A stretch of 64,000 nucleotides of DNA. Source: Dehalococcoidales bacterium. Its GTDB lineage: Bacteria; Chloroflexota; Dehalococcoidia; Dehalococcoidales; RBG-16-60-22. Position 1 is the stretch's first letter; the number at the start of each line of letters is the position of its first letter. The stretch lies in NCBI GenBank assembly GCA_034418415.1, contig DAOULS010000111.1, positions 1,157 through 65,156 on the forward strand, in the 5' to 3' direction. The translations under genes and the position numbers were made by a program. The notes under the pieces are model-generated. The model saw nothing but the letters and a program-made list of their open reading frames with translations, ran no database searches and was not told the DNA's origin. Shown here one piece after another: positions 1 through 64,000 of the stretch.

Positions 1-1
1 G

Positions 2-226
2 CATACCACCAAGACCGGCGAGCCGCGTATCGTCAAAGAATGCACCTATCCCCTGACCGCCGCAAGGTGCGTCGGCCTCATCATCACTGACCTCGCTGTC
101 ATAGAAGTCACGGACAAGGGGCTCGTTCTCAAGGAAATCGCCCCCGGCTGGACCGTTCCGGAGGTGCAGGCGCTTACCGCGGCAGGGCTTAAACCGGCCT
201 CGGATTTGAAGGAAATAGAGCTATAA
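2..226 (+). CDS. 3-oxoacid/acyl CoA-transferase beta subunit, C-terminal part (5'-truncated by window)
   Basis: Manual translation of frame 2: HTTKTGEPRIVKECTYPLTAARCVGLIITDLAVIEVTDKGLVLKEIAPG...EL*, which matches the ScoB/AtoA-type C-terminus. Not in the ORF track. Confidence 0.8.
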   Translation, partial: HTTKTGEPRIVKECTYPLTAARCVGLIITDLAVIEVTDKGLVLKEIAPGWTVPEVQALTAAGLKPASDLKEIEL

Positions 227-309
227 TTCTCAAATCCGTTCAACATTGACAAAAGAATCAGACTAACTGAAAATTAAAGAATGTCAGGAATGATAAGGAG
301 GGAAATATT

Positions 310-936
310 ATGGAATTAACGGATGTAATCAATAAAAGGTGCAGTATCAGAAATTTTAAGCCGACACCTGTGGAAAAAGCCAAGCTAGAGAGGGTACTGG
401 AATCGGGGAGGCGGGCGCCGTCGTGGGGCAACACCCAGCCCTGGCGTTTTATTGTGGTTCAGGATAAGGAAAAAGTAGCGACAATAGCTACCGCAGGTGG
501 GCAGCCCTTTCTAAATGCCCCGGTCTTAATTGTGTGCTGCGGCGTGGCGGATGACTTCTCGCGCAAGCACCATCGGGAGACCCTGGCGCAGTTGAGGGAT
601 TTGGGCGTTATGGACTGGGATGATAACATGCTGGATAACGTGGTTTTAGGTAGCGACGCCTACGCGCCGTACCGACTCGGCCAGCAGGCGATGACAATCA
701 GGGCCGCCGAGCAGTTGATGATTGCCGTGGCGTACATGACTCTGGAGGCGGTGAATCAGGGTCTGGGCACCTGCTGGGTTGGCGCGATAACCCCCAAGGA
801 AGTCCACAAGGTCATGAATTTACCGGACAACGTATTCGTGCATACCTTACTGCCCATCGGCTATCCTAATGAGGACCCCAAACCCCGCCCCCGGAGAGAC
901 GCCAAAGAAATCATTTTCTGGGGAAAATACGGGTAA
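310..936 (+). CDS. Nitroreductase family flavoprotein
   Basis: RCSIRNF, APSWGNTQPWRFIVV and GLGTCWVG motifs; RBS GGAGGG upstream. Confidence 0.9.
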   Translation: MELTDVINKRCSIRNFKPTPVEKAKLERVLESGRRAPSWGNTQPWRFIVVQDKEKVATIATAGGQPFLNAPVLIVCCGVADDFSRKHHRETLAQLRDLGVMDWDDNMLDNVVLGSDAYAPYRLGQQAMTIRAAEQLMIAVAYMTLEAVNQGLGTCWVGAITPKEVHKVMNLPDNVFVHTLLPIGYPNEDPKPRPRRDAKEIIFWGKYG

Positions 937-963
937 TTGATATCATAAAATGCTGAATATTAC

Positions 964-999
964 AGGCGCGACGGTGGGGTTGTTCCAGCGTCGCGTTTG
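964..999. terminator. Hairpin between convergent genes, probable terminator
   Basis: Arms aggcgcgacg / cgtcgcgttt. Confidence 0.55.
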
Positions 1000-1004
1000 T
1001 GCGT

Positions 1005-1116
1005 GCGGTTGCTACTCTTTTACCTTATAGACCTTGCACAACAGTGCACGCCTGGCCCATCTTGTCCAGTTAGTGAAGTACTACAATTTGTTCTTTATCA
1101 GCTTAAGTTCTTCCAT
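1005..1116 (-). repeat. Chimeric remnant: copy of the GH39 3' end joined to a copy of the molybdoenzyme 3' end
   Basis: 1066-1116 matches 1143-1193 at 43/51 nt; 1012-1059 matches 3477-3524 at 43/48 nt (aligned by eye). Confidence 0.85.
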
Positions 1117-1118
1117 TA

Positions 1119-3389
1119 TTAAAATAGTGTTATAAACCCTGCCCAGTTAGCAAAATACTCCAGTTTGCTCTTTATCGGATTAAGTTCTTCCATGAGCGCA
1201 GGGATTTCGTCCTCATACCCGGTTGATTTGAGATATCCGATGCGTTCGTTTAGTAGTGTAAAGCGTTCTACGTCGTTCAGTGCTGTTGTCGCCAGCAGGC
1301 GAATACGTAGTTCATCGACTTCGGCAGAATAACTAGAACCAAGCGACTTTAAAAGTGTGTATAGTGACCAGAGGGCTTTCTGTCCCCAGATACTATAGGG
1401 GTTGATTGTTTCCTTTCCAGTAGCCGAGAAGGAATCTTCTATTATCTGTTCGAACGCTTGCCTGGCGCTGGTTCTATCGCCGGCATTTAGTTTTTCCAAG
1501 GCTGAAATATAAGCGGTCTCTTCTTTAACGAGGCGTTCGATGTGGAGATTTGTATTTAGTTGCGGTGGCAATGCCTCTTCACCGATTACTATCAGTGACA
1601 CTGAGTTTGGCGGCAGGCTGAAACGAAAGGTCACCTGTCCATCCTTACTTTCTAAATTGTCCGTTCGCTCAATGATTTTCAATTTCGAGTCTTCTTCTAC
1701 CAAGCGATATTCACTCCAAGAAATAGTCGTATCCACCTCATGGTTTGCCCAAGCATTGCTGTTAACACTATCAATCTGATAGCGTTTCATATTTGTCCAT
1801 TCTTCTGGCAATTCCGTTATGGTGAGGTTGACGTCTTGAACGTCGCTTTTACACTCATCATCCGTTTCATTAAAATGATACAGCAGTACCTGAACCCCGT
1901 TCTCGGTGCGGGCAGCGAATCCGTGAACAGGATCACCGCATTCGCTGCCGCTAAGCTCGATACGTTCATCGCCCATTTTTGCCAAAAGGATGTAGGCATT
2001 CAGAATGGGCATCGGCACGAAATAGTCTCCAGACATGATTGATAAATATCGTTGTACAAAATTATTCGTAAAACCAAACCTCATCACACGGCTGGGATAT
2101 TTCTCCGGCTCATTGAGAGTGCCATCGATGAACCGGCTTAAATAAGCAGCGTCGTAATTCGTATATAAAGTGTATCCTCTTTCATAGTTCGTATATATAC
2201 CATTGATCCATTTGAATAAAACCTGCCCCCATTCATCTATAATCGTGGGAATGTCTGCAAGAGACGGGTATTGATTAATTATACCCAATTTTTCTCCTGC
2301 ATTTTGAAGGTGAGCATCAATTGTCTCGTAGGAATGCCAGAAAATGGCGTCAAGGGGTGCACCTTTACCCCCGGTTGCAAAGTTTGTTCCATTAACACAA
2401 TGCTCGATAAATGGTCTTAACCAGTCGTGAAAGGCTATATTAGGGCCGCCCACTTTTAATTGTTCATCGGCTGTTTTGATACCATCGGCGAAGTAATCGT
2501 ACATTTTTAAATAACTCTCCATGCTTCCCGTAAAAAAAGCGTCAATATCGGGCTCGTTACGAAGCACAAAGAACCACGTCCGTACCTCTTCGATTCCATA
2601 CCTCGCGATGCAATGCTTGGCAGTTTGGTACATCAGTTCCCGGAATTTGTCATGGTCGTTCGGCCCGTTAATCAATGATCCCTGAAAATTACGTACTTTT
2701 TCGTTTTCGTCCACGAGGTCCTCTGGCATATACTCAAGTTGCAGGACGGGCTTGAGCCCATGTGATACGAACATGTCTAGCATGGCATCGAGAAACCAGA
2801 AATTATACTGCGGATTTCCTTGTTCATCTTCGGTATAAAGAGGACCGGGGCCGAAAGAAGACGAAGGAGGAGAGGTCTGAGGGAGTTCGCCATATTGAAC
2901 CAGTTGCTTGACATATCCGGTAAAATCCTCGGATATGCCATCGGAAAAAATACCATCAGCCCGTGCATATTGAAAGATACCTGTCTGACGGATTAGTTCC
3001 CAGAACGGCAGGTTAGCATCACTAACGGCCGTTCCATAGCTTTCAAGAATATAACCGTCCCATATATTATGGTCGATGTCACCTACCACTTTTTCAACAT
3101 TAACTCCGAGACTATAAGAAGGAGGTGGCAGATTTGTTAAATCGGTGACGGGTGGCCTGCAATCAGGTGAAGGTACGCCCAGATATGGTGAGACATCGAA
3201 CCAGGGCAGAGGTTCATCGGAGGTCGTTGTTGGTTGGGTTGCTAGCTCCGGTTCTGGTTGAGAAGTTGGAGTTGTTGATTGGCCTGGTTCAGTTTCTGTT
3301 TGAGATGGCTCCGCCGCTGGGCAGCCGGTCAAAACCATTACGAAACAAAGGATAATTATGATACTTGTTGTAAGCTTTGCGATATCCAT
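1119..3389 (-). CDS. Glycoside hydrolase family 39-like lipoprotein (beta-xylosidase/iduronidase-like)
   Basis: Lipobox VLTGC, Pro/Thr/Gln linker, YNFWFLDAMLD..GLKPVLQL..MP, acid/base NEPD, nucleophile IIDEWG, helical C-terminal extension. Confidence 0.8.
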   Translation of the reverse strand: MDIAKLTTSIIIILCFVMVLTGCPAAEPSQTETEPGQSTTPTSQPEPELATQPTTTSDEPLPWFDVSPYLGVPSPDCRPPVTDLTNLPPPSYSLGVNVEKVVGDIDHNIWDGYILESYGTAVSDANLPFWELIRQTGIFQYARADGIFSDGISEDFTGYVKQLVQYGELPQTSPPSSSFGPGPLYTEDEQGNPQYNFWFLDAMLDMFVSHGLKPVLQLEYMPEDLVDENEKVRNFQGSLINGPNDHDKFRELMYQTAKHCIARYGIEEVRTWFFVLRNEPDIDAFFTGSMESYLKMYDYFADGIKTADEQLKVGGPNIAFHDWLRPFIEHCVNGTNFATGGKGAPLDAIFWHSYETIDAHLQNAGEKLGIINQYPSLADIPTIIDEWGQVLFKWINGIYTNYERGYTLYTNYDAAYLSRFIDGTLNEPEKYPSRVMRFGFTNNFVQRYLSIMSGDYFVPMPILNAYILLAKMGDERIELSGSECGDPVHGFAARTENGVQVLLYHFNETDDECKSDVQDVNLTITELPEEWTNMKRYQIDSVNSNAWANHEVDTTISWSEYRLVEEDSKLKIIERTDNLESKDGQVTFRFSLPPNSVSLIVIGEEALPPQLNTNLHIERLVKEETAYISALEKLNAGDRTSARQAFEQIIEDSFSATGKETINPYSIWGQKALWSLYTLLKSLGSSYSAEVDELRIRLLATTALNDVERFTLLNERIGYLKSTGYEDEIPALMEELNPIKSKLEYFANWAGFITLF

Positions 3390-3421
3390 TTTTCTCTTTA
3401 TTATAAGGGGATTTATCTTAA

Positions 3422-3473
3422 TGATACCTCAGGAGCGATTCGAATGCTCAATACGCGGTATAGTAAACCGCGG
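3422..3473 (-). pseudogene. Degenerate tRNA-Arg fragment (anticodon arm to CCA end), att-like
   Basis: Ungapped 43/52 nt match to tRNA-Arg 6829-6880, same orientation. Confidence 0.8.
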
Positions 3474-3476
3474 TTT

Positions 3477-5708
3477 CTACTCTTCTACCTTATAGACCTT
3501 GCACAAGAGCGCCCGGCTGGCCCACCCCCCGGTTAATGGGTCGCAGAACTCGTCGCCATCCGGCGTGAGGACATTGGCGTTGGACTGGAACACGCCGAAG
3601 AGACACGGGTCTTCCCCCGGCTGTTCGGGGAACCACCAGCTTGCCTCGGCGTTGACCACGTCCGGCAGTATGTCCGGGCTTAAGCTGGCTCTCATCTTGA
3701 TACGACCCCGCCTCGTCTCAATCCAGACCCACTCGCCTTCTTTGATTCCCAGCTTCCCGGCCGTCTCGAGGTGGATGGTCAATAGCGGGTCGGGGTGCCT
3801 CTCACGCATGCCCAGGCCGAGCTGCCGGTGCTCGGAATGGAAAAACGGCATAAAACGCCCGCCAGTGTTGAGAATCAGGGGATATTCTTTAGCGACATCC
3901 GGTGTGCTTATCGGCGACTCCGGCGGTTCTTCGTAAAATGGCAGCGGGTCTTGCCCCAGCTTCTCCATCACCGTACTGTAAAGCTCCAGCTTTCCCGATG
4001 CCGTGGCGAACCCATCTTCCTCGTATTTTTTATATTTCCTCGTGCCCAGTATGTAACCTGTTTTGGTAAACTCCTCGTAGGTAATCCCCAGGGGCTTGAG
4101 ACGGTAAGCGATGACCTCCTCCACGGTCTCCCACGGCCAGTCGCTTTTGTCCTGTCCTGTTGCCAGCGCCAGGTCCCGGAAAAATGTGTAGTCGTCTTTC
4201 CTTTCCCCCAAGGGCGTAATCGGCCTCTCCCCGCCCCACACCACGTCGGTAAAGTCCTCCTGCGTGGAGCACATGGGACGCTCCAGCCAGCTTGCCGCCG
4301 GCAGAACGTAGTCCGCCAGTTGCGCCGTGGGCGTCATCCAGTATTCCTGCACCACGCTTAGTTCCAGGTTCGGACTTTTCAGGGCTTCGTAAATACGCCT
4401 GATATTGGGACCCCACATTAACGGATTGGAGCCCCAGGTAATGGCGGCTTTAATGGGGTAGGGTTTGCCGGTCATTATGGCTTCGGATGCCATCGGCACA
4501 AACGCGCCGAGACGGTGCATCGTGGTCTGGTTGACCCCGTGCCTTTGGTGCCAGGGCGTATTGGTCAGCTCGTAGCCCCGCCAGGTCATCAGCGGCGCTT
4601 TCTCCTGCCCCATCTGCAGCTTCTTTATTTCTTTAGGCAGCCTTTCGGTAAGCTCCAGCTGGGCGTCGCGGATGAACATCTTGCCGTCGATTATCGGCCC
4701 CACCGACGGTATCAGGTCGCCGCCCCGTATATCGATGTTGCCGGTGATGGCTCTGACCGCGTTCCTTGCCTGGCTGACCCTGGCGGAGTTGGGCCCCAGC
4801 TGGTCGGTTGCCAGTCCGCGGTAAAGCGTGGCCGGTTTCGTGGTGGCGTAAAGCCTTGCCGATGCTGTTATCTGCTCCGCCGGGACCCCGGTAATTTGGG
4901 CGACCCGCTCGGGGGGATATTCCCTGGCTCTTTCGGCAAGTTTGTCGAATCCGCTCGTCCACTTATCGACGAACTCCTTATCGTACAGGTTTTCATTGAT
5001 GATGACGTTTATCCAGCCCATGAACAGCGCCGTGTCCGTGCCCGGCCTTATCTGGAGGTGGATATCGGCGTCCCGTGCAATCTTGGTGATGACCGGGTCG
5101 ATGACGATGAGCTTCAGGGGCGCCTGCTGCCGTCGTCTCACAATCGATGCCAGCGTACGCTGCGACGACTCGTGGGGCCTCAACCCCGAGAGGACGAGGC
5201 AGCTGGTATGGGCGATATCGGGGGTCGCCATCACGGAATCGCCCATCATCGCCTGTTCTGTGGCGAGGCAGTTGAGCGTGCAGACGACGCCGGGATGAAA
5301 GACATTTTGCGGATTGCCGAAGAGGTTGCAGAAACGGGACCTCGCCCAGATATTCTGACCGCGGTACGTCCCCTCGAAAAAGGCCAGCGACTGCGCCCCG
5401 TATTCGGCTTTGAGTTCGTTGAGCTTGCCGGCTATCTCGCCGATGGCTTGCTCCCAGCCGATTCTCTGCCACTTGCCCTCGCCCCGTTTGCCCTCCCTTT
5501 TCAGGGGGTAATGGAGCTGGTCGGGGTGGTAAAGCCACTTGATGGCGTACTTCAACCTTTCGCAGCTGAAACCACGACTCAGCCGGTGTTCCGGGTTCGG
5601 CTCCACCTTGACGATTTTATTGTCCTTTACGTGTACCAGCACGCCGCAGCTTACGGCGCAGAAGCAGCACCCCGCCTTTTTTATCTCTTCTTCAGCCATA
5701 TCCCCCAC
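3477..5708 (-). CDS. Bis-MGD molybdopterin/tungstopterin oxidoreductase (DMSO reductase family, acetylene hydratase-like clade)
   Basis: N-terminal CxxCxxxC...C [4Fe-4S] motif, YPLKR.GKRGEGKW, IRPGTDTAL, ADYVLPAASWLE, C-terminal WWFPE..NANVLT. The start may be 5699 (MAEEE). Confidence 0.9.
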   Translation of the reverse strand: MGDMAEEEIKKAGCCFCAVSCGVLVHVKDNKIVKVEPNPEHRLSRGFSCERLKYAIKWLYHPDQLHYPLKREGKRGEGKWQRIGWEQAIGEIAGKLNELKAEYGAQSLAFFEGTYRGQNIWARSRFCNLFGNPQNVFHPGVVCTLNCLATEQAMMGDSVMATPDIAHTSCLVLSGLRPHESSQRTLASIVRRRQQAPLKLIVIDPVITKIARDADIHLQIRPGTDTALFMGWINVIINENLYDKEFVDKWTSGFDKLAERAREYPPERVAQITGVPAEQITASARLYATTKPATLYRGLATDQLGPNSARVSQARNAVRAITGNIDIRGGDLIPSVGPIIDGKMFIRDAQLELTERLPKEIKKLQMGQEKAPLMTWRGYELTNTPWHQRHGVNQTTMHRLGAFVPMASEAIMTGKPYPIKAAITWGSNPLMWGPNIRRIYEALKSPNLELSVVQEYWMTPTAQLADYVLPAASWLERPMCSTQEDFTDVVWGGERPITPLGERKDDYTFFRDLALATGQDKSDWPWETVEEVIAYRLKPLGITYEEFTKTGYILGTRKYKKYEEDGFATASGKLELYSTVMEKLGQDPLPFYEEPPESPISTPDVAKEYPLILNTGGRFMPFFHSEHRQLGLGMRERHPDPLLTIHLETAGKLGIKEGEWVWIETRRGRIKMRASLSPDILPDVVNAEASWWFPEQPGEDPCLFGVFQSNANVLTPDGDEFCDPLTGGWASRALLCKVYKVEE

Positions 5709-5876
5709 AGCTTGCCATATTTGTATTATTTAATGCAAATATGACTTCATTGCTAGGAAAAATATTATTGTAAAAAGTATTGACAAACTCTCTGGCAGGA
5801 CTATAATTAGAATGCCCTCAATTCCAGGACTCCTGATACCAATTAGATAAAGTGCCATAGTTGGAAGAAAGGAGGC

Positions 5877-6779
5877 TTGGCTATGGTTAAAATTGCAACG
5901 TTCAATGCAGAAAACTTATTTGCTAGGTACAAATTCCGAGAAAATGCCGACCCGCTCAATATGGAGGGCTTCACCATTAACGACCTTGCCTTCGATATAT
6001 ATGAGGAGACGTCCAAACAGATAACGGCAGCGGCTGTTAAAGCCACAAAAGCTGACGTATTGGCACTGCAGGAGGTAGAAAGCCTTCCGGTGCTGGACCG
6101 TTTCAATTCAAGGTATCTGGGTGGGAGGGGATACAAACACAGAATCGTCATCGATGCTTTTGACCCCCGCATGATTGATGTGGCTGTACTAAGTAAGTAT
6201 CCCATCGTAGGCGTCAAGACCTATCGACAGGAAAGAAATAAAAAGAACTCCGCTTTTCTATTCTCCCGTGATTGCCTCCAGGTTACTCTGGATATTGATG
6301 GTAAGCCTCTCGTTATGTATGTGAATCATTTCAAATCGATGATCCCCAAACGTTCGGAAACAAAAGAACGTCGTCAGGAGCAGGTAGAGAGGGTCGCCAG
6401 CATTGTAAAAGAGCAATGGGAAGCGAAGGAGTATAAGGGAAACTTCGTGGTACTGGGTGATTTTAATGACTACATTGAAGGTGATACGTCATTGACAGCA
6501 CTCATTAATCACCCCGGCCTGGTGAACGTATCGGAGCGGCTTCCGGAAGACGAAAGATGGACACATTATTGGGCGGGTGGGAACGAGTCCCGCCAACTGG
6601 ATTTCATACTGTTATCCAAGAGTTTGGGTGCTCTCAATTCTAACAAGCCCGAGATTATGCGGAAAGGTCTTCCTTGGAGGGCCGATAAGTATACCGGTGA
6701 GCGACTGGATAACGTCGGTGAAAACCATCCCAAGGCATCTGACCACTGCCCTCTAATCATGGATTTGAAACTAAGCTAA
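5877..6779 (+). CDS. Endonuclease/exonuclease/phosphatase (EEP) family protein
   Basis: ATFNAENLF, DVLALQEVE, NHFKS, GDFND, LDFILLS and SDHCP motifs. Confidence 0.9.
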   Translation: MAMVKIATFNAENLFARYKFRENADPLNMEGFTINDLAFDIYEETSKQITAAAVKATKADVLALQEVESLPVLDRFNSRYLGGRGYKHRIVIDAFDPRMIDVAVLSKYPIVGVKTYRQERNKKNSAFLFSRDCLQVTLDIDGKPLVMYVNHFKSMIPKRSETKERRQEQVERVASIVKEQWEAKEYKGNFVVLGDFNDYIEGDTSLTALINHPGLVNVSERLPEDERWTHYWAGGNESRQLDFILLSKSLGALNSNKPEIMRKGLPWRADKYTGERLDNVGENHPKASDHCPLIMDLKLS

Positions 6780-6828
6780 AGAAAATCCCCGTTAGCCACT
6801 TAGTCGAAACATGATTAGCTTCCAAAGG

Positions 6829-6905
6829 TGGTACCCCAGGAGCGACTCGAACGCTCGACACGCGGTTTAGGAAACCGCTGCTCTATCCACCTGAGCTACT
6901 GGGGC
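6829..6905 (-). tRNA. tRNA-Arg (anticodon CCT)
   Basis: Reverse complement GCCCCAGTAGCTCAGGTGGATAGAGCAGCGGTTTCCTAAACCGCGTGTCGAGCGTTCGAGTCGCTCCTGGGGTACCA folds as a cloverleaf; CCA is encoded. Confidence 0.95.
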
Positions 6906-7075
6906 ATGTGCTTCAAGTGTAATTCTAACAATTGAAAGCCCTCTCTGCAACCGTTATTAGTTATCTCGCCCTATTTGCTATTTTCAATACGCTGGTATAT
7001 CATTTTTTAAACGAGTCGCCAGAGCAAAAATGGTGCGGAAAATCCGGTAGCCCCCGCCGCCTGGCGTGATTTTTT

Positions 7076-8101
7076 ATGGAAACGTTGCTTTTTCGGGTGG
7101 ACGCAGGACCCCAAATCGGCACGGGGCACTTGATGCGCTGCCTGGCGCTGGCGCAGGCATGGAAGGATCAGGGCGGTAAAGCTGTCTTTATTACATCGTG
7201 CCGGGTTGAAGGACTGCTGGCACGACTCCGCGATGAAGGTTTTGAGGTTCGTGCCGTTCCTGACTCTGACGACTGGCCGGATACGCATAAAATTCTTACT
7301 GAATATCCTGGTACATGGGTAGCCCTGGACGGCTATCACTTCGACGGCGCGTATCAGCAAAAGATAAAGGGGCTGGGCTGCCGTTTGCTCGTCATCGATG
7401 ACATGGCGCACCTGGAAAATTACTATGCGGATATCGTGCTCAACCAGAACCTGCACGCCGAACTGCTTCAATATACCTGCGAGCCCCATACGCGCCTCTT
7501 GCTGGGTACGAAATATGTGTTATTAAGAAGGGAGTTCCGTGCCTGGCAGGGCAAAAAACGGACGGCGCCTGAAAAAGCCCGCCGTGTCCTGGTGACTTTA
7601 GGCGGTGCCGACCCCGCTAACCACACGCTCAAGGTAGTCCGGGCTTTACAGCAGGTAGACATTCCCGACCTTGAAGCCACTGTTATCATTGGCGGCAGCA
7701 ATGCCAATGCTGATATACTGCAGGCGGAGACCGCGCGGGGTAATGTGAAAATCCGCCTGGTTCGGGACGTAAAAAATATGCCGGAACTGATGGCAAGGGC
7801 GGACGTGGCGGTGGTATCGGCGGGCACTACGGTCTGGGAGCTGGCGTTCCTGGGAGTGCCGTGTATTGTGGGGATTACCGCCGAAATCGAAGTATATCTG
7901 GTCAAGGGTCTCCGCAAGTACGGCCTGTTTACGGATATCGGCTGGTTTAAAGATGCTTCTGTAGAGCAGTTAAAAAACACCTTGCTGGACTTGATACAGG
8001 ACAGGGAAAGACGGCAAAGCATGACTGAATTGGGACAGCGCCTCGTCGACGGCGCCGGGTGCGATAATACTATCAAAGAGTTGCTCGGACGTAAGGTATA
8101 A
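7076..8101 (+). CDS. pseG: UDP-2,4-diacetamido-2,4,6-trideoxy-beta-L-altropyranose hydrolase-like (GT-B fold)
   Basis: FRVDAGPQIGTGHLMRCLALA, DGYHFD, IDD, LLGTKYVLLRREF and LVTLGGAD motifs. Confidence 0.8.
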   Translation: METLLFRVDAGPQIGTGHLMRCLALAQAWKDQGGKAVFITSCRVEGLLARLRDEGFEVRAVPDSDDWPDTHKILTEYPGTWVALDGYHFDGAYQQKIKGLGCRLLVIDDMAHLENYYADIVLNQNLHAELLQYTCEPHTRLLLGTKYVLLRREFRAWQGKKRTAPEKARRVLVTLGGADPANHTLKVVRALQQVDIPDLEATVIIGGSNANADILQAETARGNVKIRLVRDVKNMPELMARADVAVVSAGTTVWELAFLGVPCIVGITAEIEVYLVKGLRKYGLFTDIGWFKDASVEQLKNTLLDLIQDRERRQSMTELGQRLVDGAGCDNTIKELLGRKV

Positions 8102-9063
8102 TGAAAGAGACGATGAAGAACAGGCGTGTTCTGGTTACCGGCGGCGCTGGTGTTATCGGCCAGGAACTCTTACAGTTGCTAAGCGATAAACAGGCGGACG
8201 TCCTCTCGGTTGACCGCCGTCCCCTTTCCCGCGGCGAAAAACCCGGTGTGACTCACCTCCTTAAAGACCTGGCGGTAGATAGTCTGGACGAACTGGTTGA
8301 TTTTCAGCCGGAAATTATCTTTCACCTGGCGGCAACCTTCGAGCGCTCCAAGGAGTCCCCCGAATTCTGGAAGGACAACTGGCTGGATAACGTTTTGCTA
8401 AGCCACCGACTCTGCGAGCAGCTGAAAAAAATGCCCGACCTTAAGGTGCTGGTCTTTGCCTCCAGCTATCTGCTTTACTCGACCTCTCTGTATCTCTCAC
8501 CTTCGGTGCCGGGTAAAGTGACGTATCTTAAGGAGACCGACCCCGTTGTGCCCCGCAATCTCTGCGGTGCCGCCAAGCACTATACGGAGGGGGAAATCAG
8601 GTTCGTCAGGGAGGTGGAAAGTCCGTCGTTGCGTACCGTCGATGCCCGTATCTTTCGCGTTTACGGCTGCGGTTCTAAAGACGTGATTTCCCGGTGGGTC
8701 AGGGCGGCTCTTACCGGACAGGAAATCCGGGTGTATCATAAGGAGAACCGCTTCGACTATGTTTTTGCCGGCGATGTCGCTGCTGGACTGCTCAAATTAG
8801 CAGCAAGCCCTGCCGCCGCCGGCGCGGTAAACTTAAGCTGCGGAACGGCGCGCAGGGTTGAGGATGTCTTGAGTATTTTGCAGGAGCTTGTACCCGCCTG
8901 CCGCTCGAAAATAAAGTATATTGATGTAGATGAACTCTATGAAGCCAGTGGCGCCGATATATCCATGTTGAAAAAACTGACCGGTTGGACGCCGCCAACC
9001 GACCTTAAAAAAGGTATCGAGATACTGGTGGATTTTGAAAAAAGCAGGGAAAATAAATCATGA
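8101..9063 (+). CDS. NAD-dependent epimerase/dehydratase (extended SDR)
   Basis: VLVTGGAGVIG, IFHLAA, FASS, RIFRVYG. The catalytic YxxxK appears as LCGAAK. Confidence 0.85.
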   Translation: MKETMKNRRVLVTGGAGVIGQELLQLLSDKQADVLSVDRRPLSRGEKPGVTHLLKDLAVDSLDELVDFQPEIIFHLAATFERSKESPEFWKDNWLDNVLLSHRLCEQLKKMPDLKVLVFASSYLLYSTSLYLSPSVPGKVTYLKETDPVVPRNLCGAAKHYTEGEIRFVREVESPSLRTVDARIFRVYGCGSKDVISRWVRAALTGQEIRVYHKENRFDYVFAGDVAAGLLKLAASPAAAGAVNLSCGTARRVEDVLSILQELVPACRSKIKYIDVDELYEASGADISMLKKLTGWTPPTDLKKGIEILVDFEKSRENKS

Positions 9064-9962
9064 AAATCGGTAAGTATCAGGTGGTGGAGGATACCGATTA
9101 CGGCTACCGGCGTCTCGACCCCCTGCCTGATGATGCGGAGTTGACCAAGTTCTACGAGAGTCAGTATTACGACCTTATCCGTAAGGGCGGGCGGGCGCCG
9201 GAGTTGCGGCGCCTGATGGCTGGCGGCAGGGAAGGCGAGCTTGAGCGTCGCTGGCTGCACGAGACCCTCTATACCGATATCCTCTATGTGCTGGATAAGT
9301 TCGCGCCGGGCAAACGGGTACTGGATGTCGGCTGCGGCGTGGGCGAATTCCTTTCTTTTCTAAAACAGAAAAAGCGCAACGCCGCCGGCATCGAACCGGC
9401 GCAGGAAGCGGCCGCCGCGGCGCAGAAAAAGGGACTGGACGTGCGCGCCGCCACTCTGGAGGAATTTGCCGCCGGGGTCTCGGTCAAGTCCGAGAAGTTC
9501 GGCGCGGTTATTCTCTTAAACGTCCTGGAGCACACGCCCCATCCGGAAAACGTGGTTGAGCTGGTTAAGAAAGTCCTGGAGCCGGATGGCGTAATCTGTG
9601 TCCGCGTGCCCAATGATTTCTCTGAAATCCAGCTGGCGGCGTATGATAAACTGAAAAAAGACCCCTGGTGGATATCCCCGCCCGACCATATAAATTACTT
9701 TAACTTTAAATCGTTAAACGACTTCCTGGAAAAGCTTGGTTTTGAGATTGTCTATGCCCAGGGCGATTATCCCATGGAACTCTTCCTGCTGCAGGGTGAC
9801 GATTATACAGGCAATCCTGAACTGGGCGGCAAGTGTCACCGTAAAAGGGTCGATTTTGAACTGTCCATCCCCGGCGAATTAAGGCGCCGTTTATACCAGG
9901 CGCTGGCGCTGGCCGGCGTGGGTCGCGACTGCCTGACCTTCGGGAGGCTTAAGGGAAAATGA
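9060..9962 (+). CDS. Class I SAM-dependent methyltransferase
   Basis: VLDVGCGVG, LNVLEH, VPND and PPDHINYF motifs, typical of glycan-locus methyltransferases. Confidence 0.85.
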   Translation: MKIGKYQVVEDTDYGYRRLDPLPDDAELTKFYESQYYDLIRKGGRAPELRRLMAGGREGELERRWLHETLYTDILYVLDKFAPGKRVLDVGCGVGEFLSFLKQKKRNAAGIEPAQEAAAAAQKKGLDVRAATLEEFAAGVSVKSEKFGAVILLNVLEHTPHPENVVELVKKVLEPDGVICVRVPNDFSEIQLAAYDKLKKDPWWISPPDHINYFNFKSLNDFLEKLGFEIVYAQGDYPMELFLLQGDDYTGNPELGGKCHRKRVDFELSIPGELRRRLYQALALAGVGRDCLTFGRLKGK

Positions 9963-10933
9963 ATGTACTCTTGTCCAGTGCATCGCGCCACGTAAATCTG
10001 GTCCGCGCTTTCCAGCAGGCGCTGAAGCGCGAGGGGGGAGGTAAGGTCATTGCGGTGGACGCCAGTCCGCGGGCCGCCGCCCTCTATTTCGCCGACGAAT
10101 GCTACCTCGTGCCCCAGAGCGATAATCCGGAGTTCCTCGATGTCATGCAGCGACTCTGCCGGAAGCGGGAAGTGCAACTGCTTGTCACCCTCCGCGATGA
10201 AGAGCTTCTCTTTTTCGCTGAACACAAGGCAAAATTCGCCGCCGCTGGCACCACCGTCATGGTGGCGGACAGCAAGACCATAAAAATCTGCCAGGACAAA
10301 CAGCTTTTTATCGAATTCTGCCGCGATAACGGCTTTGCTGTCCCTGAAACCTACGGGGAGAAAGAATTTAAAGCAAAAACGGCGTTCCCCCTGTTCGTCA
10401 AGCCGCGCATTGGCAAGGGTGGTAGAAAGACTACCCGCATCGACTCTCCGGAGGAGCTGGAGCTGGCTTTGAAAAATGCCCACGATGCCATCGTTCAGAA
10501 ATTCATCGTCTCTCCGGAGTACACCATCGACCTTTTTGCCGATTTTTCCGGCAAGGTAATCTCCGTCGTGCCGCGTGAGCGACTGCTCGTCTTTGGCGGT
10601 GAGTCCTTCGTCAGCCGCACGTCTAAAAATTCCCACCTGATAAAGGAGTCGGTCCGCCTGGCGGAGAAGCTGCAACTAATCGGTCATAATACCATCCAGT
10701 GTTTCCTGTCGGGCGACAAAGTCGAGTTTATAGAGGTTAATCCCCGCTTCGGCGGCGGCGCTAATCTCGGGTTTGCCGCCGGTGCCCCCACCCCCCTGTA
10801 CATGGTGCAGTTACTGAAAGGCAAAAAGCTGACGCCGCAAATCGGCGAGTTCAAAGATAATTACTTTATGCTCCGCTACACGGAAGACAAATTCCTGGAG
10901 AAAAAGTCGCTGACCCCCAGGATGTTCACATGA
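9959..10933 (+). CDS. ATP-grasp protein (carbamoyl-phosphate synthase-like, single domain)
   Basis: ICQDK, PLFVKPR.GKGG, EYTID, FIEVNPRFGGG. Confidence 0.85.
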   Translation: MNVLLSSASRHVNLVRAFQQALKREGGGKVIAVDASPRAAALYFADECYLVPQSDNPEFLDVMQRLCRKREVQLLVTLRDEELLFFAEHKAKFAAAGTTVMVADSKTIKICQDKQLFIEFCRDNGFAVPETYGEKEFKAKTAFPLFVKPRIGKGGRKTTRIDSPEELELALKNAHDAIVQKFIVSPEYTIDLFADFSGKVISVVPRERLLVFGGESFVSRTSKNSHLIKESVRLAEKLQLIGHNTIQCFLSGDKVEFIEVNPRFGGGANLGFAAGAPTPLYMVQLLKGKKLTPQIGEFKDNYFMLRYTEDKFLEKKSLTPRMFT

Positions 10934-11610
10934 AAGCCGTGCTGTTCGACCTCGATGATACTCTTTACCCGGAGATTGAATTTGTAAAAAGCGGTTTCAC
11001 CGCGGTAGCCCGCCACCTGGCTTCGAAACACAATTTGAATGCAGACTCTCTTTTTCAGCAGATGCTTGATATCCTGCAGAGAGACGGACGTGGCAAAATC
11101 TTCGATACCCTGCTTGAGAAACTTGGTTTGTTTTCCGGCGAAACGGTCAGGACTCTGGTCGACCTTTACCGCTCGCACCAGCCGTCGATTAGCTTATATC
11201 CGGATACTCTGCCTGTGCTGGAAAACTTGAGACGGAACGGGATTAAAATAGGCATCATCACCGACGCCATGGCTTCGGTCCAGAAAAATAAGGTCAAGGC
11301 CCTGGGACTGGGGAATTCCTTTGATATTATTATCTATACCGAAGAGCTGGGCGAAGGCTGCAGCAAGCCCTCCCCCGTTCCTTTTAAGACTGCCCTCGAC
11401 TCTTTAAAGATGCCGGCACCGGACGCCGCCTATATCGGCGACGACCCCTCAAAAGACTTTCTGGCGCCGAATAATCTGGGCATGTTGACCGTTCAGGTAG
11501 CTAGGCAGGCGCCGCCGGATTTCAAGCCCTTTCCTCCCCCCACCGGTGCTAAATACGTCGTCAAAGACCTGGCAGGGATTTTCCCTATAATCAATAAATC
11601 CCTGCCGTAA
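10930..11610 (+). CDS. HAD-superfamily hydrolase
   Basis: FDLDDTLY, IITD, SKP and YIGDDPSKD motifs. Confidence 0.9.
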   Translation: MKAVLFDLDDTLYPEIEFVKSGFTAVARHLASKHNLNADSLFQQMLDILQRDGRGKIFDTLLEKLGLFSGETVRTLVDLYRSHQPSISLYPDTLPVLENLRRNGIKIGIITDAMASVQKNKVKALGLGNSFDIIIYTEELGEGCSKPSPVPFKTALDSLKMPAPDAAYIGDDPSKDFLAPNNLGMLTVQVARQAPPDFKPFPPPTGAKYVVKDLAGIFPIINKSLP

Positions 11611-11617
11611 CTTTTTT

Positions 11618-12424
11618 CTATAACCCCGCGTTAGTGACCGCCGCCCCGGAAACGTCAACCACCGCCGAGCCTCCGTCGATAAGCAGCGCCGAGCCGGTCA
11701 TAAAGGAAGACTCGTCGCTGGCGAGGTAGCTGCAGAGGCCGGTAATTTCTTCGGGCTTGGACACTCGTTTTAACGGTACGTCCTTGGAAAAGTAGTCCAG
11801 GGCGCCCTGTTTGTTCGTCCCCAGCTTCTGTGATAGCGGAATTATCATCTCGTCGAGCAGCTCGGTGTCGATGCCACCGGGGCATACCGCATTGACCCTT
11901 ATGTTGTACTTGCCGTAGTCCAGCGCCGCCTGCTGTGTCAGCATTATCAGTCCGGCTTTGGCGGTACAGTACGCCGGGCATATCGGTAGACAGCGCATCC
12001 CGCCCAGCGACGCGATATTTATTATCGAGCCTTTTTTTGCCTTTATCATCAGCGGTAGCACCTCGCGCATCATCAGGAAAGGCCCCGTCAGGTCGATATC
12101 GATAACCAGTCTCCAATCGTCCGGCTTGAGGTCGGTAATATTGCCCTTCACATCGTGGGCGGCGTTGTTCACCAGCACGTCGATTTTGCCGTTGAATTCC
12201 AGCGTCTTCTCGACCATCTTTTTTACATCCGCCTCTTTGCTGACGTCCCCCGGGCAGATTAACACCGACCCCTTGGGTAGGGTATTGGCTGTTTCTTCCA
12301 GTTTTTCGCGTCTCCGACCGGATATGCATACTTTGGCGCTGTCCTTGATAAAACGCTTTGTTATTGCCACACCTAGACCGGCGCCTCCTCCGGTAATCAG
12401 TGCTATTTTTCCTTTCAGGTCCAT
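11618..12424 (-). CDS. Short-chain dehydrogenase/reductase
   Basis: TGGGAGLG, NNAA, YCTAK, NAVCPG. Confidence 0.9.
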   Translation of the reverse strand: MDLKGKIALITGGGAGLGVAITKRFIKDSAKVCISGRRREKLEETANTLPKGSVLICPGDVSKEADVKKMVEKTLEFNGKIDVLVNNAAHDVKGNITDLKPDDWRLVIDIDLTGPFLMMREVLPLMIKAKKGSIINIASLGGMRCLPICPAYCTAKAGLIMLTQQAALDYGKYNIRVNAVCPGGIDTELLDEMIIPLSQKLGTNKQGALDYFSKDVPLKRVSKPEEITGLCSYLASDESSFMTGSALLIDGGSAVVDVSGAAVTNAGL

Positions 12425-12468
12425 GTTCTTTATATCCTCCTGTTCTTACTAATAAAAATTTTCTGGTT

Positions 12469-12900
12469 TTAAGGATTAGTGTTTTCTAGTAAACCTGTTT
12501 TGGGGTTTAACCGCCTGTAGAAGCAGTTGCGGGCTTCCCCTTTGGAATTAAAGGTATGGCAAACTCCCCCGCCTTTTGGATTAACCAGGTAGAGCAGTGA
12601 GTTTTGCTCGCAGTTAACATACACTTCTTTCAATTCATAGATATTCCCTGATGTCTCTCCCTTGACCCAGAGTTCGTTTCTGGATGTGCTCCAGAATGTC
12701 GCTATGCCTGTCCGGATACTTTTTTCGAAAGCTTCTTTATTGGTGTAGGCGATGAGTATAACTTCTCTGGTGTTGATATCCTGTACTGCCACTGGAATTA
12801 CGCCGGGAATCTGCGCCACTATCTTTTGTAGCTTTTCAAAGTCTAGCAGGAGGTTCTTCCCTTCCTCTAACTCCTGTGTAGTTATTTTATTGTCTTTCAT
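12469..12900 (-). CDS. hisI: Phosphoribosyl-AMP cyclohydrolase (HisI-like)
   Basis: IPVAVQD, AYTNKEA, FWSTSRNELWVKGETSGN, and three Cys (NCEQN, VCHT, NCFY). Confidence 0.8.
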   Translation of the reverse strand: MKDNKITTQELEEGKNLLLDFEKLQKIVAQIPGVIPVAVQDINTREVILIAYTNKEAFEKSIRTGIATFWSTSRNELWVKGETSGNIYELKEVYVNCEQNSLLYLVNPKGGGVCHTFNSKGEARNCFYRRLNPKTGLLENTNP

Positions 12901-12943
12901 TTGATTTTCCTGAAAACCTTATTCTATACCTGTCTATTATACA

Positions 12944-13351
12944 CTAATCTTCCCGCTCGCCGGTCAGCGATACCGCCATGCAGACGTAAGGCTTGTCCAG
13001 CCTCTTGGTGACAATCGGGCAGTGGTACAGACCGGCCGGGGCCACCAGTACCGTGGGCTTATCGAAGGTATGCTTCTCTTCCTTGCCCTCTTCCCCGATG
13101 GATATTTCCACCTCCGCCCCCAGCTCGTCGAGGTGCTTGGGGTCTGTCCCTATAAAGAACACTGCCTCATCATATTTATGCACATGTGGCTTGCGGGACA
13201 TGCCGGTGATGCCGGTATTATAACCGCAGGCGTAGATAACGTGGAGCTCCAATCCCCCCATTTCCTTCGCCCCCACGGAGAATAAAGGCCCTACCGGCGT
13301 TTTATGAAATGGGATGGTTACCACGTATTTCCCGTACTTGGACTCTGCCAT
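12944..13351 (-). CDS. Small cupin-fold protein of an uncharacterised family
   Basis: PHVHKYDEAVFFIG...LGAEVEI...PAGLYHCP metal-binding cupin pattern. Confidence 0.7.
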   Translation of the reverse strand: MAESKYGKYVVTIPFHKTPVGPLFSVGAKEMGGLELHVIYACGYNTGITGMSRKPHVHKYDEAVFFIGTDPKHLDELGAEVEISIGEEGKEEKHTFDKPTVLVAPAGLYHCPIVTKRLDKPYVCMAVSLTGERED

Positions 13352-13373
13352 TATCGCTCCTCTCGTAGTATTG

Positions 13374-14132
13374 TTATTCTTTTATCTTCTTCCGCAGGGC
13401 TTCCATTAGCTTGTTCACGCGCTTGCGGTGGGTTACCCCTCCCGGTCCCGGCGGCGGGTTGGGGTCGTATTTCATTTCCTTGAGGTTCTCCAGCATCGTC
13501 GGGATACGCTGGAAAGGCACCGATATCAGGAACAGCCCCGGCGGGAAGATATTCATCTCGTGCATGCCCTGTCCCAGTCCGGTGATGTAATAGTTCAGCT
13601 CGCCGCTGACGACCGGGTAGATGTAAATCCAGGCGCAGGCGACCACCGGCATTGCCTTGCTGACGAACGGCTCCCCGGTGGAATAGTTAATCGACCTTAA
13701 TACGGTCGCCGCTTGGTATATATCGGCGGTGATTACCAGAACATCCGGGTCGAAGGTCAGCTTGTCCAGCGGTGCGAAGACAACGTACTGCACCGAGTTC
13801 TTCGGCAGGCGGGGCAGATACTGGTACATGGTGCGGCAGGCGCTGGCACAGGAAAACAGTTTGTCTTCTCCGCCCAGCATCCCGCTCACGAGTATCGTTT
13901 CTACGTCCTGCATGCCCAGTATCCACTGTTCCACGCCCACGCATACCCAGTCGTTGGGCCCCACGTAAAAGGCTTTGCCATCCTGGGCTTCCTTGAGCAT
14001 CTCGCAGAAATTCAGTTCCTTGGCTATCTTCTTGATGCCGGCGGGTTTGACGGCGGTGAACTGCACGCCCACTGGCTTTCTCTCGAACTTGAACTTGTCT
14101 AGTACGGAAAAATCTCTGGAAACAGGGCTCAT
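13374..14132 (-). CDS. DUF169-family protein
   Basis: KPVGVQF, LNFCEMLKEA, VFAPL, ACAW..IYP..SGE patterns. Start moved from track position 14339 to the ATG at 14132, which follows GAAGGAGG. Confidence 0.7.
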   Translation of the reverse strand: MSPVSRDFSVLDKFKFERKPVGVQFTAVKPAGIKKIAKELNFCEMLKEAQDGKAFYVGPNDWVCVGVEQWILGMQDVETILVSGMLGGEDKLFSCASACRTMYQYLPRLPKNSVQYVVFAPLDKLTFDPDVLVITADIYQAATVLRSINYSTGEPFVSKAMPVVACAWIYIYPVVSGELNYYITGLGQGMHEMNIFPPGLFLISVPFQRIPTMLENLKEMKYDPNPPPGPGGVTHRKRVNKLMEALRKKIKE

Positions 14133-14266
14133 AACGGCCTCCTTCAAAGGGGATAATCTAGGACGCTTTCTCCTATAATAAAATTGTTGCCGCGGATATT
14201 CAAGTTGACTCTTATGGAGTTTGGGCGGTGGAGAGATGAGTGTAAACAACGACCTTGGTTTAAATC

Positions 14267-14965
14267 TTACGCCAGGTATTGTTTGTGCAGTTCGGGGTTG
14301 TATTTCGCTCTTCTGGTAGGGCAGTCCTGTTTGGGGCATATCTGGCAGGTTACAAAGCCGCTCTCGTTGGGGAAGATGATGCTGGAGACTGACTTCGTAG
14401 GGTTTAAGACCCCGCCCGACGATAATGTTACCCCGATTCGCCCCTCTACATCGTCGAACAGGCTAAGGAAGGCTCGCTGTTCCGTTATTGGCCAGTCCTC
14501 CAGCGACCCCGGGTTCATGCGGGCTATCTTGGGCATCTTGTATTTCTTTTTGACGTATTCGGTGAGGTATTCGGACGCGTTGCCCAGCACCAGCGTTTTA
14601 ATGATTTCCAGGCAGATGCCCTTCATCATTTCGCCGCGCTCCGCCTTGAGCTCGTCCAGTTCCCTGCCGATGGTGGCTATATAGGGGACTACTGTATCCA
14701 GACCGGTGAAAAGTTTGCTTAATACTTTGCTTTTGAATGTAATCCCGTCGATTTCTGTGGTGGCCTTATCGATGACACGGGCGTGTGATATCTTGTAAAG
14801 CGCCTTGGGACGGGCTATCTTGCGTGTTTCTTCTACCAGCTCCCGCGCCATTGCTTCCACCCGGTCGCTGGTTCTGCCCGGATGCATCCACTTTAGCACC
14901 CAGGTCACATCGATTTCTGCCGGTATCTCAAGCTGATGTATTTCTTTTTTTACGGATTTTTTCAA
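14267..14965 (-). CDS. Stand-alone B12-dependent methionine synthase activation-domain-like protein
   Basis: YIATIG, MNPGSLEDWPITEQ, IGVTL...NPTKSVS, terminal CQICPKQDCPTRRA. Confidence 0.75.
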   Translation of the reverse strand: MKKSVKKEIHQLEIPAEIDVTWVLKWMHPGRTSDRVEAMARELVEETRKIARPKALYKISHARVIDKATTEIDGITFKSKVLSKLFTGLDTVVPYIATIGRELDELKAERGEMMKGICLEIIKTLVLGNASEYLTEYVKKKYKMPKIARMNPGSLEDWPITEQRAFLSLFDDVEGRIGVTLSSGGVLNPTKSVSSIIFPNESGFVTCQICPKQDCPTRRAKYNPELHKQYLA

Positions 14966-15138
14966 AAATGCTATCCTTTAGCTTGTAACGATGCTTGTAT
15001 ATTAATCAATTGTAATATATAATTCTATGTCCGAGCAAAAAATCGAGTTTGAAAAGACTTAGGAGGTAGAAGAATGTAGCAGTGGAACATCGTATTTCTC
15101 TGTGTTTTTTAAAAAAATCACAATTTGGAGGAAGGAAA

Positions 15139-16332
15139 ATGAAAAGGAGCTTATTTATAGCTGCAAATCTCGTACTTGTTTTAGCGCTGGTGTTGAGCTT
15201 CGGTATCGCCGGTTGTACCAGTGAAGAAGAGACCACACCGACGACCTCGACCCCCGCAACAACCTCGCCAGCGCCTACGACTACAACCCCGCCTGAAACC
15301 ACCACGCCCCCGGAGACCACCACGCCCCCGGAAACAACTACACCTCCGGAAACAACCACAACACCGCCAGCGGAACCTGTTGCTATTTCCTGGGAGGAAG
15401 CTGCCGATTATATCGGTGTGCTGGTTACGGTAGAGGGCCCGATTATCGATAAGTGGGATATCGGCACCGGCATGCTGCTCGGCATGGGAAAGAGCGCTGT
15501 GGAGGAAGGCACTGTCGGCATCGAAATCAGCTACGTCCTTGCGGCTGAACTCCCGGAGGATCTGTATGTCGGCCAGACGATTAAGGTAACGGGTACCCCG
15601 TATATCAATCCTCTCGGAGGTGCTTCTATTATTGTTTCTGACGCGTCCCAGATAGAAGCCATGGGACCGGCGCCTACTGAACCGGAACCCACCACTACCG
15701 AGCCGGAACCCACCGAGACAACAACGCCGCCTGAAGAAACCACGGAACCGGCGGGCGCAACTGTCTATGTCAGCGTCAGCGTCAACGGCGAACTGCTGGT
15801 TGCCGCGCAGCCCGTTACTGTCACTGAAATGACTGTCGAAGCCGTACTCATCGCCGCCCACGAGGCATTCTACGCTGACGGTCTGGAAGGCTATACGGCC
15901 GGTATTGACCCGACGTTCGGTATGTACCTCGTTACCCAGTGCTGGGGCATTCAAAACACTCCCTACATCATTATTAACGACGCCCCCCTCGGCTCATCGG
16001 GTATCGAAATCGTCAATACCACCTCGGTCGCTGCCAATGACAACATCATCATTTGTACGGGCACCACCACGAGTACAATTAGTCCGGTAGCTCTGACGGC
16101 AACCGTTTCCGGTGATACCGTGACTATCACGGCGACAGCCTGGACACTTAGCTTCGCGACATTCACGTATTCTTCTGCCGCTCTTGCCGGCGCGACTGTT
16201 ATTGACCCGACCACCGGCGAGGTCCTTGGTACCACGGATGAAAATGGCCAAATCACCATAACCATTCCGGCAAGCGGCATTGTTGCCATTGAAGGTATGG
16301 CGGCTATCAACGTTTTAGCCTCGGCCACATAA
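15139..16332 (+). CDS. Surface lipoprotein with Pro/Thr-rich linkers, an OB-fold-like domain and a C-terminal beta-rich domain
   Basis: Lipobox IAGC and PPETTT repeats. Start taken at the ATG at 15139 after GGAGGAAGG (track start 15082). Confidence 0.75.
   Translation: MKRSLFIAANLVLVLALVLSFGIAGCTSEEETTPTTSTPATTSPAPTTTTPPETTTPPETTTPPETTTPPETTTTPPAEPVAISWEEAADYIGVLVTVEGPIIDKWDIGTGMLLGMGKSAVEEGTVGIEISYVLAAELPEDLYVGQTIKVTGTPYINPLGGASIIVSDASQIEAMGPAPTEPEPTTTEPEPTETTTPPEETTEPAGATVYVSVSVNGELLVAAQPVTVTEMTVEAVLIAAHEAFYADGLEGYTAGIDPTFGMYLVTQCWGIQNTPYIIINDAPLGSSGIEIVNTTSVAANDNIIICTGTTTSTISPVALTATVSGDTVTITATAWTLSFATFTYSSAALAGATVIDPTTGEVLGTTDENGQITITIPASGIVAIEGMAAINVLASAT
15288..15370 (+). repeat. Imperfect 18-nt coding tandem repeat (about 4 x PPETTT)
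   Basis: ccgcctgaaaccaccacg / cccccggagaccaccacg / cccccggaaacaactaca / cctccggaaacaaccaca. Confidence 0.85.
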
Positions 16333-16357
16333 ACCGGTAGCTTACTTGAGCAATTGA

Positions 16358-16406
16358 GTACTCCCCGGGTTTTAGGTTCTTCGGAATCGAGGACTCCGGG
16401 GAGTAC
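16358..16406 (+). terminator. Long GC hairpin with a C(UUCG)G cap downstream of the lipoprotein gene
   Basis: Perfect 11-bp arms gtactccccgg / ccggggagtac; inner ggttc-ttcg-gaatc. Confidence 0.55.
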
Positions 16407-16518
16407 CTGTTGGTTTGTATCTTCAGACAGTTGTTTCCCCCTGCGGATAAATATTGATTGCTTGATAGCATAAGGAGTACAATCGTTTACAGCTTATTAC
16501 CGAAAGGAGGAAAATATT

Positions 16519-17442
16519 GTGCCCGAGCTTAAATACGCAAACTGTCTGGTGCAAACCCCCGCCCCCTTCCCCCTGGAACTGCAGGGAAAAGATGGGGGCA
16601 TGGCAAAAGACCCCGTCCCGGGTGTGCAAACGACCCATGTCCTGACGGCGGATGAAAGCGAGCAAAAAGGTTTTTTCTTCGTTGACGGCATGTGGTTGTG
16701 GGGCGGTGCGTCCAGGGAGCCCGTCGGTGTTCCGCACAAGCATGATTTCGACCATGTACTCTGCTTCGCCGGCGGCCATATCGATGACCCGCAGGATTTC
16801 GGTGCTGAAATAACCGTCTGGCTGGACGGTAATAAAGAGGTTATCAGGCGTAACAGTATCATCTTTGTACCGGCGGGAGTCGTCCACGGACCGATACTCT
16901 TCAATCGAATCCCCCGCCCGGTCTTTTTCCTCACCGTCGCCATTACCGGCAAATACTCAAGGACCGTCGTCCCGCAGGTCGCTAAACCTGCCAAGGAAAA
17001 GAAGTACACCATCGTGGACGAGCTTTACAAGAGCTTCACCGTAGCCGCCGATAAAAATGCGCCCCCGCCTCCACCGCCGAACCCCAATCTAAAAGGGGCT
17101 CGTATCATGCATATTGAGGCGGATAGAGTTCCGGGTGCGTTTTACGTCGACTTCGTCTGGATATTCAAAGGCACCGGTGCCGCGCCGGCAAAGGTGCACG
17201 ACCATGACTGGCCGGAGCTCATTGCCATGGCTGGAGCCGACCCCTCAAAGCCGCACGACCTTGGCGGCGAGATGTCGATTGTGCTCGGCGATGAAACTCA
17301 CGCGACGACCAAGAGTACCCTGGTCTGCATTCCGGCACATATGATGCACTGTCCGTGGGAATTTCATGATATCGAGACGCCCACTTTGGTCTTTACCGCC
17401 GGACCTTCTCATATGTACACCGGCTCGCATAAGAAAGATTAA
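16519..17442 (+). CDS. Bi-cupin protein, same family as 12944..13351
   Basis: Two repeats: PHKHDFDHVLCFAG..FGAEI..PAGVVHGP and VHDHDWPELIAMAG..LGGEM..PAHMMHCP. Confidence 0.75.
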   Translation: MPELKYANCLVQTPAPFPLELQGKDGGMAKDPVPGVQTTHVLTADESEQKGFFFVDGMWLWGGASREPVGVPHKHDFDHVLCFAGGHIDDPQDFGAEITVWLDGNKEVIRRNSIIFVPAGVVHGPILFNRIPRPVFFLTVAITGKYSRTVVPQVAKPAKEKKYTIVDELYKSFTVAADKNAPPPPPPNPNLKGARIMHIEADRVPGAFYVDFVWIFKGTGAAPAKVHDHDWPELIAMAGADPSKPHDLGGEMSIVLGDETHATTKSTLVCIPAHMMHCPWEFHDIETPTLVFTAGPSHMYTGSHKKD

Positions 17443-17451
17443 TAACTGGAA

Positions 17452-17488
17452 AAGAGGAGGCGGGGCTCTTGATTGCCTGCCTCCTCTT
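17452..17488. terminator. Hairpin between convergent genes
   Basis: aagaggaggcggg ... cctgcctcctctt followed by an A/T-rich run. Confidence 0.6.
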
Positions 17489-17511
17489 ATATTGTGGTTT
17501 TGTTTTTACCG

Positions 17512-17991
17512 CTAGGGTGCTGGAGCGTACTGCACGATGCCCGCGGCCAGAAAATAGGTTAACATGTCGCTTATCAGCCACGCCTCGATGATTTTACCGT
17601 CCTTGACTTTCAGGAAATAGGCGCCCTGGTATGTTAAACTCTCACCGCCGACGGTACCTGTCTCCGTCCACCTGACCGCCCCGATGTCGCCCATGGCGAC
17701 TATTTCCGACCACGTATGAGTGATAGGGCCGGCAGCCGAATCCACTATTCCCTGAATGGCGGCTATGTGGTTCTCGCTCCCTACTGTATCCGGCCAGTTC
17801 ATCATGTGGAGAACTATATTGGCGTCTTCGACTTCCATCAGGCCTGAACTGTCTCCGGTGCTGAACATCAAATCTTCAGCTTCGATAAACTTGTTAACGA
17901 CGTCTAATGTAGGATTGCCCCCGCACCCCGTCATCGCTAGGATTGCTACGGCAAGTAAAGGTAATATCAGCCATAATGCTTTGAGTTTCAT
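17512..17991 (-). CDS. SnoaL/NTF2-like lipoprotein
   Basis: Lipobox MTGC; GDIGAVRW..GT...GAYFLKVKDGKIIEAW. Likely start MKLKAL after GGAGG (track start 18033). Confidence 0.75.
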   Translation of the reverse strand: MKLKALWLILPLLAVAILAMTGCGGNPTLDVVNKFIEAEDLMFSTGDSSGLMEVEDANIVLHMMNWPDTVGSENHIAAIQGIVDSAAGPITHTWSEIVAMGDIGAVRWTETGTVGGESLTYQGAYFLKVKDGKIIEAWLISDMLTYFLAAGIVQYAPAP

Positions 17992-18231
17992 TTTTCCTCC
18001 TTGTTTAATTACGCTCTTTACCGGTAAAGGCAAATTAACGTGCAGGACTTTATTAAGTAACTCTTGACCCCTCCTTTCGTTAATAATATCTATAAAATCA
18101 TTTATATTATCTATATATTCATGGGCGTGGGGATTTAATTATAGCACAGTTAGTCAAGGTGGGCATAATGTATGTTTCTCGTAAGAAGTACGAAATAAAA
18201 GGTACGTGTATAACTTAAATTAATGCAATTA

Positions 18232-18272
18232 TAAAAAAAGGGGGAGGCAGCCTGTTCTATACTGCCTCCCCA
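18232..18272 (-). terminator. Intrinsic terminator
   Basis: On the minus strand ggggaggcag...ctgcctcccc followed by TTTTTTT. Confidence 0.75.
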
Positions 18273-18401
18273 TGTCAATGTCCTGGAGGTCATCCGGCTC
18301 TACTTGGGCAGGGGGTAAATATCGCGACATCAATTGATTGAAAATCGGGCTTTTATAGGCTTATACTGAATAGTCGGATGGATACCCGTTAGTAGAATTG
18401 A

Positions 18402-18502
18402 CATAACGATTAGACATAACACTAAAACGAATAAAAACAAATCAGCTACGACCCAAAGCTAAAACAACAAAAAAATTTTTTCCAAAAACAAATAAAACGA
18501 AT
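18402..18502 (-). repeat. Dispersed ~100-bp AT-rich repeat, copy A (inverted relative to B and C)
   Basis: Reverse complement matches 56874-56974 at 92/101 nt, ungapped. Confidence 0.9.
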
Positions 18503-18552
18503 CAATAATCAAGAGTGAAGAAACCCACCGGAGTCACGGGCTTTCTGGGTAT

Positions 18553-19023
18553 CTATTCTAGGGGTACATCACCTTTCCCGCACCTTACATCGTCATAACA
18601 AAAGTCCTGTTGCCTTCTGGCTTCCTGCTCGTCAATCCACTTTTCCAGACCGATTTCCTTCATCCTCTTCCCATCGTAGATTACCGTCGGCTCGCTTTTA
18701 GCGAATCTCTCTATCATCTCGCAGGGATAATCCGTGCACATCGGGCAGGCTTCTATACCCTTGTCTTTGGCGCACTTCCTGATTTTACAGGCAGGATGGC
18801 CGCACGTTTCCTCCCTGCACCTGTTGGTGACTTTCGGATAGGCCAGGCTCTTAAGGAATTTCCAGAATTGTTCAAAACCCTCTACACTTTGCCCCCACTC
18901 CTCCCAGTCCCCGGCTTTCATCGTTTCCATCAGGGCTGATGCCTTTTGTGGCATGCGGCATCTGGTTCCGCAGTTAGGACAATATATACCGCAATACGTA
19001 ACCTCGCTTAGTCGTTCCATCAT
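18553..19023 (-). CDS. DUF3795-family Cys-rich protein
   Basis: YCGIYCPNC..C, CREETC...CKIRKCAKDKGIEACPMCTDYPC. Confidence 0.75.
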   Translation of the reverse strand: MMERLSEVTYCGIYCPNCGTRCRMPQKASALMETMKAGDWEEWGQSVEGFEQFWKFLKSLAYPKVTNRCREETCGHPACKIRKCAKDKGIEACPMCTDYPCEMIERFAKSEPTVIYDGKRMKEIGLEKWIDEQEARRQQDFCYDDVRCGKGDVPLE

Positions 19024-19046
19024 ATGCTCCCCTTAACAGAGTATGG

Positions 19047-19703
19047 TTATTGCTTCTTCCTCGGTGGGTTTTTACGTCCCGTCGTCAGCTTGCAGCGGAC
19101 TTCTCGCTTAACAAGGGCCGCCAGTTCGTTTTCATGTGCTTCCAGAAACCGCTCGACCGCCTGCCGGTCGCGCTTCAAGAGGTCGCGCAGGGCCCATGAC
19201 ATTCCCTTGACCACCATATCATCACGGTCACTCACCAGAGTTTCACAGACCATCAGCGTGCGCGGTGTGTCTCCGGTGCCGCCCTGGGCTTTACGGTTGA
19301 GGAACACGGTACAGACCAGCGCCGCCCGACGCCACCACCGGCTCTTGGAGCGTGTCCAGCTCATTACCCGGGTATCGCTCAGCAGCCCCTCGCGCCAGGC
19401 GGGCCCCGCTATCGCCGTGAAGGCGTCCACCAGACCCCAGCTATCCATCCGGTTCCCGAGTGGCTCTAAATATTTCCAGGTAAGTGCTTTTCTGGCTGTG
19501 GGGTGATTTTTGAGTGTAACCACGGCCGACCAGATGTAGCGCCATTCGTCCATCATGAACAGACGGGCCGCCAGTTCCATAGCTTCCTCATCGGAAAGCG
19601 TGCTCAACTCTTCCATGTAATCGGCGGGTAATTTTCTCTTACTTCGGAATACACCTTTATCGGCAAGCTGCATTGTTGTTTGCAGTATTTTTTCTACACT
19701 CAT
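19047..19703 (-). CDS. DNA alkylation repair protein (AlkD-like HEAT repeat)
   Basis: MDSWGLVD, WWRRAALV, DRDDMVVKGMSWALRDL. Confidence 0.8.
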   Translation of the reverse strand: MSVEKILQTTMQLADKGVFRSKRKLPADYMEELSTLSDEEAMELAARLFMMDEWRYIWSAVVTLKNHPTARKALTWKYLEPLGNRMDSWGLVDAFTAIAGPAWREGLLSDTRVMSWTRSKSRWWRRAALVCTVFLNRKAQGGTGDTPRTLMVCETLVSDRDDMVVKGMSWALRDLLKRDRQAVERFLEAHENELAALVKREVRCKLTTGRKNPPRKKQ

Positions 19704-19717
19704 CGTATATTCCTTTA

Positions 19718-20206
19718 TTACGTCCCGTCGTAAACCCAGTTATGCATATCCACGAATTGAGGTGCCCGGTGACCGAGCATCTGCCTTATTGAATTAATTT
19801 CACCCATGTGGTACCAGGTATGAAAGATACAGCGTACCAGCAACGTGCCCCAGCTTTCTCCCCCCGCCAGCGGATTTTTACATTTCTCCTGCAGGATTTC
19901 TTTATTGGCTGCCTGCAGCCATGCATCCGAAGCACTGCAGGCATCTTTCCATAGGGACAAGGCTTCCTCGAGAGATGGTTGAGAAGGCGGCGCGCCGTAA
20001 CCGTATGGCAGGAACCGGGAATCGGTATTACGGTCTTTTGACCAATCTACAAAATATGCCTGATGCTGGCACGCCACGTGGGCAATTATCCAGCTGATGC
20101 AGTTCATCGGCTCGATGCGTTTACGGGCGTCTTCGTCGGTCAGTCCCTCTAGATTCCTTTCGAACTCCTTGCGGGTGAGGTAAAGCATTTGGACCAGCGT
20201 GTGCAT
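19718..20206 (-). CDS. DinB-family protein
   Basis: MNCISWIIAHVA...CIFHTWYHMGEINSIRQMLG. Confidence 0.8.
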   Translation of the reverse strand: MHTLVQMLYLTRKEFERNLEGLTDEDARKRIEPMNCISWIIAHVACQHQAYFVDWSKDRNTDSRFLPYGYGAPPSQPSLEEALSLWKDACSASDAWLQAANKEILQEKCKNPLAGGESWGTLLVRCIFHTWYHMGEINSIRQMLGHRAPQFVDMHNWVYDGT

Positions 20207-20298
20207 TTCAAACCCCCTTAACCTGTAAAGACTTTAAGAGGTATATAATTAGGCGCTTTCCAGATATTCATGGTACGTCGCAAGACTCCGGAGAGGAC

Positions 20299-20649
20299 TT
20301 ATTTCGGTGATGTTCCGCCGGCCTTGTGGACCAGTCGCCAGGTCACCAGCACAATCAAAAGGCCGCCGACGACGATTATAGTAATGAGCCACCAGCTTAA
20401 TGGTCCTTCGGATTCGGTGGGTGGCCCTTCCAGAATGACAGTGGAGGAAACGGACTTTGTATCCGTTGAAGGTAAACTGGAGTTGTCCGTTATAGCGGCA
20501 ACGGGTCTTGCTGGCAGTTTTGGGAAAATACATGTCACCGCCAGCAGGCACAGGAATATTATAGTAACGTAAGATAGCTTCCTGTACATAATCACTCTAA
20601 AAAGATACTCTTTTTTATTGCAATTTTCAATATACTCAATCCTTGGCAT
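20299..20649 (-). CDS. Small hypothetical membrane protein
   Basis: Hydrophobic segments at the N- and C-termini around a Ser/Thr/Pro linker; start uncertain. Confidence 0.4.
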   Translation of the reverse strand: MPRIEYIENCNKKEYLFRVIMYRKLSYVTIIFLCLLAVTCIFPKLPARPVAAITDNSSLPSTDTKSVSSTVILEGPPTESEGPLSWWLITIIVVGGLLIVLVTWRLVHKAGGTSPK

Positions 20650-20782
20650 AAAAATGACGCGGCAATTATCCCGATGAATAAGTAAAAGTGGAGCCGGGGT
20701 GACAATAGGCAGAACTTTTGAAATGGTATTCCCCCTGCATATTTAGTAGAATGGAAACCAGACTAGAAGCAGATGAATAGCG

Positions 20783-21895
20783 ATGGTTAATTGGAAAGAA
20801 AAGCTTAATGGGGATCCTATACCTTGGCTGCTGGAACACGACGAGACCCAGCCAGCCATTCGCTATTATGCCTTGCGTGATATCCTCGGCCGGGACGAGA
20901 ACGATAAAGAAGTCAAAGCTGCGAGAGCGGCTATCATGGCAAGCGGACCGGTGCCAGTGATCTTGGCGGCGCAGCATCCGGAGGGATATTGGGGAAAACG
21001 ACCCAGGTACACCGGGACGATGCCGGCTATCGTTTTCATGGCGCAGCTTGGGGCGGACGGAGCTGACCCGCGCATTCACGCAAGCTGTGAGATTCTGCTT
21101 TCCCGATACATCGACAGCAATGGTGCCCCTCTGGGTAGTCTGTCATTGAAAGGCACGCCTTCTGGTTCCAGCTATTGCACGGCGGGTATAATGGGGGCGG
21201 CTTTGATTGACTTCGGCTGGCTTGAAGACCAACGCTTGCAGGCAGTAATGGAATGGCTGGCACAGACTATTACCGGGGAAGGAGTGGCTGACACTTCGGA
21301 GCGCGATACAAACAAACGTTACGGTAGGTCTAGGAGTTCAGATCCTTCATTCGCCTGTCCACAGCGTAATGCTAATTTGCCATGCGCCTGGGGCGCAATA
21401 AAGGTGATGATTGCCTTGAACAAAGTACCAACGGCACAGCGAACCAGAAATATGCAGGAGGCTATCAAACGGGGTGTGGACTTTCTGTTGAGCCATGACC
21501 CGGCGGTCGCCGATTACCCCTTTGGCAAGGGGAACAGGCCTAGCTCAACCTGGTTCAAGTTCTATTATCCTCTCCGCAGCGAAGCCGATGTGCTTCAGAA
21601 CCTTGAGGTCCTGGCAGCGCTGGGGCAAGCCAAGAATCCCAAGTTAGCCAACGCGTTAGATCTGGTCATTAGTAAGCAAAACCAACAAGGACGCTGGTTG
21701 CTTGAACGTACCTACAAGGAGTTGGCGGACACACAAGAAAAGAAAGTCTTTTATTGGTACCAGAACTCCCTGAGACTTTATATAACCGGCAAGGAGTTGG
21801 CGGAGATACAAGAAAAGAAAGGTCAACCCAGCAAGTGGGTCACTCTGAGAGCTTTGCGTGTTCTGAAAGCGGCTTATCCAGGAGAACGGAGTTAA
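20783..21895 (+). CDS. (alpha/alpha)6-barrel prenyltransferase/squalene-cyclase-like protein, copy 1
   Basis: DPIPWLLE..PAIRY, QHPEGYW, CAWGAIK, QNQQGRW (QW-like), SKWVTLRALRVL. Confidence 0.7.
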   Translation: MVNWKEKLNGDPIPWLLEHDETQPAIRYYALRDILGRDENDKEVKAARAAIMASGPVPVILAAQHPEGYWGKRPRYTGTMPAIVFMAQLGADGADPRIHASCEILLSRYIDSNGAPLGSLSLKGTPSGSSYCTAGIMGAALIDFGWLEDQRLQAVMEWLAQTITGEGVADTSERDTNKRYGRSRSSDPSFACPQRNANLPCAWGAIKVMIALNKVPTAQRTRNMQEAIKRGVDFLLSHDPAVADYPFGKGNRPSSTWFKFYYPLRSEADVLQNLEVLAALGQAKNPKLANALDLVISKQNQQGRWLLERTYKELADTQEKKVFYWYQNSLRLYITGKELAEIQEKKGQPSKWVTLRALRVLKAAYPGERS

Positions 21896-21912
21896 ATATC
21901 CGGAAGCTAAAG

Positions 21913-21985
21913 TGGAGATAGGGGGATTCGAACCCCCGACCTCCGCGATGCGAACGCGGCGCTCTCCCAGCTGAGCTATATCCCC
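21913..21985 (-). tRNA. tRNA-Ala (anticodon CGC)
   Basis: Reverse complement GGGGATATAGCTCAGCTGGGAGAGCGCCGCGTTCGCATCGCGGAGGTCGGGGGTTCGAATCCCCCTATCTCCA; G3:U70 Ala determinant present; CCA not fully encoded. Confidence 0.95.
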
Positions 21986-22016
21986 ACGGTGACAGGATTA
22001 TTATAACATATCGTGA

Positions 22017-22823
22017 TTAGCGCTCGATTTGCTTTATCTGGTAGCGTAATTTACCGGCTGGCACGGTGATTTCTACGGTTTCCCCGTCGCTCCGGCCGAG
22101 CAATGCTTTCCCCAGTGGCGAGGCGGTGGATATTTTACCCAGGGCGGCATTGACCTCACGCGGGTCTACTAGCATATAACGGCACTCCTCGCCGGAAGCT
22201 AAATCACATACGACGAGTGTGTCCCCGATACCTGATTTACGGGCTGGCTCCTTCTTTTCCTGGATGATATTTGCCGACTTGAGAATCTGCCCTATCTCTT
22301 TAATCCTTCCCTCGATGTGGCCGCGTTCTTCCTTAGCGGCGTCCAGCGGCGCGTTTTCCCGGAAGTCCTTATCGGCGGCGGCGCGCTGTATTTCCGTAAC
22401 GAGTTCCCCGCTCCTCTTTTTGAGGTTCTCCAGCTCTTTCGCCAGCTCGTTGTATCTCTGTTGTGTCAGCGTGGCGGTCTTAATAGTGCCCCGCTTTCCG
22501 ACTGCAGCCGTGGTCTTGCCCTTTTTAGCTTTGAGGTGCGTCGACAGGTTGGTCTGACTCCAGCCCGCCTTCTTGGCATGGGCGAAAAAGGAACGTAAAA
22601 TCACTATCTTTTTTTCGTAGTCGATGTCCGTCACGTTCAGTTGCTCGGTGTAGTTGGCGACGGCTGGGCCGGCCAGCCTGGAAAAAGGACTCTCCCAACC
22701 GTACCAGCGGGCGAATTTATATACCTCCGCCTGACTGGATTCTCTGTCTTCTGTCGATAGCCTGGCCAAGTAAAGTGTAGCGGCTTCACCCAGGCTGGGA
22801 ATCTGGTCTTTGCTGCCGGCCAT
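22017..22823 (-). CDS. greA: Transcription elongation factor GreA with an ~110-aa N-terminal extension
   Basis: LT..RYNEL..ELE.L, AAADKDFRENAPLDAAKEE, KISTASPLGKALLG, VPAG. Confidence 0.85.
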   Translation of the reverse strand: MAGSKDQIPSLGEAATLYLARLSTEDRESSQAEVYKFARWYGWESPFSRLAGPAVANYTEQLNVTDIDYEKKIVILRSFFAHAKKAGWSQTNLSTHLKAKKGKTTAAVGKRGTIKTATLTQQRYNELAKELENLKKRSGELVTEIQRAAADKDFRENAPLDAAKEERGHIEGRIKEIGQILKSANIIQEKKEPARKSGIGDTLVVCDLASGEECRYMLVDPREVNAALGKISTASPLGKALLGRSDGETVEITVPAGKLRYQIKQIER

Positions 22824-22870
22824 CTATATCTCCCTGTTGTAGCGCTGTTTTATTCTAATCATTAACGGTA

Positions 22871-24055
22871 TTAGCGGTCAATGTCGTTGGACTTAAAGGG
22901 TAGCTTGATTATTTTAAGAGTCTTGGTTATCATTTGGTATTTCAGGAGACTCATTATCGTCCGACTGTGCCAGTCGAAAGATATGTCTCTGGCTTTCAGC
23001 AGGGCTTCATCGATACCCCCGGACCTGATAATCTCAAAAACACGGTCGATTTGCCTTGCGCTCATCCTCTCGAACAGCCTGCGTGCCCAGTACCCTGTTC
23101 TTAGTTCCCCTCCCAGCTTCCTCTGCCAGGCCTGTTCGTAGCTTGCCAGTCGTTTTACGGAAAGGTCGTTGTCCGCCAGCGCCCGGTGCAGGACATTTGC
23201 CGCTATTTCCGCCCCCAGCAGACTGTAATAAATGCCGCCCCCGGTGGTCGGTTTTACCTGTCCTGCCGCATCGCCCACCGCCAGCAGTCTCTCGCCGTAA
23301 GTGCGAGGTGGCGGTTTCAGGGGTATGCCCCCGTAACTTAGCTTCACATCAACGGACGTTATTTTGCCCTGCTCCGCCAGACGTTGTAGCCATTGCTTCA
23401 GTCGTGCTCCTGGTTCTGTGCGTGAAAGCAGTCCCGCTCTGGCCTTTCCCCGTGATGTCGGTACCAGCCAGCAAAAAAACCCTAGCGCCATATTCCCGAA
23501 GTAAACCTCTGTCTCTTCGATTCCTGGGGCTTCCACGTCTGCCTGTGCGCCGGCTGTATAATCCTTAGATACTCCCAGCCCCGCCCTTTCGCTTAAGCCG
23601 GGACTAAAACCGCTGGCGATAACCGCCGCCTTTGAGGTTATCTGGAAATTTTTACCATGCTTTGTTCCGGTAATACCGGCGTGGTCGCCGGTGATGGTGA
23701 CGTCTGTTACGCGGCTATTGAATTGATATTCCGCGTTGGCATGCTGCGCTCGCTCTGCCATGGACGCATCAAAAGCCGAACGGTCCAGGACGACTGCCTG
23801 CGGCTCCTTGCGGTGCAGGTGGATGGTATTGCCTGAAGGCGAAAAAAGAACGGCGCTGTTCAGTTCACGGAGAATTACCCTGCTATCGATTTCGAATTTG
23901 TCAGCACATTCTCGGCTGATGAGGCCAGTACAGCAGGCTTTCCTCCCCACCCCTGCGTTTTTCTCCAGTACCAGGACTTTCCAGCCTTTTTCCACCAGGC
24001 GGCGGGCTGCATGGCTTCCCGCAGGTCCGCTGCCGATAATTATTACATCGTACAT
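22871..24055 (-). CDS. Geranylgeranyl reductase-family FAD oxidoreductase
   Basis: YDVIIIGSGPAGS, ACCTG, LDRSAFD, VGDAAGQVKPTTGGGIY. Confidence 0.85.
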   Translation of the reverse strand: MYDVIIIGSGPAGSHAARRLVEKGWKVLVLEKNAGVGRKACCTGLISRECADKFEIDSRVILRELNSAVLFSPSGNTIHLHRKEPQAVVLDRSAFDASMAERAQHANAEYQFNSRVTDVTITGDHAGITGTKHGKNFQITSKAAVIASGFSPGLSERAGLGVSKDYTAGAQADVEAPGIEETEVYFGNMALGFFCWLVPTSRGKARAGLLSRTEPGARLKQWLQRLAEQGKITSVDVKLSYGGIPLKPPPRTYGERLLAVGDAAGQVKPTTGGGIYYSLLGAEIAANVLHRALADNDLSVKRLASYEQAWQRKLGGELRTGYWARRLFERMSARQIDRVFEIIRSGGIDEALLKARDISFDWHSRTIMSLLKYQMITKTLKIIKLPFKSNDIDR

Positions 24056-24146
24056 TCATTCTCCGTACGGAGTCCTGTATTTTTATGTCCAAAATCCACG
24101 TCATAATACTACCTTTTCAAGCTGGTGACTTCAAGTAGTCTATATA

Positions 24147-25415
24147 GTGTATCCGATGACTTTAAAGGAGTATAATAGGTTCAGAAAAATAGTTGATGTT
24201 GATGATATGACAGAGACTCCTCAAGAAAAGCGTTCGTTGCCTGAAAAAGGTCTGTCCTCCGGACTCACATTGCAGCTCCTGCGCGCCAAAGCGAAAACAG
24301 GCTTCCGCAGTCCACATTTCTGGATAATCATCGGACTGTTTATCGTATTTACCTTCGTTTATTACTATCTGCTGGAGTCCTACAAGGACATATACATCAT
24401 TATTTTCTTTTATCCCCTGATATATGCTGCTATCGTCTACCGCATACGCGGAGTGGTTGTTACCGGGGTGGTCTTTCTCGGTATTCTGTTGCCGCAGGCG
24501 CTGGTGGTATCTCAAGACCCGGTATTTCTTGTCCGCACGCTAATTTTTGCCGCTTTCGCTTATCTTGCCGCCGCGCTGGGGGCCGTCCTCCTCAACTATC
24601 TGGAAAGTCAGCTGGAAGCCTACCAGGAAATCCTCTCTCTGAATGAAAAACTTAACGACTATATAGAGAAATTACATAAGACCCAGCAGCAGCTTATCCA
24701 GGCGGCCAAATTGAGTTCTCTCGGCCAGTTGGCGGCGGCGGTAGCCCACGAGCTGAATAATCCCCTGGCGGGAATACTGATTTATACCAGGCTAGCCAAA
24801 GAGAAAATCATCAAAGGCATTGTTGACAGGGAAAAACTGCAGACCAACCTGGAAAAGATAGAATCGGCCATCGAGTATTGTAACAGCATTATTCAGGGAC
24901 TGCTTGATTTCGCCCGCCAGACGGAGCCGCTGTTGCGTCCGGTTACCATAGGGAGGGCTGTCGATAAAGCCATGTCTTTGGCGGGACACCAGATAAAGAT
25001 GAAAACAATCGAGGTTTCCCGTGCGGATGACCCGTCGTTATCGCTGGTGGTGGCGGACTTTAATCAGCTGGTGCAGGTTGTTATCAACCTTATACTTAAC
25101 GCCGTTCAGTCCATGAAAGAAGGCGGCAGGCTTACCATCAACACTTCACAGGATGACAGTCTGGTGAAGATAGCTGTCAGCGACACCGGCAACGGCATAC
25201 CCCCGGAGAACATGGACAAGCTATTTACGCCGTTTTTTACGACCAAGGAAGATGTTAAGGGTGTGGGGCTGGGTTTAGCGATATCTTACGGCATCATCGA
25301 GCGCCACGGCGGCAGGATAGAGGTCCAGAGCGAAGTGGGCAGAGGCAGCACTTTTACCGTAATTCTACCGGCCTATCAGGGTGAAGAACAGCCCGAAGCA
25401 GGGACATCAGACTGA
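24147..25415 (+). CDS. Membrane sensor histidine kinase (HisKA + HATPase, NtrB-like)
   Basis: 4-5 TM segments; LGQLAAAVAHELNNPL, QVVINLILNA, DTGNGI, FTPFFTTK, GVGLGL. Confidence 0.9.
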   Translation: MYPMTLKEYNRFRKIVDVDDMTETPQEKRSLPEKGLSSGLTLQLLRAKAKTGFRSPHFWIIIGLFIVFTFVYYYLLESYKDIYIIIFFYPLIYAAIVYRIRGVVVTGVVFLGILLPQALVVSQDPVFLVRTLIFAAFAYLAAALGAVLLNYLESQLEAYQEILSLNEKLNDYIEKLHKTQQQLIQAAKLSSLGQLAAAVAHELNNPLAGILIYTRLAKEKIIKGIVDREKLQTNLEKIESAIEYCNSIIQGLLDFARQTEPLLRPVTIGRAVDKAMSLAGHQIKMKTIEVSRADDPSLSLVVADFNQLVQVVINLILNAVQSMKEGGRLTINTSQDDSLVKIAVSDTGNGIPPENMDKLFTPFFTTKEDVKGVGLGLAISYGIIERHGGRIEVQSEVGRGSTFTVILPAYQGEEQPEAGTSD

Positions 25416-25418
25416 TTC

Positions 25419-26831
25419 TTATTTGGCAATAGGTCTGGGTATATCTACGGTAAGTTCCGTGCCCCTATCCGGGACGGATTTTACATGGAGGGTGCCGTTT
25501 AGGAGGCGCGCCCGTTCGTGCATCCCCATCAGTCCCAACCGGCCAGCGCTGACCATCCCCTCGATTCTCTCGGGCGCTGTAAAACCTCGGCCGTCGTCGG
25601 TTACGGTCATCCGGATACTGTCATCTTTACTTTCCAGTTTAATAGACACCCTGGATGCACCGGCATGTTTCCTGATATTGTTCAGCGCTTCCTGGGCAAT
25701 CCTGAAAAGCAAAATTTGAGCTTCCGGAGATAGTGCTGTCTTCATATTTTTAGTTTCGACGTCGACCTGGATTTTCTGGTCTCTTTCCAGCCCTTCGGCA
25801 ATCCACTCGAGGGCTGCCACCAGCCCCAGGTCGTCGATTATACGGGGGCGCAGTCCCTGCGCCGTAGCGCGCAGTGACTCCAGGGCTTTGACCGCCTGTT
25901 CCCTCACCTCTTCGAGGTTGCTCCTTAGTGTCGCCAGCTTCGTCCGCGGTGCTGAAACAAGGTTATCCAGCTTTTGAATGAGGATGATGATATCGGGAGA
26001 TACATCGTCATGGAGGTCGCGTGCGATGCGCTTACGTTCCTCTTCCTGCGTCCGAGTTATCTGCTGGAGGTAAGCCCGCACGTTTTCCTCCTGAAGTTTT
26101 TCCTGCGTAACGTCCCTGGCCACATGCTCGAAACCGGTTATCCTGCCCCCGGATACTACCGCATTGGTGGACATCTTTACGGTCCTTATCACGCCGCCTT
26201 TGATGAAAAACTGCTGCTCGTAGGGCTGTTCGAACTCCTCCCCGTTTATCAGCTTGGTCCGTACCTCACGGGCCAGCGCCAGAGAATCTTCGCTTAAAAA
26301 ACGCGCTAGGTGTATCCCCTTCAGTTCATCCGCGCTAAACCCGGTCATTTTCTCAAAGGCGCGGTTGCCGTCCACGAAAAAGCCGTTGACATCCTGCACC
26401 CAGATAGCGTCGCTGGCATGCTCGAATAAATAGCGGTATTTCTGCTCCGAGACGCTCAAGCCACGCTCGGACTCCTCTAACTTGGTAATCAGTTGCTGGT
26501 ACTGCAATCCCCGTTTTCGGTAAGCTTCAATCCAAAAATTTACCAGCAGCCCTACGATGACGACTACGGTACTCTCCAGTATAGCGTCGGCTTTATATTC
26601 GGAAAGTGTAATAATGCGCGGTATGATTACAGCCAGACTTAATCCTAGGGTAGCAAGTCCGATTCGTAAACCGAAGATATAACCGGCGTAGATAATCGGC
26701 ACCAGGAACAGCACCCGTTCCACGCCGTGCCGGGATAGACCCCAGAAAGATAGCAGGGAAGGAGAATCTATCTGTAATATCTGCTGGGGGTAATGAAAGA
26801 TAATGCCGATGATGAACATTGCCACCAGCAC
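25419..26831 (-). CDS. Membrane PAS sensor histidine kinase (HisKA_3, NarX/DegS-like)
   Basis: EEERKRIARDLHDD, LRPRIIDDLGL, RIAQEALNNIRKHA, DDGRGF, GLMGMHER. The N-terminus may extend to 26888. Confidence 0.9.
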   Translation of the reverse strand: MLVAMFIIGIIFHYPQQILQIDSPSLLSFWGLSRHGVERVLFLVPIIYAGYIFGLRIGLATLGLSLAVIIPRIITLSEYKADAILESTVVVIVGLLVNFWIEAYRKRGLQYQQLITKLEESERGLSVSEQKYRYLFEHASDAIWVQDVNGFFVDGNRAFEKMTGFSADELKGIHLARFLSEDSLALAREVRTKLINGEEFEQPYEQQFFIKGGVIRTVKMSTNAVVSGGRITGFEHVARDVTQEKLQEENVRAYLQQITRTQEEERKRIARDLHDDVSPDIIILIQKLDNLVSAPRTKLATLRSNLEEVREQAVKALESLRATAQGLRPRIIDDLGLVAALEWIAEGLERDQKIQVDVETKNMKTALSPEAQILLFRIAQEALNNIRKHAGASRVSIKLESKDDSIRMTVTDDGRGFTAPERIEGMVSAGRLGLMGMHERARLLNGTLHVKSVPDRGTELTVDIPRPIAK

Positions 26832-26927
26832 CCAGAAATGGGGACTGGAGACGGAAAGAGGGGCTTGTTTTAGTGCACGGAACCGAATGGCTGCTACTCC
26901 ATTTTAGTGTACTTAAGAACAGGGCTT

Positions 26928-27590
26928 TTATTGTATGTCGTTGAGGTCGATGTAACCCTGTTTCAGTCCCTTGATGATAGCGTCGGTGCGGCTGCTGCAG
27001 CCGAGTTTGTTAAAGATATTGGTCATGTGGGCTTTCACGGTACGCAGGCTGATAAAGAGTTTTTCCGACATTTCTTTATTGCTTAGTCCCCTTGAAGCCC
27101 ATTTCAATATCTCCATCTCTCTGGAAGTAAGCTGGCCGCCGGCTTCGTGTTCACCCTCGGTTTTTGATATATTGGCCAGTCTCTGCACGAGCTTGCGGGT
27201 TACCTCGGGGTCGAGGACGGATTCGCCGGAACGCACGGCGCGTATGGCCTTCACTACATCCTTGCCCGGTGAGTTTTTCAATAGGTACCCGCAGGCCCCG
27301 GCTTCAAGTAGTCCGATGATATAGCGGATATCACTGTAGGCTGTCAATATTAATAACGCCGTGGAAGGGGAGACCTGCTTGATTTGCTTGGTAGCTTCCA
27401 CACCGTTAAGCCTGGGCATAACTATATCCATGATAACGATGTCCGGTTTGAGTTCTTTGGCTATTTGAACGGCTTCCTCGCCGTCAGTTGCCTCTCCCAC
27501 CAGCTCGAAGTCTTTTTCCTGCTCGAGCAGGTTTCGCATACCTTCCCGCAGCATGGCGTGGTCATCGGCAATTAATATCCTGGTTTTCAT
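26928..27590 (-). CDS. NarL/LuxR-family response regulator
   Basis: ADDH, MDIVMP, GYLLK, LTSRE..IL...GLSNKE...TVKAH. Confidence 0.95.
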   Translation of the reverse strand: MKTRILIADDHAMLREGMRNLLEQEKDFELVGEATDGEEAVQIAKELKPDIVIMDIVMPRLNGVEATKQIKQVSPSTALLILTAYSDIRYIIGLLEAGACGYLLKNSPGKDVVKAIRAVRSGESVLDPEVTRKLVQRLANISKTEGEHEAGGQLTSREMEILKWASRGLSNKEMSEKLFISLRTVKAHMTNIFNKLGCSSRTDAIIKGLKQGYIDLNDIQ

Positions 27591-27773
27591 TTCGCTCCTG
27601 TTGCCTCGGAGTTAGATTGCTCTTACCTTTATATTTTAAAACGTTCGTGTCAAAATCTCAAACTCGACGCATTAAGTCTGGGGTACTATATCCAGGGTAC
27701 GATAATAAATAGGACTTACTAACAGACGTGATACGTCCGAAGGGCGGTTTGGAGAATTTATGCAAATGATAAT

Positions 27774-28094
27774 ATGAAGATAGATACAGGAGTGAGAGGG
27801 TGCGGAAGCAGCGTGAGGAATAGAAAAGATATAAATCGATTGAGTCAAGAAGAAGCAGCCAAGAAGAAAAAAGCCATTCTTACCGCGCTTACTAAAGCCT
27901 CTGAAGATTATCTTTCATCTAAAGGGCGCGATGACGCTTTTGATGGTGAGCCTGATGATTACTACACGCTCTCCCGCGATGAGATGGAAGCACTCGTTAA
28001 CGGCGATATTAAAAAAATAGAAAACTGGGTCAGCAATATGGACAGGAAACACGCCACCCATTTATTGCGCTGGCTCATTAAGGAAAGATGGTAA
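27774..28094 (+). CDS. Hypothetical protein
   Basis: 106-aa ORF filling the gap between the regulator and acs; no motif recognised. Confidence 0.55.
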   Translation: MKIDTGVRGCGSSVRNRKDINRLSQEEAAKKKKAILTALTKASEDYLSSKGRDDAFDGEPDDYYTLSRDEMEALVNGDIKKIENWVSNMDRKHATHLLRWLIKERW

Positions 28095-28160
28095 AGGGAG
28101 GGTAATATACCCACCCTTTTATTATTATTCGCTGCATATTAGCAGGAATAAGAAAAGGAG

Positions 28161-30581
28161 ATGAACAAAATGGTTGAGAGTAAAAGAGTACTGATTGCGG
28201 ATGATGAAAGTATCGTGAGAGATTCGCTGGCTGACTGGCTGACTGACCACGGTTATGAGGTCGTTACCGCCGCCAACGGTGACGAAACGGTGGAGAAGCT
28301 CAATGAGAATGATAATCTGGGTGTTGTTGTCCTTGACGTACGCATGCCCGGTAAAGATGGCATCTCTATCCTGGAGGAGACCAGGCAGCATCACCCCGAC
28401 CTTAAATACATCATTATCAGCGGCTATCCGTCCGTGGATGTCATGAGCCGGGGCATCAGACTGGGCGCTGTTGGTTTCCTGGTAAAGCCCTTTAACCCTG
28501 AAGAACTGGAAAAAATGGTAAAGCACGCCATATATGGTAACGGGGATGTTCAGGCCATCACTTCGGAGGAAGAGGCCGAAAGGTCCGAGGCGGATATGCT
28601 CGGACAGATTTCCGGCAAAGAAATAGCCTCTATGATGGCGGAGAACCGTGTGTTCGAGCCTTCTCAAGAATTTTCCGGCGTGGCGGCTATCCGCAGCCTT
28701 GAAGAATACAAAGCCCTCTATAACTGGTCGGTAAAGGACCCGGAGGGATTCTGGGGCCAGATGGCAAACCAGCTGGACTGGTTTAAGAAGTGGGACAAGT
28801 TCCTGGAATATGATTTTAAAGACAAACCTGAAATACGCTACTTTATCGGCGGTAAAATCAATGTCAGCTATAACTGCCTTGACCGACACCTTAATACATG
28901 GAGGAAAAACAAAGCTGCCCTTATCTGGCAGGGTGAGCCGGATGATGATACTCGCGTCTATACTTACCAGCAGCTGTTCCGCGAGGTATGTAAATTCGCC
29001 AATGTTCTGAAAAAGCACGGCGTCAAGAAAGGCGATACCGTTTCCATCTACCTGCCCATGATTCCGGAGCTGGCTATATCCATGCTGGCCTGTGTGCGTA
29101 TCGGCGCTATTCACAGCGTGGTCTTCGGAGGTTTCAGCGCCGAGGCCCTGCGCGACCGGATTCAGGACTGCGGCTCGAAGGTGCTCATCACCGCTGACGG
29201 CTACTGGCGTAGCAGCAAGCAAATCGGTAGCAAGGTCAATGCCGATAACGCTCTTAAGGAATGCCCGACCGTCCAGAAAACCATTATCGTGAAACGACTT
29301 GGCATTGAAATCCCGATGCAGGCGGGCAGGGACTTATGGTGGCACAATGAAATGGACGCTCCGGATATCTCTTCCGTCTGTGAAGCTGAAAAAATGGATG
29401 CCGACGCGCCTCTGTTTATCCTCTATACCAGCGGCAGTACCGGCAAGCCCAAGGGTGTTCTCCACACGCAGGGAGGCTATCTTCTGCACTGTTACCAGAC
29501 CATGAAATGGATATTTGATACTAAAGACGAAGATACATACTGGTGTACCGCGGATGTCGGCTGGGTTACCGGCCACAGCTATATCGTTTACGGTCCCTTG
29601 GCTATCGGTGCCGCCAGTCTCATGTTCGAAAGCGTGCCTACCTACCCCGCCCCCGACAGGTTTTGGCAAATCGTGGAAAAATTCGGCGTAAACGTATTCT
29701 ATACCGCCCCCACCGTTATCAGGGCTTTGATGAGAGAGGGCGAGGAATGGCCGAATAAGTATAATCTTTCCAGTCTTAGACTCCTTGGCAGCGTCGGTGA
29801 GCCAATTAATCCGGAAGCCTGGATGTGGTACCACCGCGTTATCGGCAAGGAAAAATGCCCTATCGTTGACACCTGGTGGCAGACGGAAACCGGTGGTATC
29901 CTCATTACTCCCCTCCCCGGCGCCATCCCCACTAAACCTGGCTCTGCAACCCTCCCGTTCCCGGGCGTCGAGCCGATAATCTTGAGGGAAAACGGGACCG
30001 AAGCCGGCATCAACGAGGGCGGCTGGCTCTGCATCAAGAAACCCTGGCCGGGCATGATGCGTACTCTCTGGGGCGACCCGGAACGGTTTAAACTGACTTA
30101 CTTCTCTAAATTCCCCGGCTACTACTGCACCGGCGACGGCGCTCGGAAGGACCTGGATGGCTATTACTGGCTTATGGGTCGTATCGACGACGTAATTAAT
30201 GTATCCGGACATCGTATCGGTACTGCCGAGGTTGAAAGCAGCCTTGTCTCCCATCCCAAGGTAGCCGAGGCCGCCGTAGTCGGTATGCCGCACAAACTGA
30301 AAGGCCAGGGCATCTATGCCTACGTTACCCTCAAGACCGGCGTAACCGTGACTCCGGACATGGAGAAAGAACTCAAGACCCATGTGCGTCAGCAAATCGG
30401 CCCGATTGCCACCCCGGACGTTATTCAGATGGCTGACGGCCTACCCAAGACGCGCAGCGGTAAAATCATGCGGCGTATCCTCGTGAAAATTGCCGCCGGC
30501 GACACCGGCAACCTGGGTGATACCTCCACCCTCGCCGACCCATCGGTGGTGCAGACGCTATTGGCGGGCAAGAAGTCATAA
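28161..30581 (+). CDS. acs: Acetyl-CoA synthetase (AMP-forming) fused to an N-terminal receiver domain
   Basis: REC: [21 protein letters not shown]. Acs: [62 protein letters not shown]. Confidence 0.92.
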
Positions 30582-30593
30582 AAACCCTGTGCG

Positions 30594-30630
30594 ATAACGG
30601 CCGGGGCAGGGAATCCTCCCCGGTCGTTTG
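30594..30630 (+). terminator. Hairpin after acs
   Basis: aacggccgggg ... ccccggtcgtt followed by tgttgtatt. Confidence 0.55.
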
Positions 30631-30635
30631 TTGTA

Positions 30636-31238
30636 TTGAACTATATTATTTGGAGGTATTTCGTGTCACAAATCTCGGCTAAGGAAGAACCGCAATGGGC
30701 AAACCCGGGCGCTCTAGGCCTGGCGGCGTTCGGGTTCAACACTGTCCTGCTCCAGATTCATAATATCGGCTGGATAGACAGCTACATGCCCCTTATTTAC
30801 GGCATCTTCTGGGGAGGTATCGCCCAGATAATCGCTGGTGTCATCGACGGAAAGCGGGGCGATACCTTCGGACTGACCGCTTTCGTGTCCTACGGTGCGT
30901 TCTGGATAGGTATCGCAATGGCTTTCGTTTTCCAGTGGACCGGCGTTGTTACGCTGGATAGTACCGGTCTAGCTTGGACGTTCATCATGTGGGGTATATT
31001 CACTGCCTTCATGATGGTCGGCACGCTAAAGATGACCTTCGTGCATTTCTTCGTGTTCGCCTCGCTGGTGGTGCTTTTTGCCCTCCTGGCGGCACACAAG
31101 TTCGGCGTTATCTCGGCTGTACCTGCTGGCATCGAGGGGCTCTTCTGCGGCGCGGCAGCGGCTTACGGCGCGGCGGCGGTCATCATCAACGGTAAGTTCG
31201 GGCGAGCTGTCCTTCCTATGGGAAGAATGTTCAAATAA
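30636..31238 (+). CDS. satP: GPR1/FUN34/YaaH (SatP) acetate/succinate transporter
   Basis: WANPGALGLAAFG, GGIAQIIAG, DTFGLTAFVSYGAFW. The start may be the GTG at ~30663. Confidence 0.9.
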   Translation: MNYIIWRYFVSQISAKEEPQWANPGALGLAAFGFNTVLLQIHNIGWIDSYMPLIYGIFWGGIAQIIAGVIDGKRGDTFGLTAFVSYGAFWIGIAMAFVFQWTGVVTLDSTGLAWTFIMWGIFTAFMMVGTLKMTFVHFFVFASLVVLFALLAAHKFGVISAVPAGIEGLFCGAAAAYGAAAVIINGKFGRAVLPMGRMFK

Positions 31239-31262
31239 ATCGCTGATTCATAATAATAGTCG

Positions 31263-31310
31263 GGCGGCTGGGAAGGTAATAATCGTGAGTTCCCAGCCGC
31301 TTCATTATTT
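31263..31310 (+). terminator. Intrinsic terminator after satP
   Basis: gcggctgggaa / ttcccagccgc followed by a T-rich tail. Confidence 0.65.
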
Positions 31311-31366
31311 TACTTGCTATTCAAGATATACTGATTGTATCATAGGTAACTGGAGCGCTTATTATC

Positions 31367-32371
31367 ATGGATAGTGACTTAGTTCCCCCCGGCCTTAACT
31401 ACCTGGCTGATAACGTAATCACGAAGCAGAATATCCTCGGTGTCAGCAAGGAACAGGGAGCGCGCTGGGCGAAAAAGCTGGGCCTTCCTACCACTGCCGA
31501 GACTATGTTTTTCGCTGGCTGCGGCTACCAGTTTTCGCCGCAGCTGGAAGTATTGATGTCCCTGGCTCGGGGTACCGATAAAAGCGTTATCGGCTCCGAA
31601 CTCCCCATGCGCTTTGCCCGATTTCAGAAGAAACTGGGACTCAACCTGCCCGGTATTTATAGTAATGTTCTTTCACGTGGTGCTGCCGGTGAGGTCAAGC
31701 CGCTGGAGGCTGCCGTTAAAGCGTTGCGTAAGCTTGGCATTCAACCCGGCTACCTGGCGGAAAAAGAGCCCTGCTGCGGTGCCACGCTTTATCATGCCGG
31801 GCTTCAGAGCAAGTTTGTGGAAAATGCACGCCAGGCTTATAAAGTACTCAAGGATGCTGGCGTCAAGAGCGTTATAGGCGTTGTACCTTATTGCACTCAC
31901 GCGTTAAAGACACTCTTTCCCCGCTTTATCGACGGTTATGATATAGAAGTAAAACATCTACTGGAACTGGTCGCCGAGAAAGTCTCCCTCTTTAAACTCC
32001 GTTACCCTCACCCGGTCAGGGTGACCTATCACGACCCCTGCCAGATGGTCCGCTACATGAACCTGGTGGAAGAGCCGCGCCGGATTCTTGGTTCCATCGA
32101 GGGTGTTATACTGGTGGAACCGGAGTGGACACGCGGCGAGTGGGCGACCTGCTGCGGCGGCGGGGGCGGCTTTGAGACGGTCTTCCCGGAACTAAGCGAG
32201 GTACTGGCGGTCAACCGTGTCAAGGAGTTGCTGGAAAATAAACCGGATATTATCGTTACGCATTGTCCCGGCTGCATCATGCAGCTCAAGGACGGACTGC
32301 GCAAGCTGAAAGTTAAAAATGTCGATGTGCTTGACCTGATGGAGGTCGTCGCCACGGCGATGGAACCATGA
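31367..32371 (+). CDS. CCG-domain Fe-S protein (LutA/GlcF-like)
   Basis: FFAGC, EPCCG, YHDPCQ, TCCGGGGG, THCPGC. Confidence 0.85.
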   Translation: MDSDLVPPGLNYLADNVITKQNILGVSKEQGARWAKKLGLPTTAETMFFAGCGYQFSPQLEVLMSLARGTDKSVIGSELPMRFARFQKKLGLNLPGIYSNVLSRGAAGEVKPLEAAVKALRKLGIQPGYLAEKEPCCGATLYHAGLQSKFVENARQAYKVLKDAGVKSVIGVVPYCTHALKTLFPRFIDGYDIEVKHLLELVAEKVSLFKLRYPHPVRVTYHDPCQMVRYMNLVEEPRRILGSIEGVILVEPEWTRGEWATCCGGGGGFETVFPELSEVLAVNRVKELLENKPDIIVTHCPGCIMQLKDGLRKLKVKNVDVLDLMEVVATAMEP

Positions 32372-33579
32372 AAAAACAGTCGGACTTCAAGAGCTATAAG
32401 AAAGAAATCATGGGCGCCGCTTACAATGAGCGCCTGCGCCTGGCGCTTTCGCGCGCTGTCAGGAGCTTCCGCGCCAATGTGAAAAATGCCCTTAAAAAGT
32501 TCCCTCATACCGAAAAGCTTGCGGATGAAGTCCTCGAAATTAAGAAAAAAGCCATCCCGGACATGGAAAAACTGGCCCGACAGGCTGTTGCTGCCATCGA
32601 GGAAAATAAGGGTAAGGGTTATATCGCCCGCACGGCGGAAGAAGCCTTGGAAATCATCTCCGACCTCGTCGGGACGAAGAAACTCATTGTAAAAGGCAAG
32701 TCCATGACCGGCGAGGAAATCGGACTCCGCGAGCACCTGGAAGAAGCCGGCAACGAGGTCTATGAGACCGACCTCGGGGAATTTATTATTCAGAAAATGG
32801 GGTCGCGTCCCATGCATATCCTGTCGCCTGCCATCCACGTACCCCGCGAGGATGTTGCCCGTCTGTTCTCGAAAATCATGGGACAAGAAATCGCGCCCGA
32901 TGCCGAGATTGCGGACATGGTAGCGGCGGCCCGGGAATATCTTAGGGACAAGTTCTTCCGCGCTGATATCGGCATCAGCGGTGCCAACGTTGTCGCCGCC
33001 GAGACTGGCACGCTCTTCATTATTGAAAACGAGGGTAATATCCGTCTCGCCACTGGCGCCCCGCCCGTCCACATCGCTCTGGTCGGCATGGAAAAACTGG
33101 TGCCCTCTTTAAGCGACGCCTTTAAAGTCAGCGAGGTTACCTGGCGCTATGCCAATTACACCATTCCTTCCTATGTGAGTATGGTATCCGGCCCCAGCAA
33201 GACCGGCGATATTGAAAAGGTCACCACCTACGGCGCTCACGGCCCTAGGGAATTTCACGTCATCTTTCTCGACGGTGGCAGGACACGACTGGCTAAATAT
33301 CCCCGTCTCCGACAAGCACTCTACTGCCTGCGCTGCGGCGGCTGTCTTTACGAGTGCCCGGTCTTTGCCGTGACCGCTGGCCATTTCGGAGATAGATACT
33401 TTACCGGCATCGGCGCCGTCTGGGCAGCTATCGTGAATGAAGATAAAGAAAAAGCGGCGTCTCTTGCCTATACCTGCCTTACCTGCGGGCGCTGCCGCCA
33501 GCGATGTCCCGTGAAAATCGACGTGCCGGAAATGGTTATCGAGTTGCGCAGGTTTCTGGCGGAAGGCGAACCGGAATAA
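32368..33579 (+). CDS. LutB-like lactate-utilisation Fe-S protein (LUD domain + ferredoxin)
   Basis: VKGKSMTGEEI, ETDLGEFIIQ, NEGN, GAHGP, CLRCGGCLYECP, CLTCGRCRQRCP. Confidence 0.85.
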   Translation: MKKQSDFKSYKKEIMGAAYNERLRLALSRAVRSFRANVKNALKKFPHTEKLADEVLEIKKKAIPDMEKLARQAVAAIEENKGKGYIARTAEEALEIISDLVGTKKLIVKGKSMTGEEIGLREHLEEAGNEVYETDLGEFIIQKMGSRPMHILSPAIHVPREDVARLFSKIMGQEIAPDAEIADMVAAAREYLRDKFFRADIGISGANVVAAETGTLFIIENEGNIRLATGAPPVHIALVGMEKLVPSLSDAFKVSEVTWRYANYTIPSYVSMVSGPSKTGDIEKVTTYGAHGPREFHVIFLDGGRTRLAKYPRLRQALYCLRCGGCLYECPVFAVTAGHFGDRYFTGIGAVWAAIVNEDKEKAASLAYTCLTCGRCRQRCPVKIDVPEMVIELRRFLAEGEPE

Positions 33580-34424
33580 TGCGTACTATTAAAGTCGATG
33601 TAATTACCGACGCTATTGCTAATTTATTTAAAAAGGCTAATTATACGCTGGGAGATGATGTTCTTGTCGCGCTGAAAAAAGCACGCCGGGAGGAAGAGTC
33701 ACTCGCCGGCCGAGAAGCTCTGGACGTTATTATCGAAAATGCCTGTGTTGCCGCCGAAGAGAAAATACCGCTTTGCCAGGACTGTGGCACCGCCGTTGTC
33801 TTTCTGGAAATTGGTCAGGATGTCCATATTGAGGGTGGTGACCTTTATGCTGCCGTTAATGAGGGCGTGCGAAAGGCGTATAAAGAAGGTTATTTGCGTA
33901 AGTCCATGGTTGACCGACCCTTTTCCGACCGTGAAAATACAGGCGATAACACCCCGGCTGTAGTCCATACTGATGTTGTCCCGGGCGATAAACTGAAAAT
34001 CATCGTGTTACCTAAGGGGGGTGGTGCGGAGAACATGGCTAAACTCGGCATGTTGCTGCCGGCCTCCGGTAAAAAGGGCGTTATCGACTTCGTGGTTAAT
34101 GCCGTTAATGAAGCCTGGAGCAATCCCTGCCCGCCTGTTATCGTTGGGGTGGGTATTGGCGGCACTGCGGAAAAAGCCATGATGCTGGCAAAACACGCCC
34201 TGATTAGAAAAGTAGGGCAGCCCAGTCCCGATAAAGAGACCGCTGCCATCGAAAAGGAAATTTTATATAAAGTTAATAACCTCGGCATCGGCCCGATGGG
34301 CTATGGCGGCAGGATAACGGCTTTAGCTGTGCACGTGGAGACCTTCCCCGCCCATATCACCGCTCTCCCCGTAGCGGTCAATCTGCAGTGTCACTCCGCC
34401 CGTCACCGAGAAGTAGTGCTCTAG
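33579..34424 (+). CDS. Class I fumarate hydratase / tartrate dehydratase alpha subunit
   Basis: PLCQDCGT, GYLRKSMV, NTGDNTP, PKGGGAEN, NPCPP, NLQCHSARH. Start at the ATG at 33579 overlapping the upstream TAA (track start 33504). Confidence 0.9.
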   Translation: MRTIKVDVITDAIANLFKKANYTLGDDVLVALKKARREEESLAGREALDVIIENACVAAEEKIPLCQDCGTAVVFLEIGQDVHIEGGDLYAAVNEGVRKAYKEGYLRKSMVDRPFSDRENTGDNTPAVVHTDVVPGDKLKIIVLPKGGGAENMAKLGMLLPASGKKGVIDFVVNAVNEAWSNPCPPVIVGVGIGGTAEKAMMLAKHALIRKVGQPSPDKETAAIEKEILYKVNNLGIGPMGYGGRITALAVHVETFPAHITALPVAVNLQCHSARHREVVL

Positions 34425-34434
34425 AGAAGATATA

Positions 34435-34986
34435 ATGGCAAAGAAAATAACACTCCCTTTAACTAAAGAAACAATAAAAAGCCTCAAATCCGGTGATAAT
34501 CTTCTGCTTTCCGGTGTCCTCTACGTTGCCCGCGATGCTGCCCATCGCCGGATGGTAGAGGCTTTAGATAAAGGAGAGCCCCTCCCCTTTGATATCAAAG
34601 ACCAGACGCTCTACTACATGGGACCTTCTCCCGCCCCGCCCGGCAGGGTTATCGGCTCTGCTGGTCCTACCACCAGCGCGCGTATGGATGCTTATACCCC
34701 CTGCCTCCTTACCGCCGGAATCAAAGGTTTGATTGGCAAGGGCGTGCGTTCTCGAGAGGTTAAGGAAGCCCTGAAAAAGTATCAAGCTGTCTATCTGGCA
34801 GCCGTCGGCGGCGCCGGCGCTCTTGTTTCCAAAACAATCGTAAAATCTGAAGTAGTTGCCTATCCCGACCTCGGTCCCGAGGCCGTTCTCAAGCTTGAAG
34901 TGAAAAATTTCCCGGCCACTGTTATCAATGATATCTACGGCAGCGACTTGTACGTTGAGGGGAAAAAGAAGTATCAGAAAGACTAG
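34435..34986 (+). CDS. Class I fumarate hydratase / tartrate dehydratase beta subunit
   Basis: ARDAAHRR, YYMGP, GSAGPTTSARMD, IGKG, DLGPEA. Confidence 0.9.
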   Translation: MAKKITLPLTKETIKSLKSGDNLLLSGVLYVARDAAHRRMVEALDKGEPLPFDIKDQTLYYMGPSPAPPGRVIGSAGPTTSARMDAYTPCLLTAGIKGLIGKGVRSREVKEALKKYQAVYLAAVGGAGALVSKTIVKSEVVAYPDLGPEAVLKLEVKNFPATVINDIYGSDLYVEGKKKYQKD

Positions 34987-34987
34987 T

Positions 34988-35368
34988 CTATTTTTGTTCC
35001 TTTGCTATCTTGTCATCCAGCAGCTTTTCCGCTTCTTCCCTCGTAGCGACGATATCAGGTACATAATCTACACTCTTGCCCATCCTGGAGAACTGCATAC
35101 TTGTAAGCTTGAATTTACCCTCCACCCGGATAGCATGCCTGACGCCGGCCTTTTTTAGATAAGCCTGGCCGCGGGCTACTTCATCGAGCGTGTCCTGACC
35201 GACAGGCTTGAATTCCGAGAGGTCTGTAATAACATCAAAACCCGGTTTAAGTTTCTTAACCTCCGAAATAGTCTTATCGGTGCACTCTTTCATCTCTTTA
35301 TAATCAAAATATCCCACCATCTTAGAGTATAATCTGTTTTTCTTAATATCTGCTTCAACGGTAAACAT
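34988..35368 (-). CDS. Hypothetical protein, possible STAS/SpoIIAA-like fold
   Basis: RBS GGAG upstream; alternating beta/alpha pattern (VITDLSEF). Fold is an inference. Confidence 0.6.
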   Translation of the reverse strand: MFTVEADIKKNRLYSKMVGYFDYKEMKECTDKTISEVKKLKPGFDVITDLSEFKPVGQDTLDEVARGQAYLKKAGVRHAIRVEGKFKLTSMQFSRMGKSVDYVPDIVATREEAEKLLDDKIAKEQK

Positions 35369-35578
35369 GGCAGACTCCTTCCCGGGACTTGTGTTTTTAG
35401 TAGCTTCGACAGTTATTGCAAAGTGTCTTATGTGAAAAAAAGTTTACACCATAAGCGGTGATTTATCAAGGAATGATGGCCTCTACATCTTTACCTGACG
35501 GCGAAAAAAAGCTAAAATATAAGTGTCTGAACATCCTCACGAATGCCGAGAAATCGTAGTTTGCGGACGTGAAAAATT

Positions 35579-36496
35579 TTGGCTAAAGAAGTCCTCGACT
35601 GGCTGCTGGAAGGATCTGCATGGCTCAAGTATGCCGTCGAACTCCAATTGCTTGACCAAAAACCAGGAACAGACACGGCACTTAAGGATAATTCTATCCG
35701 GAAAATCATCTCCCGAATCAAAGGCAATGACGTCGGCATACCCGCCATAAAGTCGGGCAGGGTGCATTACACGGAGGCAGGCAAGGCTTATTGGGACCTG
35801 TTTTTCCTAGCGGACATCGGGCTGACGGTAAAAGATGCCGGCCTTGAAGCGGAAGCGGAAGAAATCTTTAAATTTCAGTCGCGCGACGGCACCTTCACCA
35901 TGCCTCCTAACGTACAGGATAACTATTTCTGTATGTCGGCGATACTTATCGCCTCGCTGGCGAAGATGGGCTATCGCGACGACCCGCGGGTGATAAAATA
36001 TATCCGCGCCGCGATGGGCACCCAGATGCCGGGCGGCGGTTGGGACTGCTACGGCGACAGTTACGTGATTGGGGATTCCTGCCCGATGGACGACATGAAT
36101 ATCCTGATGCTGCTGGGGCAATACCTCGATTACCGCAATAACCCCGGACTCTACGGTGCTATTGATAACCTGCTGACGCACTGGCAGGAAAGAACTCATC
36201 TTTACGGATTTGGGGTAGGTAAACGCTTCCGCAGCCTGCAGTATCCGGCGGTAAAGTACGGCATCCTGCGGGTATTGGATGTGCTTTCGTTTTTTCCTTA
36301 CGCTGTTAAAAGTCCGGCCTTTCAAAACATGCTGGACTGCGTACACGCTAAAATTGCTGACGGACGTTATTTTGCCGAAGCTGCTGATATGGTTTATACT
36401 GATTTTGACTTCAGCCAGACCAGAGAGCCCAGCCGCTGGATTACGTTTCTTGTGAGCAGAATTGATAAAAGGATTGAAAGTATCCAATCAGGTTAA
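35579..36496 (+). CDS. (alpha/alpha)6-barrel prenyltransferase/squalene-cyclase-like protein, copy 2
   Basis: VLDWLLEG..WLKY, QSRDGTF, QMPGGGWDC, LQYP..KYGILRVLDVL, PSRWITF. TTG start. Confidence 0.7.
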   Translation: MAKEVLDWLLEGSAWLKYAVELQLLDQKPGTDTALKDNSIRKIISRIKGNDVGIPAIKSGRVHYTEAGKAYWDLFFLADIGLTVKDAGLEAEAEEIFKFQSRDGTFTMPPNVQDNYFCMSAILIASLAKMGYRDDPRVIKYIRAAMGTQMPGGGWDCYGDSYVIGDSCPMDDMNILMLLGQYLDYRNNPGLYGAIDNLLTHWQERTHLYGFGVGKRFRSLQYPAVKYGILRVLDVLSFFPYAVKSPAFQNMLDCVHAKIADGRYFAEAADMVYTDFDFSQTREPSRWITFLVSRIDKRIESIQSG

Positions 36497-36510
36497 AAGA
36501 AAGGGGCATA

Positions 36511-39360
36511 GTGTACCGTATTGAGGTCGCGGTGAAGGAAGGTTTCGCCGACCCGCGCTCGGAGGGACTGCAGAAGGATATCCTGGATCTCGGCGTTAAA
36601 ACGGTCAAACGCGTTAAGGTCAGCAGCGTCTATTTACTCGACGGCAGGCTGGATGATAAAGAACTCCTGGCCGTCTGCCATGAGTTGCTAACCGACCCCA
36701 TTGTGGAAGAGTATTCTACCGGGGAAAAGCCCGCCCCGCCCGGTGCCCGGCTGGTCGAGGTAGCCTATAATCCCGGCGTTATGGACCCGGTGGAAGACAG
36801 CGTAAAGAAGGGCGTCCGCGACCTCGGTACAACGACGATTACCGCCGTCAGGACGGCTAAAAAATACCTCCTCTGGGGTGATGTCTCCGATGATACCCTT
36901 AAGTCCATCTGCGATAAGCTCCTCGTCAATAGCGTCGTCCAGCATATTGTTGCTCGTAAGGAGGCGGTAGCGCTGCCTTCGGCGTCCTATAAATTCGTTC
37001 TGGAGAAAGTAGACATCGCCGCTATGGACGATAATGCCCTGATGGAATTAAGCAAAGGTCGGTTCTGGCTGAATATTCATGAGATGCGCATTATCCAGAG
37101 TTACTTTAAAAAGCTGAACCGCCAACCCACCGATGTGGAACTGGAAACGCTGGCGCAGACGTGGTCGGAGCACTGCATCCACAAGACATTTAAAGCCAAA
37201 ATCACGCTCGGTAAAAAAGTCATCGATAACCTGATGAAAAGCACGGTGATGAAAGTGACGCAGGAGTTGAACAAGCCCTGGTGTCTTTCCGTGTTTAAAG
37301 ATAATGCTGGCGTCATTGACTTTGACGGGCGGTATGCAGTCTGTTTCAAGGTAGAGACGCACAACCACCCCTCGGCGGTGGAGCCTTACGGTGGCGCGGC
37401 GACGGGTATTGGAGGGGTAATCCGCGACCCCCTGGGCACGGGACTGGGTAGTTTTCCAATTATGAATACAGACGTTTTCTGTTTCGGGCCGCCGGACTAT
37501 CCTTACGATGAATTACCCAAAGGCGTGCTGCACCCGCGTCGTATTTTTAAAGGTGTACGGGCAGGCGTGGCCGACTACGGCAATCGTATGGGCATACCTA
37601 CCTCCAACGGCTCGATATTCTTCGATAAGCGCTATGTGGGCAACCCTTTGGTCTATTGCGGTACGGTGGGTATTATGCCTAAAAGCATGGGTCAGAAAGG
37701 CATGCAGCAGCCGGGTGATTTAGTCGTGGTGGTGGGGGGTAAAACGGGACGTGACGGCATCCACGGCGTGACCTTTGCTTCCGGCGACCTCGATAAGGAA
37801 TCAGAAACACTGTCCCAGAGTTCGGTGCAGATAGGCAACCCTATCGTGGAGAAGAAAGCTCTCGATGCTATTATCCAGGCGCGCGACCTTGGTTTGTACC
37901 GTCGCATTACCGACTGCGGGGGTGGAGGGCTTTCATCGGCGGTGGGCGAAATGGCCGAGGAGACGGGCGTCCGCGTCGACCTGGAAAAAGTGCCTTTGAA
38001 ATACGCTGGACTTTCCTATACCGAGATTTGGGTATCTGAATCGCAGGAGCGTATGCTGCTGGCCGTCCCGCCGCAGAATATCGACCGCCTGATGGCGATT
38101 TTCAATAATGAGGACGTGGAGGCTACCGTTATCGGCGAGTTTACGGATAATCGCCGTCTACAGCTTTACTATGAGGGCAACCTGGTCTGCGACCTCGATA
38201 TGGAGTTCCTGCATAAGGGACTGCCGCAGCTGGAACGCGAGGGCCTCTGGCAGCCGTCCCGTAATCCCGAGCCGGACTTCTCCCAGCCGCCCGACCTTAA
38301 AGAAGACTTAAAAATGATACTGGGCTCGTGGAACGTCTGCAGCAAGGAATGGGTCATCCGCCAGTACGACCATGAAGTGCAGGGCACCAGCGTTCTCAAG
38401 CCGTTAGTAGGAGTAAAAAACGACGGCCCCGGCGATGCTGCCATCATAAGACCGCTGGCGGACTCGAAGAAGGGTATTATCATCTCCAACGGCATCAATC
38501 CAAAGTACGGGGACATCGATACCTACTGGATGGCGGCCTCGGCTATCGACGAGGCGTTAAGGCAGATTGTCGCGGTCGGCGGCAGCCTGGACGAGGTAGC
38601 CCTGCTGGACAACTTCTGCTGGGGCAACCCGGAAAAACCCGACCGTCTGGGGGCTTTGGTCAGGGCGGCGCAGGCCTGCTACGATATCGCCATTGTTTAC
38701 GGCACGCCCTTTATCTCCGGCAAGGACAGCCTCTATAACGAGTATGAGACCGGCGAGGAGACCATTTGCATTCCACCGACGCTGCTCATCTCTGCCGTGG
38801 GCGTGATGGATGACATCGATAAAGCCATTACTATGGACTGCAAGCAGGCGGGCGACCTGATTTATATCGTGGGAACGACATATAACGAACTTGGCGGGTC
38901 GCATTATTACGCAATTCACGACTTTATCGGAAATAACGTGCCTAAGGTAAATCCGGAGAAGGGCAAAAAGCTGATGAATGCCCTGTCGGCGGCGGTGCAA
39001 AAAGGTCTTGTTAAGGCCTGCCACGACCTTAGCGAAGGGGGCATCGGGGTGACGGCGGCAGAAATGGCTTTTGCCGGCGGTCTGGGCATAGGTGTTGACC
39101 TTAATAACGTACCGCTTGGAGAAGCGATGGAACGTGACGACTATATCCTGTTTTCGGAGTCGAACAGCCGCTTTCTGGTGGAAGTAGCCCCCGGAGACAG
39201 GCAGTCATTTGAAAAAGCCATGGCCGGAACTGACTTTGCTCAAATAGGACGGGTAACCGAGGATAAAAAGCTGGTGATTAAGGGTAAAAATAACCAGGTG
39301 GTTCTTACTGTACCAATAGATGAATTAAAGGAAGCCTGGCAGAAGCCTTTAAGGTGGTAA
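36511..39360 (+). CDS. purL: FGAM synthase PurL with N-terminal PurS-like domains
   Basis: AQTWSEHCIHK, KVETHNHPS, DGIHG, DCGGGG, SESQERM, ISGKDS, HDLSEGG. Confidence 0.95.
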   Translation: MYRIEVAVKEGFADPRSEGLQKDILDLGVKTVKRVKVSSVYLLDGRLDDKELLAVCHELLTDPIVEEYSTGEKPAPPGARLVEVAYNPGVMDPVEDSVKKGVRDLGTTTITAVRTAKKYLLWGDVSDDTLKSICDKLLVNSVVQHIVARKEAVALPSASYKFVLEKVDIAAMDDNALMELSKGRFWLNIHEMRIIQSYFKKLNRQPTDVELETLAQTWSEHCIHKTFKAKITLGKKVIDNLMKSTVMKVTQELNKPWCLSVFKDNAGVIDFDGRYAVCFKVETHNHPSAVEPYGGAATGIGGVIRDPLGTGLGSFPIMNTDVFCFGPPDYPYDELPKGVLHPRRIFKGVRAGVADYGNRMGIPTSNGSIFFDKRYVGNPLVYCGTVGIMPKSMGQKGMQQPGDLVVVVGGKTGRDGIHGVTFASGDLDKESETLSQSSVQIGNPIVEKKALDAIIQARDLGLYRRITDCGGGGLSSAVGEMAEETGVRVDLEKVPLKYAGLSYTEIWVSESQERMLLAVPPQNIDRLMAIFNNEDVEATVIGEFTDNRRLQLYYEGNLVCDLDMEFLHKGLPQLEREGLWQPSRNPEPDFSQPPDLKEDLKMILGSWNVCSKEWVIRQYDHEVQGTSVLKPLVGVKNDGPGDAAIIRPLADSKKGIIISNGINPKYGDIDTYWMAASAIDEALRQIVAVGGSLDEVALLDNFCWGNPEKPDRLGALVRAAQACYDIAIVYGTPFISGKDSLYNEYETGEETICIPPTLLISAVGVMDDIDKAITMDCKQAGDLIYIVGTTYNELGGSHYYAIHDFIGNNVPKVNPEKGKKLMNALSAAVQKGLVKACHDLSEGGIGVTAAEMAFAGGLGIGVDLNNVPLGEAMERDDYILFSESNSRFLVEVAPGDRQSFEKAMAGTDFAQIGRVTEDKKLVIKGKNNQVVLTVPIDELKEAWQKPLRW

Positions 39361-39367
39361 GTTTGAG

Positions 39368-40138
39368 ATGTCTAAAGTAAAAGTCTTAATGCTGCGGGCG
39401 CCCGGCACCAACCGTGATGTCGATACGCAAATCGCCTTCGAGGCGGTCGGCGCGGAGGTGGCATCGGCGCTGGTGCCGGAGTTATTACGTAAAGAGAAGC
39501 GCCTGTCTGAATATCATATTTTAATGATTCCCGGGGGCTTTACCTACGGCGATGATATTTCTGCCGGCAGAATCATGGCTAACGAAATACGGTTGAGGCT
39601 GGGGGAGGATATTAAGAGGTTCGTGGGGGATGGGCGGCTTGTCATGGGCATCTGCAACGGTTTCCAAGTACTGGTGAAAACGGGTATCTTGCCGGGAATA
39701 GGGGGGCAGAGCGCCCAGCCGGTGACTCTGACCAATAACGATTCCGGCAAGTTCGAGTGCCGCTGGGTATATCTAAAGGCAAACGAGAAAAGTCCCTGTA
39801 TTTTTACTAAAGGTATAAAATGCATTTACGTCCCCATCGCCCACGGCGAGGGCAAGCTGGTGGCGGAGCCCGGTATGGCGGAAAAGCTGAATATAGCACT
39901 CCAGTATGTCGATGACAAGGGAAAAACGGGGGCGGGTTACCCTTATAATCCTAACGGCTCCGTGAATGATATCGCCGGCATCTGCGATGCTTCCGGTCGC
40001 ATCTTCGGGATGATGCCTCACCCGGAGGACTTTATACGCTGGACGCAGCACCCCCGCTGGACGAGAGAAAAACCGAGGGAAGACCTGCTGGGCCTGCAGA
40101 TATTTACCAATGCGGTAACGTGGTCGAAGGGAATTTAG
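39368..40138 (+). CDS. purQ: FGAM synthase glutaminase subunit
   Basis: PGTN, PGGFTYGD, GICNGFQ, AHGEG, YPYNPNGS, MMPHPE. Confidence 0.95.
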   Translation: MSKVKVLMLRAPGTNRDVDTQIAFEAVGAEVASALVPELLRKEKRLSEYHILMIPGGFTYGDDISAGRIMANEIRLRLGEDIKRFVGDGRLVMGICNGFQVLVKTGILPGIGGQSAQPVTLTNNDSGKFECRWVYLKANEKSPCIFTKGIKCIYVPIAHGEGKLVAEPGMAEKLNIALQYVDDKGKTGAGYPYNPNGSVNDIAGICDASGRIFGMMPHPEDFIRWTQHPRWTREKPREDLLGLQIFTNAVTWSKGI

Positions 40139-40172
40139 GATTAGAGGAATTAACTAATACAGGGAAATGGTT

Positions 40173-40433
40173 TTAGACTTCTATCCCCTGTTCTTTCAAG
40201 TAGTCGATGGCGTCTTGGATGGTGATTATCTTTTCCGCCGCTTCATCGGGTATTTCCAGCTTCTTCTCCGGCGTGCTGAAGGCTTCTTCAATCGACATTA
40301 TCAGTTCAACTAGGTCTAAAGAGTCGGCGCCCAAATCCTCAACAAAGCTGGCAGTGGGCACGACATCTTTCTCATCGACGCCGAGCTGCTCCACGACCAT
40401 AGCTTTAATTTTGTCATAAACCGAAGTTGCCAC
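40173..40433 (-). CDS. acpP: Acyl carrier protein
   Basis: [17 protein letters not shown]; likely GTG start at 40433 (track start 40499). Confidence 0.92.
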
Positions 40434-40446
40434 GTTTTTCCCCCTT

Positions 40447-40869
40447 TTAACGAGTGTTCTGGCGGTCGGCAACTGCGCTGACCGACCCCAAGACCCCATT
40501 TATGAACTTGGCTGAACTGCCACCGCCGAATGCCTTGGCAAGTTCAACCGCTTCGTTTACAGCTACCTTAACCGGTACTTTATTATCAAATAAAATCTCA
40601 AATATTGCAAGTCTTAATATATTCCGGTCGATTATCGCCAGCTGTTCCACCGGATATGCCGGCGCGTATTTCTTGATGTTGCGGTCGATTTTCTTCATGT
40701 TCTTGATGGTGCCAGCGACTAAATCGCGAGTAAACTCGCTTATTTCTTCGGGGAGTCCGGCCTCGGTAAGTAGTCTTGCGATGGCAGTCTCTGGCGGACG
40801 GGCTACGGAATCGACCTCATACAGTGCCTGCAGGGCGAGTATCCTGGCTTTATGTCTTTTCCCTGTCAT
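40447..40869 (-). CDS. nusB: Transcription antitermination factor NusB
   Basis: [40 protein letters not shown]. Confidence 0.95.
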
Positions 40870-40964
40870 TTGTTAATGTCCTGAATAGTAATTATAGCAT
40901 AACTGAAGGACGCCGATAAAAGGCAGAGAATCGACGGGGGAATGCAAGGGCAGATTTTTTATGT

Positions 40965-41057
40965 GGTATTCGTTTTATTCGTTTTTTGAAAATATTTTTT
41001 TGGTGTCTTAGCTTTGGACCGTAGCTGATTCGTTTTTATTCGTTTTGGATTTATGTT
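40965..41057 (+). repeat. Dispersed ~100-bp AT-rich repeat, copy B
   Basis: ggtattcgttttattcgtttt..ggtgtcttagctttggaccgtagctgattcgtttttattcgtttt, aligns with copies A and C. Confidence 0.85.
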
Positions 41058-41188
41058 AAATATTTCATGCCAGCACCGACGGTCCGGTGTCCCATGTCCA
41101 CAACAACTGTAATATAAAACCGGGTAATAAGCAACCAAAAATTGTCATCTGACGTGCTATAATAATGCAACAGCAACGGGGAGGGACA

Positions 41189-41536
41189 ATGAAAACGCTT
41201 TTCTGGTCGCGACTGGACGAATTGATTAAGTCGTCGCGGATAGTCATCGACAGGCCAAAGGGTACCCCGCATCCAAAGTATCCCGACCTTGTATTCCCGC
41301 TGGACTACGGTTACCTGGAAGGCACAACGGCTATGGATGGCGGGGGCATCGACCTGTGGATAGGCACGGCAAAGCACCGCGAGCTTACCGCGATAGCCTG
41401 CACGATAGATATCAAGAAAAAGGACGCGGAAATCAAGCTGCTTATAGGATGTACGGACGAAGACATAGAGACTATCAAAAAGTGTCATAACGACGAGTTC
41501 ATGTCCGGCATTATCGTGCGGCGGTCTGAAGATTAA
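41189..41536 (+). CDS. Short inorganic pyrophosphatase-like protein
   Basis: IVIDRPKG..HPKY...PLDYGYLEGT..DGGGID. Start after GGAGGG. Confidence 0.7.
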   Translation: MKTLFWSRLDELIKSSRIVIDRPKGTPHPKYPDLVFPLDYGYLEGTTAMDGGGIDLWIGTAKHRELTAIACTIDIKKKDAEIKLLIGCTDEDIETIKKCHNDEFMSGIIVRRSED

Positions 41537-41587
41537 GCGCCTTGAACCTTCACCCTCGAAACGTTAAAGTAATAGTAGGGGAACGTT

Positions 41588-42976
41588 GTGATTGACGCTA
41601 AAAAAATAGAAAAGCTGCGTAAAATTGTCGGCAAGGAGAACGTGCTGGACTCCGTCGAACAACTGACTGCCTATTCTTACGATGCCACGAATATATGGTC
41701 GCATTTGCCGGACGTGGTCGTTTTCCCGACGAATACGGAACAAATTTCGGAAATTCTAAAATTAGCCAACGAAAACGGCATCCCGGTAACGCCGCGTGGC
41801 GGTGGCACTAATGTCAGCGGCGGCTCAATACCTATCAAGGGCGGCATAATCCTCTGCACTACCAAGATGGGACGGATTATCGAGATAAGTAAAACCAACC
41901 TGAACGCTACGGTCGAGCCGGGCGTGGTTTTACAGGACTTTCAAAATGCTTTAGCGAAGGAAGGGCTGTTCTTCCCCCCCGACCCTCAGAGCTTCGCCGG
42001 CTGCACGATGGGCGGGGTCATCGCGGAAAATTCCGGCGGGCCTTCCTGCCTGAAATACGGCGTCGCCAAGCAATATGTCTTAGGTCTTGAGGTGGTCCTG
42101 GCTGACGGTCAAGTAATGAAGCTGGGCGGACTCACGCCGAAAAACCGCACCGGCTACGAGCTGATGATGCTGTTCACCGGCTCCGAGGGCACGCTGGGGG
42201 TTATCAGCAAAATAACCCTGCGCCTGCTGCCGGCGCCTAGGGCCAGCAAGACCATCGTGGCGGTTTTTAACGACGTGGCGGTGGCCGGGGAGACCGTGAC
42301 CGCTATCATCGCCAGCAGCGTCCTGCCTTCGAAAGTGGAGTTTGTGGACAACTGGACTTTCGAGAAGTTCCGCAGCCTCCTGCCCGGCCATATGCTCGAT
42401 GCTTCGCAGGTAATTCTCTTGATACAGGTGGACGGCCTACCGCAAACAGTGGAGGCTGAAACACAGCAGGTCGTGGATATCTGTAATCAGTGGGCGCGCC
42501 AGGTCAGGGTCGCCGCCGATGCGGTGGAAGCTGATAAATACTGGCAGGCGCGGCAGGCGCACTTCTCCGACATATCCAGTCGCGCCCATACCATCATTAA
42601 CGAGGACGTCTCCGTACCGCGTGATAAGATAGCCGACTTTATCCGATTAAGTCAGGAAAGCGCCAAACGCCACGACGTGCCGATCAGCTTCGCCGGACAC
42701 GTGGGGGATGGTAATTTCCACCCGGTCGTGCTTACGGACAGTCGGGAAAAAGAGCACTACCAGCGCGCTCTGAAATGCGTCGATGAAATTATCGAAATAG
42801 CTTTGAAGCTTGGCGGCGTACTCTCCGGCGAGCACGGCATCGGACTGGAAAAGCAGCGTTTCCTCAAGAAAGCCATGGACCCGCTGGCGATAGAAACGAT
42901 GAAGAAGATTAAAGATATCCTCGACCCCAACCACATTCTCAACCCCGGTAAAATCTGGGAAGAATCTAAAGAATGA
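41588..42976 (+). CDS. FAD-linked oxidase (GlcD / D-lactate dehydrogenase-like)
   Basis: PVTPRGGGT, FFPPDP, GSEGTLG, GHVGDGNFH, LSGEHGIG, ILNPGK. Confidence 0.9.
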   Translation: MIDAKKIEKLRKIVGKENVLDSVEQLTAYSYDATNIWSHLPDVVVFPTNTEQISEILKLANENGIPVTPRGGGTNVSGGSIPIKGGIILCTTKMGRIIEISKTNLNATVEPGVVLQDFQNALAKEGLFFPPDPQSFAGCTMGGVIAENSGGPSCLKYGVAKQYVLGLEVVLADGQVMKLGGLTPKNRTGYELMMLFTGSEGTLGVISKITLRLLPAPRASKTIVAVFNDVAVAGETVTAIIASSVLPSKVEFVDNWTFEKFRSLLPGHMLDASQVILLIQVDGLPQTVEAETQQVVDICNQWARQVRVAADAVEADKYWQARQAHFSDISSRAHTIINEDVSVPRDKIADFIRLSQESAKRHDVPISFAGHVGDGNFHPVVLTDSREKEHYQRALKCVDEIIEIALKLGGVLSGEHGIGLEKQRFLKKAMDPLAIETMKKIKDILDPNHILNPGKIWEESKE

Positions 42977-44256
42977 AAACCGCCCCGGTTTACGAGCAAA
43001 TAGAAAAATTCAAGTCCGACCTCGATACCTGCACCAAGTGCGGCTTCTGCATGTCCGCCTGCCCTGTGTACCAGGAAGAAAAGGTGGAGTCCTCGGTAGC
43101 GCGGGGCAAAATCATGCTTATCCGCTCATTGCTCTCCGGTGAGCTTGAGGTTACTGATGAAATGGCGGAGCAGCTTAACCGCTGTACCCTGTGCATGACC
43201 TGCGCGGAGAACTGCCCCGCCGGGACGCATGTGCCGTCGGTCATTACCGCCGCCCGGGCGGACAAGGTCAAGCGTAAAGGCGTGCCGTTCCCCTATAACC
43301 TGATATTCCGCTGGCTTTTACCGCGGCGCCGGCTCTTTGGCTGGGTGGTCAGGTTTGTCTCCTGGTTCCAGGGTGTTTTCATGCCCAAAACGGAGGGGAC
43401 TATCCGCCACCTTTCCTTTTTCCTGGCGGCGTTGGGAAAAGGCAGGCATATCCCGCAGATAGCCCCCAGGTTCCTGCGACAGTCTGTGCCGGAAGTAAAT
43501 AAGCCCCCCGCCGCCATCCCGGTCACGTGCACCGTCGGTTATTTCACCGGCTGTATGACCGACTTCGTTTTCCCCGAACTGGGCAAGAAGATTATCAAAT
43601 TCCTGAATGATAACGGCGTGGAGGTTATCGTGCCGCAGGGGCAGGGTTGCTGCGGGGCGCCGGTTTTCCTGGGCGCCGGCGACTTTGCCACCGGGCGTAA
43701 GATGGCCGACGCTAACGTTAAGGCTTTTCAAGACCTGGACTACGTTATTACCGACTGTGCCACCTGTGCCTCGGCGATGAAGGACTACGTTAAATTCCTG
43801 GCGGACAGCGAGGAGAGAAAGCAAAAATACACGGAATTTGCCGCTAAAATCAAGGATATCACCGAGTTCCTCGTGGACGTGCTCAAGCTGCCCCCCTCCG
43901 CCTATAAAGTTGCCCCGGAGTTCAAGGGCAAGACCGTCACCTTCCACGAGCCCTGCCACTTGGGACGCTACTTGGACGTAAAAGAGCAGCCCCGCCAGAT
44001 ATTGAAGTCCCTGAAAGATATAAAATATGTGGAATTGCCCGATGCCGACCGTTGCTGCGGCATGGCGGGAACTTTCAGCGTCAACTATTACGAATTATCG
44101 AAAAAAATCGCCGATAAAAAGGCCACTTCCATACGTACGACCGGCGCCGATATTGTCGTCACCGACTGTCCCGGCTGCCAGATACAGCTCATCGATACCG
44201 CCAAACGCCACGGCCTGCCCCAGCAGGTCCGGCACATCATGGAACTGTTTGAATAA
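42973..44256 (+). CDS. GlcF-like Fe-S subunit
   Basis: CTKCGFCMSACP, CTLCMTCAENCP, CCGAP, HEPCH, CCGMAG, DCPGC. Confidence 0.9.
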   Translation: MKTAPVYEQIEKFKSDLDTCTKCGFCMSACPVYQEEKVESSVARGKIMLIRSLLSGELEVTDEMAEQLNRCTLCMTCAENCPAGTHVPSVITAARADKVKRKGVPFPYNLIFRWLLPRRRLFGWVVRFVSWFQGVFMPKTEGTIRHLSFFLAALGKGRHIPQIAPRFLRQSVPEVNKPPAAIPVTCTVGYFTGCMTDFVFPELGKKIIKFLNDNGVEVIVPQGQGCCGAPVFLGAGDFATGRKMADANVKAFQDLDYVITDCATCASAMKDYVKFLADSEERKQKYTEFAAKIKDITEFLVDVLKLPPSAYKVAPEFKGKTVTFHEPCHLGRYLDVKEQPRQILKSLKDIKYVELPDADRCCGMAGTFSVNYYELSKKIADKKATSIRTTGADIVVTDCPGCQIQLIDTAKRHGLPQQVRHIMELFE

Positions 44257-44401
44257 TCATCCCATCACTTTTTGTGACTTTTCTCCTATCAATTTCTGCT
44301 GGGTTATTGCATCATTATTAAAGTAGTGGTTCAATATATATCAATAGTATTATTTATGGTAAAATTGTGACAATTGACCGCTACTGGCAAGAAGGAGGAA
44401 T

Positions 44402-45586
44402 ATGAAACCCAGAGAGATTAAGAAAGATATCTATTGTGTCGGCGCTGTGGATTGGGACAGGCGCTTATTCGATTCCCTCATCCCCCTCCCCGACGGTACC
44501 AGCTACAATGCTTACTTAATCAAGGGTAACCAGAAGACAGCCCTCATCGATACCGTCGACCCGCCTATGAAGGACGTATTGTTCAATAACCTCGACCAGC
44601 TTGGCATCAAGCGTATCGATTATGTTGTCTTTAACCACGCCGAGCCTGACCACTCCGGCAGCATCCGCGAGGTTCTGGAGAAGTACCCGGAGGCTAAAGC
44701 CGTCTGTACTCCCAAGTGCAAGGACATGCTCATCGACCGTTTTATGATAGCCCCGGAGAAATTCAAGACTGTTGAAGATAAAGCGACCATTTCGCTGGGC
44801 GACCGCACTCTGGAGTTTATTCATGCCCCCTGGGTGCACTGGCCGGAGACCATGCTGACCTACCTTCAGGAGGACAATATCCTCTTCCCCTGCGACTTCT
44901 TCGGGTCGCATCTCGCCACCTCGGATATGTATGTCCGTGATGCCGGGCAGGAATACGAAGCCGCCAAGAGATACTGGGCGGAAATCATGATGCCCTTCCG
45001 ACTTCAGATTCAAAAGAACTTGGAAAAAATCAAGGATTATAAAATAGATATTATCGCTCCCAGCCACGGCCCCATACACGATAAACCGCAGTTCATTATC
45101 AATGCCTATCGCATGTGGGCGTATGATGAGCCCGGTAATATCGTCGTCATCCCTTATGTTTCCATGCACGGCAGCACCCGTCGTATGGTCGCCTATCTCG
45201 TGGAAAATCTCACCCGCAAAGGTATTACCGTCAAGCAGTTTGACCTTGCTGTTTCCGATATCGGCAAGCTGGCGATAGCATTGGTGGATGCCGCCACGAT
45301 TGTCATCGGCACGCCCACCGTCCTCACCGGCCCTCATCCCAACGCCGCCTATGCTGCTTTTCTGGCTAACGCTATTAAGCCAAAGGCTAAATTCGCCTCT
45401 GTTATCGGTTCTTACGGTTGGGGTGGTAGAGCGGTGGAGCAAATCGCTGCCATGATTCCCAACCTTAAGGTGGAAATCCTTGCCCCGGTAATTATCAAAG
45501 GTTATCCTAAGGAAACTGATTTCCAGGCGCTGGATAAACTCGCTGATACTATCGTTGCCAAACATAAAGAAGCTGGTCTGGTATAA
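44402..45586 (+). CDS. fprA: Flavodiiron protein (FprA/A-type flavoprotein)
   Basis: GTSYNAYL, NHAEPDHSGS, HWPE, CDFFG, PSHG, YVSMHGST, GSYGWGG. Confidence 0.9.
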   Translation: MKPREIKKDIYCVGAVDWDRRLFDSLIPLPDGTSYNAYLIKGNQKTALIDTVDPPMKDVLFNNLDQLGIKRIDYVVFNHAEPDHSGSIREVLEKYPEAKAVCTPKCKDMLIDRFMIAPEKFKTVEDKATISLGDRTLEFIHAPWVHWPETMLTYLQEDNILFPCDFFGSHLATSDMYVRDAGQEYEAAKRYWAEIMMPFRLQIQKNLEKIKDYKIDIIAPSHGPIHDKPQFIINAYRMWAYDEPGNIVVIPYVSMHGSTRRMVAYLVENLTRKGITVKQFDLAVSDIGKLAIALVDAATIVIGTPTVLTGPHPNAAYAAFLANAIKPKAKFASVIGSYGWGGRAVEQIAAMIPNLKVEILAPVIIKGYPKETDFQALDKLADTIVAKHKEAGLV

Positions 45587-45610
45587 TATGTCTGTCTTGA
45601 AAGGAGCCGC

Positions 45611-45856
45611 GTGTTAAAAATATCCAGGGAAACTAAACTCAAACCGCAGGAAGTTGTTAAAAAAGCCGTGGCATTTTTCGGTCCCGGCGGCTATGGACTG
45701 CAACTCAAGGCGGAAGACGACTGTACGGCCTACTTCGAAGGTGGCGGCGGCAGCGTTAGAGTACTCGCTGTGGCCGGTAAGAAAGGCAGCACGGTAGATA
45801 TAGAATCGGTAGAATGGGACTACCAGGCAAAGCAATTCTTAGATAAATTAAAGTAA
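45611..45856 (+). CDS. Small hypothetical protein
   Basis: 81 aa with RBS GGAG, in the fprA-sod operon. Confidence 0.6.
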   Translation: MLKISRETKLKPQEVVKKAVAFFGPGGYGLQLKAEDDCTAYFEGGGGSVRVLAVAGKKGSTVDIESVEWDYQAKQFLDKLK

Positions 45857-45886
45857 TTTATTAGTCATAATTTCAGGAGGAACAAA

Positions 45887-46465
45887 ATGGCATATACGGC
45901 TAAGGACTACACTAAATTAATCGGTATGGAGGGTTTCAGCCAGACACTTTTAAACAATCACTTCACGCTTTATCAGGGCTATGTGACCAATACCAATAAA
46001 CTCTCCGATATTCTGGCGGCGATGCTGAAAGAAGGCAAGACCGCCACACCGGAATACGCCGAGCTCAAACGGCGCTTCGGATTCGAGTTTAACGGCATGC
46101 GTCTCCACGAGTACTACTTCGGTAATCTCGGCGGCAAGACAGCCCTTGATAAATCAGGCGTCCTGGCTAAAAAACTTGCCGCGGCTTTCGGCAGCTATGA
46201 TGCCTGGGAGCAGGACTTTAAAGCCACCGGTGCCATGCGCGGCATCGGCTGGGTGGTACTTTACCAGGATGATGTCACTGGCACTCTGTTTAACCAGTGG
46301 ATTAACGAGCATGAGGTAGGACATCCTGCAGGCTGCAGGCCGATACTGGTCATGGATGTCTTCGAGCATGCTTTCATGATTGATTACGGTCTTAAGCGTG
46401 CCGACTACATAGCGGCGTTCTTTAAAAACATCGACTGGAAAGCGGTGGAAAACCGCATAAAATAA
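45887..46465 (+). CDS. Fe/Mn superoxide dismutase
   Basis: NHFTLYQGYV, LHEYYF, GIGWVVL, DVFEHAF; metal ligands H, H, D, H are present. Confidence 0.9.
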   Translation: MAYTAKDYTKLIGMEGFSQTLLNNHFTLYQGYVTNTNKLSDILAAMLKEGKTATPEYAELKRRFGFEFNGMRLHEYYFGNLGGKTALDKSGVLAKKLAAAFGSYDAWEQDFKATGAMRGIGWVVLYQDDVTGTLFNQWINEHEVGHPAGCRPILVMDVFEHAFMIDYGLKRADYIAAFFKNIDWKAVENRIK

Positions 46466-46487
46466 GCTACTCGTATTTTCAGGAGGC

Positions 46488-46964
46488 GTGGTGATGGCTG
46501 AAAAAATGACTCTGAAGTCTGTCCTGGACATAGCCATTAAGAAGGAAATCGAGGCGCAGGAGCTGTATCTCGACCTTAGTAAGAGGGTTGTTGAACAGTC
46601 CGCGATAAATATGTTTCTGGAGCTCTCTAAAGTAGAGAAGAAACATGAGAACATGTTACGCGACTATGCGAGTGGGAAGCTGCGGAAGGGAGCGCTGAAG
46701 GGCGACCAAGTCATCGACTATAAAATTGCTGAAAAGCTTGAGCAGCCGCCGATTGAGCCTGATATGAGTCTGGCTGATGTACTCCTCCTGGCGGCTAACC
46801 GCGAGAAAGCCTCCAATGAATTCTATATCGGCCTTGCCGCTTTACACCCGCCCGGTGAAATAAAAGAACTCTTGGAAGAACTTGCCTCTCAGGAGCTGGA
46901 ACACAAACACCGTGTCGAGGACCTTTATACACAGGTTGCTTTTCCCCAGACATCCGGTGGATAG
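46488..46964 (+). CDS. Ferritin-like/rubrerythrin-family diiron protein
   Basis: AIKKEIEAQELY..E.KH and REKASNEFY..ELEH (paired E..ExxH motifs). Confidence 0.85.
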   Translation: MVMAEKMTLKSVLDIAIKKEIEAQELYLDLSKRVVEQSAINMFLELSKVEKKHENMLRDYASGKLRKGALKGDQVIDYKIAEKLEQPPIEPDMSLADVLLLAANREKASNEFYIGLAALHPPGEIKELLEELASQELEHKHRVEDLYTQVAFPQTSGG

Positions 46965-46975
46965 CCGGTGAAGCG

Positions 46976-49900
46976 CTATCTCTTTTTCCTCGTCAACAAC
47001 CTGCTTAAAAGTTCTCGAAGTTGTTTTACGCTGTAAGGCTTGGCGATAACAGCCTTAAATCCATATTTCCTATAGTCGGACATAATCGGGTCGGTAGCAT
47101 AACCGCTGGACACGATTACGGTAGCTTGAGGGTCTATTTCCAGTAGCTTTTTTACCGCTTCTTTGCCGCCCATGCCTCCCGGAATGGTCAGGTCCATGAT
47201 AACGGCATTAAACGGGTCTCTTGCCTTTTTTGCCTGCTGGTATTTTTCCAGAGCTTCAACTCCGTCAGCTGAAACCTCCACTATGTAGCCGGCCATTCCC
47301 AACATATTCTTCAGCATTTTCCTGATTACTTCTTCGTCGTCCATTATCAATATCTTGCCGCCCGCCTGCCTGGATTCCTCGACTGTCAATTTTTTAGCTC
47401 CTTTCAATGCTTTTTTCGTCGCCGGCAAATAAATATGGAAACTCGAGCCTTTATTTTGTGTGGATTCTACGAGTATAGCGCCGTTGTGGTTCTTGACCAC
47501 GGAATATGCCGTCGTCAGTCCCAGTCCGCTTCCTCTCTGTTTGGTGGTGAAATAAGGCTCGAATATACTCTGGAGTTGTTCACGGGACATGCCTATCCCC
47601 GTGTCTGTGATATCTACACGGATATAGTTGCCTCCTCGGAGAGGCAAAGCATCACTTTTCTTTACAGCCTGGTTTACGGCGCTGATTTTTAGTCTCCCGC
47701 CAATCGGCATGGCTTCATCGGCGTTAATAACCAGGTTGTTAATGACCTGGCTGATTTGCCCCTCGTCAGCTTCTATCGGCCACAATTCATCTGAAAAAGA
47801 TAATTCCAGCTTGACCTTAGAACCTCTCAAAGCGAACTCGGCGGATCCTTTAATTAGATCGGCGGCGTTAACCAGTTTCTTCAACGGTTTACCGCCTTTA
47901 GCAAAGGTTAAAAGCTGCTGTGTCAGGTCTCTGGCTCGTACCGCAGCTCCTTCCGCTTCGTCAAGCATCTCATAAGTGGGGTCGGAGGAGGAAATATATG
48001 TCTTTACCAGGCCGATGTTTCCCATGATGCCCGTCAGAAGGTTATTAAAATCGTGCGCGATGCCACCCGCCAGCATTCCGATTGTTTCCATCTTGGCCAT
48101 ACGCAATCGCTCCTGCTCCTGCAATTCATTAGCGGCCACTAATTCCATATCGCGGAGAGCGAAAGCTATATCCATGGCAACCTCGTCAAAGAGGGAAATT
48201 TCCTCTGTATCCTGTATCAATTTCTTGGATATTGAAGCGCACAGGATACCATAGTTTTTCCCTTCTATTTCCAGCCTGACGGTCATACTTCCAGTGTCGG
48301 CGTTGCCACATTGCGTCGGGCAACCCTTGCAGGCTTTTAACTGGTCTTCGGTTATTACCACTTGCTTGTTACTTAACGCCTTCTTAACGCATTGGGGTAT
48401 TTCCCCTTGTTTCAACGATTCAATCAAAGCAGGGAACTCCTTGTTCATATTCGCCCCGGCCCAGATAACAGGCTGCTGGTTCTCATCGAGCAGGACAATC
48501 CAGGTGCTTATAAAACTCCGGCTCTCCACCAGGCTGTCGCAGACTTTCTGGATAAGCAGACTGCGGTCCTTCTCCCGGGTAATCAACTGGTCGACGTTAC
48601 GTACGGAACGCAGCATGAGGTTGAGATGGTTGATTCTTTCTTCCGCCTCTTTTCTCTCCGTTATATCCAGCGCCGATACTACCAGGCATTTAATACCACG
48701 CAGCATTATTTGTTCTGCGGAAAACAGAAGCGTCCTGATTTCACCGGATTTAGTACGCATCAATATCTCAAAGTCCTTTAGCCGTCCCTCGGTATTAATT
48801 ATGTTGTAAAATTCCCTTCGCTGTTCCGGGTTAAACCATAAATTAAGCTCAAGTGTAGTCTTACCGATGATTTCCCGTCGCTCATAGCCGGTTATACGTG
48901 TATGTTCTGCATTAGCGTCGATGAACCGCCCTTCATCCATTGTAAGGACGGATCCCAGATTAGGAGAGGCATGAAAAGCTTTGTTGAACCTCTCCTCGCT
49001 TTCTTTGATAACCTCCTCGGCACGTTTCCGCTCGGTTATATCCAGTATCGTTGCAGTGATACCCTTGGAAGGGTCATCGGGGTCAAGGGGGGCCGAGTTT
49101 AGTATTACATTCAGGGCAGTTCCATCTTTATGTCTTAAGCGGGTCTCGAGGGTGCCGGTTCCCGTAGCAGTCATCTGACTATATATTTTACCTGCGTACT
49201 CATATTCTTCGTTGCTGTTGTATACTATTTGTGACGATTGGCCGAGGAGTTCATCGCGCGTATAACCTACCATTTCACAGAACCCCTCGTTTACTTCGGT
49301 GAAAGTACGGTCAACCAGCACGACGATACCTATGGGGGCCACACTGAAAATAGAACTCACTCTATCCTCGCTAGCCTTGCGAGCCTCCTCCGCCTCTTTC
49401 TGCTCGGTGATATCTTGAGCGAAACCTACCAGGCCGATTACTTTGCCGTCATTATCTAAAATGGGGATTTTATCCGTTTGCACCCATCTCATTCCTGCGG
49501 CAGACTCGTATTGTTCTAAGATGTTCAACTTGGGGTGTCCTGTAGTGAAGACCTCTCGGTCGTCGTTTGACATGCCTTGTGCGATGTCTTTTGAAAATAG
49601 GTCAAAAACTGTTTTCCCTAATAAATCTTTCTCGGCCATATTCAAAGCTGTTGCCATAGCCTTATTGATCCGTAGGAATTTACCCTTTAAATCCTTATAA
49701 AATACCAGAATTGGGGCTGAATCGATTATCAGCTTTATTTCCTCACTATCTCTCTCCAGCTGCTCTTCCATTCTTTTCCGTTCGGTGGTATCTCGGATTA
49801 TCATGCTGGTTCTGGCTTTGCCGTCCTTATCGTAAAATACCTTGCTGGATAATTCGATGGGAAATTTGGTTCCGTCGGCACGAACGCCGATAAGATCTCC

Positions 49901-52183
49901 GGAAAACTCACCGGTCGCCTTACGTTTTTCAAGTGCTTTTTCCAGCCGGGGGTCGGCTACATCGATTACACCGCCTCTTCCAATGCGGCAGATGTCCTCC
50001 TCACTCCTCCCGAACATCCGGCAAGCTTCAGGATTTGCCGCTAAAATTCCTCCATCCAGGGATGTCAGCAGGATGGCATCTTTGCTGTTTTCAAAAATCA
50101 GACGGTACCTCTCCTCGGACTCCTGCAGGGCTTTCTCTGCTTTCTTCTGCTCGGTAATATCAGAAAAAGTGGTATAGACCCGATAGGGGATTGTTTCCCC
50201 CTCTCTGAATTCCGGAATGGCGCTAACTAAAATCCATTTATGTTCGTTAATTTTTGGATTAAAAACTCCCATAACTACGTTTTCCACGGCTTTACCGGTG
50301 CGTAGCGCCACCATTGAGGGGTGTTCTTCGCCGGGGAAATCGGTACCGTTTTCATATATGCTTTTCCAGCGCGGGTCTGTTGATGTCCTGCCTAATATCT
50401 GGTCTATAGACAGCCCCAGAATACGTTGCGCCGCCGGATTAGCGGATATTATCTTTCCGTCAGCTAACTGATATATAACACCCTGCGCCATTGTCTCGAA
50501 CAGGCTGCGGAACCTTGTCTCACTCTCTTCTAGTGCATCTTCCGCCTGCTTCCGCTCGGTAATATCTGATGCAATCGATATTAGATACGGCTCTTCTTTC
50601 AGGGTAATTTTTGCTATAGATAGACTAAACGTCCGTATTTCTCCCGATTTTGCTCTGAATCTCACCTCGGCATTTGATACTGCCCTTCTTTTTTCCAACG
50701 ACTCTGCCATCGACCCTCTTTGCTTGGGGTCGTGCCACAAATTTAATTCGAGAGTTGTATGGCCGATTAGTTCCTTACGGCTGTATCCCGTAGCCTGGCA
50801 ATATGCATCGTTTACTTCAATTATTTGGCCTTCCTTTAGCGTTGAAATTAACATCAGGTTGGGAGAATCGCGGAATGCCAGCGAAAACATCTGCTGGCTT
50901 TCTTTCAGCGCCTCCTCTGCCTGTTTCTGCTCGGTGATGTCCCTTTGTACGGAAAGAAGGCATTTCTTATTGCCTATTAGAATGGGTTCAGCGGAATACT
51001 CCCAGGTGCGTATTTCGCCCGATTTGGTGCGGAATTGATATACTTCCTGGCTTACCCTACCGTTCTTTTCAAGTGATTGTTGTATTTTGGCGCTGTCTTC
51101 CGGGTTGACCCAGAGGTTTAGCTCGAGTGTGCTGTGCTCTATCATCTCATTTAGGGAATAACCCGTGTTTTTAACGGCGGCATCATTAGCATCGATGATA
51201 ATACCATCGTCGAGTGTGATAATCATCACAGCGTCGGGACTGGAACGGAAGGCTTTAGAAAACATCTCCTCCGTCTGTCTAAGCGCGTCATACATTTTTT
51301 TCCTGTCAGTTATATCCCGCACGATGACTATATCAATCAGTTTTTGTCTGAAATTAATCAGATTGGCGCTTATCTCTGTATGTACCGTAGTGCCGTCTCT
51401 GGATATAATATCCAGCTCGTACCGGTCCGGTACTTTCATGCCGGCAACTCTTTGCTTGTACATCTCCGCGGCATTGTTTTTTTGTTCCGGCACGATGAAA
51501 TCGATAAACGGTTTGTCGATCAACTCTTCCATAGCATAACCGGATATTTCCAGCATTTTTGAATTACAATATCGGATAAGTCTGTCTTCGATATAAACAA
51601 TGCCGTCATTGCCCTGCTCGACGAGGCTGTGATATTTTTCCTCGCTATCTTTCAGCGCTGCCTCGACCCTTTTTCGCTCTGTAATGTCTTCGTACATGGC
51701 CATGTACTGCTTTTCTCCACCCCACATTACCTCCCGGCGGAATACCATCAGGTTTCTCACCTCTCCGTCAGGCCGTCTGATGCCAAGTTCATATTCTCCA
51801 GGAACATGCTCATTTAGTTTTCGTTTCCTCTTTCTTTCCTGGAAGGCAGCATAACTCTCTGGCGTATAAAGGTCGCTCTTTTTGACCGCCGCCAGCTCTT
51901 CTACCGTCTTATACCCGAAGATATCCAGGGCTGCTTTATTGGCATAAATCAGGTCGCCATCCTCCGTCACGATGCGAACCCCCAGCGGGCAGGTATCCAT
52001 AGAATTCTTGAAGTTCCGTTCAGAGGCAAGGTAGGCCTGGGCCAGGTCGATGGTATCTACGTCAGGTATATTGTTATCGCCTCCAGCAGCATTTTTCACA
52101 GTCTGCTGGAATTTGCCCAGAAGTTCTTCGACCTTCGTCAATCTTTTTTTAAGTTCTTCATAAGTAGGTTTTTTAATTTTCAT
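46976..52183 (-). CDS. Cytoplasmic hybrid histidine kinase: 9 PAS + GAF + HisKA + HATPase + REC
   Basis: Nine PAS units ending in DITE/DTTE; AGGIAHDFNNLL; GSGLGL; C-terminal ILIMDDEE..IMDLTIPGG. Confidence 0.92.
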   Translation of the reverse strand: MKIKKPTYEELKKRLTKVEELLGKFQQTVKNAAGGDNNIPDVDTIDLAQAYLASERNFKNSMDTCPLGVRIVTEDGDLIYANKAALDIFGYKTVEELAAVKKSDLYTPESYAAFQERKRKRKLNEHVPGEYELGIRRPDGEVRNLMVFRREVMWGGEKQYMAMYEDITERKRVEAALKDSEEKYHSLVEQGNDGIVYIEDRLIRYCNSKMLEISGYAMEELIDKPFIDFIVPEQKNNAAEMYKQRVAGMKVPDRYELDIISRDGTTVHTEISANLINFRQKLIDIVIVRDITDRKKMYDALRQTEEMFSKAFRSSPDAVMIITLDDGIIIDANDAAVKNTGYSLNEMIEHSTLELNLWVNPEDSAKIQQSLEKNGRVSQEVYQFRTKSGEIRTWEYSAEPILIGNKKCLLSVQRDITEQKQAEEALKESQQMFSLAFRDSPNLMLISTLKEGQIIEVNDAYCQATGYSRKELIGHTTLELNLWHDPKQRGSMAESLEKRRAVSNAEVRFRAKSGEIRTFSLSIAKITLKEEPYLISIASDITERKQAEDALEESETRFRSLFETMAQGVIYQLADGKIISANPAAQRILGLSIDQILGRTSTDPRWKSIYENGTDFPGEEHPSMVALRTGKAVENVVMGVFNPKINEHKWILVSAIPEFREGETIPYRVYTTFSDITEQKKAEKALQESEERYRLIFENSKDAILLTSLDGGILAANPEACRMFGRSEEDICRIGRGGVIDVADPRLEKALEKRKATGEFSGDLIGVRADGTKFPIELSSKVFYDKDGKARTSMIIRDTTERKRMEEQLERDSEEIKLIIDSAPILVFYKDLKGKFLRINKAMATALNMAEKDLLGKTVFDLFSKDIAQGMSNDDREVFTTGHPKLNILEQYESAAGMRWVQTDKIPILDNDGKVIGLVGFAQDITEQKEAEEARKASEDRVSSIFSVAPIGIVVLVDRTFTEVNEGFCEMVGYTRDELLGQSSQIVYNSNEEYEYAGKIYSQMTATGTGTLETRLRHKDGTALNVILNSAPLDPDDPSKGITATILDITERKRAEEVIKESEERFNKAFHASPNLGSVLTMDEGRFIDANAEHTRITGYERREIIGKTTLELNLWFNPEQRREFYNIINTEGRLKDFEILMRTKSGEIRTLLFSAEQIMLRGIKCLVVSALDITERKEAEERINHLNLMLRSVRNVDQLITREKDRSLLIQKVCDSLVESRSFISTWIVLLDENQQPVIWAGANMNKEFPALIESLKQGEIPQCVKKALSNKQVVITEDQLKACKGCPTQCGNADTGSMTVRLEIEGKNYGILCASISKKLIQDTEEISLFDEVAMDIAFALRDMELVAANELQEQERLRMAKMETIGMLAGGIAHDFNNLLTGIMGNIGLVKTYISSSDPTYEMLDEAEGAAVRARDLTQQLLTFAKGGKPLKKLVNAADLIKGSAEFALRGSKVKLELSFSDELWPIEADEGQISQVINNLVINADEAMPIGGRLKISAVNQAVKKSDALPLRGGNYIRVDITDTGIGMSREQLQSIFEPYFTTKQRGSGLGLTTAYSVVKNHNGAILVESTQNKGSSFHIYLPATKKALKGAKKLTVEESRQAGGKILIMDDEEVIRKMLKNMLGMAGYIVEVSADGVEALEKYQQAKKARDPFNAVIMDLTIPGGMGGKEAVKKLLEIDPQATVIVSSGYATDPIMSDYRKYGFKAVIAKPYSVKQLRELLSRLLTRKKR

Positions 52184-52189
52184 GGTTCA

Positions 52190-52290
52190 AACCCCATAAG
52201 CCGGGGTTACTTACTGGCTGTTCTAAATGAAATGAGCGTCTTACATTGCTATCACCGATACATTATCTCCTGATAGCGCCGACGCTCATT
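52190..52290 (-). promoter_or_regulatory. Structured 5' leader candidate of the hybrid kinase
   Basis: Nested inverted repeats aatgagcgtc/gacgctcatt and gctatca/tgatagc; an aacccc/ggggtt hairpin covers the RBS. Confidence 0.4.
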
Positions 52291-52575
52291 AATCCATACA
52301 GCACCCCCCAAACTCATCAGTCAGAGGTCAAAAGTATTAAGTTTATTTCAAAACACCAATAATATTTAAGTGTATATTCCGTTTAAAAGTATTGTCAAGT
52401 GGCAAACGAATACCCAGCCGATAGCCATGTGACCTGTATTTTAGACGATTCTCGCGCTCTTTTTTATTCTATTGATTGTATGTTATGTTTAGCTTCTGCT
52501 TGACACCTTGAGCCTGTAATTGCTACACTTTTCTTGTTTCCCCCTGAACACAGTTGGGGCGGATTACGTAAGGAA

Positions 52576-53433
52576 ATGAACATAAAAAAAGTCGGTATCC
52601 TCTACCATCCGATGGTCGAAGCTACACTTGCCAAGGCCAAGGAACTGGAAAGCTCCTTGACCATGCAGGGAGTCGCTGCCTGGAAATGCTCCTCCTGGGA
52701 AAAAGAGGAGGTTCAGGCTATGCTCGAAGGCACCGACCTGCTTTTAACCGTAGGCGGCGATGGCACGATTCTCCGCGCGGTGCAGGCCGTCATCCCGGGT
52801 GTTACTCCTATTACCGGTATCAATCAGGGTAAGCTCGGCTTTCTGACGGAACTGGATGCTGCTGAAGCGATACAGAAATTGCCCCTGCTGTTTACCGGCC
52901 AGGGCTGGCTCGACGAGCGTGCCATGTTGCAGGCAGAGCTTGTATCACAAGGCCAGGAGCCGCGTGTTTTTCATGCCTTGAACGATATCGTCATCGCGCG
53001 GGGTGAAATCCCCCGCGTTATCCGTATCGAAGCTGCCATTGATGGCCAGCCGCTTACTGCCTTCAAAACCGATGCTCTGGTTGTCTCCACGGCAACCGGC
53101 AGTACCGGCTATGCCCTCGCCGCGCGGGGTCCCATTATGCACCCACAGTCCCGCGATATCCTGCTCGTGCCGGTAGCCCCCCATCTAAGCCTCTCTTATC
53201 CCCTCGTCCTGCCGGAAACCGCCGAGGTTCGTTTACGTCTTAACACCTACCATCCTGCTGCTTTAAACGTGGATGGCCATATCAATCTGTCCATGTCTGA
53301 TGGCGATACGGTTATTATCAGGCGCAGCCCGCATGTCGCGCGGTTTTTTAGAATACGCGCTGAAAATTCGTTTTATCTATCTCTGGAAGACAAATTGAAA
53401 GGAAAACAAGGTGAGTCAGGTAGAAAAAGCTAA
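52576..53433 (+). CDS. nadK: NAD kinase
   Basis: VGGDGT, GINQGKLGFL, ALND, STATGSTGY, VDG. Start at ATG 52576 (track start 52534). Confidence 0.92.
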   Translation: MNIKKVGILYHPMVEATLAKAKELESSLTMQGVAAWKCSSWEKEEVQAMLEGTDLLLTVGGDGTILRAVQAVIPGVTPITGINQGKLGFLTELDAAEAIQKLPLLFTGQGWLDERAMLQAELVSQGQEPRVFHALNDIVIARGEIPRVIRIEAAIDGQPLTAFKTDALVVSTATGSTGYALAARGPIMHPQSRDILLVPVAPHLSLSYPLVLPETAEVRLRLNTYHPAALNVDGHINLSMSDGDTVIIRRSPHVARFFRIRAENSFYLSLEDKLKGKQGESGRKS

Positions 53434-53866
53434 AATTACCGATGCCCAGCAAATACACAAGCTTGTCAACAAATTTTCTGAAAAAGGCTTGATGCTCGCC
53501 AGGCCTTTGAGCGAGATATACGAGTGTATCCGCGACTTTTTTGTGGTTAAAGAAGACTCGAAGGTGGTTGCCTGTGCTGCTCTGCATGTCAGCTGGGACG
53601 ACCTCGCGGAAATACGGTCGATGGCTGTTTTTGAAGATAAACAAAAAACAGGTCTGGGAGCCATGCTTGTGGCTGCCTGTCTGAAGGAAGCGGAGGAACT
53701 CGGCATCAATACGATATTCTGCTTTACCTACCAGCCGGACTTTTTCAAGCGCTACAAGTTTGTTGATATTGATAAAAAAGAGCTCCCCCGCAAGGTCTGG
53801 ACGGACTGCTTTCGCTGCCCCAAGTTCCCCGACTGTGATGAGACCGCACTGATATATCATGGCTAA
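53411..53866 (+). CDS. argA: Stand-alone GNAT amino-acid N-acetyltransferase (short ArgA type)
   Basis: MLAR.LSEIYE..RDF, LAEIRSMAV, ELPRKVWTDC..CPKFPDCDE. Confidence 0.75.
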   Translation: MSQVEKAKITDAQQIHKLVNKFSEKGLMLARPLSEIYECIRDFFVVKEDSKVVACAALHVSWDDLAEIRSMAVFEDKQKTGLGAMLVAACLKEAEELGINTIFCFTYQPDFFKRYKFVDIDKKELPRKVWTDCFRCPKFPDCDETALIYHG

Positions 53867-54413
53867 AAAGAAGACTACGGATATTGCCGAAAAGACCCTT
53901 AAGCGCAGGTATGTCTTCGAAGGACGCCTTATCAAGGTGCGTGTGGATACTGTCGATACTGCTCACGGACACGCCGAGCGTGAAATCGTCGAGCACCCCG
54001 ATGCCGTCGTCATGGTCGCTCTGGACAAGGACGATAATGTTCTGCTGGTCAGCCAGTACCGTGCCCCGCTGGGGAAAAGACTGCTGGAGATTCCAGCCGG
54101 AGTTATTGAAAAAGCTGAAGACGCCGAAGCCACGGTGATTCGTGAGATGCAGGAGGAGACGGGTTATAAGCCGCAAAAAGTTGAGTTCTTATGCGGCTTT
54201 TATACCTCTCCCGGCTTCAGCAACGAATACCTGCATCTTTATTTAGTCAGGGACTTAGTCCCCTCGCGTCTTGAAGCCGAAGACACTGCCGGCATCGAAC
54301 TCGTGCGCGTGCCGGTATCACAGATAAAGGAACTGATTACTTCGGGTAAGATACAGGATGCCAAGACCATAGCAGGACTGTTACTGTTTCTGGAATATCG
54401 TAAAAGCCGCTAG
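53859..54413 (+). CDS. NUDIX hydrolase (ADP-ribose pyrophosphatase-like)
   Basis: VSQYR, EIPAG, REMQEETG, YTSPGFSNE, DAKT. Confidence 0.9.
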   Translation: MAKKKTTDIAEKTLKRRYVFEGRLIKVRVDTVDTAHGHAEREIVEHPDAVVMVALDKDDNVLLVSQYRAPLGKRLLEIPAGVIEKAEDAEATVIREMQEETGYKPQKVEFLCGFYTSPGFSNEYLHLYLVRDLVPSRLEAEDTAGIELVRVPVSQIKELITSGKIQDAKTIAGLLLFLEYRKSR

Positions 54414-54417
54414 CTCT

Positions 54418-54786
54418 CTAGTTCACCCACTTTAACGGGCGTCCGCCCATCAGGTGTATGTGCAGGTGCTGTACCAGTTGACCCCCGTGCGCCCCGCAGT
54501 TGATGGTCAGCCGGTAGCCGTTTTTGGCGAGCCCCTGCTCCTTGGCTACTTTGTTGGCGGCCGCCACCATCTTCCCCACCAGCGCCGCATCGCTTTCCTC
54601 CATGTCCACCAGCGAAGCTATATGCTTGACGGGCACTACCAGCAGGTGTACCGGCGCTACCGGGTTAATATCCGGGAAAATAACTACGTCCTCGTCGCGG
54701 TAGATGATATTCGAAGCTATTTCACCGCCGATAATCTTGCAGAAAATGCAGTCCGACTTGCTTTGTTCGGGGGCCATCTTTAACAC
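54418..54786 (-). CDS. HIT-family nucleotide hydrolase
   Basis: DCIFCKII, DINPVAPVH, GQLVQHLHIHLMGG. Confidence 0.92.
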   Translation of the reverse strand: MLKMAPEQSKSDCIFCKIIGGEIASNIIYRDEDVVIFPDINPVAPVHLLVVPVKHIASLVDMEESDAALVGKMVAAANKVAKEQGLAKNGYRLTINCGAHGGQLVQHLHIHLMGGRPLKWVN

Positions 54787-54808
54787 CCCTTTTCCCGATA
54801 ATTAGAAA

Positions 54809-55231
54809 TTATAAATCCACCCAGACCTTGGGCGCGCCGACCGGTGAGGGCGGGCCTTTCATGTCGAGGATGGTTGCCCTGGCGTTCTTCAACTTAAAAA
54901 CGCCCACGTAGTCCCAGCCGTTTTCATCCACCCCCGGTTTGTAGAAGGTACGCTTCTCCGCGACCTCTTCCTTGAACGCCTGGTCCTTTATCTCCTCCAT
55001 CTGCCCGACTACCCTTATCTGAACACCATCGGCAAAGTAACACAGTTCGGTGGCAGGGTTTTTAATCAGCTGCTTGTAAACGTCCTTGGGTGACTGCATG
55101 GCGAAGATGATGCCGTTTTCGTCGGCCCGGTAGGTCCCCATGGCGCGAACGTGCGGCGTATTGCCTTCGGCGGTAGCCATGTAGGCGACGGGGTTTTTGG
55201 TAATGAATGCCAGGATTTCTGTTTTATCCAT
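54809..55231 (-). CDS. Pyridoxamine 5'-phosphate oxidase-like FMN-binding protein, copy 1
   Basis: YMATAEGNTPHVRAM, KQLIKNPATELCY, QIRVVG. Confidence 0.8.
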   Translation of the reverse strand: MDKTEILAFITKNPVAYMATAEGNTPHVRAMGTYRADENGIIFAMQSPKDVYKQLIKNPATELCYFADGVQIRVVGQMEEIKDQAFKEEVAEKRTFYKPGVDENGWDYVGVFKLKNARATILDMKGPPSPVGAPKVWVDL

Positions 55232-55242
55232 GAATCTGCTCC

Positions 55243-55662
55243 TTATGATAAATCGACCGGGGTTATGCCGCCCGTCATGTTCTGCATCGACCAGGTGGAA
55301 GCCTCCACCGGCTTTAGCCTGAAAACAGCCATGTGGTCCAGGCCGAATTTTTCAATGTTAGGTTTTAAGAACGGGTATTTATCCACGATTGCCTGTTTGA
55401 GTGTATTGTCTTTAAGTTCTTCTACCCGGCCGCTGACCCGAAGCTGGGTGCCATCGGCGAAGTAGCAGACCTCCGTCTCTGGGTTGGCAAGCAGCTGTTT
55501 GCAGACGTTCTTGGGATAACTGGTGAAATAGATAATGCCGTTTTCGTCGGCCCGGAAACATCCCATGCCGCGTACGTGCGGCTTGTTGCCGTCCACCGTA
55601 GCCATGTAGCCCATGGGATTTTTGGTGATGAATGCGTACATTTCCGCTTTGTTCATAATCAT
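55243..55662 (-). CDS. Pyridoxamine 5'-phosphate oxidase-like FMN-binding protein, copy 2
   Basis: YMATVDGNKPHVRGM, KQLLANPETEVCY, QLRVSG. Confidence 0.8.
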   Translation of the reverse strand: MIMNKAEMYAFITKNPMGYMATVDGNKPHVRGMGCFRADENGIIYFTSYPKNVCKQLLANPETEVCYFADGTQLRVSGRVEELKDNTLKQAIVDKYPFLKPNIEKFGLDHMAVFRLKPVEASTWSMQNMTGGITPVDLS

Positions 55663-55719
55663 CCTCCGCTTTTTTGGTCTTCACAATTCTAATAGGCTGA
55701 CTTTTTATTGTCAAATGAA

Positions 55720-56805
55720 TCAGCGGAGTTTGTTGATTACGGCGTCCGCCACCTGTGATGTCCCCACGGCCGCAGGGTCGTCGCGGCGCTCTTTCATGTC
55801 GTAGGTGACGCTCTTGCCCTCTTTGATGACCGCCGCGATGGCGCTTTCCAGTCGGTCCGCCGCCTTATCCTCCCCGATGTGCCGCAGCATCAGCACCCCG
55901 GAGAGCATCATCGCCATGGGGTTGACCTTGTTCTTGCCCCTGTACTTGGGCGCGCTGCCGTGGGTCGGCTCGAAAAGCGCAATATCCTCCCCGATGTTCG
56001 CTCCCGGCGCCAGACCCAGGCCTCCCACCAGCCCCGCACAGAGGTCGGAGATGATATCGCCGTAGAGATTGGGGGCGACGATGACGTCGTACTCCTGCGG
56101 TCTTCTCACCAGCTGCATGCAGAGGTTATCGATGAGGGCTTCCTGGAACTCGATATCCGGGTAGTCTTGAGCCACCTCCCGCGCCACCGAGAGGAAAAGT
56201 CCATCGGAGAACTTCATGATATTGGCTTTCTGCGTCGCCGTCACCTTTTTGCGTCCGTAGCGGCGGGCGTACTCGAAGGCGTATTTCACGATGCGCCGCG
56301 TGCCGTGTTCGGTAATCATCTTGATACTGATAGCGGCATCATCTCCGATGACGTTACCTTGCTTGAGTTTGATGAACTTCGCCAGGAATTTGACTTCCGC
56401 ACTCCCTCTCTCGTATTCAATCCCTGCGTAAAGGTCTTCCGTGTTCTCGCGGACGATGACGATATCAACATTACTGAAGGGGGTCGGCGCGCCGGGATAG
56501 CTCTTGCAGGGACGCAGGCAGGCGTAGAGGTCTAATGCCTTGCGCATGGCGACGTTGACGCTGCGGAAGCCCGTGCCAATGGGGGTGGTCACGGGGCCCT
56601 TGAGCGCCACTTTGTTCTTCTTGATGGACTTGATGACGCGGTCGGGCAGGGGAGTGCCCTCTTTTTCCATGACCTCGGCGCCGGCGTAAGCCAGCTCCCA
56701 GTCGAACCGCACGCCCGTGGCTTCCAGCACGCGTCGCGTTGCTTCGGTGATTTCCGGTCCCACCCCGTCGCCGGGTATTAAGGTGATTTTATGCGGTGAG
56801 TTCAT
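55720..56805 (-). CDS. Isocitrate/isopropylmalate dehydrogenase family enzyme, IDH-type substrate loop
   Basis: LIPGDGVGPE, KGPVTTPIGTGFRSVNV, RENTEDLY, KANIMK, NLYGDI.SDL, FEPTHGSAP. Confidence 0.9.
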   Translation of the reverse strand: MNSPHKITLIPGDGVGPEITEATRRVLEATGVRFDWELAYAGAEVMEKEGTPLPDRVIKSIKKNKVALKGPVTTPIGTGFRSVNVAMRKALDLYACLRPCKSYPGAPTPFSNVDIVIVRENTEDLYAGIEYERGSAEVKFLAKFIKLKQGNVIGDDAAISIKMITEHGTRRIVKYAFEYARRYGRKKVTATQKANIMKFSDGLFLSVAREVAQDYPDIEFQEALIDNLCMQLVRRPQEYDVIVAPNLYGDIISDLCAGLVGGLGLAPGANIGEDIALFEPTHGSAPKYRGKNKVNPMAMMLSGVLMLRHIGEDKAADRLESAIAAVIKEGKSVTYDMKERRDDPAAVGTSQVADAVINKLR

Positions 56806-56870
56806 ATACTCCTAATTATTCGTTTTTTAATCGTTTTTTCAAGATTTTTTCATAGCTAAACAGCTTCAAG

Positions 56871-56974
56871 GGTATTCGTTTTATTCGTTTTTCAATAAAA
56901 TTTTTTTGGTGTCTTAGCTTTGGGTCGTAGCTGATTTGTTTTTATTTGTTTTAGAGTTATGTTTAATCGTTATG
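56871..56974 (+). repeat. Dispersed ~100-bp AT-rich repeat, copy C (partial extra copy at ~56818-56850)
   Basis: Aligns with A (92/101) and with B. Confidence 0.9.
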
Positions 56975-57110
56975 GTAAATTAGGCGCGATATCAGGTAAC
57001 GCTCATGTCCGACCGTGTAAAGTTTAACCTAAATAATGATAACAAACAACTTGTATTTGTCGGTTTGTTAAAAGTGCTGGGTCTATATTCTGATTTCTTA
57101 TTCTAAAATT

Positions 57111-57211
57111 CTGGATTCCCGTTTTCACGGGAATGACGAATAATAATAGCGGGAATGACGACCGGTTAAAGCCTAACAAATACGTCATTCCCGACCTGAT
57201 CGGGAATCCAG
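57111..57211. repeat. Inverted pair of CGTC-type REP-like palindromes plus one half-site
   Basis: ctggattcccgttttcacgggaatgacg (57111-57138), half-site gcgggaatgacgac (57149-57162), opposite-orientation cgtcattcccgacctgatcgggaatccag (57183-57211). Confidence 0.9.
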
Positions 57212-57219
57212 TTTATGCC

Positions 57220-57513
57220 TTAAATAATATCCTCGTATAAATCTTTCCATTCTGGATTACTTTTCTCGATTAACTCGATTTTCCACTTCCTGTTCCATTT
57301 TTTAATTCGTTTTTCTTCGAGAATAGCTGCTTCAATATCTTCAAACTGCTGATAGTAGACTAACATGTGTACATTGTATTTTTTCGTAAAGCCTTCGACG
57401 AGATTGTTCTTATGTTCGTAAACGCGTTTGACAAGGTCAGCAGTAACTCCTGTATAGAGAGTGCCGTTGCGTTTGCTGGCCAGGATATATACATAAGAGT
57501 ACTTTGTTTTGAT
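57220..57513 (-). CDS. Small GIY-YIG nuclease (97 aa, no canonical start; not in the ORF track)
   Basis: Manual translation IKTKYSYVYILASKRNGTLYTGVTADLVKRVYEHKNNLVEGFTKKYNVHMLVYYQQFEDIEAAILEEKRIKKWNRKWKIELIEKSNPEWKDLYEDII*. The first codon is ATC, 6 nt after GAAAGG. Confidence 0.85.
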   Translation of the reverse strand: MKTKYSYVYILASKRNGTLYTGVTADLVKRVYEHKNNLVEGFTKKYNVHMLVYYQQFEDIEAAILEEKRIKKWNRKWKIELIEKSNPEWKDLYEDII

Positions 57514-57524
57514 TTTTAGCCTTT

Positions 57525-57632
57525 CTGGATTCCCGTTTTCACGGGAATGACGACTTGTTGATACTGGATTCCCGTTTTCACGGGAATGACGACTTGTTGA
57601 TACTGGATTCCCGCTTTCGCGGGAATGACGAC
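57525..57632. repeat. Three tandem CGTC-type REP-like palindromes, 39-nt period
   Basis: ctggattcccg(t/c)ttt(tca/cg)cgggaatgacgac starting at 57525, 57564 and 57603, separated by an identical ttgttgata. Confidence 0.92.
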
Positions 57633-57660
57633 TTATTGTTGCAGGAATTGCGGCGAATAA

Positions 57661-58155
57661 CTAGACCTTGATATCCCCGTGTTTCTGGATATAGGGGATT
57701 AAGCCGCCCTCGTTGAGGATTTTGAGCATGACGCCCGGTATCCTGCCGAAGGTCAGCTTGTTGCCGTTGGTCTTGTCTTTCACCGTCCCCGCCGCCAGGT
57801 CCACCTCAAGCTCGTCGCCGTCGTCAATCTTGTCGGTATCACATATCAGGACGGGCAAGCCGAGGTTGATGGCGTTGCGGAAGAAAATCCTCGCCGCGCT
57901 TTTAGCCAGTACGGCGCTGACGCCAGCCATCTTGATTACCAGCGGGGCGTGCTCCCGGCTCGACCCCAGGCCGAAGTTGCTGCCCCCCACCACGAAGTCG
58001 CCGTGTTTGACCTCTCTGGCGAAATTCTTATCGGCGTCCTCCAGAACGTGCTTGGCGAGCTCCGGCAGGTTGCTGCGCAGATGGGCGTACCTCCCCGATA
58101 TGATATGGTCGGTGGAAATGCCGTCGCCGAACTTGTGCGCTTTGCCCTTGAGCAT
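57661..58155 (-). CDS. leuD: Aconitase-family hydro-lyase small subunit (LeuD/HacB-like)
   Basis: ISTDHII, NFGLGSSREHAP, SAARIFFRNAINLGL. Confidence 0.85.
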   Translation of the reverse strand: MLKGKAHKFGDGISTDHIISGRYAHLRSNLPELAKHVLEDADKNFAREVKHGDFVVGGSNFGLGSSREHAPLVIKMAGVSAVLAKSAARIFFRNAINLGLPVLICDTDKIDDGDELEVDLAAGTVKDKTNGNKLTFGRIPGVMLKILNEGGLIPYIQKHGDIKV

Positions 58156-59409
58156 TTACATCACCTCCCGTGGGTCGGTAATTTCGCCCTTGAGCGCCGA
58201 TGCCGCCGCGGTAGCAGGGGAGGCAAGGTAAATAAAGCTCTTTGGGTTGCCCATGCGCCCCTGGAAGTTGCGGTTGGCGGTGGAGAGACATGCCTCATCG
58301 TTGCCCAGCACACCCTGGTGCAGGCCCAGGCAGGGACCGCAGCCGGGCGGCAGGATAGCGCCCCCGGACTCCACCAGCGTCTTGATGTAGCCCTTTTCAA
58401 CGGCTTGCAGGAGCACCTTCCGCGAGGCCGGCGCGATGATAAGTCGTACATTTTTAGCGGTCTTCTTGCCCTTTAAAATACCGGCGGCCACGGCTAAATC
58501 CTCCAGTCGGCCGTTGGTGCAGGTGCCGATGACCACCTGCTGGATTTTCGTGCCTTTGAGGTCTTTAGCCAGCGCCGTGTTGTCCACCGTATGCGGCTTG
58601 GAGACGGTGGGCTCAAGCTTGGCGGCGTCTATTTTTATCTTTTTTTCATATTTAGCGTCGGCGTCGGCTTCTATCGGTTTGAAGTCGTTAACTCGCCCCT
58701 CGCTCTTAAGAAATTCATGCGTCGTCTCGTCCGCGGCGAAGAGCCCCGCCTTAGCCCCGGCCTCCACCGCCATGTTGGCGACGGTGAAGCGACCGCTCAT
58801 GCTCATCTTTTTGATGGCGCTGCCGTGAAACTCCAGCGCTTTGTAGGTGGCGCCGTCCGCGCCTATTAAGCCGATTAGGTGCAGAATCAGGTCCTTGGCA
58901 CTGACGCCTTTCTGGAAATCCCCATTAACCTCGATTTTGAACGACTCCGGCACGCGGAACCAGTTCTTGCCCAGTCCCATCGCCACGGCAACGTCGCTCG
59001 AACCCATGCCGGTGGCGAAAGCACCGAGACCCCCTGCTGTGACCGTGTGCGAGTCCGCCCCCACCACCACGTCGCCCGGGCGGGCATAAGCCTCCTGGAC
59101 AATCTGGTGGCAGACGCCGTCGCCGACATCGCTTAAGATACATCCGCTTTTTCGTGAGAAGTCCCGCAGCAGGATATGGTCGTTGGAAAGGCTGGCGCTG
59201 GGGCTGGGCGCCGCGTGGTCGATAAACAGCACCGTCCTTTTGGCATTAGCCAGTTTGCCCATACCGCTGCTCTGGAACTGGCGGACAGTCAGCGGGCCGG
59301 TGGTGTCCTGCACGAAAGCCAGGTCCACTTTAGCGATGACAATATCCCCGGCTTTGGCGTCCGTGCCAGACTTTTCGCTTAAGATTTTTTCTGATAGTGT
59401 TTTGGGCAT
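58156..59409 (-). CDS. leuC: Aconitase-family hydro-lyase large subunit (LeuC/HacA-like)
   Basis: DH, GVCHQ, GADSHT, GMGSSDVA, IGTCTNGR, PGCGPCLG, STANRNF.GRMG. Confidence 0.85.
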   Translation of the reverse strand: MPKTLSEKILSEKSGTDAKAGDIVIAKVDLAFVQDTTGPLTVRQFQSSGMGKLANAKRTVLFIDHAAPSPSASLSNDHILLRDFSRKSGCILSDVGDGVCHQIVQEAYARPGDVVVGADSHTVTAGGLGAFATGMGSSDVAVAMGLGKNWFRVPESFKIEVNGDFQKGVSAKDLILHLIGLIGADGATYKALEFHGSAIKKMSMSGRFTVANMAVEAGAKAGLFAADETTHEFLKSEGRVNDFKPIEADADAKYEKKIKIDAAKLEPTVSKPHTVDNTALAKDLKGTKIQQVVIGTCTNGRLEDLAVAAGILKGKKTAKNVRLIIAPASRKVLLQAVEKGYIKTLVESGGAILPPGCGPCLGLHQGVLGNDEACLSTANRNFQGRMGNPKSFIYLASPATAAASALKGEITDPREVM

Positions 59410-59417
59410 TAATTCTT

Positions 59418-59532
59418 AAAATCCCTCTCTAACTCTCCCTTTTTCAAAGGGAGAGGATGATAGTACAAGCCAGTGTATCTTTATTCTAGCCGTTCTTTCC
59501 CCCTTTAGAAAAGGGGGACCAAGGGGGATTTT
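59418..59532. repeat. Inverted pair of a second REP-like palindrome type (CCCTTT..AAAGGG)
   Basis: aaaatccctctctaactctccctttttcaaagggaga, and on the opposite strand aaaatcccccttggtcccccttttctaaaggggga. Confidence 0.65.
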
Positions 59533-59533
59533 A

Positions 59534-61078
59534 CTACATCGGGATGTTGCCGTGTTTCTTGGCTGGGCGGGACTCCTTCTTATCCTTTAGAGCCTCCAGA
59601 GCCGCGATGATTTTCGCCCGTGTTTCGCTGGGCTGGATGACGGCGTTGATATACCCCATCTTCGCCGCCACGTAGGGATTGTAGAAAAGCTCGCGGTATT
59701 CCTCCATCTTTTCCTGCTCTTTGGCTTCCTTATCCTCGGCTTCGGCTATCTCATTCCGAAAAATTATGGGTGTGGCGCCTTCCGCGCCCATAACGGCGAT
59801 TTCCGCCTGCGGCCAGGCAAGGGTATAGTCGGCACCAAGACCCTGACTGCACATAGCTATATACGCTCCGCCGTAAGCCTTGCGGGTTATCAGCGTTATC
59901 TTGGGCACCGTCGCCTCGGCGTAGCACCAGAGCAACTTGGCGCCGTGTCTAATGATGCCGCCCCATTCCTGGTGACTGCCGGGCAGAAAGCCGGTGACAT
60001 CGGCGATGGTCAGCAGGGGGATATTAAAAGCGTCGCAGAAGCGGATGAAGCGCGTTGCCTTGTCCGAGGCATTGATATCGATAGAGCCGGCCAGAAACTG
60101 CGGCTGGTTGGCAATGATGCCGATAACCTGTCCGTTCATCCGCGCGAAGGCGGTTATCATGTTCTGGGCGTACTGGCGTGAAGGCTCAAAAATCTCACCA
60201 CCGTCGACGATGGCTTTAATGACGTCCTTCATATCATAGGTCTTTTTCGTGTCTTTCGGCAGGACATTATTCAGGGTTTCAACTGCGTTTGCCGTGGGAG
60301 CCACGGAGGCATTATGGGGAGGAAATTCTTTATTGTTCGACGGTAAATAGCTTAGCAGTTGCTTGATTTCTTCAATTGCCTGCTTGTCATTATTGCAGGC
60401 GAACTGCGCCACGCCGCTCTTGGTGCTGTGGGTTATCGCCCCGCCCAGCTCATCGTTGGTGATTTCCTCGCTGGTGACGCTCTTGACCACCGCCGGACCC
60501 GTGATGAACATGTAGCTGGTCTTTTTCACCATGAAGACGAAGTCCGTCATCGCCGGGGAATAGACGGCGCCACCCGCCGCCGGTCCCATGATGGCGGAAA
60601 TCTGCGGGATGACGCCGGAAGCGCAGGAGTTACGGTAAAATATATTGCTGTACCCGTCGAGGGAGTTGATGCCTTCCTGAATGCGCGCCCCGCCGCTATC
60701 GATGAACCCCACCATCGGCACCTTCATCTTCATCGCCAGGTCCATGACGCGGCAGATTTTCTTGGCGTGCATCTCGCCGAGCGTACCCCCGCGCGACGTG
60801 AAATCCTGGGCGAAGGCGCAGACAGTGCGGCCGTTCACCTTGCCGAAGCCGGTGATTACGCCGTCCGCCGGGATTTTTACCTTATCCAGCCCGAAGTTGC
60901 TCGAGCGGTGCTCCACGAAAAGGTCGGTCTCCTGGAACGTCCCTTTATCGAAGAAAAGGTCGAGCCTTTCCCGGGCGGTCAGCTTGCCGGAATCGTGCTG
61001 TTTCTGGACGTTCTTTTCACCGCCCCCCGCTTTAAGCTCCGCCTCAAGTTTCTTAAGTTTCCTGGTTTCGTCACTCAA
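59534..61078 (-). CDS. Acyl-CoA carboxyltransferase subunit (propionyl-/methylmalonyl-CoA type)
   Basis: GKLTARERL, DGVITG, DSGGARIQEG, GPAAGGAVYSPA, RKAYGGAY, AVMGAEGA, KKHGNIP. Confidence 0.92.
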   Translation of the reverse strand: MSDETRKLKKLEAELKAGGGEKNVQKQHDSGKLTARERLDLFFDKGTFQETDLFVEHRSSNFGLDKVKIPADGVITGFGKVNGRTVCAFAQDFTSRGGTLGEMHAKKICRVMDLAMKMKVPMVGFIDSGGARIQEGINSLDGYSNIFYRNSCASGVIPQISAIMGPAAGGAVYSPAMTDFVFMVKKTSYMFITGPAVVKSVTSEEITNDELGGAITHSTKSGVAQFACNNDKQAIEEIKQLLSYLPSNNKEFPPHNASVAPTANAVETLNNVLPKDTKKTYDMKDVIKAIVDGGEIFEPSRQYAQNMITAFARMNGQVIGIIANQPQFLAGSIDINASDKATRFIRFCDAFNIPLLTIADVTGFLPGSHQEWGGIIRHGAKLLWCYAEATVPKITLITRKAYGGAYIAMCSQGLGADYTLAWPQAEIAVMGAEGATPIIFRNEIAEAEDKEAKEQEKMEEYRELFYNPYVAAKMGYINAVIQPSETRAKIIAALEALKDKKESRPAKKHGNIPM

Positions 61079-61307
61079 ATCAGTTTCACCTCACAGCTAT
61101 AGCCTGAAAACAAATAAATGATAACATAAGGGGGATAAGGGGGCAAATTACGCGAGGGCTGAAATGGCATCTTAAGTTTAGCGAAATATTTATAAGTTGA
61201 GGGTAGCATTATTTTTTATATTTATTACAACAAATATGTATTGCATCATATAATAGTTGGACGTATAATTAGCCATACTAGAATTATTAGTGATTTCATA
61301 GAGAAAT

Positions 61308-62843
61308 ATGAACAAAGAATCTAATATTAATAAGAAATGGTGGAAGAGTAGAATTAGTAATTTCAGGGTATTATGGGCGAACACGTCAAGTAGATTTAGT
61401 AAATGGTGGAAAGACAAGTTATTAATTTCTCTTAAAGCGTCTTATAAAAATATATTTAAAATTGCTGGAATTAGTGCAATAACATATTCGCTTATTTATC
61501 TAATACCAGCTTTACTGGTACTACTAGTTAATAAAGACAATCCTGAGTTTACGACAACGATTACTGATATATTTATTAATTTCCTTTTATCTTTCTTTAT
61601 TATACTGCTAATATTTATTTTTCTTGGATTAATTTATGTTGTTACAGGAACAAAAACTGATTTATTAAGACTATCATACAATAATATTAGATCAAAAATA
61701 AGGGAAATTATTAAGAAATGTTTGATTGGTTCTGTAATTTTAGTACTCATTGTTTGTATACCACAATTTTTCGTCCTACTTTACAATATAGACCATCCCG
61801 ATTTCAACAGTGCTTTAGCTAATTTATTTGTGTTTGGAATTATTTCGCTCTTTAGCCTAATTGTCTGTATTTTCATTTTGTTTTGTATTTCTATAGTTAT
61901 AATTACTATATGGAGAAAATATCATCCCAGTGTTACTAAGAAAAAAGGGGATAGTATCTTGAAAGATGAAAATGTGCCTCCAGGTGGACCTCCCACACAA
62001 CCTATAATTAGTGGATCAAATTTCGGACATACTAGAAAATATATAATTATGTCTATCGGCGGTATAACATGGCTTGTATATGTTATTTACTATGTTGGTA
62101 GAGCTTATCTTGAAGGATTTTTTATATCGTTGGGTATACCTAAAGAGTACGTTTCATTCCAATTGCACGATTATATATATTATGGGGCTCAAATTGATAC
62201 AATCATCATCGTTATTATATTTACAGCAGTATTAGTAAAACTGATAATGACTTTATCTAGACAAAGTATTACGCAAAACAAGCCATTTAGTATACCGATT
62301 GACATTTTTGTTCTTGGTTATTTGGTACTGTATAGCATATTTCTGGTATGTTTTGTGTTTCTTCAGATTTTTAGACCAGACTATGTTGTACATGTTGCGC
62401 CAACAATGGTTATTTTAATGACTTGTATTTTCCTTTTAGGCTTTATGACTTTGATTTTGTATTTTGATCCAAATACATACGCTCATATAATGAGTTCAAA
62501 AATCAGGCGAAGCCTTTTCATTACAACTATTATAATTACACTCATAGTATCTCCATATATGAGTGGTAAAGCTTGGGGGGCATATAAAGGTCTAATTGTT
62601 AATCGTCTTGGTTTTCCTAAGGTAGAATTATGTACAAATAAAATATTAGATGATGATATAAAATGGATAACAGCTGATAATTTTACTTATAGAACAGACC
62701 AAGAACTCCTGCTAGTTATGGAAACAAATGACTATGTTTTTATAAAGACAACCGAGACAACTAGTCCAGTGTATATACTAAAACCTTCAGATATATTATC
62801 TATTAAGGTTCTATATTCTGAAAAAATGGATATTACAGAATAG
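61308..62843 (+). CDS. AT-rich orphan polytopic membrane protein
   Basis: 511-aa ORF with roughly 9-10 hydrophobic segments; DNA visibly far more AT-rich than its neighbours. Confidence 0.7.
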   Translation: MNKESNINKKWWKSRISNFRVLWANTSSRFSKWWKDKLLISLKASYKNIFKIAGISAITYSLIYLIPALLVLLVNKDNPEFTTTITDIFINFLLSFFIILLIFIFLGLIYVVTGTKTDLLRLSYNNIRSKIREIIKKCLIGSVILVLIVCIPQFFVLLYNIDHPDFNSALANLFVFGIISLFSLIVCIFILFCISIVIITIWRKYHPSVTKKKGDSILKDENVPPGGPPTQPIISGSNFGHTRKYIIMSIGGITWLVYVIYYVGRAYLEGFFISLGIPKEYVSFQLHDYIYYGAQIDTIIIVIIFTAVLVKLIMTLSRQSITQNKPFSIPIDIFVLGYLVLYSIFLVCFVFLQIFRPDYVVHVAPTMVILMTCIFLLGFMTLILYFDPNTYAHIMSSKIRRSLFITTIIITLIVSPYMSGKAWGAYKGLIVNRLGFPKVELCTNKILDDDIKWITADNFTYRTDQELLLVMETNDYVFIKTTETTSPVYILKPSDILSIKVLYSEKMDITE

Positions 62844-62858
62844 CCACTGCGTACCTTC

Positions 62859-63461
62859 CTACCCCTCCCCGTACCTTTCCTCCTGCCAGGGGTCGCCGTG
62901 GATGTGGTAGCCGGCCGCCTCCCAGAACCCCGGTTCTTCTTGAGCCATGAACCTGACGCCGGTCACCCACTTGGCGCTCTTCCAGAAGTAGAGTCGGGGC
63001 ACCACCAGCCTTACCGGGCCCCCGTGCTCCGCCGACAGAGGCTGGCCGTCGTGCTTAAGCGCGAACAGGACGTCCTCCCGGAAGAAGTCCTCCAGCGGTA
63101 TATTAGTCGAAAAGTCTCTCATACCCGCTACCATCACGTGCCTTGCCTCTTCCTTTATCTGCACCAGGTCTTTAATTACGCTTGTGCTGACGCCCTCCCA
63201 GGTGTTGTTCAGTCGCGACCAGGTGGTCACGCAGTGGATATCGGAGAAGACCTCGACCATGGGCAGGTTGGTGAATTCATCGTAGGTGAGAGTGCGCTCC
63301 TTTTCTACAAGTCCCGTAATCTTAAACGTCCACTTGGACGTGTCGATTTTCGGCACGCTGCCGTAATGCAGCACGGGCCATTTTTCGACGAGGCGCTGTC
63401 CCGGGGGCAGGCGATTTTCCCTTTGCGTATCGGGACTGATAATTTTCCTGGTGCTTTCCAT
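62859..63461 (-). CDS. Sulfite oxidase-like molybdopterin-binding oxidoreductase
   Basis: LPPGQ, DIHCVTTWS, HGGPVRLVVP..YFWKSAKW, GFWE..GYH. Confidence 0.88.
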   Translation of the reverse strand: MESTRKIISPDTQRENRLPPGQRLVEKWPVLHYGSVPKIDTSKWTFKITGLVEKERTLTYDEFTNLPMVEVFSDIHCVTTWSRLNNTWEGVSTSVIKDLVQIKEEARHVMVAGMRDFSTNIPLEDFFREDVLFALKHDGQPLSAEHGGPVRLVVPRLYFWKSAKWVTGVRFMAQEEPGFWEAAGYHIHGDPWQEERYGEG

Positions 63462-63533
63462 ATTTCCAATATAGCATATCGTTGCATTATTTAGTATTTA
63501 AATAGCGCTTTTAAGGTGTTACAATAGTGTTGA

Positions 63534-64000
63534 ATGAAAACCGTTTTAACTCCCACGAAGTGCGGTCGCGCCGAGTTCCGCTGGGGCGAGAAGACCTACA
63601 TCATGGGGGTGGTTAACTTAAGTCCCGATTCTTTTTCCGGCGACGGCATCGGCGGGGATATTGAGCGCACGGTTGAGCAGGCGCGGCGCATGGTGGACGA
63701 GGGGGCGGACATTATCGACGTGGGAGGGGAGTCCACGCGTCCCGGCACCGAGCCCATGTCTATCGAGGACGTGGACGAAGAGCTTAAGTTAGTTATCCCC
63801 GCTATCGAGCGGCTGGTAAAAGAAATCTCTGTGCCTATCAGCATCGATACGTACAAGTCGCGGGTGGCCGTACGCGCCCTGGAGGCCGGCGCCTGTGTCA
63901 TTAACGATATCTGGGGGCTCAAGAAAGACCCTACCCTCGCCCGGCTGGCTGCCGAGAAGGGCGTGCCCGTCATCCTGATGGCGAACGAGCGCGACGCCCC
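63534..64000 (+). CDS. folP: Dihydropteroate synthase (3'-truncated by window; not in the ORF track)
   Basis: Manual translation MKTVLTPTKCGRAEFRWGEKTYIMGVVNLSPDSFSGDG...GADIIDVGGESTRPG...SIDTYK...INDIWG. Confidence 0.9.
   Translation, partial: MKTVLTPTKCGRAEFRWGEKTYIMGVVNLSPDSFSGDGIGGDIERTVEQARRMVDEGADIIDVGGESTRPGTEPMSIEDVDEELKLVIPAIERLVKEISVPISIDTYKSRVAVRALEAGACVINDIWGLKKDPTLARLAAEKGVPVILMANERDA

Follow-up and report, generated by a model that had tools for sequence, protein, structure and literature searches.

The window, the 64-kb stretch of DNA that was analysed as a whole, contains a locus at which an intact tRNA-Arg(CCT) gene, an endonuclease/exonuclease/phosphatase (EEP) family gene, a gene for a stand-alone, acetylene-hydratase-like Mo/W bis-PGD enzyme (hereafter the Mo gene), a GH39 glycoside hydrolase gene and a nitroreductase-family gene follow one another (Table 1). 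Interspersed among these genes are three short, decayed copies of gene ends, denoted T', M' and G', whose parents T, M and G are the 3' parts of the tRNA, Mo and GH39 genes, respectively. The surrounding region is a pseudaminic-acid gene cluster, and the lineage, which belongs to the Dehalococcoidia, is uncultured.

Table 1. Features of the tRNA-Arg(CCT) locus, in window coordinates.
Feature	Position	Strand	Basis
Nitroreductase-family gene, conserved distal flank	310..936	+	Pfam
Native Mo-nitroreductase spacer, GC-rich hairpin (GCGACG..CGTCGC)	937..1004	.	by-eye comparison with L020 6902-6969
M', decayed copy of M, the 55-nt end of the Mo gene	1005..1059	-	49/55 (89%) to M
G', decayed older GH39 3' end	1063..1116	-	repeat search, translation
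GH39 glycoside hydrolase gene, lipoprotein-type N-terminus, in the place of the putative second Mo copy	1119..3389	-	Pfam PF01229
G, current GH39 coding 3' end, parent in the G/G' pair	1140..1193	-	repeat search, 83%
Trailer of T' (TTAAGATAAATCCC)	3408..3421	-	anchored comparison
T', decayed copy of tRNA-Arg positions 27-76	3422..3471	-	ungapped comparison, repeat search
M, last 48 nt of Mo coding sequence, stop codon and 7 nt of native flank, parent in the M/M' pair	3470..3524	-	repeat search, local alignment
Mo/W bis-PGD enzyme gene (Mo), 740 aa	3477..5699	-	Pfam, 2e7z match, orthologues
Native Mo leader with conserved motif TATGGCAAGCTGTGGGG	5700..5743	-	aligned with L017, L020, L026
Inserted segment, about 1.06 kb, within the native tRNA-Mo spacer, with EEP gene and promoter region	5744..6812	.	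spacer alignment
Predicted sigma-70-type promoter, perfect consensus TTGACA-16-TATAAT, upstream of EEP	5780..5807	+	consensus scan 12/12
EEP family gene, 298 aa	5883..6779	+	Pfam PF19580, PF03372
tRNA trailer CCTTTGGAAGCTAATC	6813..6828	-	sequence comparison, trailer alignment
Intact tRNA-Arg(CCT) gene (T), CCA encoded	6829..6905	-	ARAGORN

A decayed half-copy of tRNA-Arg(CCT)

The sequence that directly follows the Mo gene is a decayed half-copy of tRNA-Arg. In an ungapped comparison, positions 3422-3473 and 6829-6880, both on the minus strand, agree at 43/52 nucleotides, the next-highest score being 28/52 when all positions on both strands of the window (about 128,000 positions) are considered, and a separate repeat search recovers the pair 3422-3471 and 6829-6878 at 84%. 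The homology begins in the 5' strand of the anticodon stem, at tRNA position 26/27, reaches as far as the terminal CCA, and is colinear across the anticodon arm, the variable loop, the T arm and the acceptor strand; the copy ends in TCA where the intact tRNA has CCA, and its anticodon has changed from CCT to ACT. Since the heptamer AAACCGC (3470-3476) that follows the Mo stop codon belongs to the native 3' flank of the gene, being found also in L020 and in M', the tRNA-derived part proper starts at 3471 and not at 3473. A clade-specific A-T pair in the T stem is common to the fragment and to the window's own tRNA-Arg, and no other tRNA is a better match for the fragment. The first-pass annotation was therefore right both in describing a same-orientation copy of the 3' part of this tRNA and in tracing it to tRNA-Arg.

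The same annotation had expected ARAGORN to return a partial hit for the fragment; the program calls only the intact tRNA-Arg(CCT) and one tRNA-Ala in the window, leaving T' uncalled, and Rfam finds no tRNA in positions 3300-3600 even at E<=10. The latter result points to T', which comprises no tRNA 5' half and has a mismatched T stem, as a partial and dead fragment. Seven of its nine differences from the intact gene are G/C to A/T changes in the fragment, and at those positions the tRNAs of 12 relatives side with the intact gene, thereby placing the decay on the branch of the fragment. The window holds no more partial copies of either tRNA-Arg or tRNA-Ala. The structure recurs, with the fragment identical, in L002, an independent assembly from Logan, so that an assembly chimera does not account for it.

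The sequences that trail the two copies differ in type. Several Dehalococcoidia keep the core AAGCTAA(T) behind their tRNA-Arg(CCT). The intact tRNA of the window has a trailer of the long type, like those of L018 and L019, with an extra TTTGG; that of T', without TTTGG, is of the short type, as in the closest relatives. In an anchored comparison, AAGATAA stands in the T' trailer at the same offset as in the trailer of L017, a coincidence that is suggestive only of trailer homology. A longer homology of the T' trailer to the native spacer or leader was rejected, the free local alignment being not significant against shuffles.

It had also been proposed that the anticodon hairpin retained in T' could serve as the terminator of the Mo gene. 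A 6-bp hairpin is indeed present; on the Mo sense strand it is followed by no T-run, the only terminator-like call falls on the opposite strand, and the region folds no better than shuffled sequences (z = -0.73), which makes for a weak case.

Native and acquired genes around the tRNA

Over its full length, the Mo protein matches acetylene hydratase (2e7z) at E = 2.8e-135. Its gene lies 64-69 nt downstream of the same tRNA-Arg, with the 5' leader conserved, in three independent relatives (L017, L020 and L026), and Mo is therefore the native neighbour of the tRNA. L017 and L026 have a tRNA identical to the intact one of the window, whose 3' part is also identical to the displaced part in L020. 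The Mo orthologues that adjoin this tRNA are 94% identical in amino acids (L017) or nucleotides (L020), and identity between the window and L020 is about equal in the Mo gene (94.1%) and in the 7.6 kb downstream (93.0%); likewise, the GC content of Mo (58.9%) is flanked by the values for the orthologues next to the tRNA in L017 (57.6%) and L020 (59.8%). On the distal side, the order in L020 is Mo, 76 nt and nitroreductase, the window's nitroreductase being 86.5% identical in amino acids to that of L017; in L017 a different insertion, a HicB-type pair, begins 10 nt behind the stop codon of Mo. Other genomes (L005, L006, L007 and L021-L025) have Mo homologues of 81-90% identity in at least three unrelated contexts, and the idea that the fragment travels with the Mo gene was rejected, there being no piece of tRNA-Arg beside any of them. 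In L006 an unrelated partial tRNA-Thr lies about 545 nt upstream.

The EEP gene, by contrast with Mo, was acquired, and it constitutes the sole variable content of the tRNA-Mo interval. The insertion that carries it is clean, is absent from L017, L020 and L026, and has a GC content of 46.7% versus 53-59% in its neighbours. The protein is a singleton at 90% identity, with a best homologue at 74% and the nearest named one, from Neomarinimicrobiota, at 70%; it is distantly similar to the ExeM/NucH nuclease domain, with an NCBIfam match that falls under the cutoff of that model. The promoter assigned to the gene is predicted from its consensus pattern. A link between EEP and a tRNA elsewhere was considered and rejected, the contig of the closest homologue (L027) having no tRNA. 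Of the two genes that the first-pass annotation had taken for the cargo of an islet, only EEP is thus acquired content, and the comparison that it had suggested of what lies downstream of the tRNA in related genomes reveals EEP as variable and Mo as conserved; for Mo, this is the very outcome that the annotation had named as refuting its reading.

The GH39 gene is likewise absent from the relatives and a singleton at 90% identity; its best homologue is 60% identical, only 22 matches are obtained at 1e-20, and its GC content is 44.9%. It shows no similarity to Mo over the interior of the supposed second copy. A candidate homology between the current GH39 tail and the Mo tail amounts to 11/13 matches, a score reached by 67/2000 shuffles, and is suggestive only.

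Interleaved repeats and their origin

On the tRNA strand the repeats follow one another in the order T (6829-6878), M, T' and M'. M' runs on into the native spacer between Mo and nitroreductase, and in a BLAST comparison the L020 alignment goes from the Mo tail of that relative directly via M' into the genes of the following 7.6 kb; the window has no paralogue of Mo from which M' could have come. The block T'-GH39-G' is bounded exactly by M and M', which form a direct repeat of 55 nt, and T' starts exactly where the homology between M and M' ends, with an overlap of 2 nt (GC, 3470-3471) between M and T'. The spacing of 3407 between T and T' equals the native unit of 2347, as measured in L020, plus the 1060-nt EEP insert. 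G' is joined in frame to M' and encodes ..YFTNWTRW, the family-typical C-terminus of GH39 (NWTRW), which argues that the GH39 gene arrived by breaking a real Mo gene.

These observations are best accommodated, in our judgment, by supposing that T' marks a second tRNA-Mo copy that was joined head to tail to the first, by tandem duplication or homology-anchored insertion, and was later overwritten; we consider this account probable. The duplicated unit would span tRNA-Arg from position 27, the trailer, the leader and the Mo gene up to 10 nt beyond the stop codon, and a single illegitimate joint between the Mo flank ..AAACC[GC] and the tRNA sequence ..[GC]GGTTT, with 2-nt microhomology, would have placed the copy right after the first. 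The joint could have arisen by tandem duplication or, with the same outcome, by the homology-anchored insertion of a relative's copy of the segment. A head-to-tail duplication gives exactly one novel joint and would therefore account for the abutment of T' on M, and it is because the unit would have been duplicated in this manner that the fragment behind Mo would derive from the gene's own upstream tRNA. The foreign GH39 gene would later have overwritten the second copy from the end of the tRNA trailer up to the final 16 codons of Mo, so that T' and its trailer survived on one side and M' on the other, its 3' end having perhaps first been fused in frame to the Mo tail (G'-M') and been remodelled afterwards to give G. 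Separately, the first copy would have received the 1.06-kb EEP segment, with its own promoter, in the spacer between tRNA and Mo. T', M' and G' are presumably non-functional and decaying toward A/T.

The surviving ends of the second copy measure about 50-65 nt each and its interior is gone, and we therefore infer the duplication from two ends only; a relative with two full tRNA(3')-Mo copies was not found. The resemblance of the T' trailer, short and lacking significance unless anchored, and the TTTGG present only behind the intact tRNA likewise speak against the account. T' and M' together differ from their parents at 15/105 nucleotides, which is in excess of what is expected if they are younger than the split between the window and L020, given that third positions of the Mo gene differ by 13.8% over both lineages. 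L020 may have lost the block by recombination between M and M', one of the copies may derive from a diverged relative, or the sample may simply be too small to tell.

The reading put forward in the first-pass annotation is that a tyrosine-integrase element entered tRNA-Arg(CCT), with T' as the displaced att copy and 3474-6828 as a shrunken element that carries Mo and EEP as cargo and has lost its integrase. Within the clade this tRNA is indeed a hot spot of integration, with its site in the anticodon loop: a tyrosine integrase sits between a 5' tRNA part and the intact tRNA gene in L016, and L020 has an attR-type junction at tRNA-Arg(CCT). These junctions favour an island, as do the repetition of the tRNA 3' part in the same orientation up to CCA, a foreign EEP gene adjoining the tRNA, and the short trailer of T' and the long one of the intact tRNA, as expected if T' were the original end of the host's gene. 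What renders this reading unlikely is that three relatives have Mo natively beside the tRNA, that the identity of Mo is in step with that of its flanks, and that Mo, EEP and two spacers of 183 nt and 49 nt fill the interval, which contains no integrase and leaves no space for a remnant of one; the L016 integrase, used as a tblastn query against the window, gives a best E of 0.8. Moreover, the junctions in L016 and L020 end or start in the loop TTCCTAA and their repeats are 97-100% identical, whereas T' starts at tRNA position 27, 5' of the loop, on a GC that is common to the native Mo flank (the 2-nt microhomology); an attP arm could also carry the 5' strand of the stem. Mo, together with 10 nt of flank of the native type, would have had to lie right at the border of attP, and both M' and the start of T' at the end of the Mo-tail repeat are left unexplained; to fit M', the element would have carried a relative's tRNA-Mo segment into a host whose resident Mo gene had already been destroyed by GH39. 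As for an attP in viruses, the tRNA-Arg 3' part was not found in IMG/VR, and a literature search on Dehalococcoidia tRNA islands gave nothing specific.

We also hold it to be improbable that the island is GH39 itself, that is, that a circular element with about 55 nt of Mo-tail homology recombined at the Mo 3' end, by a site-specific or Campbell-type event, such that the element's tail (M) restored Mo, the host's tail was displaced (M') and T' is an unrelated relic at the left edge of the element. The exact flanking of T'-GH39-G' by the direct repeats M and M', the foreign GC and phyletic pattern of GH39, and the start of the HicB-type insertion of L017 at the same distance of 10 nt from the Mo stop codon are all as such an event would have it. 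It leaves unexplained, however, the coincidence that a relic from the very tRNA that lies just upstream of the target gene should abut the repeat without a spacer; a recombinase gene is absent, and the in-frame coding fusion of G' and M' resembles an illegitimate joint rather than an att site.

T' (50 nt), M' (55 nt) and G' (54 nt) each represent the last 50-55 nt of a gene and lie downstream of that gene. Because the three scars are alike, and because the L017 insertion likewise lies 10 nt behind the Mo stop codon, one might see in them the footprint of a recurrent, undescribed mode by which Dehalococcoidia stack genes behind stop codons, each event copying or displacing some 50 nt from the end of the upstream gene, which we regard as very unlikely. 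Chance or convergence, for instance with an unrelated tRNA-like hairpin element, has only the short length of the match to commend it and is practically negligible against 43/52 identities over a background maximum of 28/52, colinearity over the tRNA arms and the common clade-specific T-stem pair.

Relation to known rearrangements

Where part of a tRNA recurs downstream of the intact gene, the usual interpretation is an att scar at the border of an island. In tRNA-integrated islands of tyrosine integrases, crossover reportedly takes place in the anticodon loop and leaves a direct repeat of the tRNA 3' part. The locus resembles them in that a same-orientation partial copy, from the anticodon arm to the 3' end, lies downstream of the intact gene, and in that L016 and L020 have true integrase junctions at the same tRNA; it differs from them in that it has no integrase, the main gene that it encloses natively adjoins the tRNA, the copy begins at a microhomology joint 5' of the loop, and the second repeat, that of the Mo tail, is interleaved with the first and not nested. 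Islands targeted to ssrA in Dehalococcoides are said to form tandem arrays separated by repeated ssrA 3' ends; they share with our locus the bacterial class, a small RNA gene as a recurrent site and leftover 3' copies as marks of old events, but their att cores are short, near-identical and accompanied by integrases, whereas the repeat in the window is long, diverged and better explained by duplication.

The probable duplication of the tRNA-Mo segment has its closest parallel in tandem segmental duplication by microhomology recombination, with which it has in common the order A..B A'..B', the single novel joint with 2-nt microhomology, the fact that A and B are neighbours in relatives, and the disruption of the redundant copy; unlike in that case, a foreign gene has taken the place of the interior, and the duplication is for this reason not directly visible. 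Homology-facilitated illegitimate recombination, which is said to operate in naturally transformable bacteria, would give the same map, since, with a tRNA as the anchor and a single joint at a microhomology, DNA of foreign or allelic origin can be added and part of the anchor left behind in a displaced position.

The locus is hence most likely an ordinary rearrangement scar that reflects genome plasticity and implies no new type of system. Its main value is methodological: three relatives and an interleaved second repeat reveal a probable duplication scar where the att-scar reading would wrongly present an acetylene-hydratase-like enzyme of vertical descent as cargo gained by horizontal transfer. 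Besides the scar, two separate small acquisitions come to light, an EEP nuclease and a rare GH39 lipoprotein, and tRNA-Arg(CCT) is documented as a recurrent anticodon-loop integration site in Dehalococcoidia.

A decayed copy of the tRNA-Arg gene

In the tRNA's direction of transcription the locus runs through PseG, tRNA-Arg(CCT), EEP (an endonuclease/exonuclease/phosphatase family gene), Mo (an acetylene-hydratase-like molybdoenzyme gene), T' (the tRNA fragment), GH39 and nitroreductase; farther out it continues with CoA-transferase genes and the remainder of a nonulosonic-acid cluster, including NeuB and a CMP-transferase.

Genes and repeats of the locus, in window positions
Feature	Position	Strand	Location	Remarks
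PseG	7076-8101	tRNA strand	first in order	NCBIfam equivalog above cutoff
tRNA-Arg(CCT), intact	6829-6905	minus		ARAGORN
EEP nuclease-family gene	5883-6779	opposite to tRNA	between tRNA-Arg and Mo	
Mo, stand-alone Mo/W bis-PGD enzyme	5699-3477	tRNA strand		full-length similarity to acetylene hydratase 2e7z
M	3470-3524		Mo 3' end	last 48 coding nt, stop and 7 flank nt
T'	3422-3471	minus		
GH39 glycosidase	3389-1119	tRNA strand	after T'	
G	1140-1193		present GH39 3' end	parent of the G/G' repeat
G'	1063-1116		downstream of GH39	83% identical to G
M'	1005-1059		downstream of GH39	49/55 against M
Nitroreductase-family gene	310-936	opposite to tRNA	beyond GH39	

The 3' part of tRNA-Arg matches 3422-3473 on the same (minus) strand at 43 of 52 positions, against a top unrelated score of 28/52 over the whole window and both strands, which excludes chance similarity and bears out the same-orientation partial copy reported by the first-pass annotation; a repeat search recovered the pair independently. 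T' spans the anticodon arm, variable loop, T arm, acceptor strand and CCA. ARAGORN, from which a pseudo or partial call had been expected, called the intact gene but not T', nor did Rfam, and seven of its nine differences replace G/C by A/T at positions on which the intact gene and 12 related tRNA-Arg genes agree; on these grounds T' appears to be a dead, decaying copy. Since it carries a T-stem A-T pair peculiar to the lineage of the window and the related genome L017, it originates from the window's own tRNA-Arg and not from a different tRNA. The arrangement recurs in L002, an independent Logan assembly from a near-identical strain. That contig breaks within the tRNA near position ~21 (contig position 1), with two mismatches there, likely reflecting several genomes in the sample with a common tRNA 5' part.

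The suggestion that the anticodon hairpin of T' could terminate Mo transcription is weak: the 6-bp hairpin folds, but on the Mo sense strand it lacks a following T-run, a scan finds it terminator-like on the opposite strand only, and the 101-nt region does not exceed shuffles in stability (z = -0.73). As the GH39 start lies on the same strand, 33 nt past T', read-through from Mo into GH39 is plausible from the sequence.

Mo as a neighbour of the tRNA in related genomes

Searching one genome per species with the first 44 nt of the tRNA gave 12 loci in relatives labelled Dehalococcoidia, Dehalococcoidales or Dehalococcoidaceae, among which L017 alone has an identical tRNA and is also the only one with flanking genes in common. 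There, PseG and then a class-III aminotransferase precede tRNA-Arg, and Mo (94% amino acid identity) follows after 69 nt, with ~1.1 kb of AT-rich DNA and nitroreductase behind it; EEP, GH39 and the fragment are all absent from this locus. The related contig L020, found via the 90% cluster of the Mo protein, carries Mo, 76 nt, nitroreductase and then the same downstream genes as the window, and the metagenome contig L026 reads aminotransferase, tRNA-Arg, 64 nt, Mo start. All four sequences align over the ~44 nt that directly precede the Mo start, including the motif TATGGCAAGCTGTGGGG; identity between the window and L020 is 94.1% over Mo and 93.0% over the 7.6 kb downstream; and the high GC of Mo (58.9%, GC3 76%) is common to its orthologues. 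Adjacency to the tRNA, the shared leader, the flank-like identity to L020 and equally GC-rich orthologues thus identify Mo as a native, vertically inherited neighbour of the tRNA, and not as one of the two cargo genes of an island, as had been proposed.

The second supposed cargo gene, EEP, is indeed acquired and variable. The variable genes are EEP and GH39: clustering of 15 billion proteins at 90% identity leaves each a singleton, their GC contents are 46.7% and 44.9% (surroundings 53-59%), and their relatives are all distant. For EEP the top homologue reaches 74% identity and the nearest named one, from another phylum, 70%; GH39 has 22 matches in total, the top one 60% identical. The EEP segment is a clean insertion that leaves ~16 nt of tRNA trailer and ~44 nt of Mo leader in place, and it carries, by pattern match, a perfect consensus promoter (5780-5807).

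Further features were noted around these genes. The clade-conserved motif TATGGCAAGCTGTGGGG (window 5700-5720; L017 1807-1827; L020 4651-4671; L026 21-41) could be a regulatory or ribosome-binding element; in L006 and L007, more distant homologues of Mo are preceded by related forms, GTGGCAAGCTTAGGGTGG and GTGGCGAGTTTAAGGTGG. Mo homologues of 81-90% identity (L005-L007, L021-L025) stand alone, lacking partner subunits, and occur in at least three unrelated settings, e.g. between leuA and ilvC or beside an Opp-type ABC transporter; in every case their GC3 clearly exceeds that of the locus around them. In L017 the Mo-nitroreductase spacer is replaced by the ~1.1 kb AT-rich insert (4058-5123; two small ORFs, of which the second has a HicB domain), which begins 10 nt past the Mo stop, the place where T' begins in the window. 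The class-III aminotransferase gene separates PseG from the tRNA in L017 and L026; in the window 24 nt (7033-7056) stand in place of this 1.4-kb gene, with a remnant of its 3' end (tcacgccaggcgg..ggctaccgg) recognisable at about 7047-7072, which suggests that the lineage of the window underwent a clean deletion within the pseudaminic-acid gene cluster.

Integration at tRNA-Arg(CCT) in the clade

That integrases target this tRNA holds for the clade. In another Dehalococcoidia MAG, L016, a 389-aa tyrosine integrase (PF00589, E = 1.8e-26) lies between the intact tRNA and a 97% identical 5' part (positions 1-39, ending right after TTCCTAA), the ~2-kb insert occupying 115-2234 and the gene 966-2135. 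In L020, the tRNA 3' part alone, 100% identical from the anticodon loop TTCCTAA onward, stands just upstream of Mo and is preceded by unrelated AT-rich DNA, which makes this an attR-type junction with some element. The AT-rich DNA, at least 4.5 kb long (1-4606), replaces the tRNA 5' part and codes for HATPase_c, receiver-domain and metallo-beta-lactamase-fold proteins; no integrase is found in this visible part, and the contig ends before the element's other end. Common to the first ~15 nt past CCA in the window (6813-6828), L013, L018, L019 and L020, ahead of unrelated genes, is (G)AAGCTAA(A)T, so this trailer is either functional or spread by elements carrying the tRNA 3' end and trailer in attP. 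L006 holds a partial tRNA-Thr(CGT) from anticodon stem to CCA (9407-9458, minus; no ARAGORN call), a scar ~545 nt upstream of a Mo homologue (84% identical).

The fragment in the window is better explained otherwise. A classical integrase islet, conceivable in contrived form only, is improbable: it requires Mo as cargo, which the relatives contradict; the interval offers no space for the integrase that it also needs; and it does not account for M'.

Repeats and a proposed history

The repeat pairs occur along the tRNA strand as T (the intact tRNA), M, T', M', interleaved and not nested. M' and G' are, like T', decayed copies of gene 3' ends. M/M' homology ends at 3470 and T/T' homology begins at 3471, with a dinucleotide GC common to both; AAACCGC, the 7 nt past the Mo stop, is native Mo flank, found also in L020 and M', and M' continues directly into the native Mo-nitroreductase spacer. 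The bases following T' (TTAAGATAAATC) resemble the L017 tRNA trailer (CCAAGATAATC) at the same offset, a likeness too short for significance in an unanchored test. G' and M' are in frame, and G' encodes ..YFTNWTRW, a C-terminus typical of GH39 homologues (..EYFANWTRW..), from which we infer that GH39 came in by disrupting a genuine Mo gene 16 codons ahead of the stop, and that the GH39 3' end was remodelled later. No Mo paralogue exists within the window. The present GH39 tail (1119-1139, GCAGGGTTTATAA) matches part of the Mo tail at 1005-1059 (GCAAGGTCTATAA) at 11/13, a score reached by 67/2000 shuffles, and the current C-terminus, NWAGFITLF, may come from the old GH39-Mo fusion through deletions.

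A GH39 element recombined with the Mo tail would account for M/M' but not for T' at the element's edge, and we consider it unlikely. A head-to-tail duplication of the stretch that begins at tRNA position 27 and ends 10 nt past the Mo stop, in contrast, would create exactly one novel joint, as seen, and would derive the piece behind Mo from Mo's own upstream tRNA. The T-T' spacing, 3407, is the sum of the native unit, 2347 as measured in L020, and 1060 for the EEP insert. From a native state of tRNA, trailer, leader, Mo, spacer and nitroreductase, this segment would have been duplicated with a 2-nt microhomology joint or, equivalently, a relative's copy of it inserted, anchored by homology; GH39 would then have overwritten the redundant second Mo, leaving T' with its trailer and M'; remodelling of the GH39 3' end would have produced G and G'; and the EEP segment would have entered the tRNA-Mo spacer of the first copy. 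Weak points of the duplication are that the interior of the supposed second copy is gone, that the intact tRNA's trailer has an extra TTTGG, and that T' and M' together diverge at 15/105, above expectation if they are younger than the split from L020, which lacks both. This excess may reflect loss of the block in L020 by M/M' recombination, a copy from a diverged relative or too small a sample.

The fragment itself is therefore confirmed, whereas the island interpretation is supported in part; T' is most likely the scar of a head-to-tail duplication of the native tRNA-Mo unit, and as such would be a product of ordinary genome plasticity.

Follow-up and report, generated by a model that had tools for sequence, protein, structure and literature searches.

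A dispersed AT-rich intergenic repeat and its adjoining promoter-like block in related uncultured Dehalococcoidales

The 64,000-nt stretch of DNA from a Dehalococcoidales MAG analysed here (hereafter the window) was preliminarily described as carrying an AT-rich non-coding repeat of about 100 bp in three dispersed copies (A, B and C), which raises the question of whether such a repeat is a mobile unit, a small RNA or a protein-binding site. Dehalococcoidales are uncultured or hard to grow and have small genomes with few known regulatory elements, and to our knowledge almost no promoters have been mapped in them beyond those of reductive dehalogenase genes.

The repeat and its copies in the window

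The three copies are genuine, none being expected by chance. The core TTAGCTTTGGGTCGTAGCTGA is located at 18442-18462 (-), 41008-41028 (+, two mismatches) and 56914-56934 (+) and gave 0 matches in 100 shuffles. The doubled ATTYGTTTT unit reported previously is present at the same three loci, and ATTCGTTTT occurs 11 times in the window versus 0.87 expected. Copies A and C, for which 92 of 101 identical positions had been counted, were aligned by the repeat search over 101 nt with 91% complementarity (18402-18502 and 56874-56974), copies A and B over 94 nt with 86% identity, and copies B and C over 97 nt with 89% identity. The nhmmer profile sets the boundaries slightly wider than first proposed (A 18391-18503, B 40965-41079, C 56870-56983), at about 115 bp per copy. 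The parts are delimited as follows:

18390..18503, + strand (predicted transcribed, A-rich strand): copy A, AT-rich module (nhmmer 2e-27)
40965..41079, - strand: copy B, AT-rich module (nhmmer 1e-26; core 41008-41028 with two mismatches)
56815..56867, - strand: half-unit between copy C and the leuB ribosome-binding site
56871..56985, - strand: copy C, AT-rich module (nhmmer 4e-27; orthologous copies in related loci L016, L018, L035 and L036)
56914..56934, also 18442-18462 and 41008-41028: invariant core TTAGCT-N9-AGCTGA with 4-bp palindromic AGCT/AGCT arms

The module consists of paired ATTCGTTTT units flanking an A/T spacer and the core; two GTTATGTTAA units come next, of which copy B lacks the second. 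In copy A the T-rich "forward" consensus corresponds to the - strand, with the + strand containing 54% A and 9% G. What had been regarded as a partial fourth copy is a half-unit comprising two ATTCG/AATCG-T6 units, an A/T spacer and AGCT-N4-AGCT, with its AAAAACGAAU motif ending 3 nt ahead of AGGAG. The long form with the extra half-unit also occurs in L005, L018 and L036, and in L005, which is another MAG, the half-unit and full-unit arrangement lies at an unrelated locus (2330-2499). Comparison of the copies revealed neither an open reading frame nor a terminal inverted repeat, in agreement with the preliminary description, which was also correct about the surroundings: copy A is downstream of a DUF3795 gene, copy B occupies the gap between nusB and an InPase-like gene, and copy C is inside the leuD-leuB gap, adjoining a GIY-YIG ORF and REP-like hairpins.

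A promoter-like block directed into the repeat

The repeat as delimited previously is not the whole element. It is the larger half of a non-coding cassette of about 185-265 bp whose other half looks like a promoter. The cassette is usually about 185-205 bp long, reaching about 265 bp where hairpins or heptamer repeats are inserted, and the variable segment lies exactly between the promoter-like block and the AT-rich module. The block follows the sigma-70-like pattern [nYGACA]-8-[TTnnnn]-17/18-[TAnnnT], the register of which is kept in 13 of the 14 copies scanned, and is situated about 20-105 bp past the "right" end of the repeat, on the opposite strand and directed into it:

18324..18367, + strand: copy A, promoter-like module (promoter scan, 10/12 matches; register table)
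18324-18329, + strand: copy A, GCGACA
18338-18343, + strand: copy A, putative -35 box TTGAAA, 18-nt spacer
18362-18367, + strand: copy A, putative -10 box TATACT
41106..41148, - strand: copy B, promoter-like module, the weakest of the three
41143-41148, - strand: copy B, ATGACA
41129-41134, - strand: copy B, putative -35 box TTGCTT
41106-41111, - strand: copy B, putative -10 box TACAGT
57021..57063, - strand: copy C, promoter-like module (register table; 83-90% conserved among the window, L018 and L035)
57058-57063, - strand: copy C, CCGACA
57044-57049, - strand: copy C, putative -35 box TTGTTT, 17-nt spacer
57021-57026, - strand: copy C, putative -10 box TAAACT

In copy A, as elsewhere, the predicted promoter points into the AT-rich module. 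The -10 box is TATAAT or TATACT in nine copies. At least four versions of the block exist, differing at the other positions (the G-module type, the A/L006 type, the leuB type found in C and L018, and L009, the most diverged copy, with TTGACA-18-TAATAT and TG ahead), and in the DNA examined the block is seen only beside the AT-rich module and always in the same orientation. Some assignments allow a second reading, namely TTGGTT-16-TATATT in copy B, where the block is back-to-back with the TGCTATAAT promoter of the InPase-like gene, and CCGACA-16-TATCAT with TG ahead, proposed by the scan for copy C. Several -35 hexamers are weak (TTCCCT, TTGTTT), and the TTATAA centre of the -10 box is palindromic, so it may be read on the forward strand too.

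If the block acts as a promoter, as its consensus and constant register suggest, then by its direction the module would be transcribed as an A-rich, G-poor and essentially unstructured RNA, the strand concerned containing 49-54% A and 8-13% G. Copies B and C would in that case be read from the strand opposite to the one written in the preliminary description. No conserved RNA fold was detected (folding z from -1.9 to +1.0), the 14-copy alignment contained 0 covarying pairs, the sole predicted pairing being that of AGCT with AGCT in the core, and no terminator or defined 3′ end was found for the module. The proposed multi-copy small RNA is thus unlikely in its classical structured form, given the lack of both conserved secondary structure and a terminator. 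The Rfam scan returned only tRNAs at the gathering score and nothing meaningful at a relaxed E-value threshold.

Distribution and the copy upstream of leuB

Sixteen non-redundant copies were collected from at least five related lineages, all of them intergenic, with sharp edges and unrelated flanks, and the cassette is known only from a few related uncultured Dehalococcoidales. The repeat extends to related genomes and differs in presence between relatives; the expectation of many more copies genome-wide was not borne out, as exact-core searches gave 3-4 copies per related MAG. A further ~110 kb from relatives, a non-random set of loci fetched by gene, contained copies at the leuB site only. 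Among four close lineages, copy B and the InPase-like gene occur in the window's genome only and are absent from L029, L020 and L026, this polymorphism being an indel that also carries a gene. Non-orthologous copies from different genomes are 75-89% identical, at least as similar as orthologous ones, and do not cluster by genome, which could equally mean selection for binding a common factor. No clean pair of an empty and a filled site was recovered among the relatives compared, so the case for mobility is indirect.

The neighbours of the copies include leuB, nusB, radA, a glycosyltransferase gene, ruvA, nitroreductase genes and others. The predicted transcript runs towards a gene start in about five of 11 loci and towards the 3′ end of a convergent gene in about six. 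There is no consistent relation of the cassette to genes, which counts against a promoter or leader role.

At leuB the cassette occupies the same place in the same orientation in four lineages (the window, L016, L018/L036 and L035) and is missing from L019. In all three pairwise comparisons of the window, L018 and L035 the identity is 0.83-0.90 for the promoter-like block and 0.89 for the AT-rich core, with 4-fold sites, used for comparison, lying lower at 0.67-0.72. The L016 copy carries a block of the G-module type in place of the leuB type, its direction being unchanged. In all four lineages 3-5 nt separate the leuB Shine-Dalgarno sequence from the end of the module or half-unit. Copy C is predicted to be part of the leuB leader, where the module may exert a leader or enhancer effect.

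The explanation we lean towards, tentatively and at somewhat less than even chances, is that a promoter/leader cassette, dispersed and probably mobile at one time, has been co-opted at leuB. It would have spread as a non-autonomous unit within one Dehalococcoidales subclade, perhaps through ectopic recombination between copies or through the action of a recombinase or transposase on the repeated motifs. A copy facing a gene start would provide a promoter and an unstructured A-rich leader reaching the ribosome-binding site, an arrangement presumably maintained at leuB by purifying selection, and a copy facing a gene 3′ end would give an antisense or dead-end transcript. If true, such a portable cassette would allow a first comparative look at how promoters and leaders are built in this clade and would account for leuB expression persisting after its separation from leuCD.

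Other explanations and related repeat families

The alternative that survives best, although we consider it rather unlikely, is a protein-binding array acting at the DNA level, with the nearby promoter incidental or itself regulated. In that case the phased ATTCG-T4 and GTTATGTTAA direct repeats, with the TYAGCT-N9-AGCTRA inverted repeat and the intrinsically bent A6T7 tract, would serve for wrapping or loading a nucleoid-associated protein, an Lrp-like regulator or a recombinase. This is consistent with the 4-6 ATTCG-T4 units, which form pairs at 9-10 bp intervals, one pair lying about 65 bp from the next, with the retention of ATTCG repeats at a different spacing in the diverged L009, and with the conservation of the core at leuB above the neutral proxy. 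The consensus common to different genomes and contexts, whatever the orientation to genes, also fits a trans-acting factor. However, no candidate protein was found, a simple dimer site would not usually have an invariant spacer such as the N9 of the core, and the distance from promoter to module varies from about 21 to 105 bp, which makes a fixed-phase operator unlikely.

An improbable explanation, in our view, is a purely selfish miniature element devoid of host function, whose conservation would reflect recent copying. It might derive by decay of an end or by internal deletion from an IS lacking inverted repeats (IS200/IS605-, IS110- or IS91-like), the promoter having belonged to the transposase. 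The copies are indeed dispersed with star-like divergence and no genome clustering, the variable segment sits between the promoter-like block and the AT-rich module, where a lost gene would have been, and the cassette lies within mosaics of other repeats, namely REP-like hairpins and heptamer arrays. Nevertheless, ~300 kb of related DNA contained no full-length copy with a transposase, a subterminal GC-rich hairpin is missing, as is a conserved target tetranucleotide in the left flank, and the leuB copy is kept in four lineages with its promoter-like block and core above 4-fold sites. Blastn against 72,556 plasmids and 50,697 phages, as well as the comparison with viral contigs, gave no match. 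The non-autonomous mobile unit proposed initially is upheld in so far as the family is dispersed, non-coding and polymorphic in presence. Several observations count against mobility, in the explanation we lean towards as well. No target-site duplication was evident in the inspected flanks of 14 copies, the left flank showing a weak T preference only; no terminal inverted repeat is common to the copies, a 10-nt flanking inverted repeat occurring at copy A alone; and the window ORFs scanned with Pfam or annotated via overlapping loci, the last four being outside the scan, included neither a transposase nor a recombinase.

A trans-acting sRNA family, whose A-rich transcript would sequester an RNA-binding protein through its 4-6 AAAACGAAU motifs, as CrcZ or CsrB does, or pair with U-rich targets, is very unlikely: a putative promoter of its own, a conserved ~115-nt module with repeated A-rich motifs and a weak compositional match of Rfam CrcZ to the A-rich strand of copy A (14.8 bits, E = 0.07) speak for it, but that score is far below the gathering score of 95, a terminator or defined 3′ end, conserved structure and covariation are all missing, and the leuB module continues straight into the ribosome-binding site, as a cis-leader would. 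Equally slim are the chances that the A-rich RNA is the active species at all, whether as a multi-copy protein sponge or decoy bearing those 4-6 AAAACGAAU motifs or as an RNA intermediate of mobility without inverted repeats; the cassette would then be a self-transcribed element. The target of a sponge would be a global RNA-binding regulator of small-genome anaerobes, and the mobility version would amount to a new non-autonomous mode.

Neither Rfam nor the literature yielded a match to the repeat family. The cassette adds a new family to a known class of bacterial intergenic repeats and does not represent a system of a new kind. E. coli BIMEs/RIP, pneumococcal BOX elements and Neisseria NIMEs are built of palindromic GC-rich units, whereas the present module is AT-rich, built of direct repeats and furnished with a directional putative promoter. 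REP, BIME and REPIN elements are imperfect GC-rich palindromes that fold into a stable hairpin and mostly occur as inverted pairs; these assignments were rejected, as there is no GC-rich hairpin and only the 4-bp AGCT/AGCT pairing (z -1.9 to +1.0). The cassette is MITE-like in being small, non-coding, multicopy (at least 3-5 copies per genome) and polymorphic in presence; it is not a MITE, with terminal inverted repeats and target-site duplication both missing. The leuB copies, being unstructured, A-rich and G-poor and reaching to within a few nucleotides of the Shine-Dalgarno sequence, may be likened to the A/U-rich or CA-rich translational-enhancer leaders bound by ribosomal protein S1, which are short and not known to be repeated around a genome. 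We take TTATGTTAAA(T/C) to be similar to the E. coli XerD arm. A dif/Xer site is 28 bp long, with a XerC arm, a 6-bp spacer and a XerD arm, the arms being partly palindromic; here the two units are repeated directly and an inverted left arm of the CATAA type is missing from the position 6 bp upstream, so this assignment was discarded.

The cassette has the modular plan of BIMEs/RIP, BOX and NIMEs, in which two conserved modules, one of them terminal, enclose a variable middle (PMC3184786). It resembles the Neisseria Correia elements, which are likewise intergenic non-coding repeats whose presence differs between strains; they are about 100-150 bp long, carry or create promoters, contain a site for a DNA-bending protein and are co-transcribed with neighbouring genes (PMC2649163; PMC3184786). 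Their ends are 26-bp terminal inverted repeats, they duplicate a TA target, and RNase III cuts their hairpin transcripts (PMC2649163; PMC3184786); the cassette, without inverted ends, duplication or fold, is not one of them. Putative mobile promoters, a class defined operationally by similarity (Nijveen, Matus-Garcia, van Passel; PMC3575422), are similar promoter-bearing intergenic sequences upstream of non-homologous genes within or between related genomes. The cassette likewise presents near-identical intergenic sequence beside non-homologous genes, but half of its copies do not face a gene start and its conserved part is mostly the leader-like module, less the promoter.

The family would enrich the known intergenic repeats of bacteria with an AT-rich type that is built of direct repeats and has no inverted ends; were it only a decaying selfish element, its value would be that of local annotation. 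The cassette sits amid other small repeats, namely REP-like ATTCCC-N8-GGGAAT hairpins and heptamer arrays, and together with the surrounding hairpins it is a likely break point in MAG assembly and a useful strain marker. As an instance of the latter, the 39-bp array has one unit more in one assembly of a contig than in another assembly of it.

Repeat copies and structure of the AT module

The preliminary description had reported an AT-rich repeat in three copies, and this is borne out by a 21-nt core, TTAGCTTTGGGTCGTAGCTGA, which was found at all three sites but in none of 100 dinucleotide-preserving shuffles, each core being adjoined by a doubled ATTYGTTTT unit. When the boundaries are set by a profile of ten copies, the three copies, hereafter called AT modules, measure about 115 bp, slightly more than first described:

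Copy A: 18391-18503; core at 18442-18462, - strand; downstream of a DUF3795 gene
Copy B: 40965-41079; core at 41008-41028, + strand, two mismatches; between nusB and an InPase-like gene
Copy C: 56870-56983; core at 56914-56934, + strand; in the 855-bp gap separating leuCD (57661-59409) from leuB (55720-56805)
Half-unit: 56815-56867; beside copy C

The pairwise repeat search agrees with the identity reported earlier for A and C (91% over 101 nt) and gives 86% over 94 nt for A/B and 89% over 97 nt for B/C, while Pfam supports the gene contexts assigned to the three copies. The half-unit corresponds to what had been called a partial fourth copy; since a half-unit and a full unit also stand together at an unrelated locus in another genome (L005; L numbers denote loci fetched from related genomes and metagenome contigs), it represents an extended version of the element rather than debris.

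In the alignment of 14 unique copies (T-rich strand) the module consists of ATTCGTTTT with ATTYGTTTTT, a T/A spacer whose centre varies (T5-N3-A6T7), GTGTYTTAGCTTTGGGYCGTAGCTG, ATTCGTTTTT with ATTCGTTTT, AGNG, and lastly TTATGTTAAAC, CG and TTATGTTAAT. The first ~85 bp are best conserved, and several copies have lost the final GTTATGTTAA unit or have it in decayed form. In L009 the core and the ATTCG repeats persist with altered spacing. Every copy has A/T/G-TG immediately before its boundary on the forward strand. There is no ORF on either strand and no inverted repeat common to the copies, and no target duplication was found at them. The element belongs neither to the MITEs nor to the Correia elements or REP/BIME: the inverted repeats and duplications of the first two and the palindromic units of the last were tested for and are absent. 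Readings of sub-motifs as sigma-54, ECF-sigma, CIRCE, CodY-box, boxA or dif sites, made by eye against consensus sequences, were rejected because the spacing is wrong or the motif is unconserved among copies. A small ORF that would begin with the ATG in GTTATGTTAA was likewise rejected, as each copy has a different peptide tail and there are two ATGs out of frame.

Neither strand of A, B and C, nor the predicted leuB leaders, folds better than shuffled sequence, and RNAalifold on 14 copies yields a single invariant 4-bp AGCT/AGCT helix with covariation absent, so a structured RNA is rejected. Rfam gave no match at the gathering score and nothing at the E-value threshold, no intrinsic terminator is predicted within or beside the element, and inspection and scanning of both strands revealed no convincing -35/-10 pair inside the 115-bp module. 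One rival explanation is that the module acts at the DNA level as an array of sites for a protein that bends DNA or regulates; the phased direct repeats speak for this, as does a consensus independent of context.

The promoter-like block

The portable transcription unit preferred here would comprise the module and a second conserved block, TATTATAAGRGG...GAAAGGGAAGGGGATTTTGTCGC, which had been missed in the preliminary description. In T-rich orientation most copies have it on the right-hand side of the module, and in the DNA examined it is located only beside the AT module and in a constant orientation; the two are together referred to as the cassette. The opposite strand of the block is promoter-like with a fixed register, nYGACA box - 8 nt - TTnnnn - 17/18 nt - TAnnnT, kept in 13 of the 14 copies scanned, for example:

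Copy A: 18338-18367, TTGAAA-18-TATACT (promoter scan, 10/12)
L006: TTGAAA-18-TATAAT (11/12)
L009: TTGACA-18-TAATAT, preceded by TG
L001-L003, L005, L007: TTCCCT or TTCACT, 17/18 nt, TATAAT or TATACT
Copy C, L018: TTGTTT-17-TAAACT
L035: TTGCCA-17-TAAACT, read from the L035 sequence

There are at least four versions of the block. They share the box, the -35 TT and positions T1, A2 and T6 of the -10, all in register, and differ at most other positions, as would be expected if a promoter were under constraint. On the forward strand, the alternative reading (TATTAT or TATAAG) has no consistent -35 and often misses T6. Due to the palindromic TTATAA at the centre, the direction is probable and not certain; judging from sequence, the block is probably a promoter directed into the AT module. 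One version, the G-module, was also considered as a forward-strand Shine-Dalgarno sequence with a start codon and set aside, the downstream ORFs being short and unrelated.

The predicted promoter is separated from the module by 21-105 nt, occupied in some copies by heptamer arrays, (NNACAGT)n, or by REP-like hairpins. The predicted module RNA, the A-rich strand, contains 49-54% A and 8-13% G and has no stable structure. The tandem heptamers, which are reminiscent of cyanobacterial STRR repeats, were seen in four copies from three genomes (L004 ~4610-4690, L005 ~2505-2545, L007 ~2725-2765 and L016 ~5235-5300).

Distribution, orthologous sites and relation to genes

A scan of 185,579 species genomes for the exact core found matches in only two other Dehalococcoidales MAGs, at 4 and 3 sites, and a metagenome scan returned mostly the same contigs, together with the ortholog L008 and the diverged copy L009. 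Loci of LeuB homologues yielded further copies (L016, L018, L035, L036) whose cores differ from the search pattern, so the exact-core counts are lower bounds. In about 110 kb of further relatives' DNA, from loci chosen by gene and not at random, copies were present at the leuB site only. Viral contigs, plasmids, phages and Rfam gave no matches to the element, nor did a literature search for the core sequence. The family is therefore a low-copy repeat confined to one subclade. The DNA examined held no regions orthologous to the site of copy A or, within the window, to the sites of the other MAGs' copies.

At leuB, the place and orientation of the cassette are shared by four lineages (the window, L016, L018/L036 and L035), with the predicted transcript running towards leuB. 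The identity of each locus to the window at 4-fold sites is as follows:

L016: 0.87, cassette present
L018/L036 (MAG JAFGHK01): 0.72, cassette present
L035 (MAG JAFGOC01): 0.72, cassette present
L019: 0.59, cassette absent, leuD-leuB gap of 142 bp

In comparisons of the window with L018 and L035 and of these two with each other, identity is 83-90% in the promoter segment and 89% in the 73-nt module core for all three pairs, with 61-79% for the segment between them and 67-72% for the 4-fold sites of leuB and leuD. By our estimate, 65 matches in the 73-nt core against 0.72 expected amount to about three standard deviations, an identity which AT-richness may inflate. L016 has the G-module version of the promoter block and heptamers instead, with a same-direction predicted promoter still present. 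In every lineage only 3-5 nt separate the end of the module, or of its half-unit, from the Shine-Dalgarno sequence of leuB, e.g. AAAACGAAUAAUCAGGAG. Because of its conservation, position, orientation and end near the Shine-Dalgarno sequence, this copy looks co-opted as a promoter and leader of leuB. L016, the closest relative, also carries a ~38-bp tandem array, TTCGTATTTCGTGCTTCGATATTGTTTCGTATTTCGGA, in the leuD-leuB gap (~4990-5210), which the window lacks.

The nusB-glcD gap is 115-117 bp in L029/L030, L020, L026 and L033 (86-93% nucleotide identity to the window), whereas in the window it contains ~610 bp extra, namely copy B, its promoter block and the InPase-like gene (41180-41536, with nusB and the FAD-linked oxidase gene on either side, region 40870-41590) with its own TGCTATAAT promoter. 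The more distant relatives L027 and L028 carry the InPase-like gene before glcD with the element absent, so travel of the cassette with this gene is not supported. Copy B is thus lineage-specific, yet not a clean element insertion, and the pattern of the InPase-like gene points to recombination here, or to a loss followed by re-acquisition.

Whether they come from one genome or from two, copies at different sites are 75-89% identical (89% for copy A and L003 from another MAG) with no clustering by genome, and orthologous pairs are 74-92% identical. Either copying continued after the lineages split or selection for a common factor holds the consensus, the data being compatible with both.

The predicted transcript runs towards the following genes:

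Copy C: start of leuB
Copy B: start of nusB, which retains its own promoter
L002/L008: start of a glycosyltransferase gene
L004: start of radA
Copy A: 3' end of the convergent DUF3795 gene
L001: 3' end of convergent ruvA, 14 bp away
L003, L005, L006, L007: 3' ends of convergent genes

In six loci a divergent gene has its promoter back-to-back with the block. With such varied settings, one host function common to all copies is unlikely; a dispersed cassette, useful at some sites and neutral at others, fits better. A purely selfish insertion-sequence relic is another rival, against which the conservation at leuB counts. The cassette is proposed to be a portable transcription unit, a promoter with an unstructured A-rich leader, that spread as a non-autonomous element. 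At leuB, which inserted repeats have separated from leuCD, the cassette would restore independent transcription and place an open A-rich region before the ribosome-binding site. Unstructured A-rich leaders favour 30S/S1 binding. As for a trans-acting A-rich sponge RNA, its sole support is a sub-threshold match to CrcZ, which scores 14.8 bits where the gathering score is 95.

The earlier interpretation as a non-autonomous mobile unit, a multi-copy small RNA or a protein-loading site was thus partly right, with the first retained as a proposed step, the structured RNA rejected and the last kept as a rival. The element matches the putative mobile promoters (PMC3575422), a class that is operationally defined, and its behaviour resembles that of Correia elements (PMC2649163) and of modular mosaic repeats (PMC3184786). 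It may be filed as a new family among bacterial interspersed intergenic repeats with promoters, here a predicted one, within which its build is unusual, being AT-rich with direct repeats and no inverted ends.

Neighbouring repeats and hairpins

A family of REP-like hairpins, GGATTCCCGnTTTCnCGGGAATGAC (ATTCCC-N8-GGGAAT), is common to several Dehalococcoidales genomes (also L007, L019 and L015):

57108-57648: REP-like hairpins at 57113, 57209 (- strand), 57527, 57566 and 57605
57220-57510, - strand: small GIY-YIG ORF (PF01541, 4e-15)

The hairpins flank the ORF in inverted orientation, a REPtron-like layout. The family also forms a 39-bp tandem array, which has 3 units in the window but 4 in the same contig as publicly deposited (L015). 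The ORF has no start codon before residue ~49, with ATC where ATG is expected, and the public annotation calls no gene there; it is probably a pseudogene.

Copy A and the DUF3795 terminator hairpin are enclosed by a 10-nt inverted repeat (18378-18387/18547-18556) with no equivalent at other copies; the putative transcript of 18374-18560 (+) has a fold z of -3.3. Between the copy A cassette and the SnoaL gene promoter, past a 33-codon ORF without known relatives, there is an isolated, strong GC hairpin, GGGGAGGCAG...CTGCCTCCCC, with T7 after it (~18236-18272, - strand), which the terminator scan missed because of its long loop.

Elsewhere, two adjacent minus-strand genes, one GH39-like and one for a molybdopterin oxidoreductase, have a 55-nt direct repeat of 89% identity (1005-1059 and 3470-3524) at their 3' ends or close by. 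The ~372/747-bp periodic repeats at 46976-52183 (- strand) are PAS-domain repeats of a 1735-aa sensor protein, the length of which ranges from 1682 to 1984 aa in relatives, and repeat family D3 (54809-55662) represents two tandem PNPOx-like paralogues.

Follow-up and report, generated by a model that had tools for sequence, protein, structure and literature searches.

Acetyl-CoA synthetase (Acs) is a textbook case of dual control, in which transcriptional regulation is combined with the reversible acetylation of a lysine. At the level of gene expression, the two-component systems CrbS/CrbR and MctS/MctR govern acs and monocarboxylate transport through a LuxR/NarL-type regulator (PMC5436829, PMC5715377). 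The effect of CrbS/CrbR is confined to transcription, and its sensor, CrbS, has SLC5 and STAC domains. At the post-translational level, Acs is switched on and off by Pat/AcuA and CobB/AcuC, with Pat/CobB sensing acetyl-CoA/NAD+ status. The one documented case in which Acs acts on a receiver protein is the Acs-dependent acetylation of CheY in E. coli (PMC2883070, which cites Barak et al. 1992 and 2004).

Response regulators can also have enzymatic outputs. In CheB, PleD, RpfG, and similar proteins, an N-terminal receiver, whose phospho-acceptor pocket is canonical, is connected by a flexible linker to a catalytic domain at the C terminus. As long as the receiver of CheB is unphosphorylated it holds the enzyme back, and phosphorylation lifts this restraint. 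Here, we describe a gene with the same layout from a Dehalococcoidales bacterium (GCA_034418415.1, contig DAOULS010000111.1), found in a window of 64,000 nucleotides, by which we mean the whole stretch of DNA that was analyzed. Whereas the outputs of CheB-type regulators are signalling enzymes, the output of this protein is Acs, an adenylate-forming central-carbon enzyme of the ANL superfamily. No REC-Acs protein, and no response regulator with an Acs output, is described in the searchable literature or among solved structures, in agreement with an earlier note on this DNA whose author knew of no characterized example.

The locus shares features with each of the systems above. Like the CrbS/CrbR and MctS/MctR systems, it has a LuxR/NarL-type regulator, here encoded divergently from acs; the matches to MctR/ErdR, and to MctS for a kinase, are below cutoff. 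Unlike CrbS/CrbR, it has a receiver fused to the enzyme itself. As in Pat/CobB control, regulation would be post-translational and the target lysine (SGKIMRR) is present, but the proposed signal would come from a membrane kinase and use different chemistry. CheY, by contrast, is a protein separate from Acs; it is the target rather than the regulator, and it is acetylated rather than phosphorylated. S. enterica Acs (PDB 1PG4/2P2F) and a Chloroflexota AcsA (PDB 8RPK/8RPL), 55% and ~50% identical to the Acs module, respectively, have the same fold and catalytic motifs but no N-terminal receiver. A phospho-histidine was seen in the Chloroflexota AcsA crystal at His476, and such a group might conceivably pass phosphate to the receiver; the histidine is reported not to be conserved (PMC11255334).

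Architecture of the fusion protein

We found that a single polypeptide contains a canonical REC domain, a flexible tether of ~25 residues, and a complete AMP-forming Acs. The gene and its parts are as follows.

28161-30581, + strand: REC-Acs fusion gene, 806 aa from ATG 28161, more likely 803 aa from ATG 28170
28188-28523, + strand: receiver (REC) domain, residues 10-121 (Pfam PF00072, 94.1 bits, cutoff 30.2)
28533-28619, + strand: tether from REC to Acs, ~residues 125-153, variable and predicted to be disordered (from entropy and pLDDT)
28578-28655, + strand: N-terminal extension of this Acs subfamily (marked by a 23-residue stretch), which also begins unfused relatives
28626-30572, + strand: complete AMP-forming acetyl-CoA synthetase module (NCBIfam PRK00174, TIGR02188)

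The single 806-aa ORF joining a receiver to full-length Acs, as the earlier note had described it, is present, and its domains score above the Pfam and NCBIfam cutoffs (in 806-aa numbering, Response_reg 10-121, ACAS_N 183-239, AMP-binding 244-637, and AMP-binding_C 690-768). A receiver and a catalytic domain on one chain with a flexible linker is the architecture of an enzyme-output response regulator. An AAGGAG box at 28155-28160 abuts ATG 28161 but lies 9 nt before ATG 28170, and of the fused proteins, which number 77 with the query, 36 start at the position of the second ATG and 35 at that of the first. This spacing and these starts indicate that the protein is probably 803 aa long and begins at ATG 28170.

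The receiver is modeled by AF2 as a (beta-alpha)5 fold of five strand-helix units with pLDDT of 82-92, and the receiver types nearest to it are NtrX, NtrC, AtoC, and FixJ. The phosphorylation residues named in the earlier note (an acidic pair, an acceptor Asp, a Ser, and a Lys) correspond to D14/D15, D59, S87, and K109, and they hold across the fused homologs: D14 is conserved in 72 of the 77, D15 in 76, D59 in 75, S/T87 and F/Y106 in all 77, and K109 in 75. The codon of the phospho-acceptor Asp59 is 28335-28337. The domain has every residue that phosphorylation would require. Its best-conserved segments include the alpha1 (IVRESL.DWL) and alpha4 (YPSV) surfaces, and dN/dS values of 0.03-0.19 indicate that it is under purifying selection. 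The tether is far more variable, with a column entropy of 2.4 bits vs 0.5 in Acs and a mean identity of 29%. In the AF2 model, residues 125-150 have pLDDT <50, whereas REC and Acs are confidently folded. The full-protein model gives no REC-Acs docking geometry and therefore supports no structural mechanism.

The whole protein scores 1001.8 bits against TIGR02188 (acetate--CoA ligase; cutoff 724.95) and 1043.8 bits against PRK00174 (cutoff 657), and it falls below the cutoffs of the propionate and acetoacetate ligase models. The ANL core motifs (stretches of 24 and 11 residues) and the catalytic lysine, Lys768 (codon 30462-30464), are present and family-invariant. A 20-residue motif and SGKIMRR are identical in S. 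enterica Acs, as are the acyl-pocket segments GWVTGH, GSVGEP, and WWQTETGG, a match that fits an acetate-sized pocket; we take V310/T311, V386, and W414 to be the acyl-pocket residues of the S. enterica enzyme. We predict that the Acs part is a catalytically intact, acetate-specific AMP-forming enzyme. The earlier note had also pointed to the lysine of SGKIMRR as a retained acetylation site. This lysine is indeed present; however, it is the catalytic lysine of every Acs (K609 in S. enterica), so its retention is uninformative on acetylation control. Of the window ORFs scanned, none encodes a GNAT or sirtuin protein.

Unfused Dehalococcoidales Acs proteins start with the same kind of extension (a 28-residue start), which is shorter in outgroup phyla. 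The suggestion that translation might begin internally, at MMAENR, did not hold up: M158/M159 are not preceded by a Shine-Dalgarno sequence, and the unfused relatives begin ~20 residues upstream of this point.

Fused, unfused, and split forms

How widespread is the fusion? At least 76 protein clusters from independent assemblies contain the four fusion domains at 66-94% identity, and all clusters with the REC-Acs architecture belong to Chloroflexota/Dehalococcoidia. The single ORF is thus retained in many relatives, which answers the conservation check proposed in the earlier note. An assembly artefact or a lost stop codon was considered and ruled out, as the single ORF is common to these independent clusters. 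Distances computed for REC and for Acs co-vary (Spearman 0.66), and within the clade the basal grade is made up of fused proteins; this is consistent with one old fusion event. From these comparisons, we conclude that the fusion is real, has been conserved, and is maintained by selection.

A search for such fusions in other phyla, with REC, the linker, and ACAS_N as the query, gave mostly multi-receiver proteins as its best 150 representatives; among these, an Acs part occurred only in fragments of the protein's own family. A metagenome scan yielded one further fused locus among the matches listed and also revealed loci L161 and L167. At L161, genes for a cNMP-binding protein and a GNAT protein lie directly upstream of an unfused acs.

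Unfused relatives with ~80% identity exist, and these closely related Acs enzymes work without a receiver. We considered whether REC persists in such close relatives as a separate upstream ORF. In L002 it does not: the gene upstream of acs encodes an epimerase, and there is no REC. The earlier note had reasoned that relatives encoding REC and Acs separately would mark the fusion as an artefact. Separate genes do occur in the more distant loci L077 and L047, but the conclusion does not follow. In both loci each gene has its own ribosome-binding site, and these are therefore real split versions, which would argue for a functional link between REC and Acs and against an artefact. The operon of L077 runs from an HK1 ortholog (see below) through a stand-alone REC and Acs to SatP, with a Shine-Dalgarno sequence for every gene. 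The stand-alone REC of L077 belongs to another receiver subfamily (PleD/PhoB-like), so this arrangement is analogous rather than orthologous to the fusion.

The orphan kinase and neighboring genes

Five genes around the fusion bear on its possible regulation.

24147-25415, + strand: HK1, orphan membrane histidine kinase (HisKA + HATPase_c), candidate cognate kinase
25419-26831, - strand: HK2, PAS + HisKA_3 histidine kinase, MctS/UhpB-like below cutoff, which pairs with the NarL-type regulator
26928-27590, - strand: NarL/LuxR-type response regulator (REC + GerE), divergent from the acs cluster
27774-28094, + strand: small conserved ORF, a helical module accompanying acs, 106 aa, or 93 aa from GTG 27813
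30636-31238, + strand: AceTr/SatP acetate channel (AceTr_1, 163.7 bits, cutoff 50; Pfam Gpr1_Fun34_YaaH)

HK1 has an N-terminal multi-helix membrane module, for which we looked for a family match and found none, followed by HisKA and HATPase_c. As the earlier note had observed, no regulator gene of its own lies alongside. The kinase is AtoS/ZraS/FixL-like and the fused receiver NtrC/AtoC/FixJ-like, classes that are compatible. We found that HK1 is specifically co-conserved with the fusion, which bears out the earlier note's proposal to check the neighboring kinase. An ortholog adjoins the fusion in six of the eight fused contexts with usable flanks, while among ~70 unfused acs loci it occurs only at the split locus L077 (41% identity). 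The orthologs beside fusions, membrane module included, are 71% (L001), 64% (L008), 62% (L009), 57% (L010), and 44% (L003) identical to HK1. In L010 the ortholog lies directly downstream of the fusion; in L003 it precedes the fusion at a short distance, in the same orientation, with a second PAS-HisKA kinase in between. In the fused lineage L005/L006/L012 no kinase is encoded within 8-10 kb, and the kinase found in L007 is another one, of the PAS type; the partner is therefore either not universal or encoded elsewhere. A comparison of kinase DHp residues with those of receiver alpha1 gave no co-variation signal, both being simply conserved.

HK2 (PAS + HisKA_3 + HATPase_c) and the NarL-type regulator form a complete divergent two-component pair between HK1 and acs, which the earlier note did not mention. 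Orthologs of the regulator, 88-90% identical, occupy the same position in L001, L008, and L009. HK2 is present in L009, L010, and L077 and absent in L001 and L008, where the NarL-type regulator has no kinase beside it other than the HK1 ortholog. HK1 may serve this regulator instead of, or besides, REC-Acs. Neither HK1 nor HK2 has the SLC5 and STAC domains of CrbS, and the regulator scores below the cutoffs of both ErdR (78.4 bits vs 390) and MctR (152.4 vs 300). It belongs to the NarL family, without a defined subtype, and is a candidate transcriptional regulator of the locus, and transcriptional two-component control is probably present as well. Since this adjacent regulator probably adds transcriptional control, the locus may have two control levels. 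Promoter and terminator scans gave nothing above shuffled expectation.

Downstream of the fusion lies satP, as the earlier note had stated. The channel probably starts at GTG 30663 rather than at TTG 30636, as a GGAGG box stands 7 nt upstream of the GTG and the resulting 191 aa is the length found in homologs. SatP also follows the fusion in L001, L005/L006/L012, L008, and L009, as well as Acs in split L077, and is absent beside the fusion in L003, L007, and L010.

The small ORF upstream of the fusion, likewise absent from the earlier note, has homologs in 85 clusters, none with a Pfam domain, and its profile matches upstream of both fused and unfused acs. The same module also occurs as the C-terminal domain of FNT channels, of molybdopterin oxidoreductases, and of REC proteins. 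The Os1348 NHLP-clan model gives E = 0.07 on the window ORF and E = 3.8e-7 on an FNT-tail copy (30.1 bits vs a cutoff of 40), so that both fall short of the curated cutoff for NHLP-clan membership and show resemblance only; Pfam Frankia_peptide is likewise below cutoff. AF2 models four helices at pLDDT 65, and a fold search with this model found nothing (best E = 7). We describe it as a putative helical module, hitherto undescribed, with a distant NHLP-clan resemblance.

Possible modes of control

What might the receiver do? We think it somewhat likelier to be right than wrong that REC-Acs is an enzyme-output response regulator built like CheB, in which Asp phosphorylation modulates Acs activity and HK1 is the proposed phosphodonor. 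That the fusion usually sits beside HK1 suggests that a signalling kinase switches Acs directly rather than via gene expression. The membrane HisKA kinase would phosphorylate the fused receiver at Asp59, and the ensuing change on the alpha4-beta5-alpha5 face would alter Acs activity, upward or downward. A contact within the molecule, between the receiver and either the catalytic body or the mobile C-terminal domain, could be released or imposed, or the receivers could drive dimerization. Together with the adjacent AceTr/SatP channel, such a switch would change acetate/acetyl-CoA flux within seconds, and the neighboring NarL-type regulator would probably add transcriptional control of the cluster. 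The enzyme could work in either metabolic direction, acetate uptake or acetate formation. Several observations weigh against this reading, namely the fused lineages that lack a nearby HK1 ortholog, the possibility that HK1 serves the NarL-type regulator, the different subfamily of the stand-alone REC in L077, and the close unfused Acs enzymes that work without a receiver.

Other readings share part of this evidence. The receiver may govern where Acs resides or what it binds rather than its rate, by recruiting it to the membrane kinase or the SatP/FNT channel, or by targeting it for degradation, as do the adaptor-type receivers RssB and CpdR. Recruitment, possibly mediated by the small NHLP-like protein, would produce a metabolon for acetate uptake or export. 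A docking domain would fit the long disordered tether, the cluster has conserved membrane partners in HK1 and SatP, and a conserved small-ORF module precedes acs and also occurs fused to channel tails and REC domains near acs; we nevertheless consider this fairly unlikely, as the fusion occurs without adjacent SatP in L003, L007, and L010, and the small ORF also accompanies unfused Acs and thus does not need the receiver. Information could also flow in reverse, with the receiver serving as a sink for phosphate or as a sensor for feedback. The ligands bound to the fused Acs (acetate, ATP, CoA, or acetyl-AMP) would affect how readily the receiver accepts phosphate from the kinase and would thereby tune the phosphate reaching the NarL-type regulator, which would set cluster transcription. 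Branched pathways of one kinase and two receivers, including sink receivers, are established in other systems, and here HK1 adjoins two receivers, with no other kinase nearby in L001 and L008. Such a scheme leaves unexplained why a full conserved enzyme was fused instead of a small sensor domain, and L005/L006/L012 retain an intact receiver with neither a NarL-type regulator nor a kinase nearby; we judge it distinctly unlikely.

That same lineage, which keeps the phospho-site without a nearby kinase, would suit a receiver that gets its phosphate chiefly from a small metabolite, for example acetyl phosphate, from which many receivers autophosphorylate, giving kinase-free feedback onto Acs. The co-conservation of HK1 with the fusion favors a kinase partner in most lineages, however, and no pta/ackA was seen among the window ORFs scanned, which makes this idea quite improbable. 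We give still less credence to a circuit of acetylation rather than phosphorylation, in which Acs would acetylate lysines of its own receiver via acetyl-AMP. Acs-dependent CheY acetylation is documented, but the same source attributes CheY acetylation in vivo in E. coli mainly to autoacetylation (PMC2883070). K109 is conserved in the fusions, but so it is in all receivers, for phosphorylation chemistry; the conserved acidic pocket, the T/S and aromatic switch residues, and the associated kinase all point to phosphorylation. Finally, it is scarcely credible that the fusion is non-functional, whether because assembly or annotation went wrong, because the receiver is decaying into a pseudo-receiver, or because an internal start yields the enzyme alone. 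The ~80% identical unfused relatives and the poorly conserved tether would allow for it. Against it stand the single ORF in at least 76 independent clusters, a REC dN/dS well below 1 with intact catalytic residues, and internal Met residues that lack a Shine-Dalgarno box.

If direct phosphorylation control of REC-Acs is correct, it would be a third, faster route of Acs control, with a sensor kinase acting directly on an adenylate-forming enzyme of central metabolism, and would add to the known response-regulator outputs, which bind DNA or are signalling enzymes. For these Dehalococcoidia, anaerobes that are uncultured, acetate is either a key source of carbon or a key product of fermentation, and the switch may decide when acetate is taken up or released in sediments and aquifers. 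As a single-chain, soluble protein with an easy enzymatic read-out, REC-Acs would be an attractive model for how the phosphorylation of a receiver makes itself felt in a large catalytic domain, and it might serve as a part in engineered, kinase-controlled acetyl-CoA supply.

A broader proposal, which we regard as unlikely, is a modular and hitherto unrecognized post-translational control of short-chain carboxylate flux. A membrane kinase would phosphorylate a receiver that is fused to Acs, stands alone, or is fused to the NHLP-like adaptor, and the adaptor would couple channel, kinase, and enzyme into a phosphorylation-gated acetate/formate metabolon. The adaptor of this proposal is the module that also occurs on FNT cytoplasmic tails and on molybdopterin oxidoreductases beside acs.

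Architecture and spread of the receiver–Acs fusion

REC-Acs, in which a receiver is joined by a tether to an acetyl-CoA synthetase (Acs), lies among the following features of the window:

24147–25415, + strand: orphan kinase HK1, a membrane multi-helix module followed by HisKA and HATPase_c; convergent with the HK2/regulator pair
25419–26831, - strand: HK2, a PAS + HisKA_3 kinase upstream of REC-Acs, paired with the NarL-type regulator
26928–27590, - strand: REC + GerE NarL-type regulator upstream of REC-Acs, forming a complete two-component pair with HK2
27774–28094, + strand: small ORF of a 93-106 aa family, between the NarL-type regulator and REC-Acs
28161–30581, + strand: REC-Acs fusion, a single open reading frame of 806 aa
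from candidate start GTG 30663 (probable): AceTr/SatP acetate channel (NCBIfam), the next gene downstream of REC-Acs

Four Pfam domains were found in REC-Acs, each above its gathering threshold: Response_reg (10–121), ACAS_N (183–239), AMP-binding (244–637), and AMP-binding_C (690–768). The protein scores 1001.8 bits against the NCBIfam acetate–CoA ligase equivalog model (cutoff 724.95) and falls below the cutoffs of the propionate- and acetoacetate-CoA ligase models. Its Acs part and Salmonella enterica Acs share 55% identity, and the acetate-pocket segments and the catalytic-lysine segment SGKIMRR are the same in both. These domain and family scores confirm the earlier note's observation of a REC-Acs reading frame followed by an acetate channel, with two small corrections to coordinates. 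Because an AAGGAG box (28155–28160) sits directly against the first ATG (28161) but 9 nt ahead of ATG 28170, and because 36 of 77 fused proteins (query counted) start at the second-ATG position, the product is probably 803 aa long, starting at 28170.

Is the fusion real? In a searched set of 5.8 billion proteins, at least 76 clusters have the identical four-domain layout (66–94% identity, 790–805 aa), and their sharing of these domains across independent assembly sources (JGI, ENA, NCBI, and Logan) rules out an artefact. Fused clusters that carry taxon names belong to Chloroflexota, Dehalococcoidia or Dehalococcoidales, and their source databases label the proteins plainly as "acetate–CoA ligase". 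Among GTDB species representatives, the fused form occurs only in loci L008–L012, all in the Chloroflexota/Dehalococcoidia/Dehalococcoidales lineage; in L077, a locus from the same order, the REC part matched a separate gene. A full-text search for receiver or response-regulator proteins with an acetyl-/acyl-CoA synthetase or AMP-binding output found no description of this architecture. REC-Acs is a real, conserved, and apparently undescribed response-regulator architecture.

Translation from an internal start at MMAENR, which the earlier note named as a case against the fusion, is not borne out: no Shine-Dalgarno box precedes Met158/159, and unfused Dehalococcoidales Acs proteins (669–677 aa, ~80% identical) start ~20 residues upstream of this position. 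Because of these upstream starts, the alignment shows residues from ~140 onward as an older N-terminal extension of the Acs subfamily, and therefore the fusion added the receiver and a variable tether of ~15–25 residues. No receiver ORF lies upstream of acs in L002, the closest unfused gene inspected. Fusions seem to be tolerated at the Acs N-terminus: an unrelated domain of ~130 residues precedes Acs in L046, a Thermodesulfobacteriota bin (3397-5718), and a Lys/Ala/Pro-rich, histone-H1-like extension of ~300 residues does so in locus L068 (2-2797).

Conservation and evolution of the receiver

Receiver residues kept among the 77 fused proteins (806-aa numbering)
D14: 72/77
D15: 76/77
D59, phospho-acceptor: 75/77
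S/T87: 77/77
F/Y106, aromatic switch: 77/77
K109: 75/77

The α1 helix (IVRESL.DWL) and the start of α4 (YPSV) are also among the best-kept receiver segments of the fused proteins. Kinases usually dock on α1 of a receiver, and the α4 start contributes to the face commonly used for output. The receiver evolves ~2.9 times as fast as Acs, and the distance matrices of the two parts co-vary (Spearman 0.66). Estimates of dN/dS were ~0.03–0.19 for the receiver and 0.04–0.07 for Acs, rough values given that dS is saturated in most pairs, but clearly below 1. In an AlphaFold2 model built on a 76-sequence alignment (pTM 0.74), the receiver takes the canonical (βα)5 fold at pLDDT 82–92 and the Acs body is modelled with confidence; the stretch with pLDDT below 50, residues 125–150, coincides with that of high sequence variability. 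No solved structure containing both parts was found. All of this evidence points to a functional fused receiver, that is, one predicted to be phosphorylation-competent and under selection.

In an outgroup-rooted neighbour-joining tree with short internal branches and without support values, fused proteins form a basal grade and unfused Dehalococcoidales clades are nested within it. This topology suggests a single old fusion, with later loss of the receiver in some lineages.

Kinase partners and split arrangements

The best matches of HK1 are AtoS, ZraS, and FixL, all below cutoff, and the receiver types nearest to the fused REC are NtrX/NtrC/AtoC/FixJ. To judge by these matches, the two are of compatible classes. 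The N-terminal multi-helix membrane modules of HK1 (24147-24670) and HK2 (26500-26831) have no significant family match; that of HK2 has a faint DUF4118-like match (E = 0.17), and the two modules are weakly similar (26% over 39 residues).

HK1 orthologs near the fusion in other assemblies (identity to the window HK1)
L001: 71%, near the fusion
L008: 64%, near the fusion
L009: 62%, near the fusion
L010: 57%, directly downstream of the fusion
L003: 44%, upstream on the same strand; a second PAS–HisKA kinase separates the ortholog from the fusion

An HK1 ortholog, membrane module included, accompanies the fusion in six of the eight fused contexts with usable flanks (window counted), whereas L077 alone among ~70 unfused acs loci has one. 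Conservation of fusion and neighbouring kinase, which the earlier note had put forward as a check, is therefore upheld. The fused context L007 instead has a PAS–HisKA kinase whose catalytic core is 50% identical, and in the fused L005/L006/L012 lineage no kinase lies within 8-10 kb, with a NiFe hydrogenase upstream. Orthologs of the NarL-type regulator at 88–90% identity are present in L001, L008, and L009. L001 and L008, though otherwise syntenic, lack the HisKA_3 kinase, so that their HK1-type kinase may serve both receivers. Beside REC-Acs in L003 (517-5261) lies a NiFe hydrogenase cluster with a single-domain REC and a 775-aa receiver–Fe-S/FAD/NAD-binding protein, another receiver-enzyme fusion in this lineage.

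According to the earlier note, relatives encoding REC and Acs separately would count against the fusion. Such relatives exist, but they do not refute it. In L077 (4028-8648), an HK1 ortholog (41%), a stand-alone REC, an unfused acs, and a SatP channel follow in this order on one strand, each with a strong Shine-Dalgarno box; between REC and acs lie a TAA stop and 137 nt. In L047, a "Deltaproteobacteria" bin, a stand-alone receiver lies directly upstream of acs (1-2494). Among the ~70 unfused loci, no further case of this kind came up. Because the L077 receiver is PleD/PhoB-like, its association with Acs probably arose independently. As gene-fusion ("Rosetta stone") counterparts, both loci support a functional receiver–Acs link.

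Possible control of Acs and an associated module

How might the receiver act? Conservation and modelling here show what appears to be a phosphorylation-competent receiver under selection, a flexible tether, and behind it an intact acetate-specific Acs; REC-Acs is specifically associated with one kinase family, and an acetate channel often accompanies it as well. We propose that an HK1-type kinase would phosphorylate Asp59 and that this would change Acs activity in a CheB-like manner, through the release or formation of an intramolecular contact or through induced dimerisation. Rival explanations are that the receiver controls localisation or an adaptor, serves as a phosphate sink or feedback sensor, senses acetyl phosphate, or is itself acetylated in an Acs-dependent way. 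Two-component control of Acs, the earlier note's interpretation, is plausible though unproven; the co-occurring kinase and the split L077 operon add weight to it. The reversed Acs reaction occurs in other anaerobes, and the gene context (LUD/CCG lactate-utilisation and class-I fumarase genes, and NiFe hydrogenases in relatives) is compatible with acetate uptake and also with acetate formation by reversed Acs.

Among enzyme-output response regulators, CheB is closest in logic, and REC-Acs shares the architecture of this kind. The locus is not a CrbS/CrbR system, since SLC5/STAC domains are absent from HK1 and HK2 and the NarL-type regulator reaches neither the ErdR nor the MctR cutoff. It also differs from canonical Pat/CobB acetylation control of Acs (PMC11255334); no GNAT or sirtuin gene was found among the window ORFs scanned. 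For an unfused Chloroflexota AcsA, a crystal structure with a phosphorylated His476 has been reported (PDB 8RPK/8RPL; PMC11255334); an equivalent residue in the REC-fused family, if present, might serve as a phosphodonor.

The family of the small ORF comprises 85 clusters, mostly of 93 aa and all labelled "hypothetical", none with a Pfam domain. Its C-terminus is highly conserved (...YYTLSRDEMEALVNGD..KIE.WVSNMDR.HA..LLRWLIKERW). Copies occur in L001 (7621-7920), L008 (9627-9920), L009 (5400-5633), L013 (3809-4114), L014 (9634-9921), and L015 (9624-9866), and a profile built from small ORFs places the family directly upstream of fused and likewise of unfused Dehalococcoidales acs. By profile match, FNT (formate/nitrite family) channels adjoining acs carry this ~80-residue module as their C-terminal tail (L112 7728-9119, L117 8524-9942, L018 13019-14380, L098 13112-14377). 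The module is also the tail of molybdopterin oxidoreductases adjoining the HK1-type kinase (L008 5222-7093, L009 3-1331), and in L161 and L167 it is joined to a receiver in one protein (E = 2–5×10⁻⁷). Its resemblance to the NHLP clan is weak (E = 3.8×10⁻⁷, below cutoff), and it is predicted helical at moderate confidence; its model has no structural match. Three pairwise links (receiver–Acs fused, receiver–module fused, module–Acs adjacent) hint, as a hypothesis only, that receiver, module, and Acs act together.

Locus L161 (4182-12984) encodes, in order, the REC-module protein, an sCache_3/HAMP/HisKA kinase, a cNMP-binding protein, a GNAT acetyltransferase, unfused Acs, SatP, a second kinase, and a single-domain REC. 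Here a two-component system flanks a single acs, and so does a split Pat-like (cNMP + GNAT) acetylation system.

Elsewhere in the window, five ORFs of 305-511 aa (15082-16332, 16519-17442, 20783-21895, 35579-36496, and 61308-62843) have no Pfam match at E <= 1e-5, and an ORF of 1735 aa occupies 46976-52183 on the - strand.
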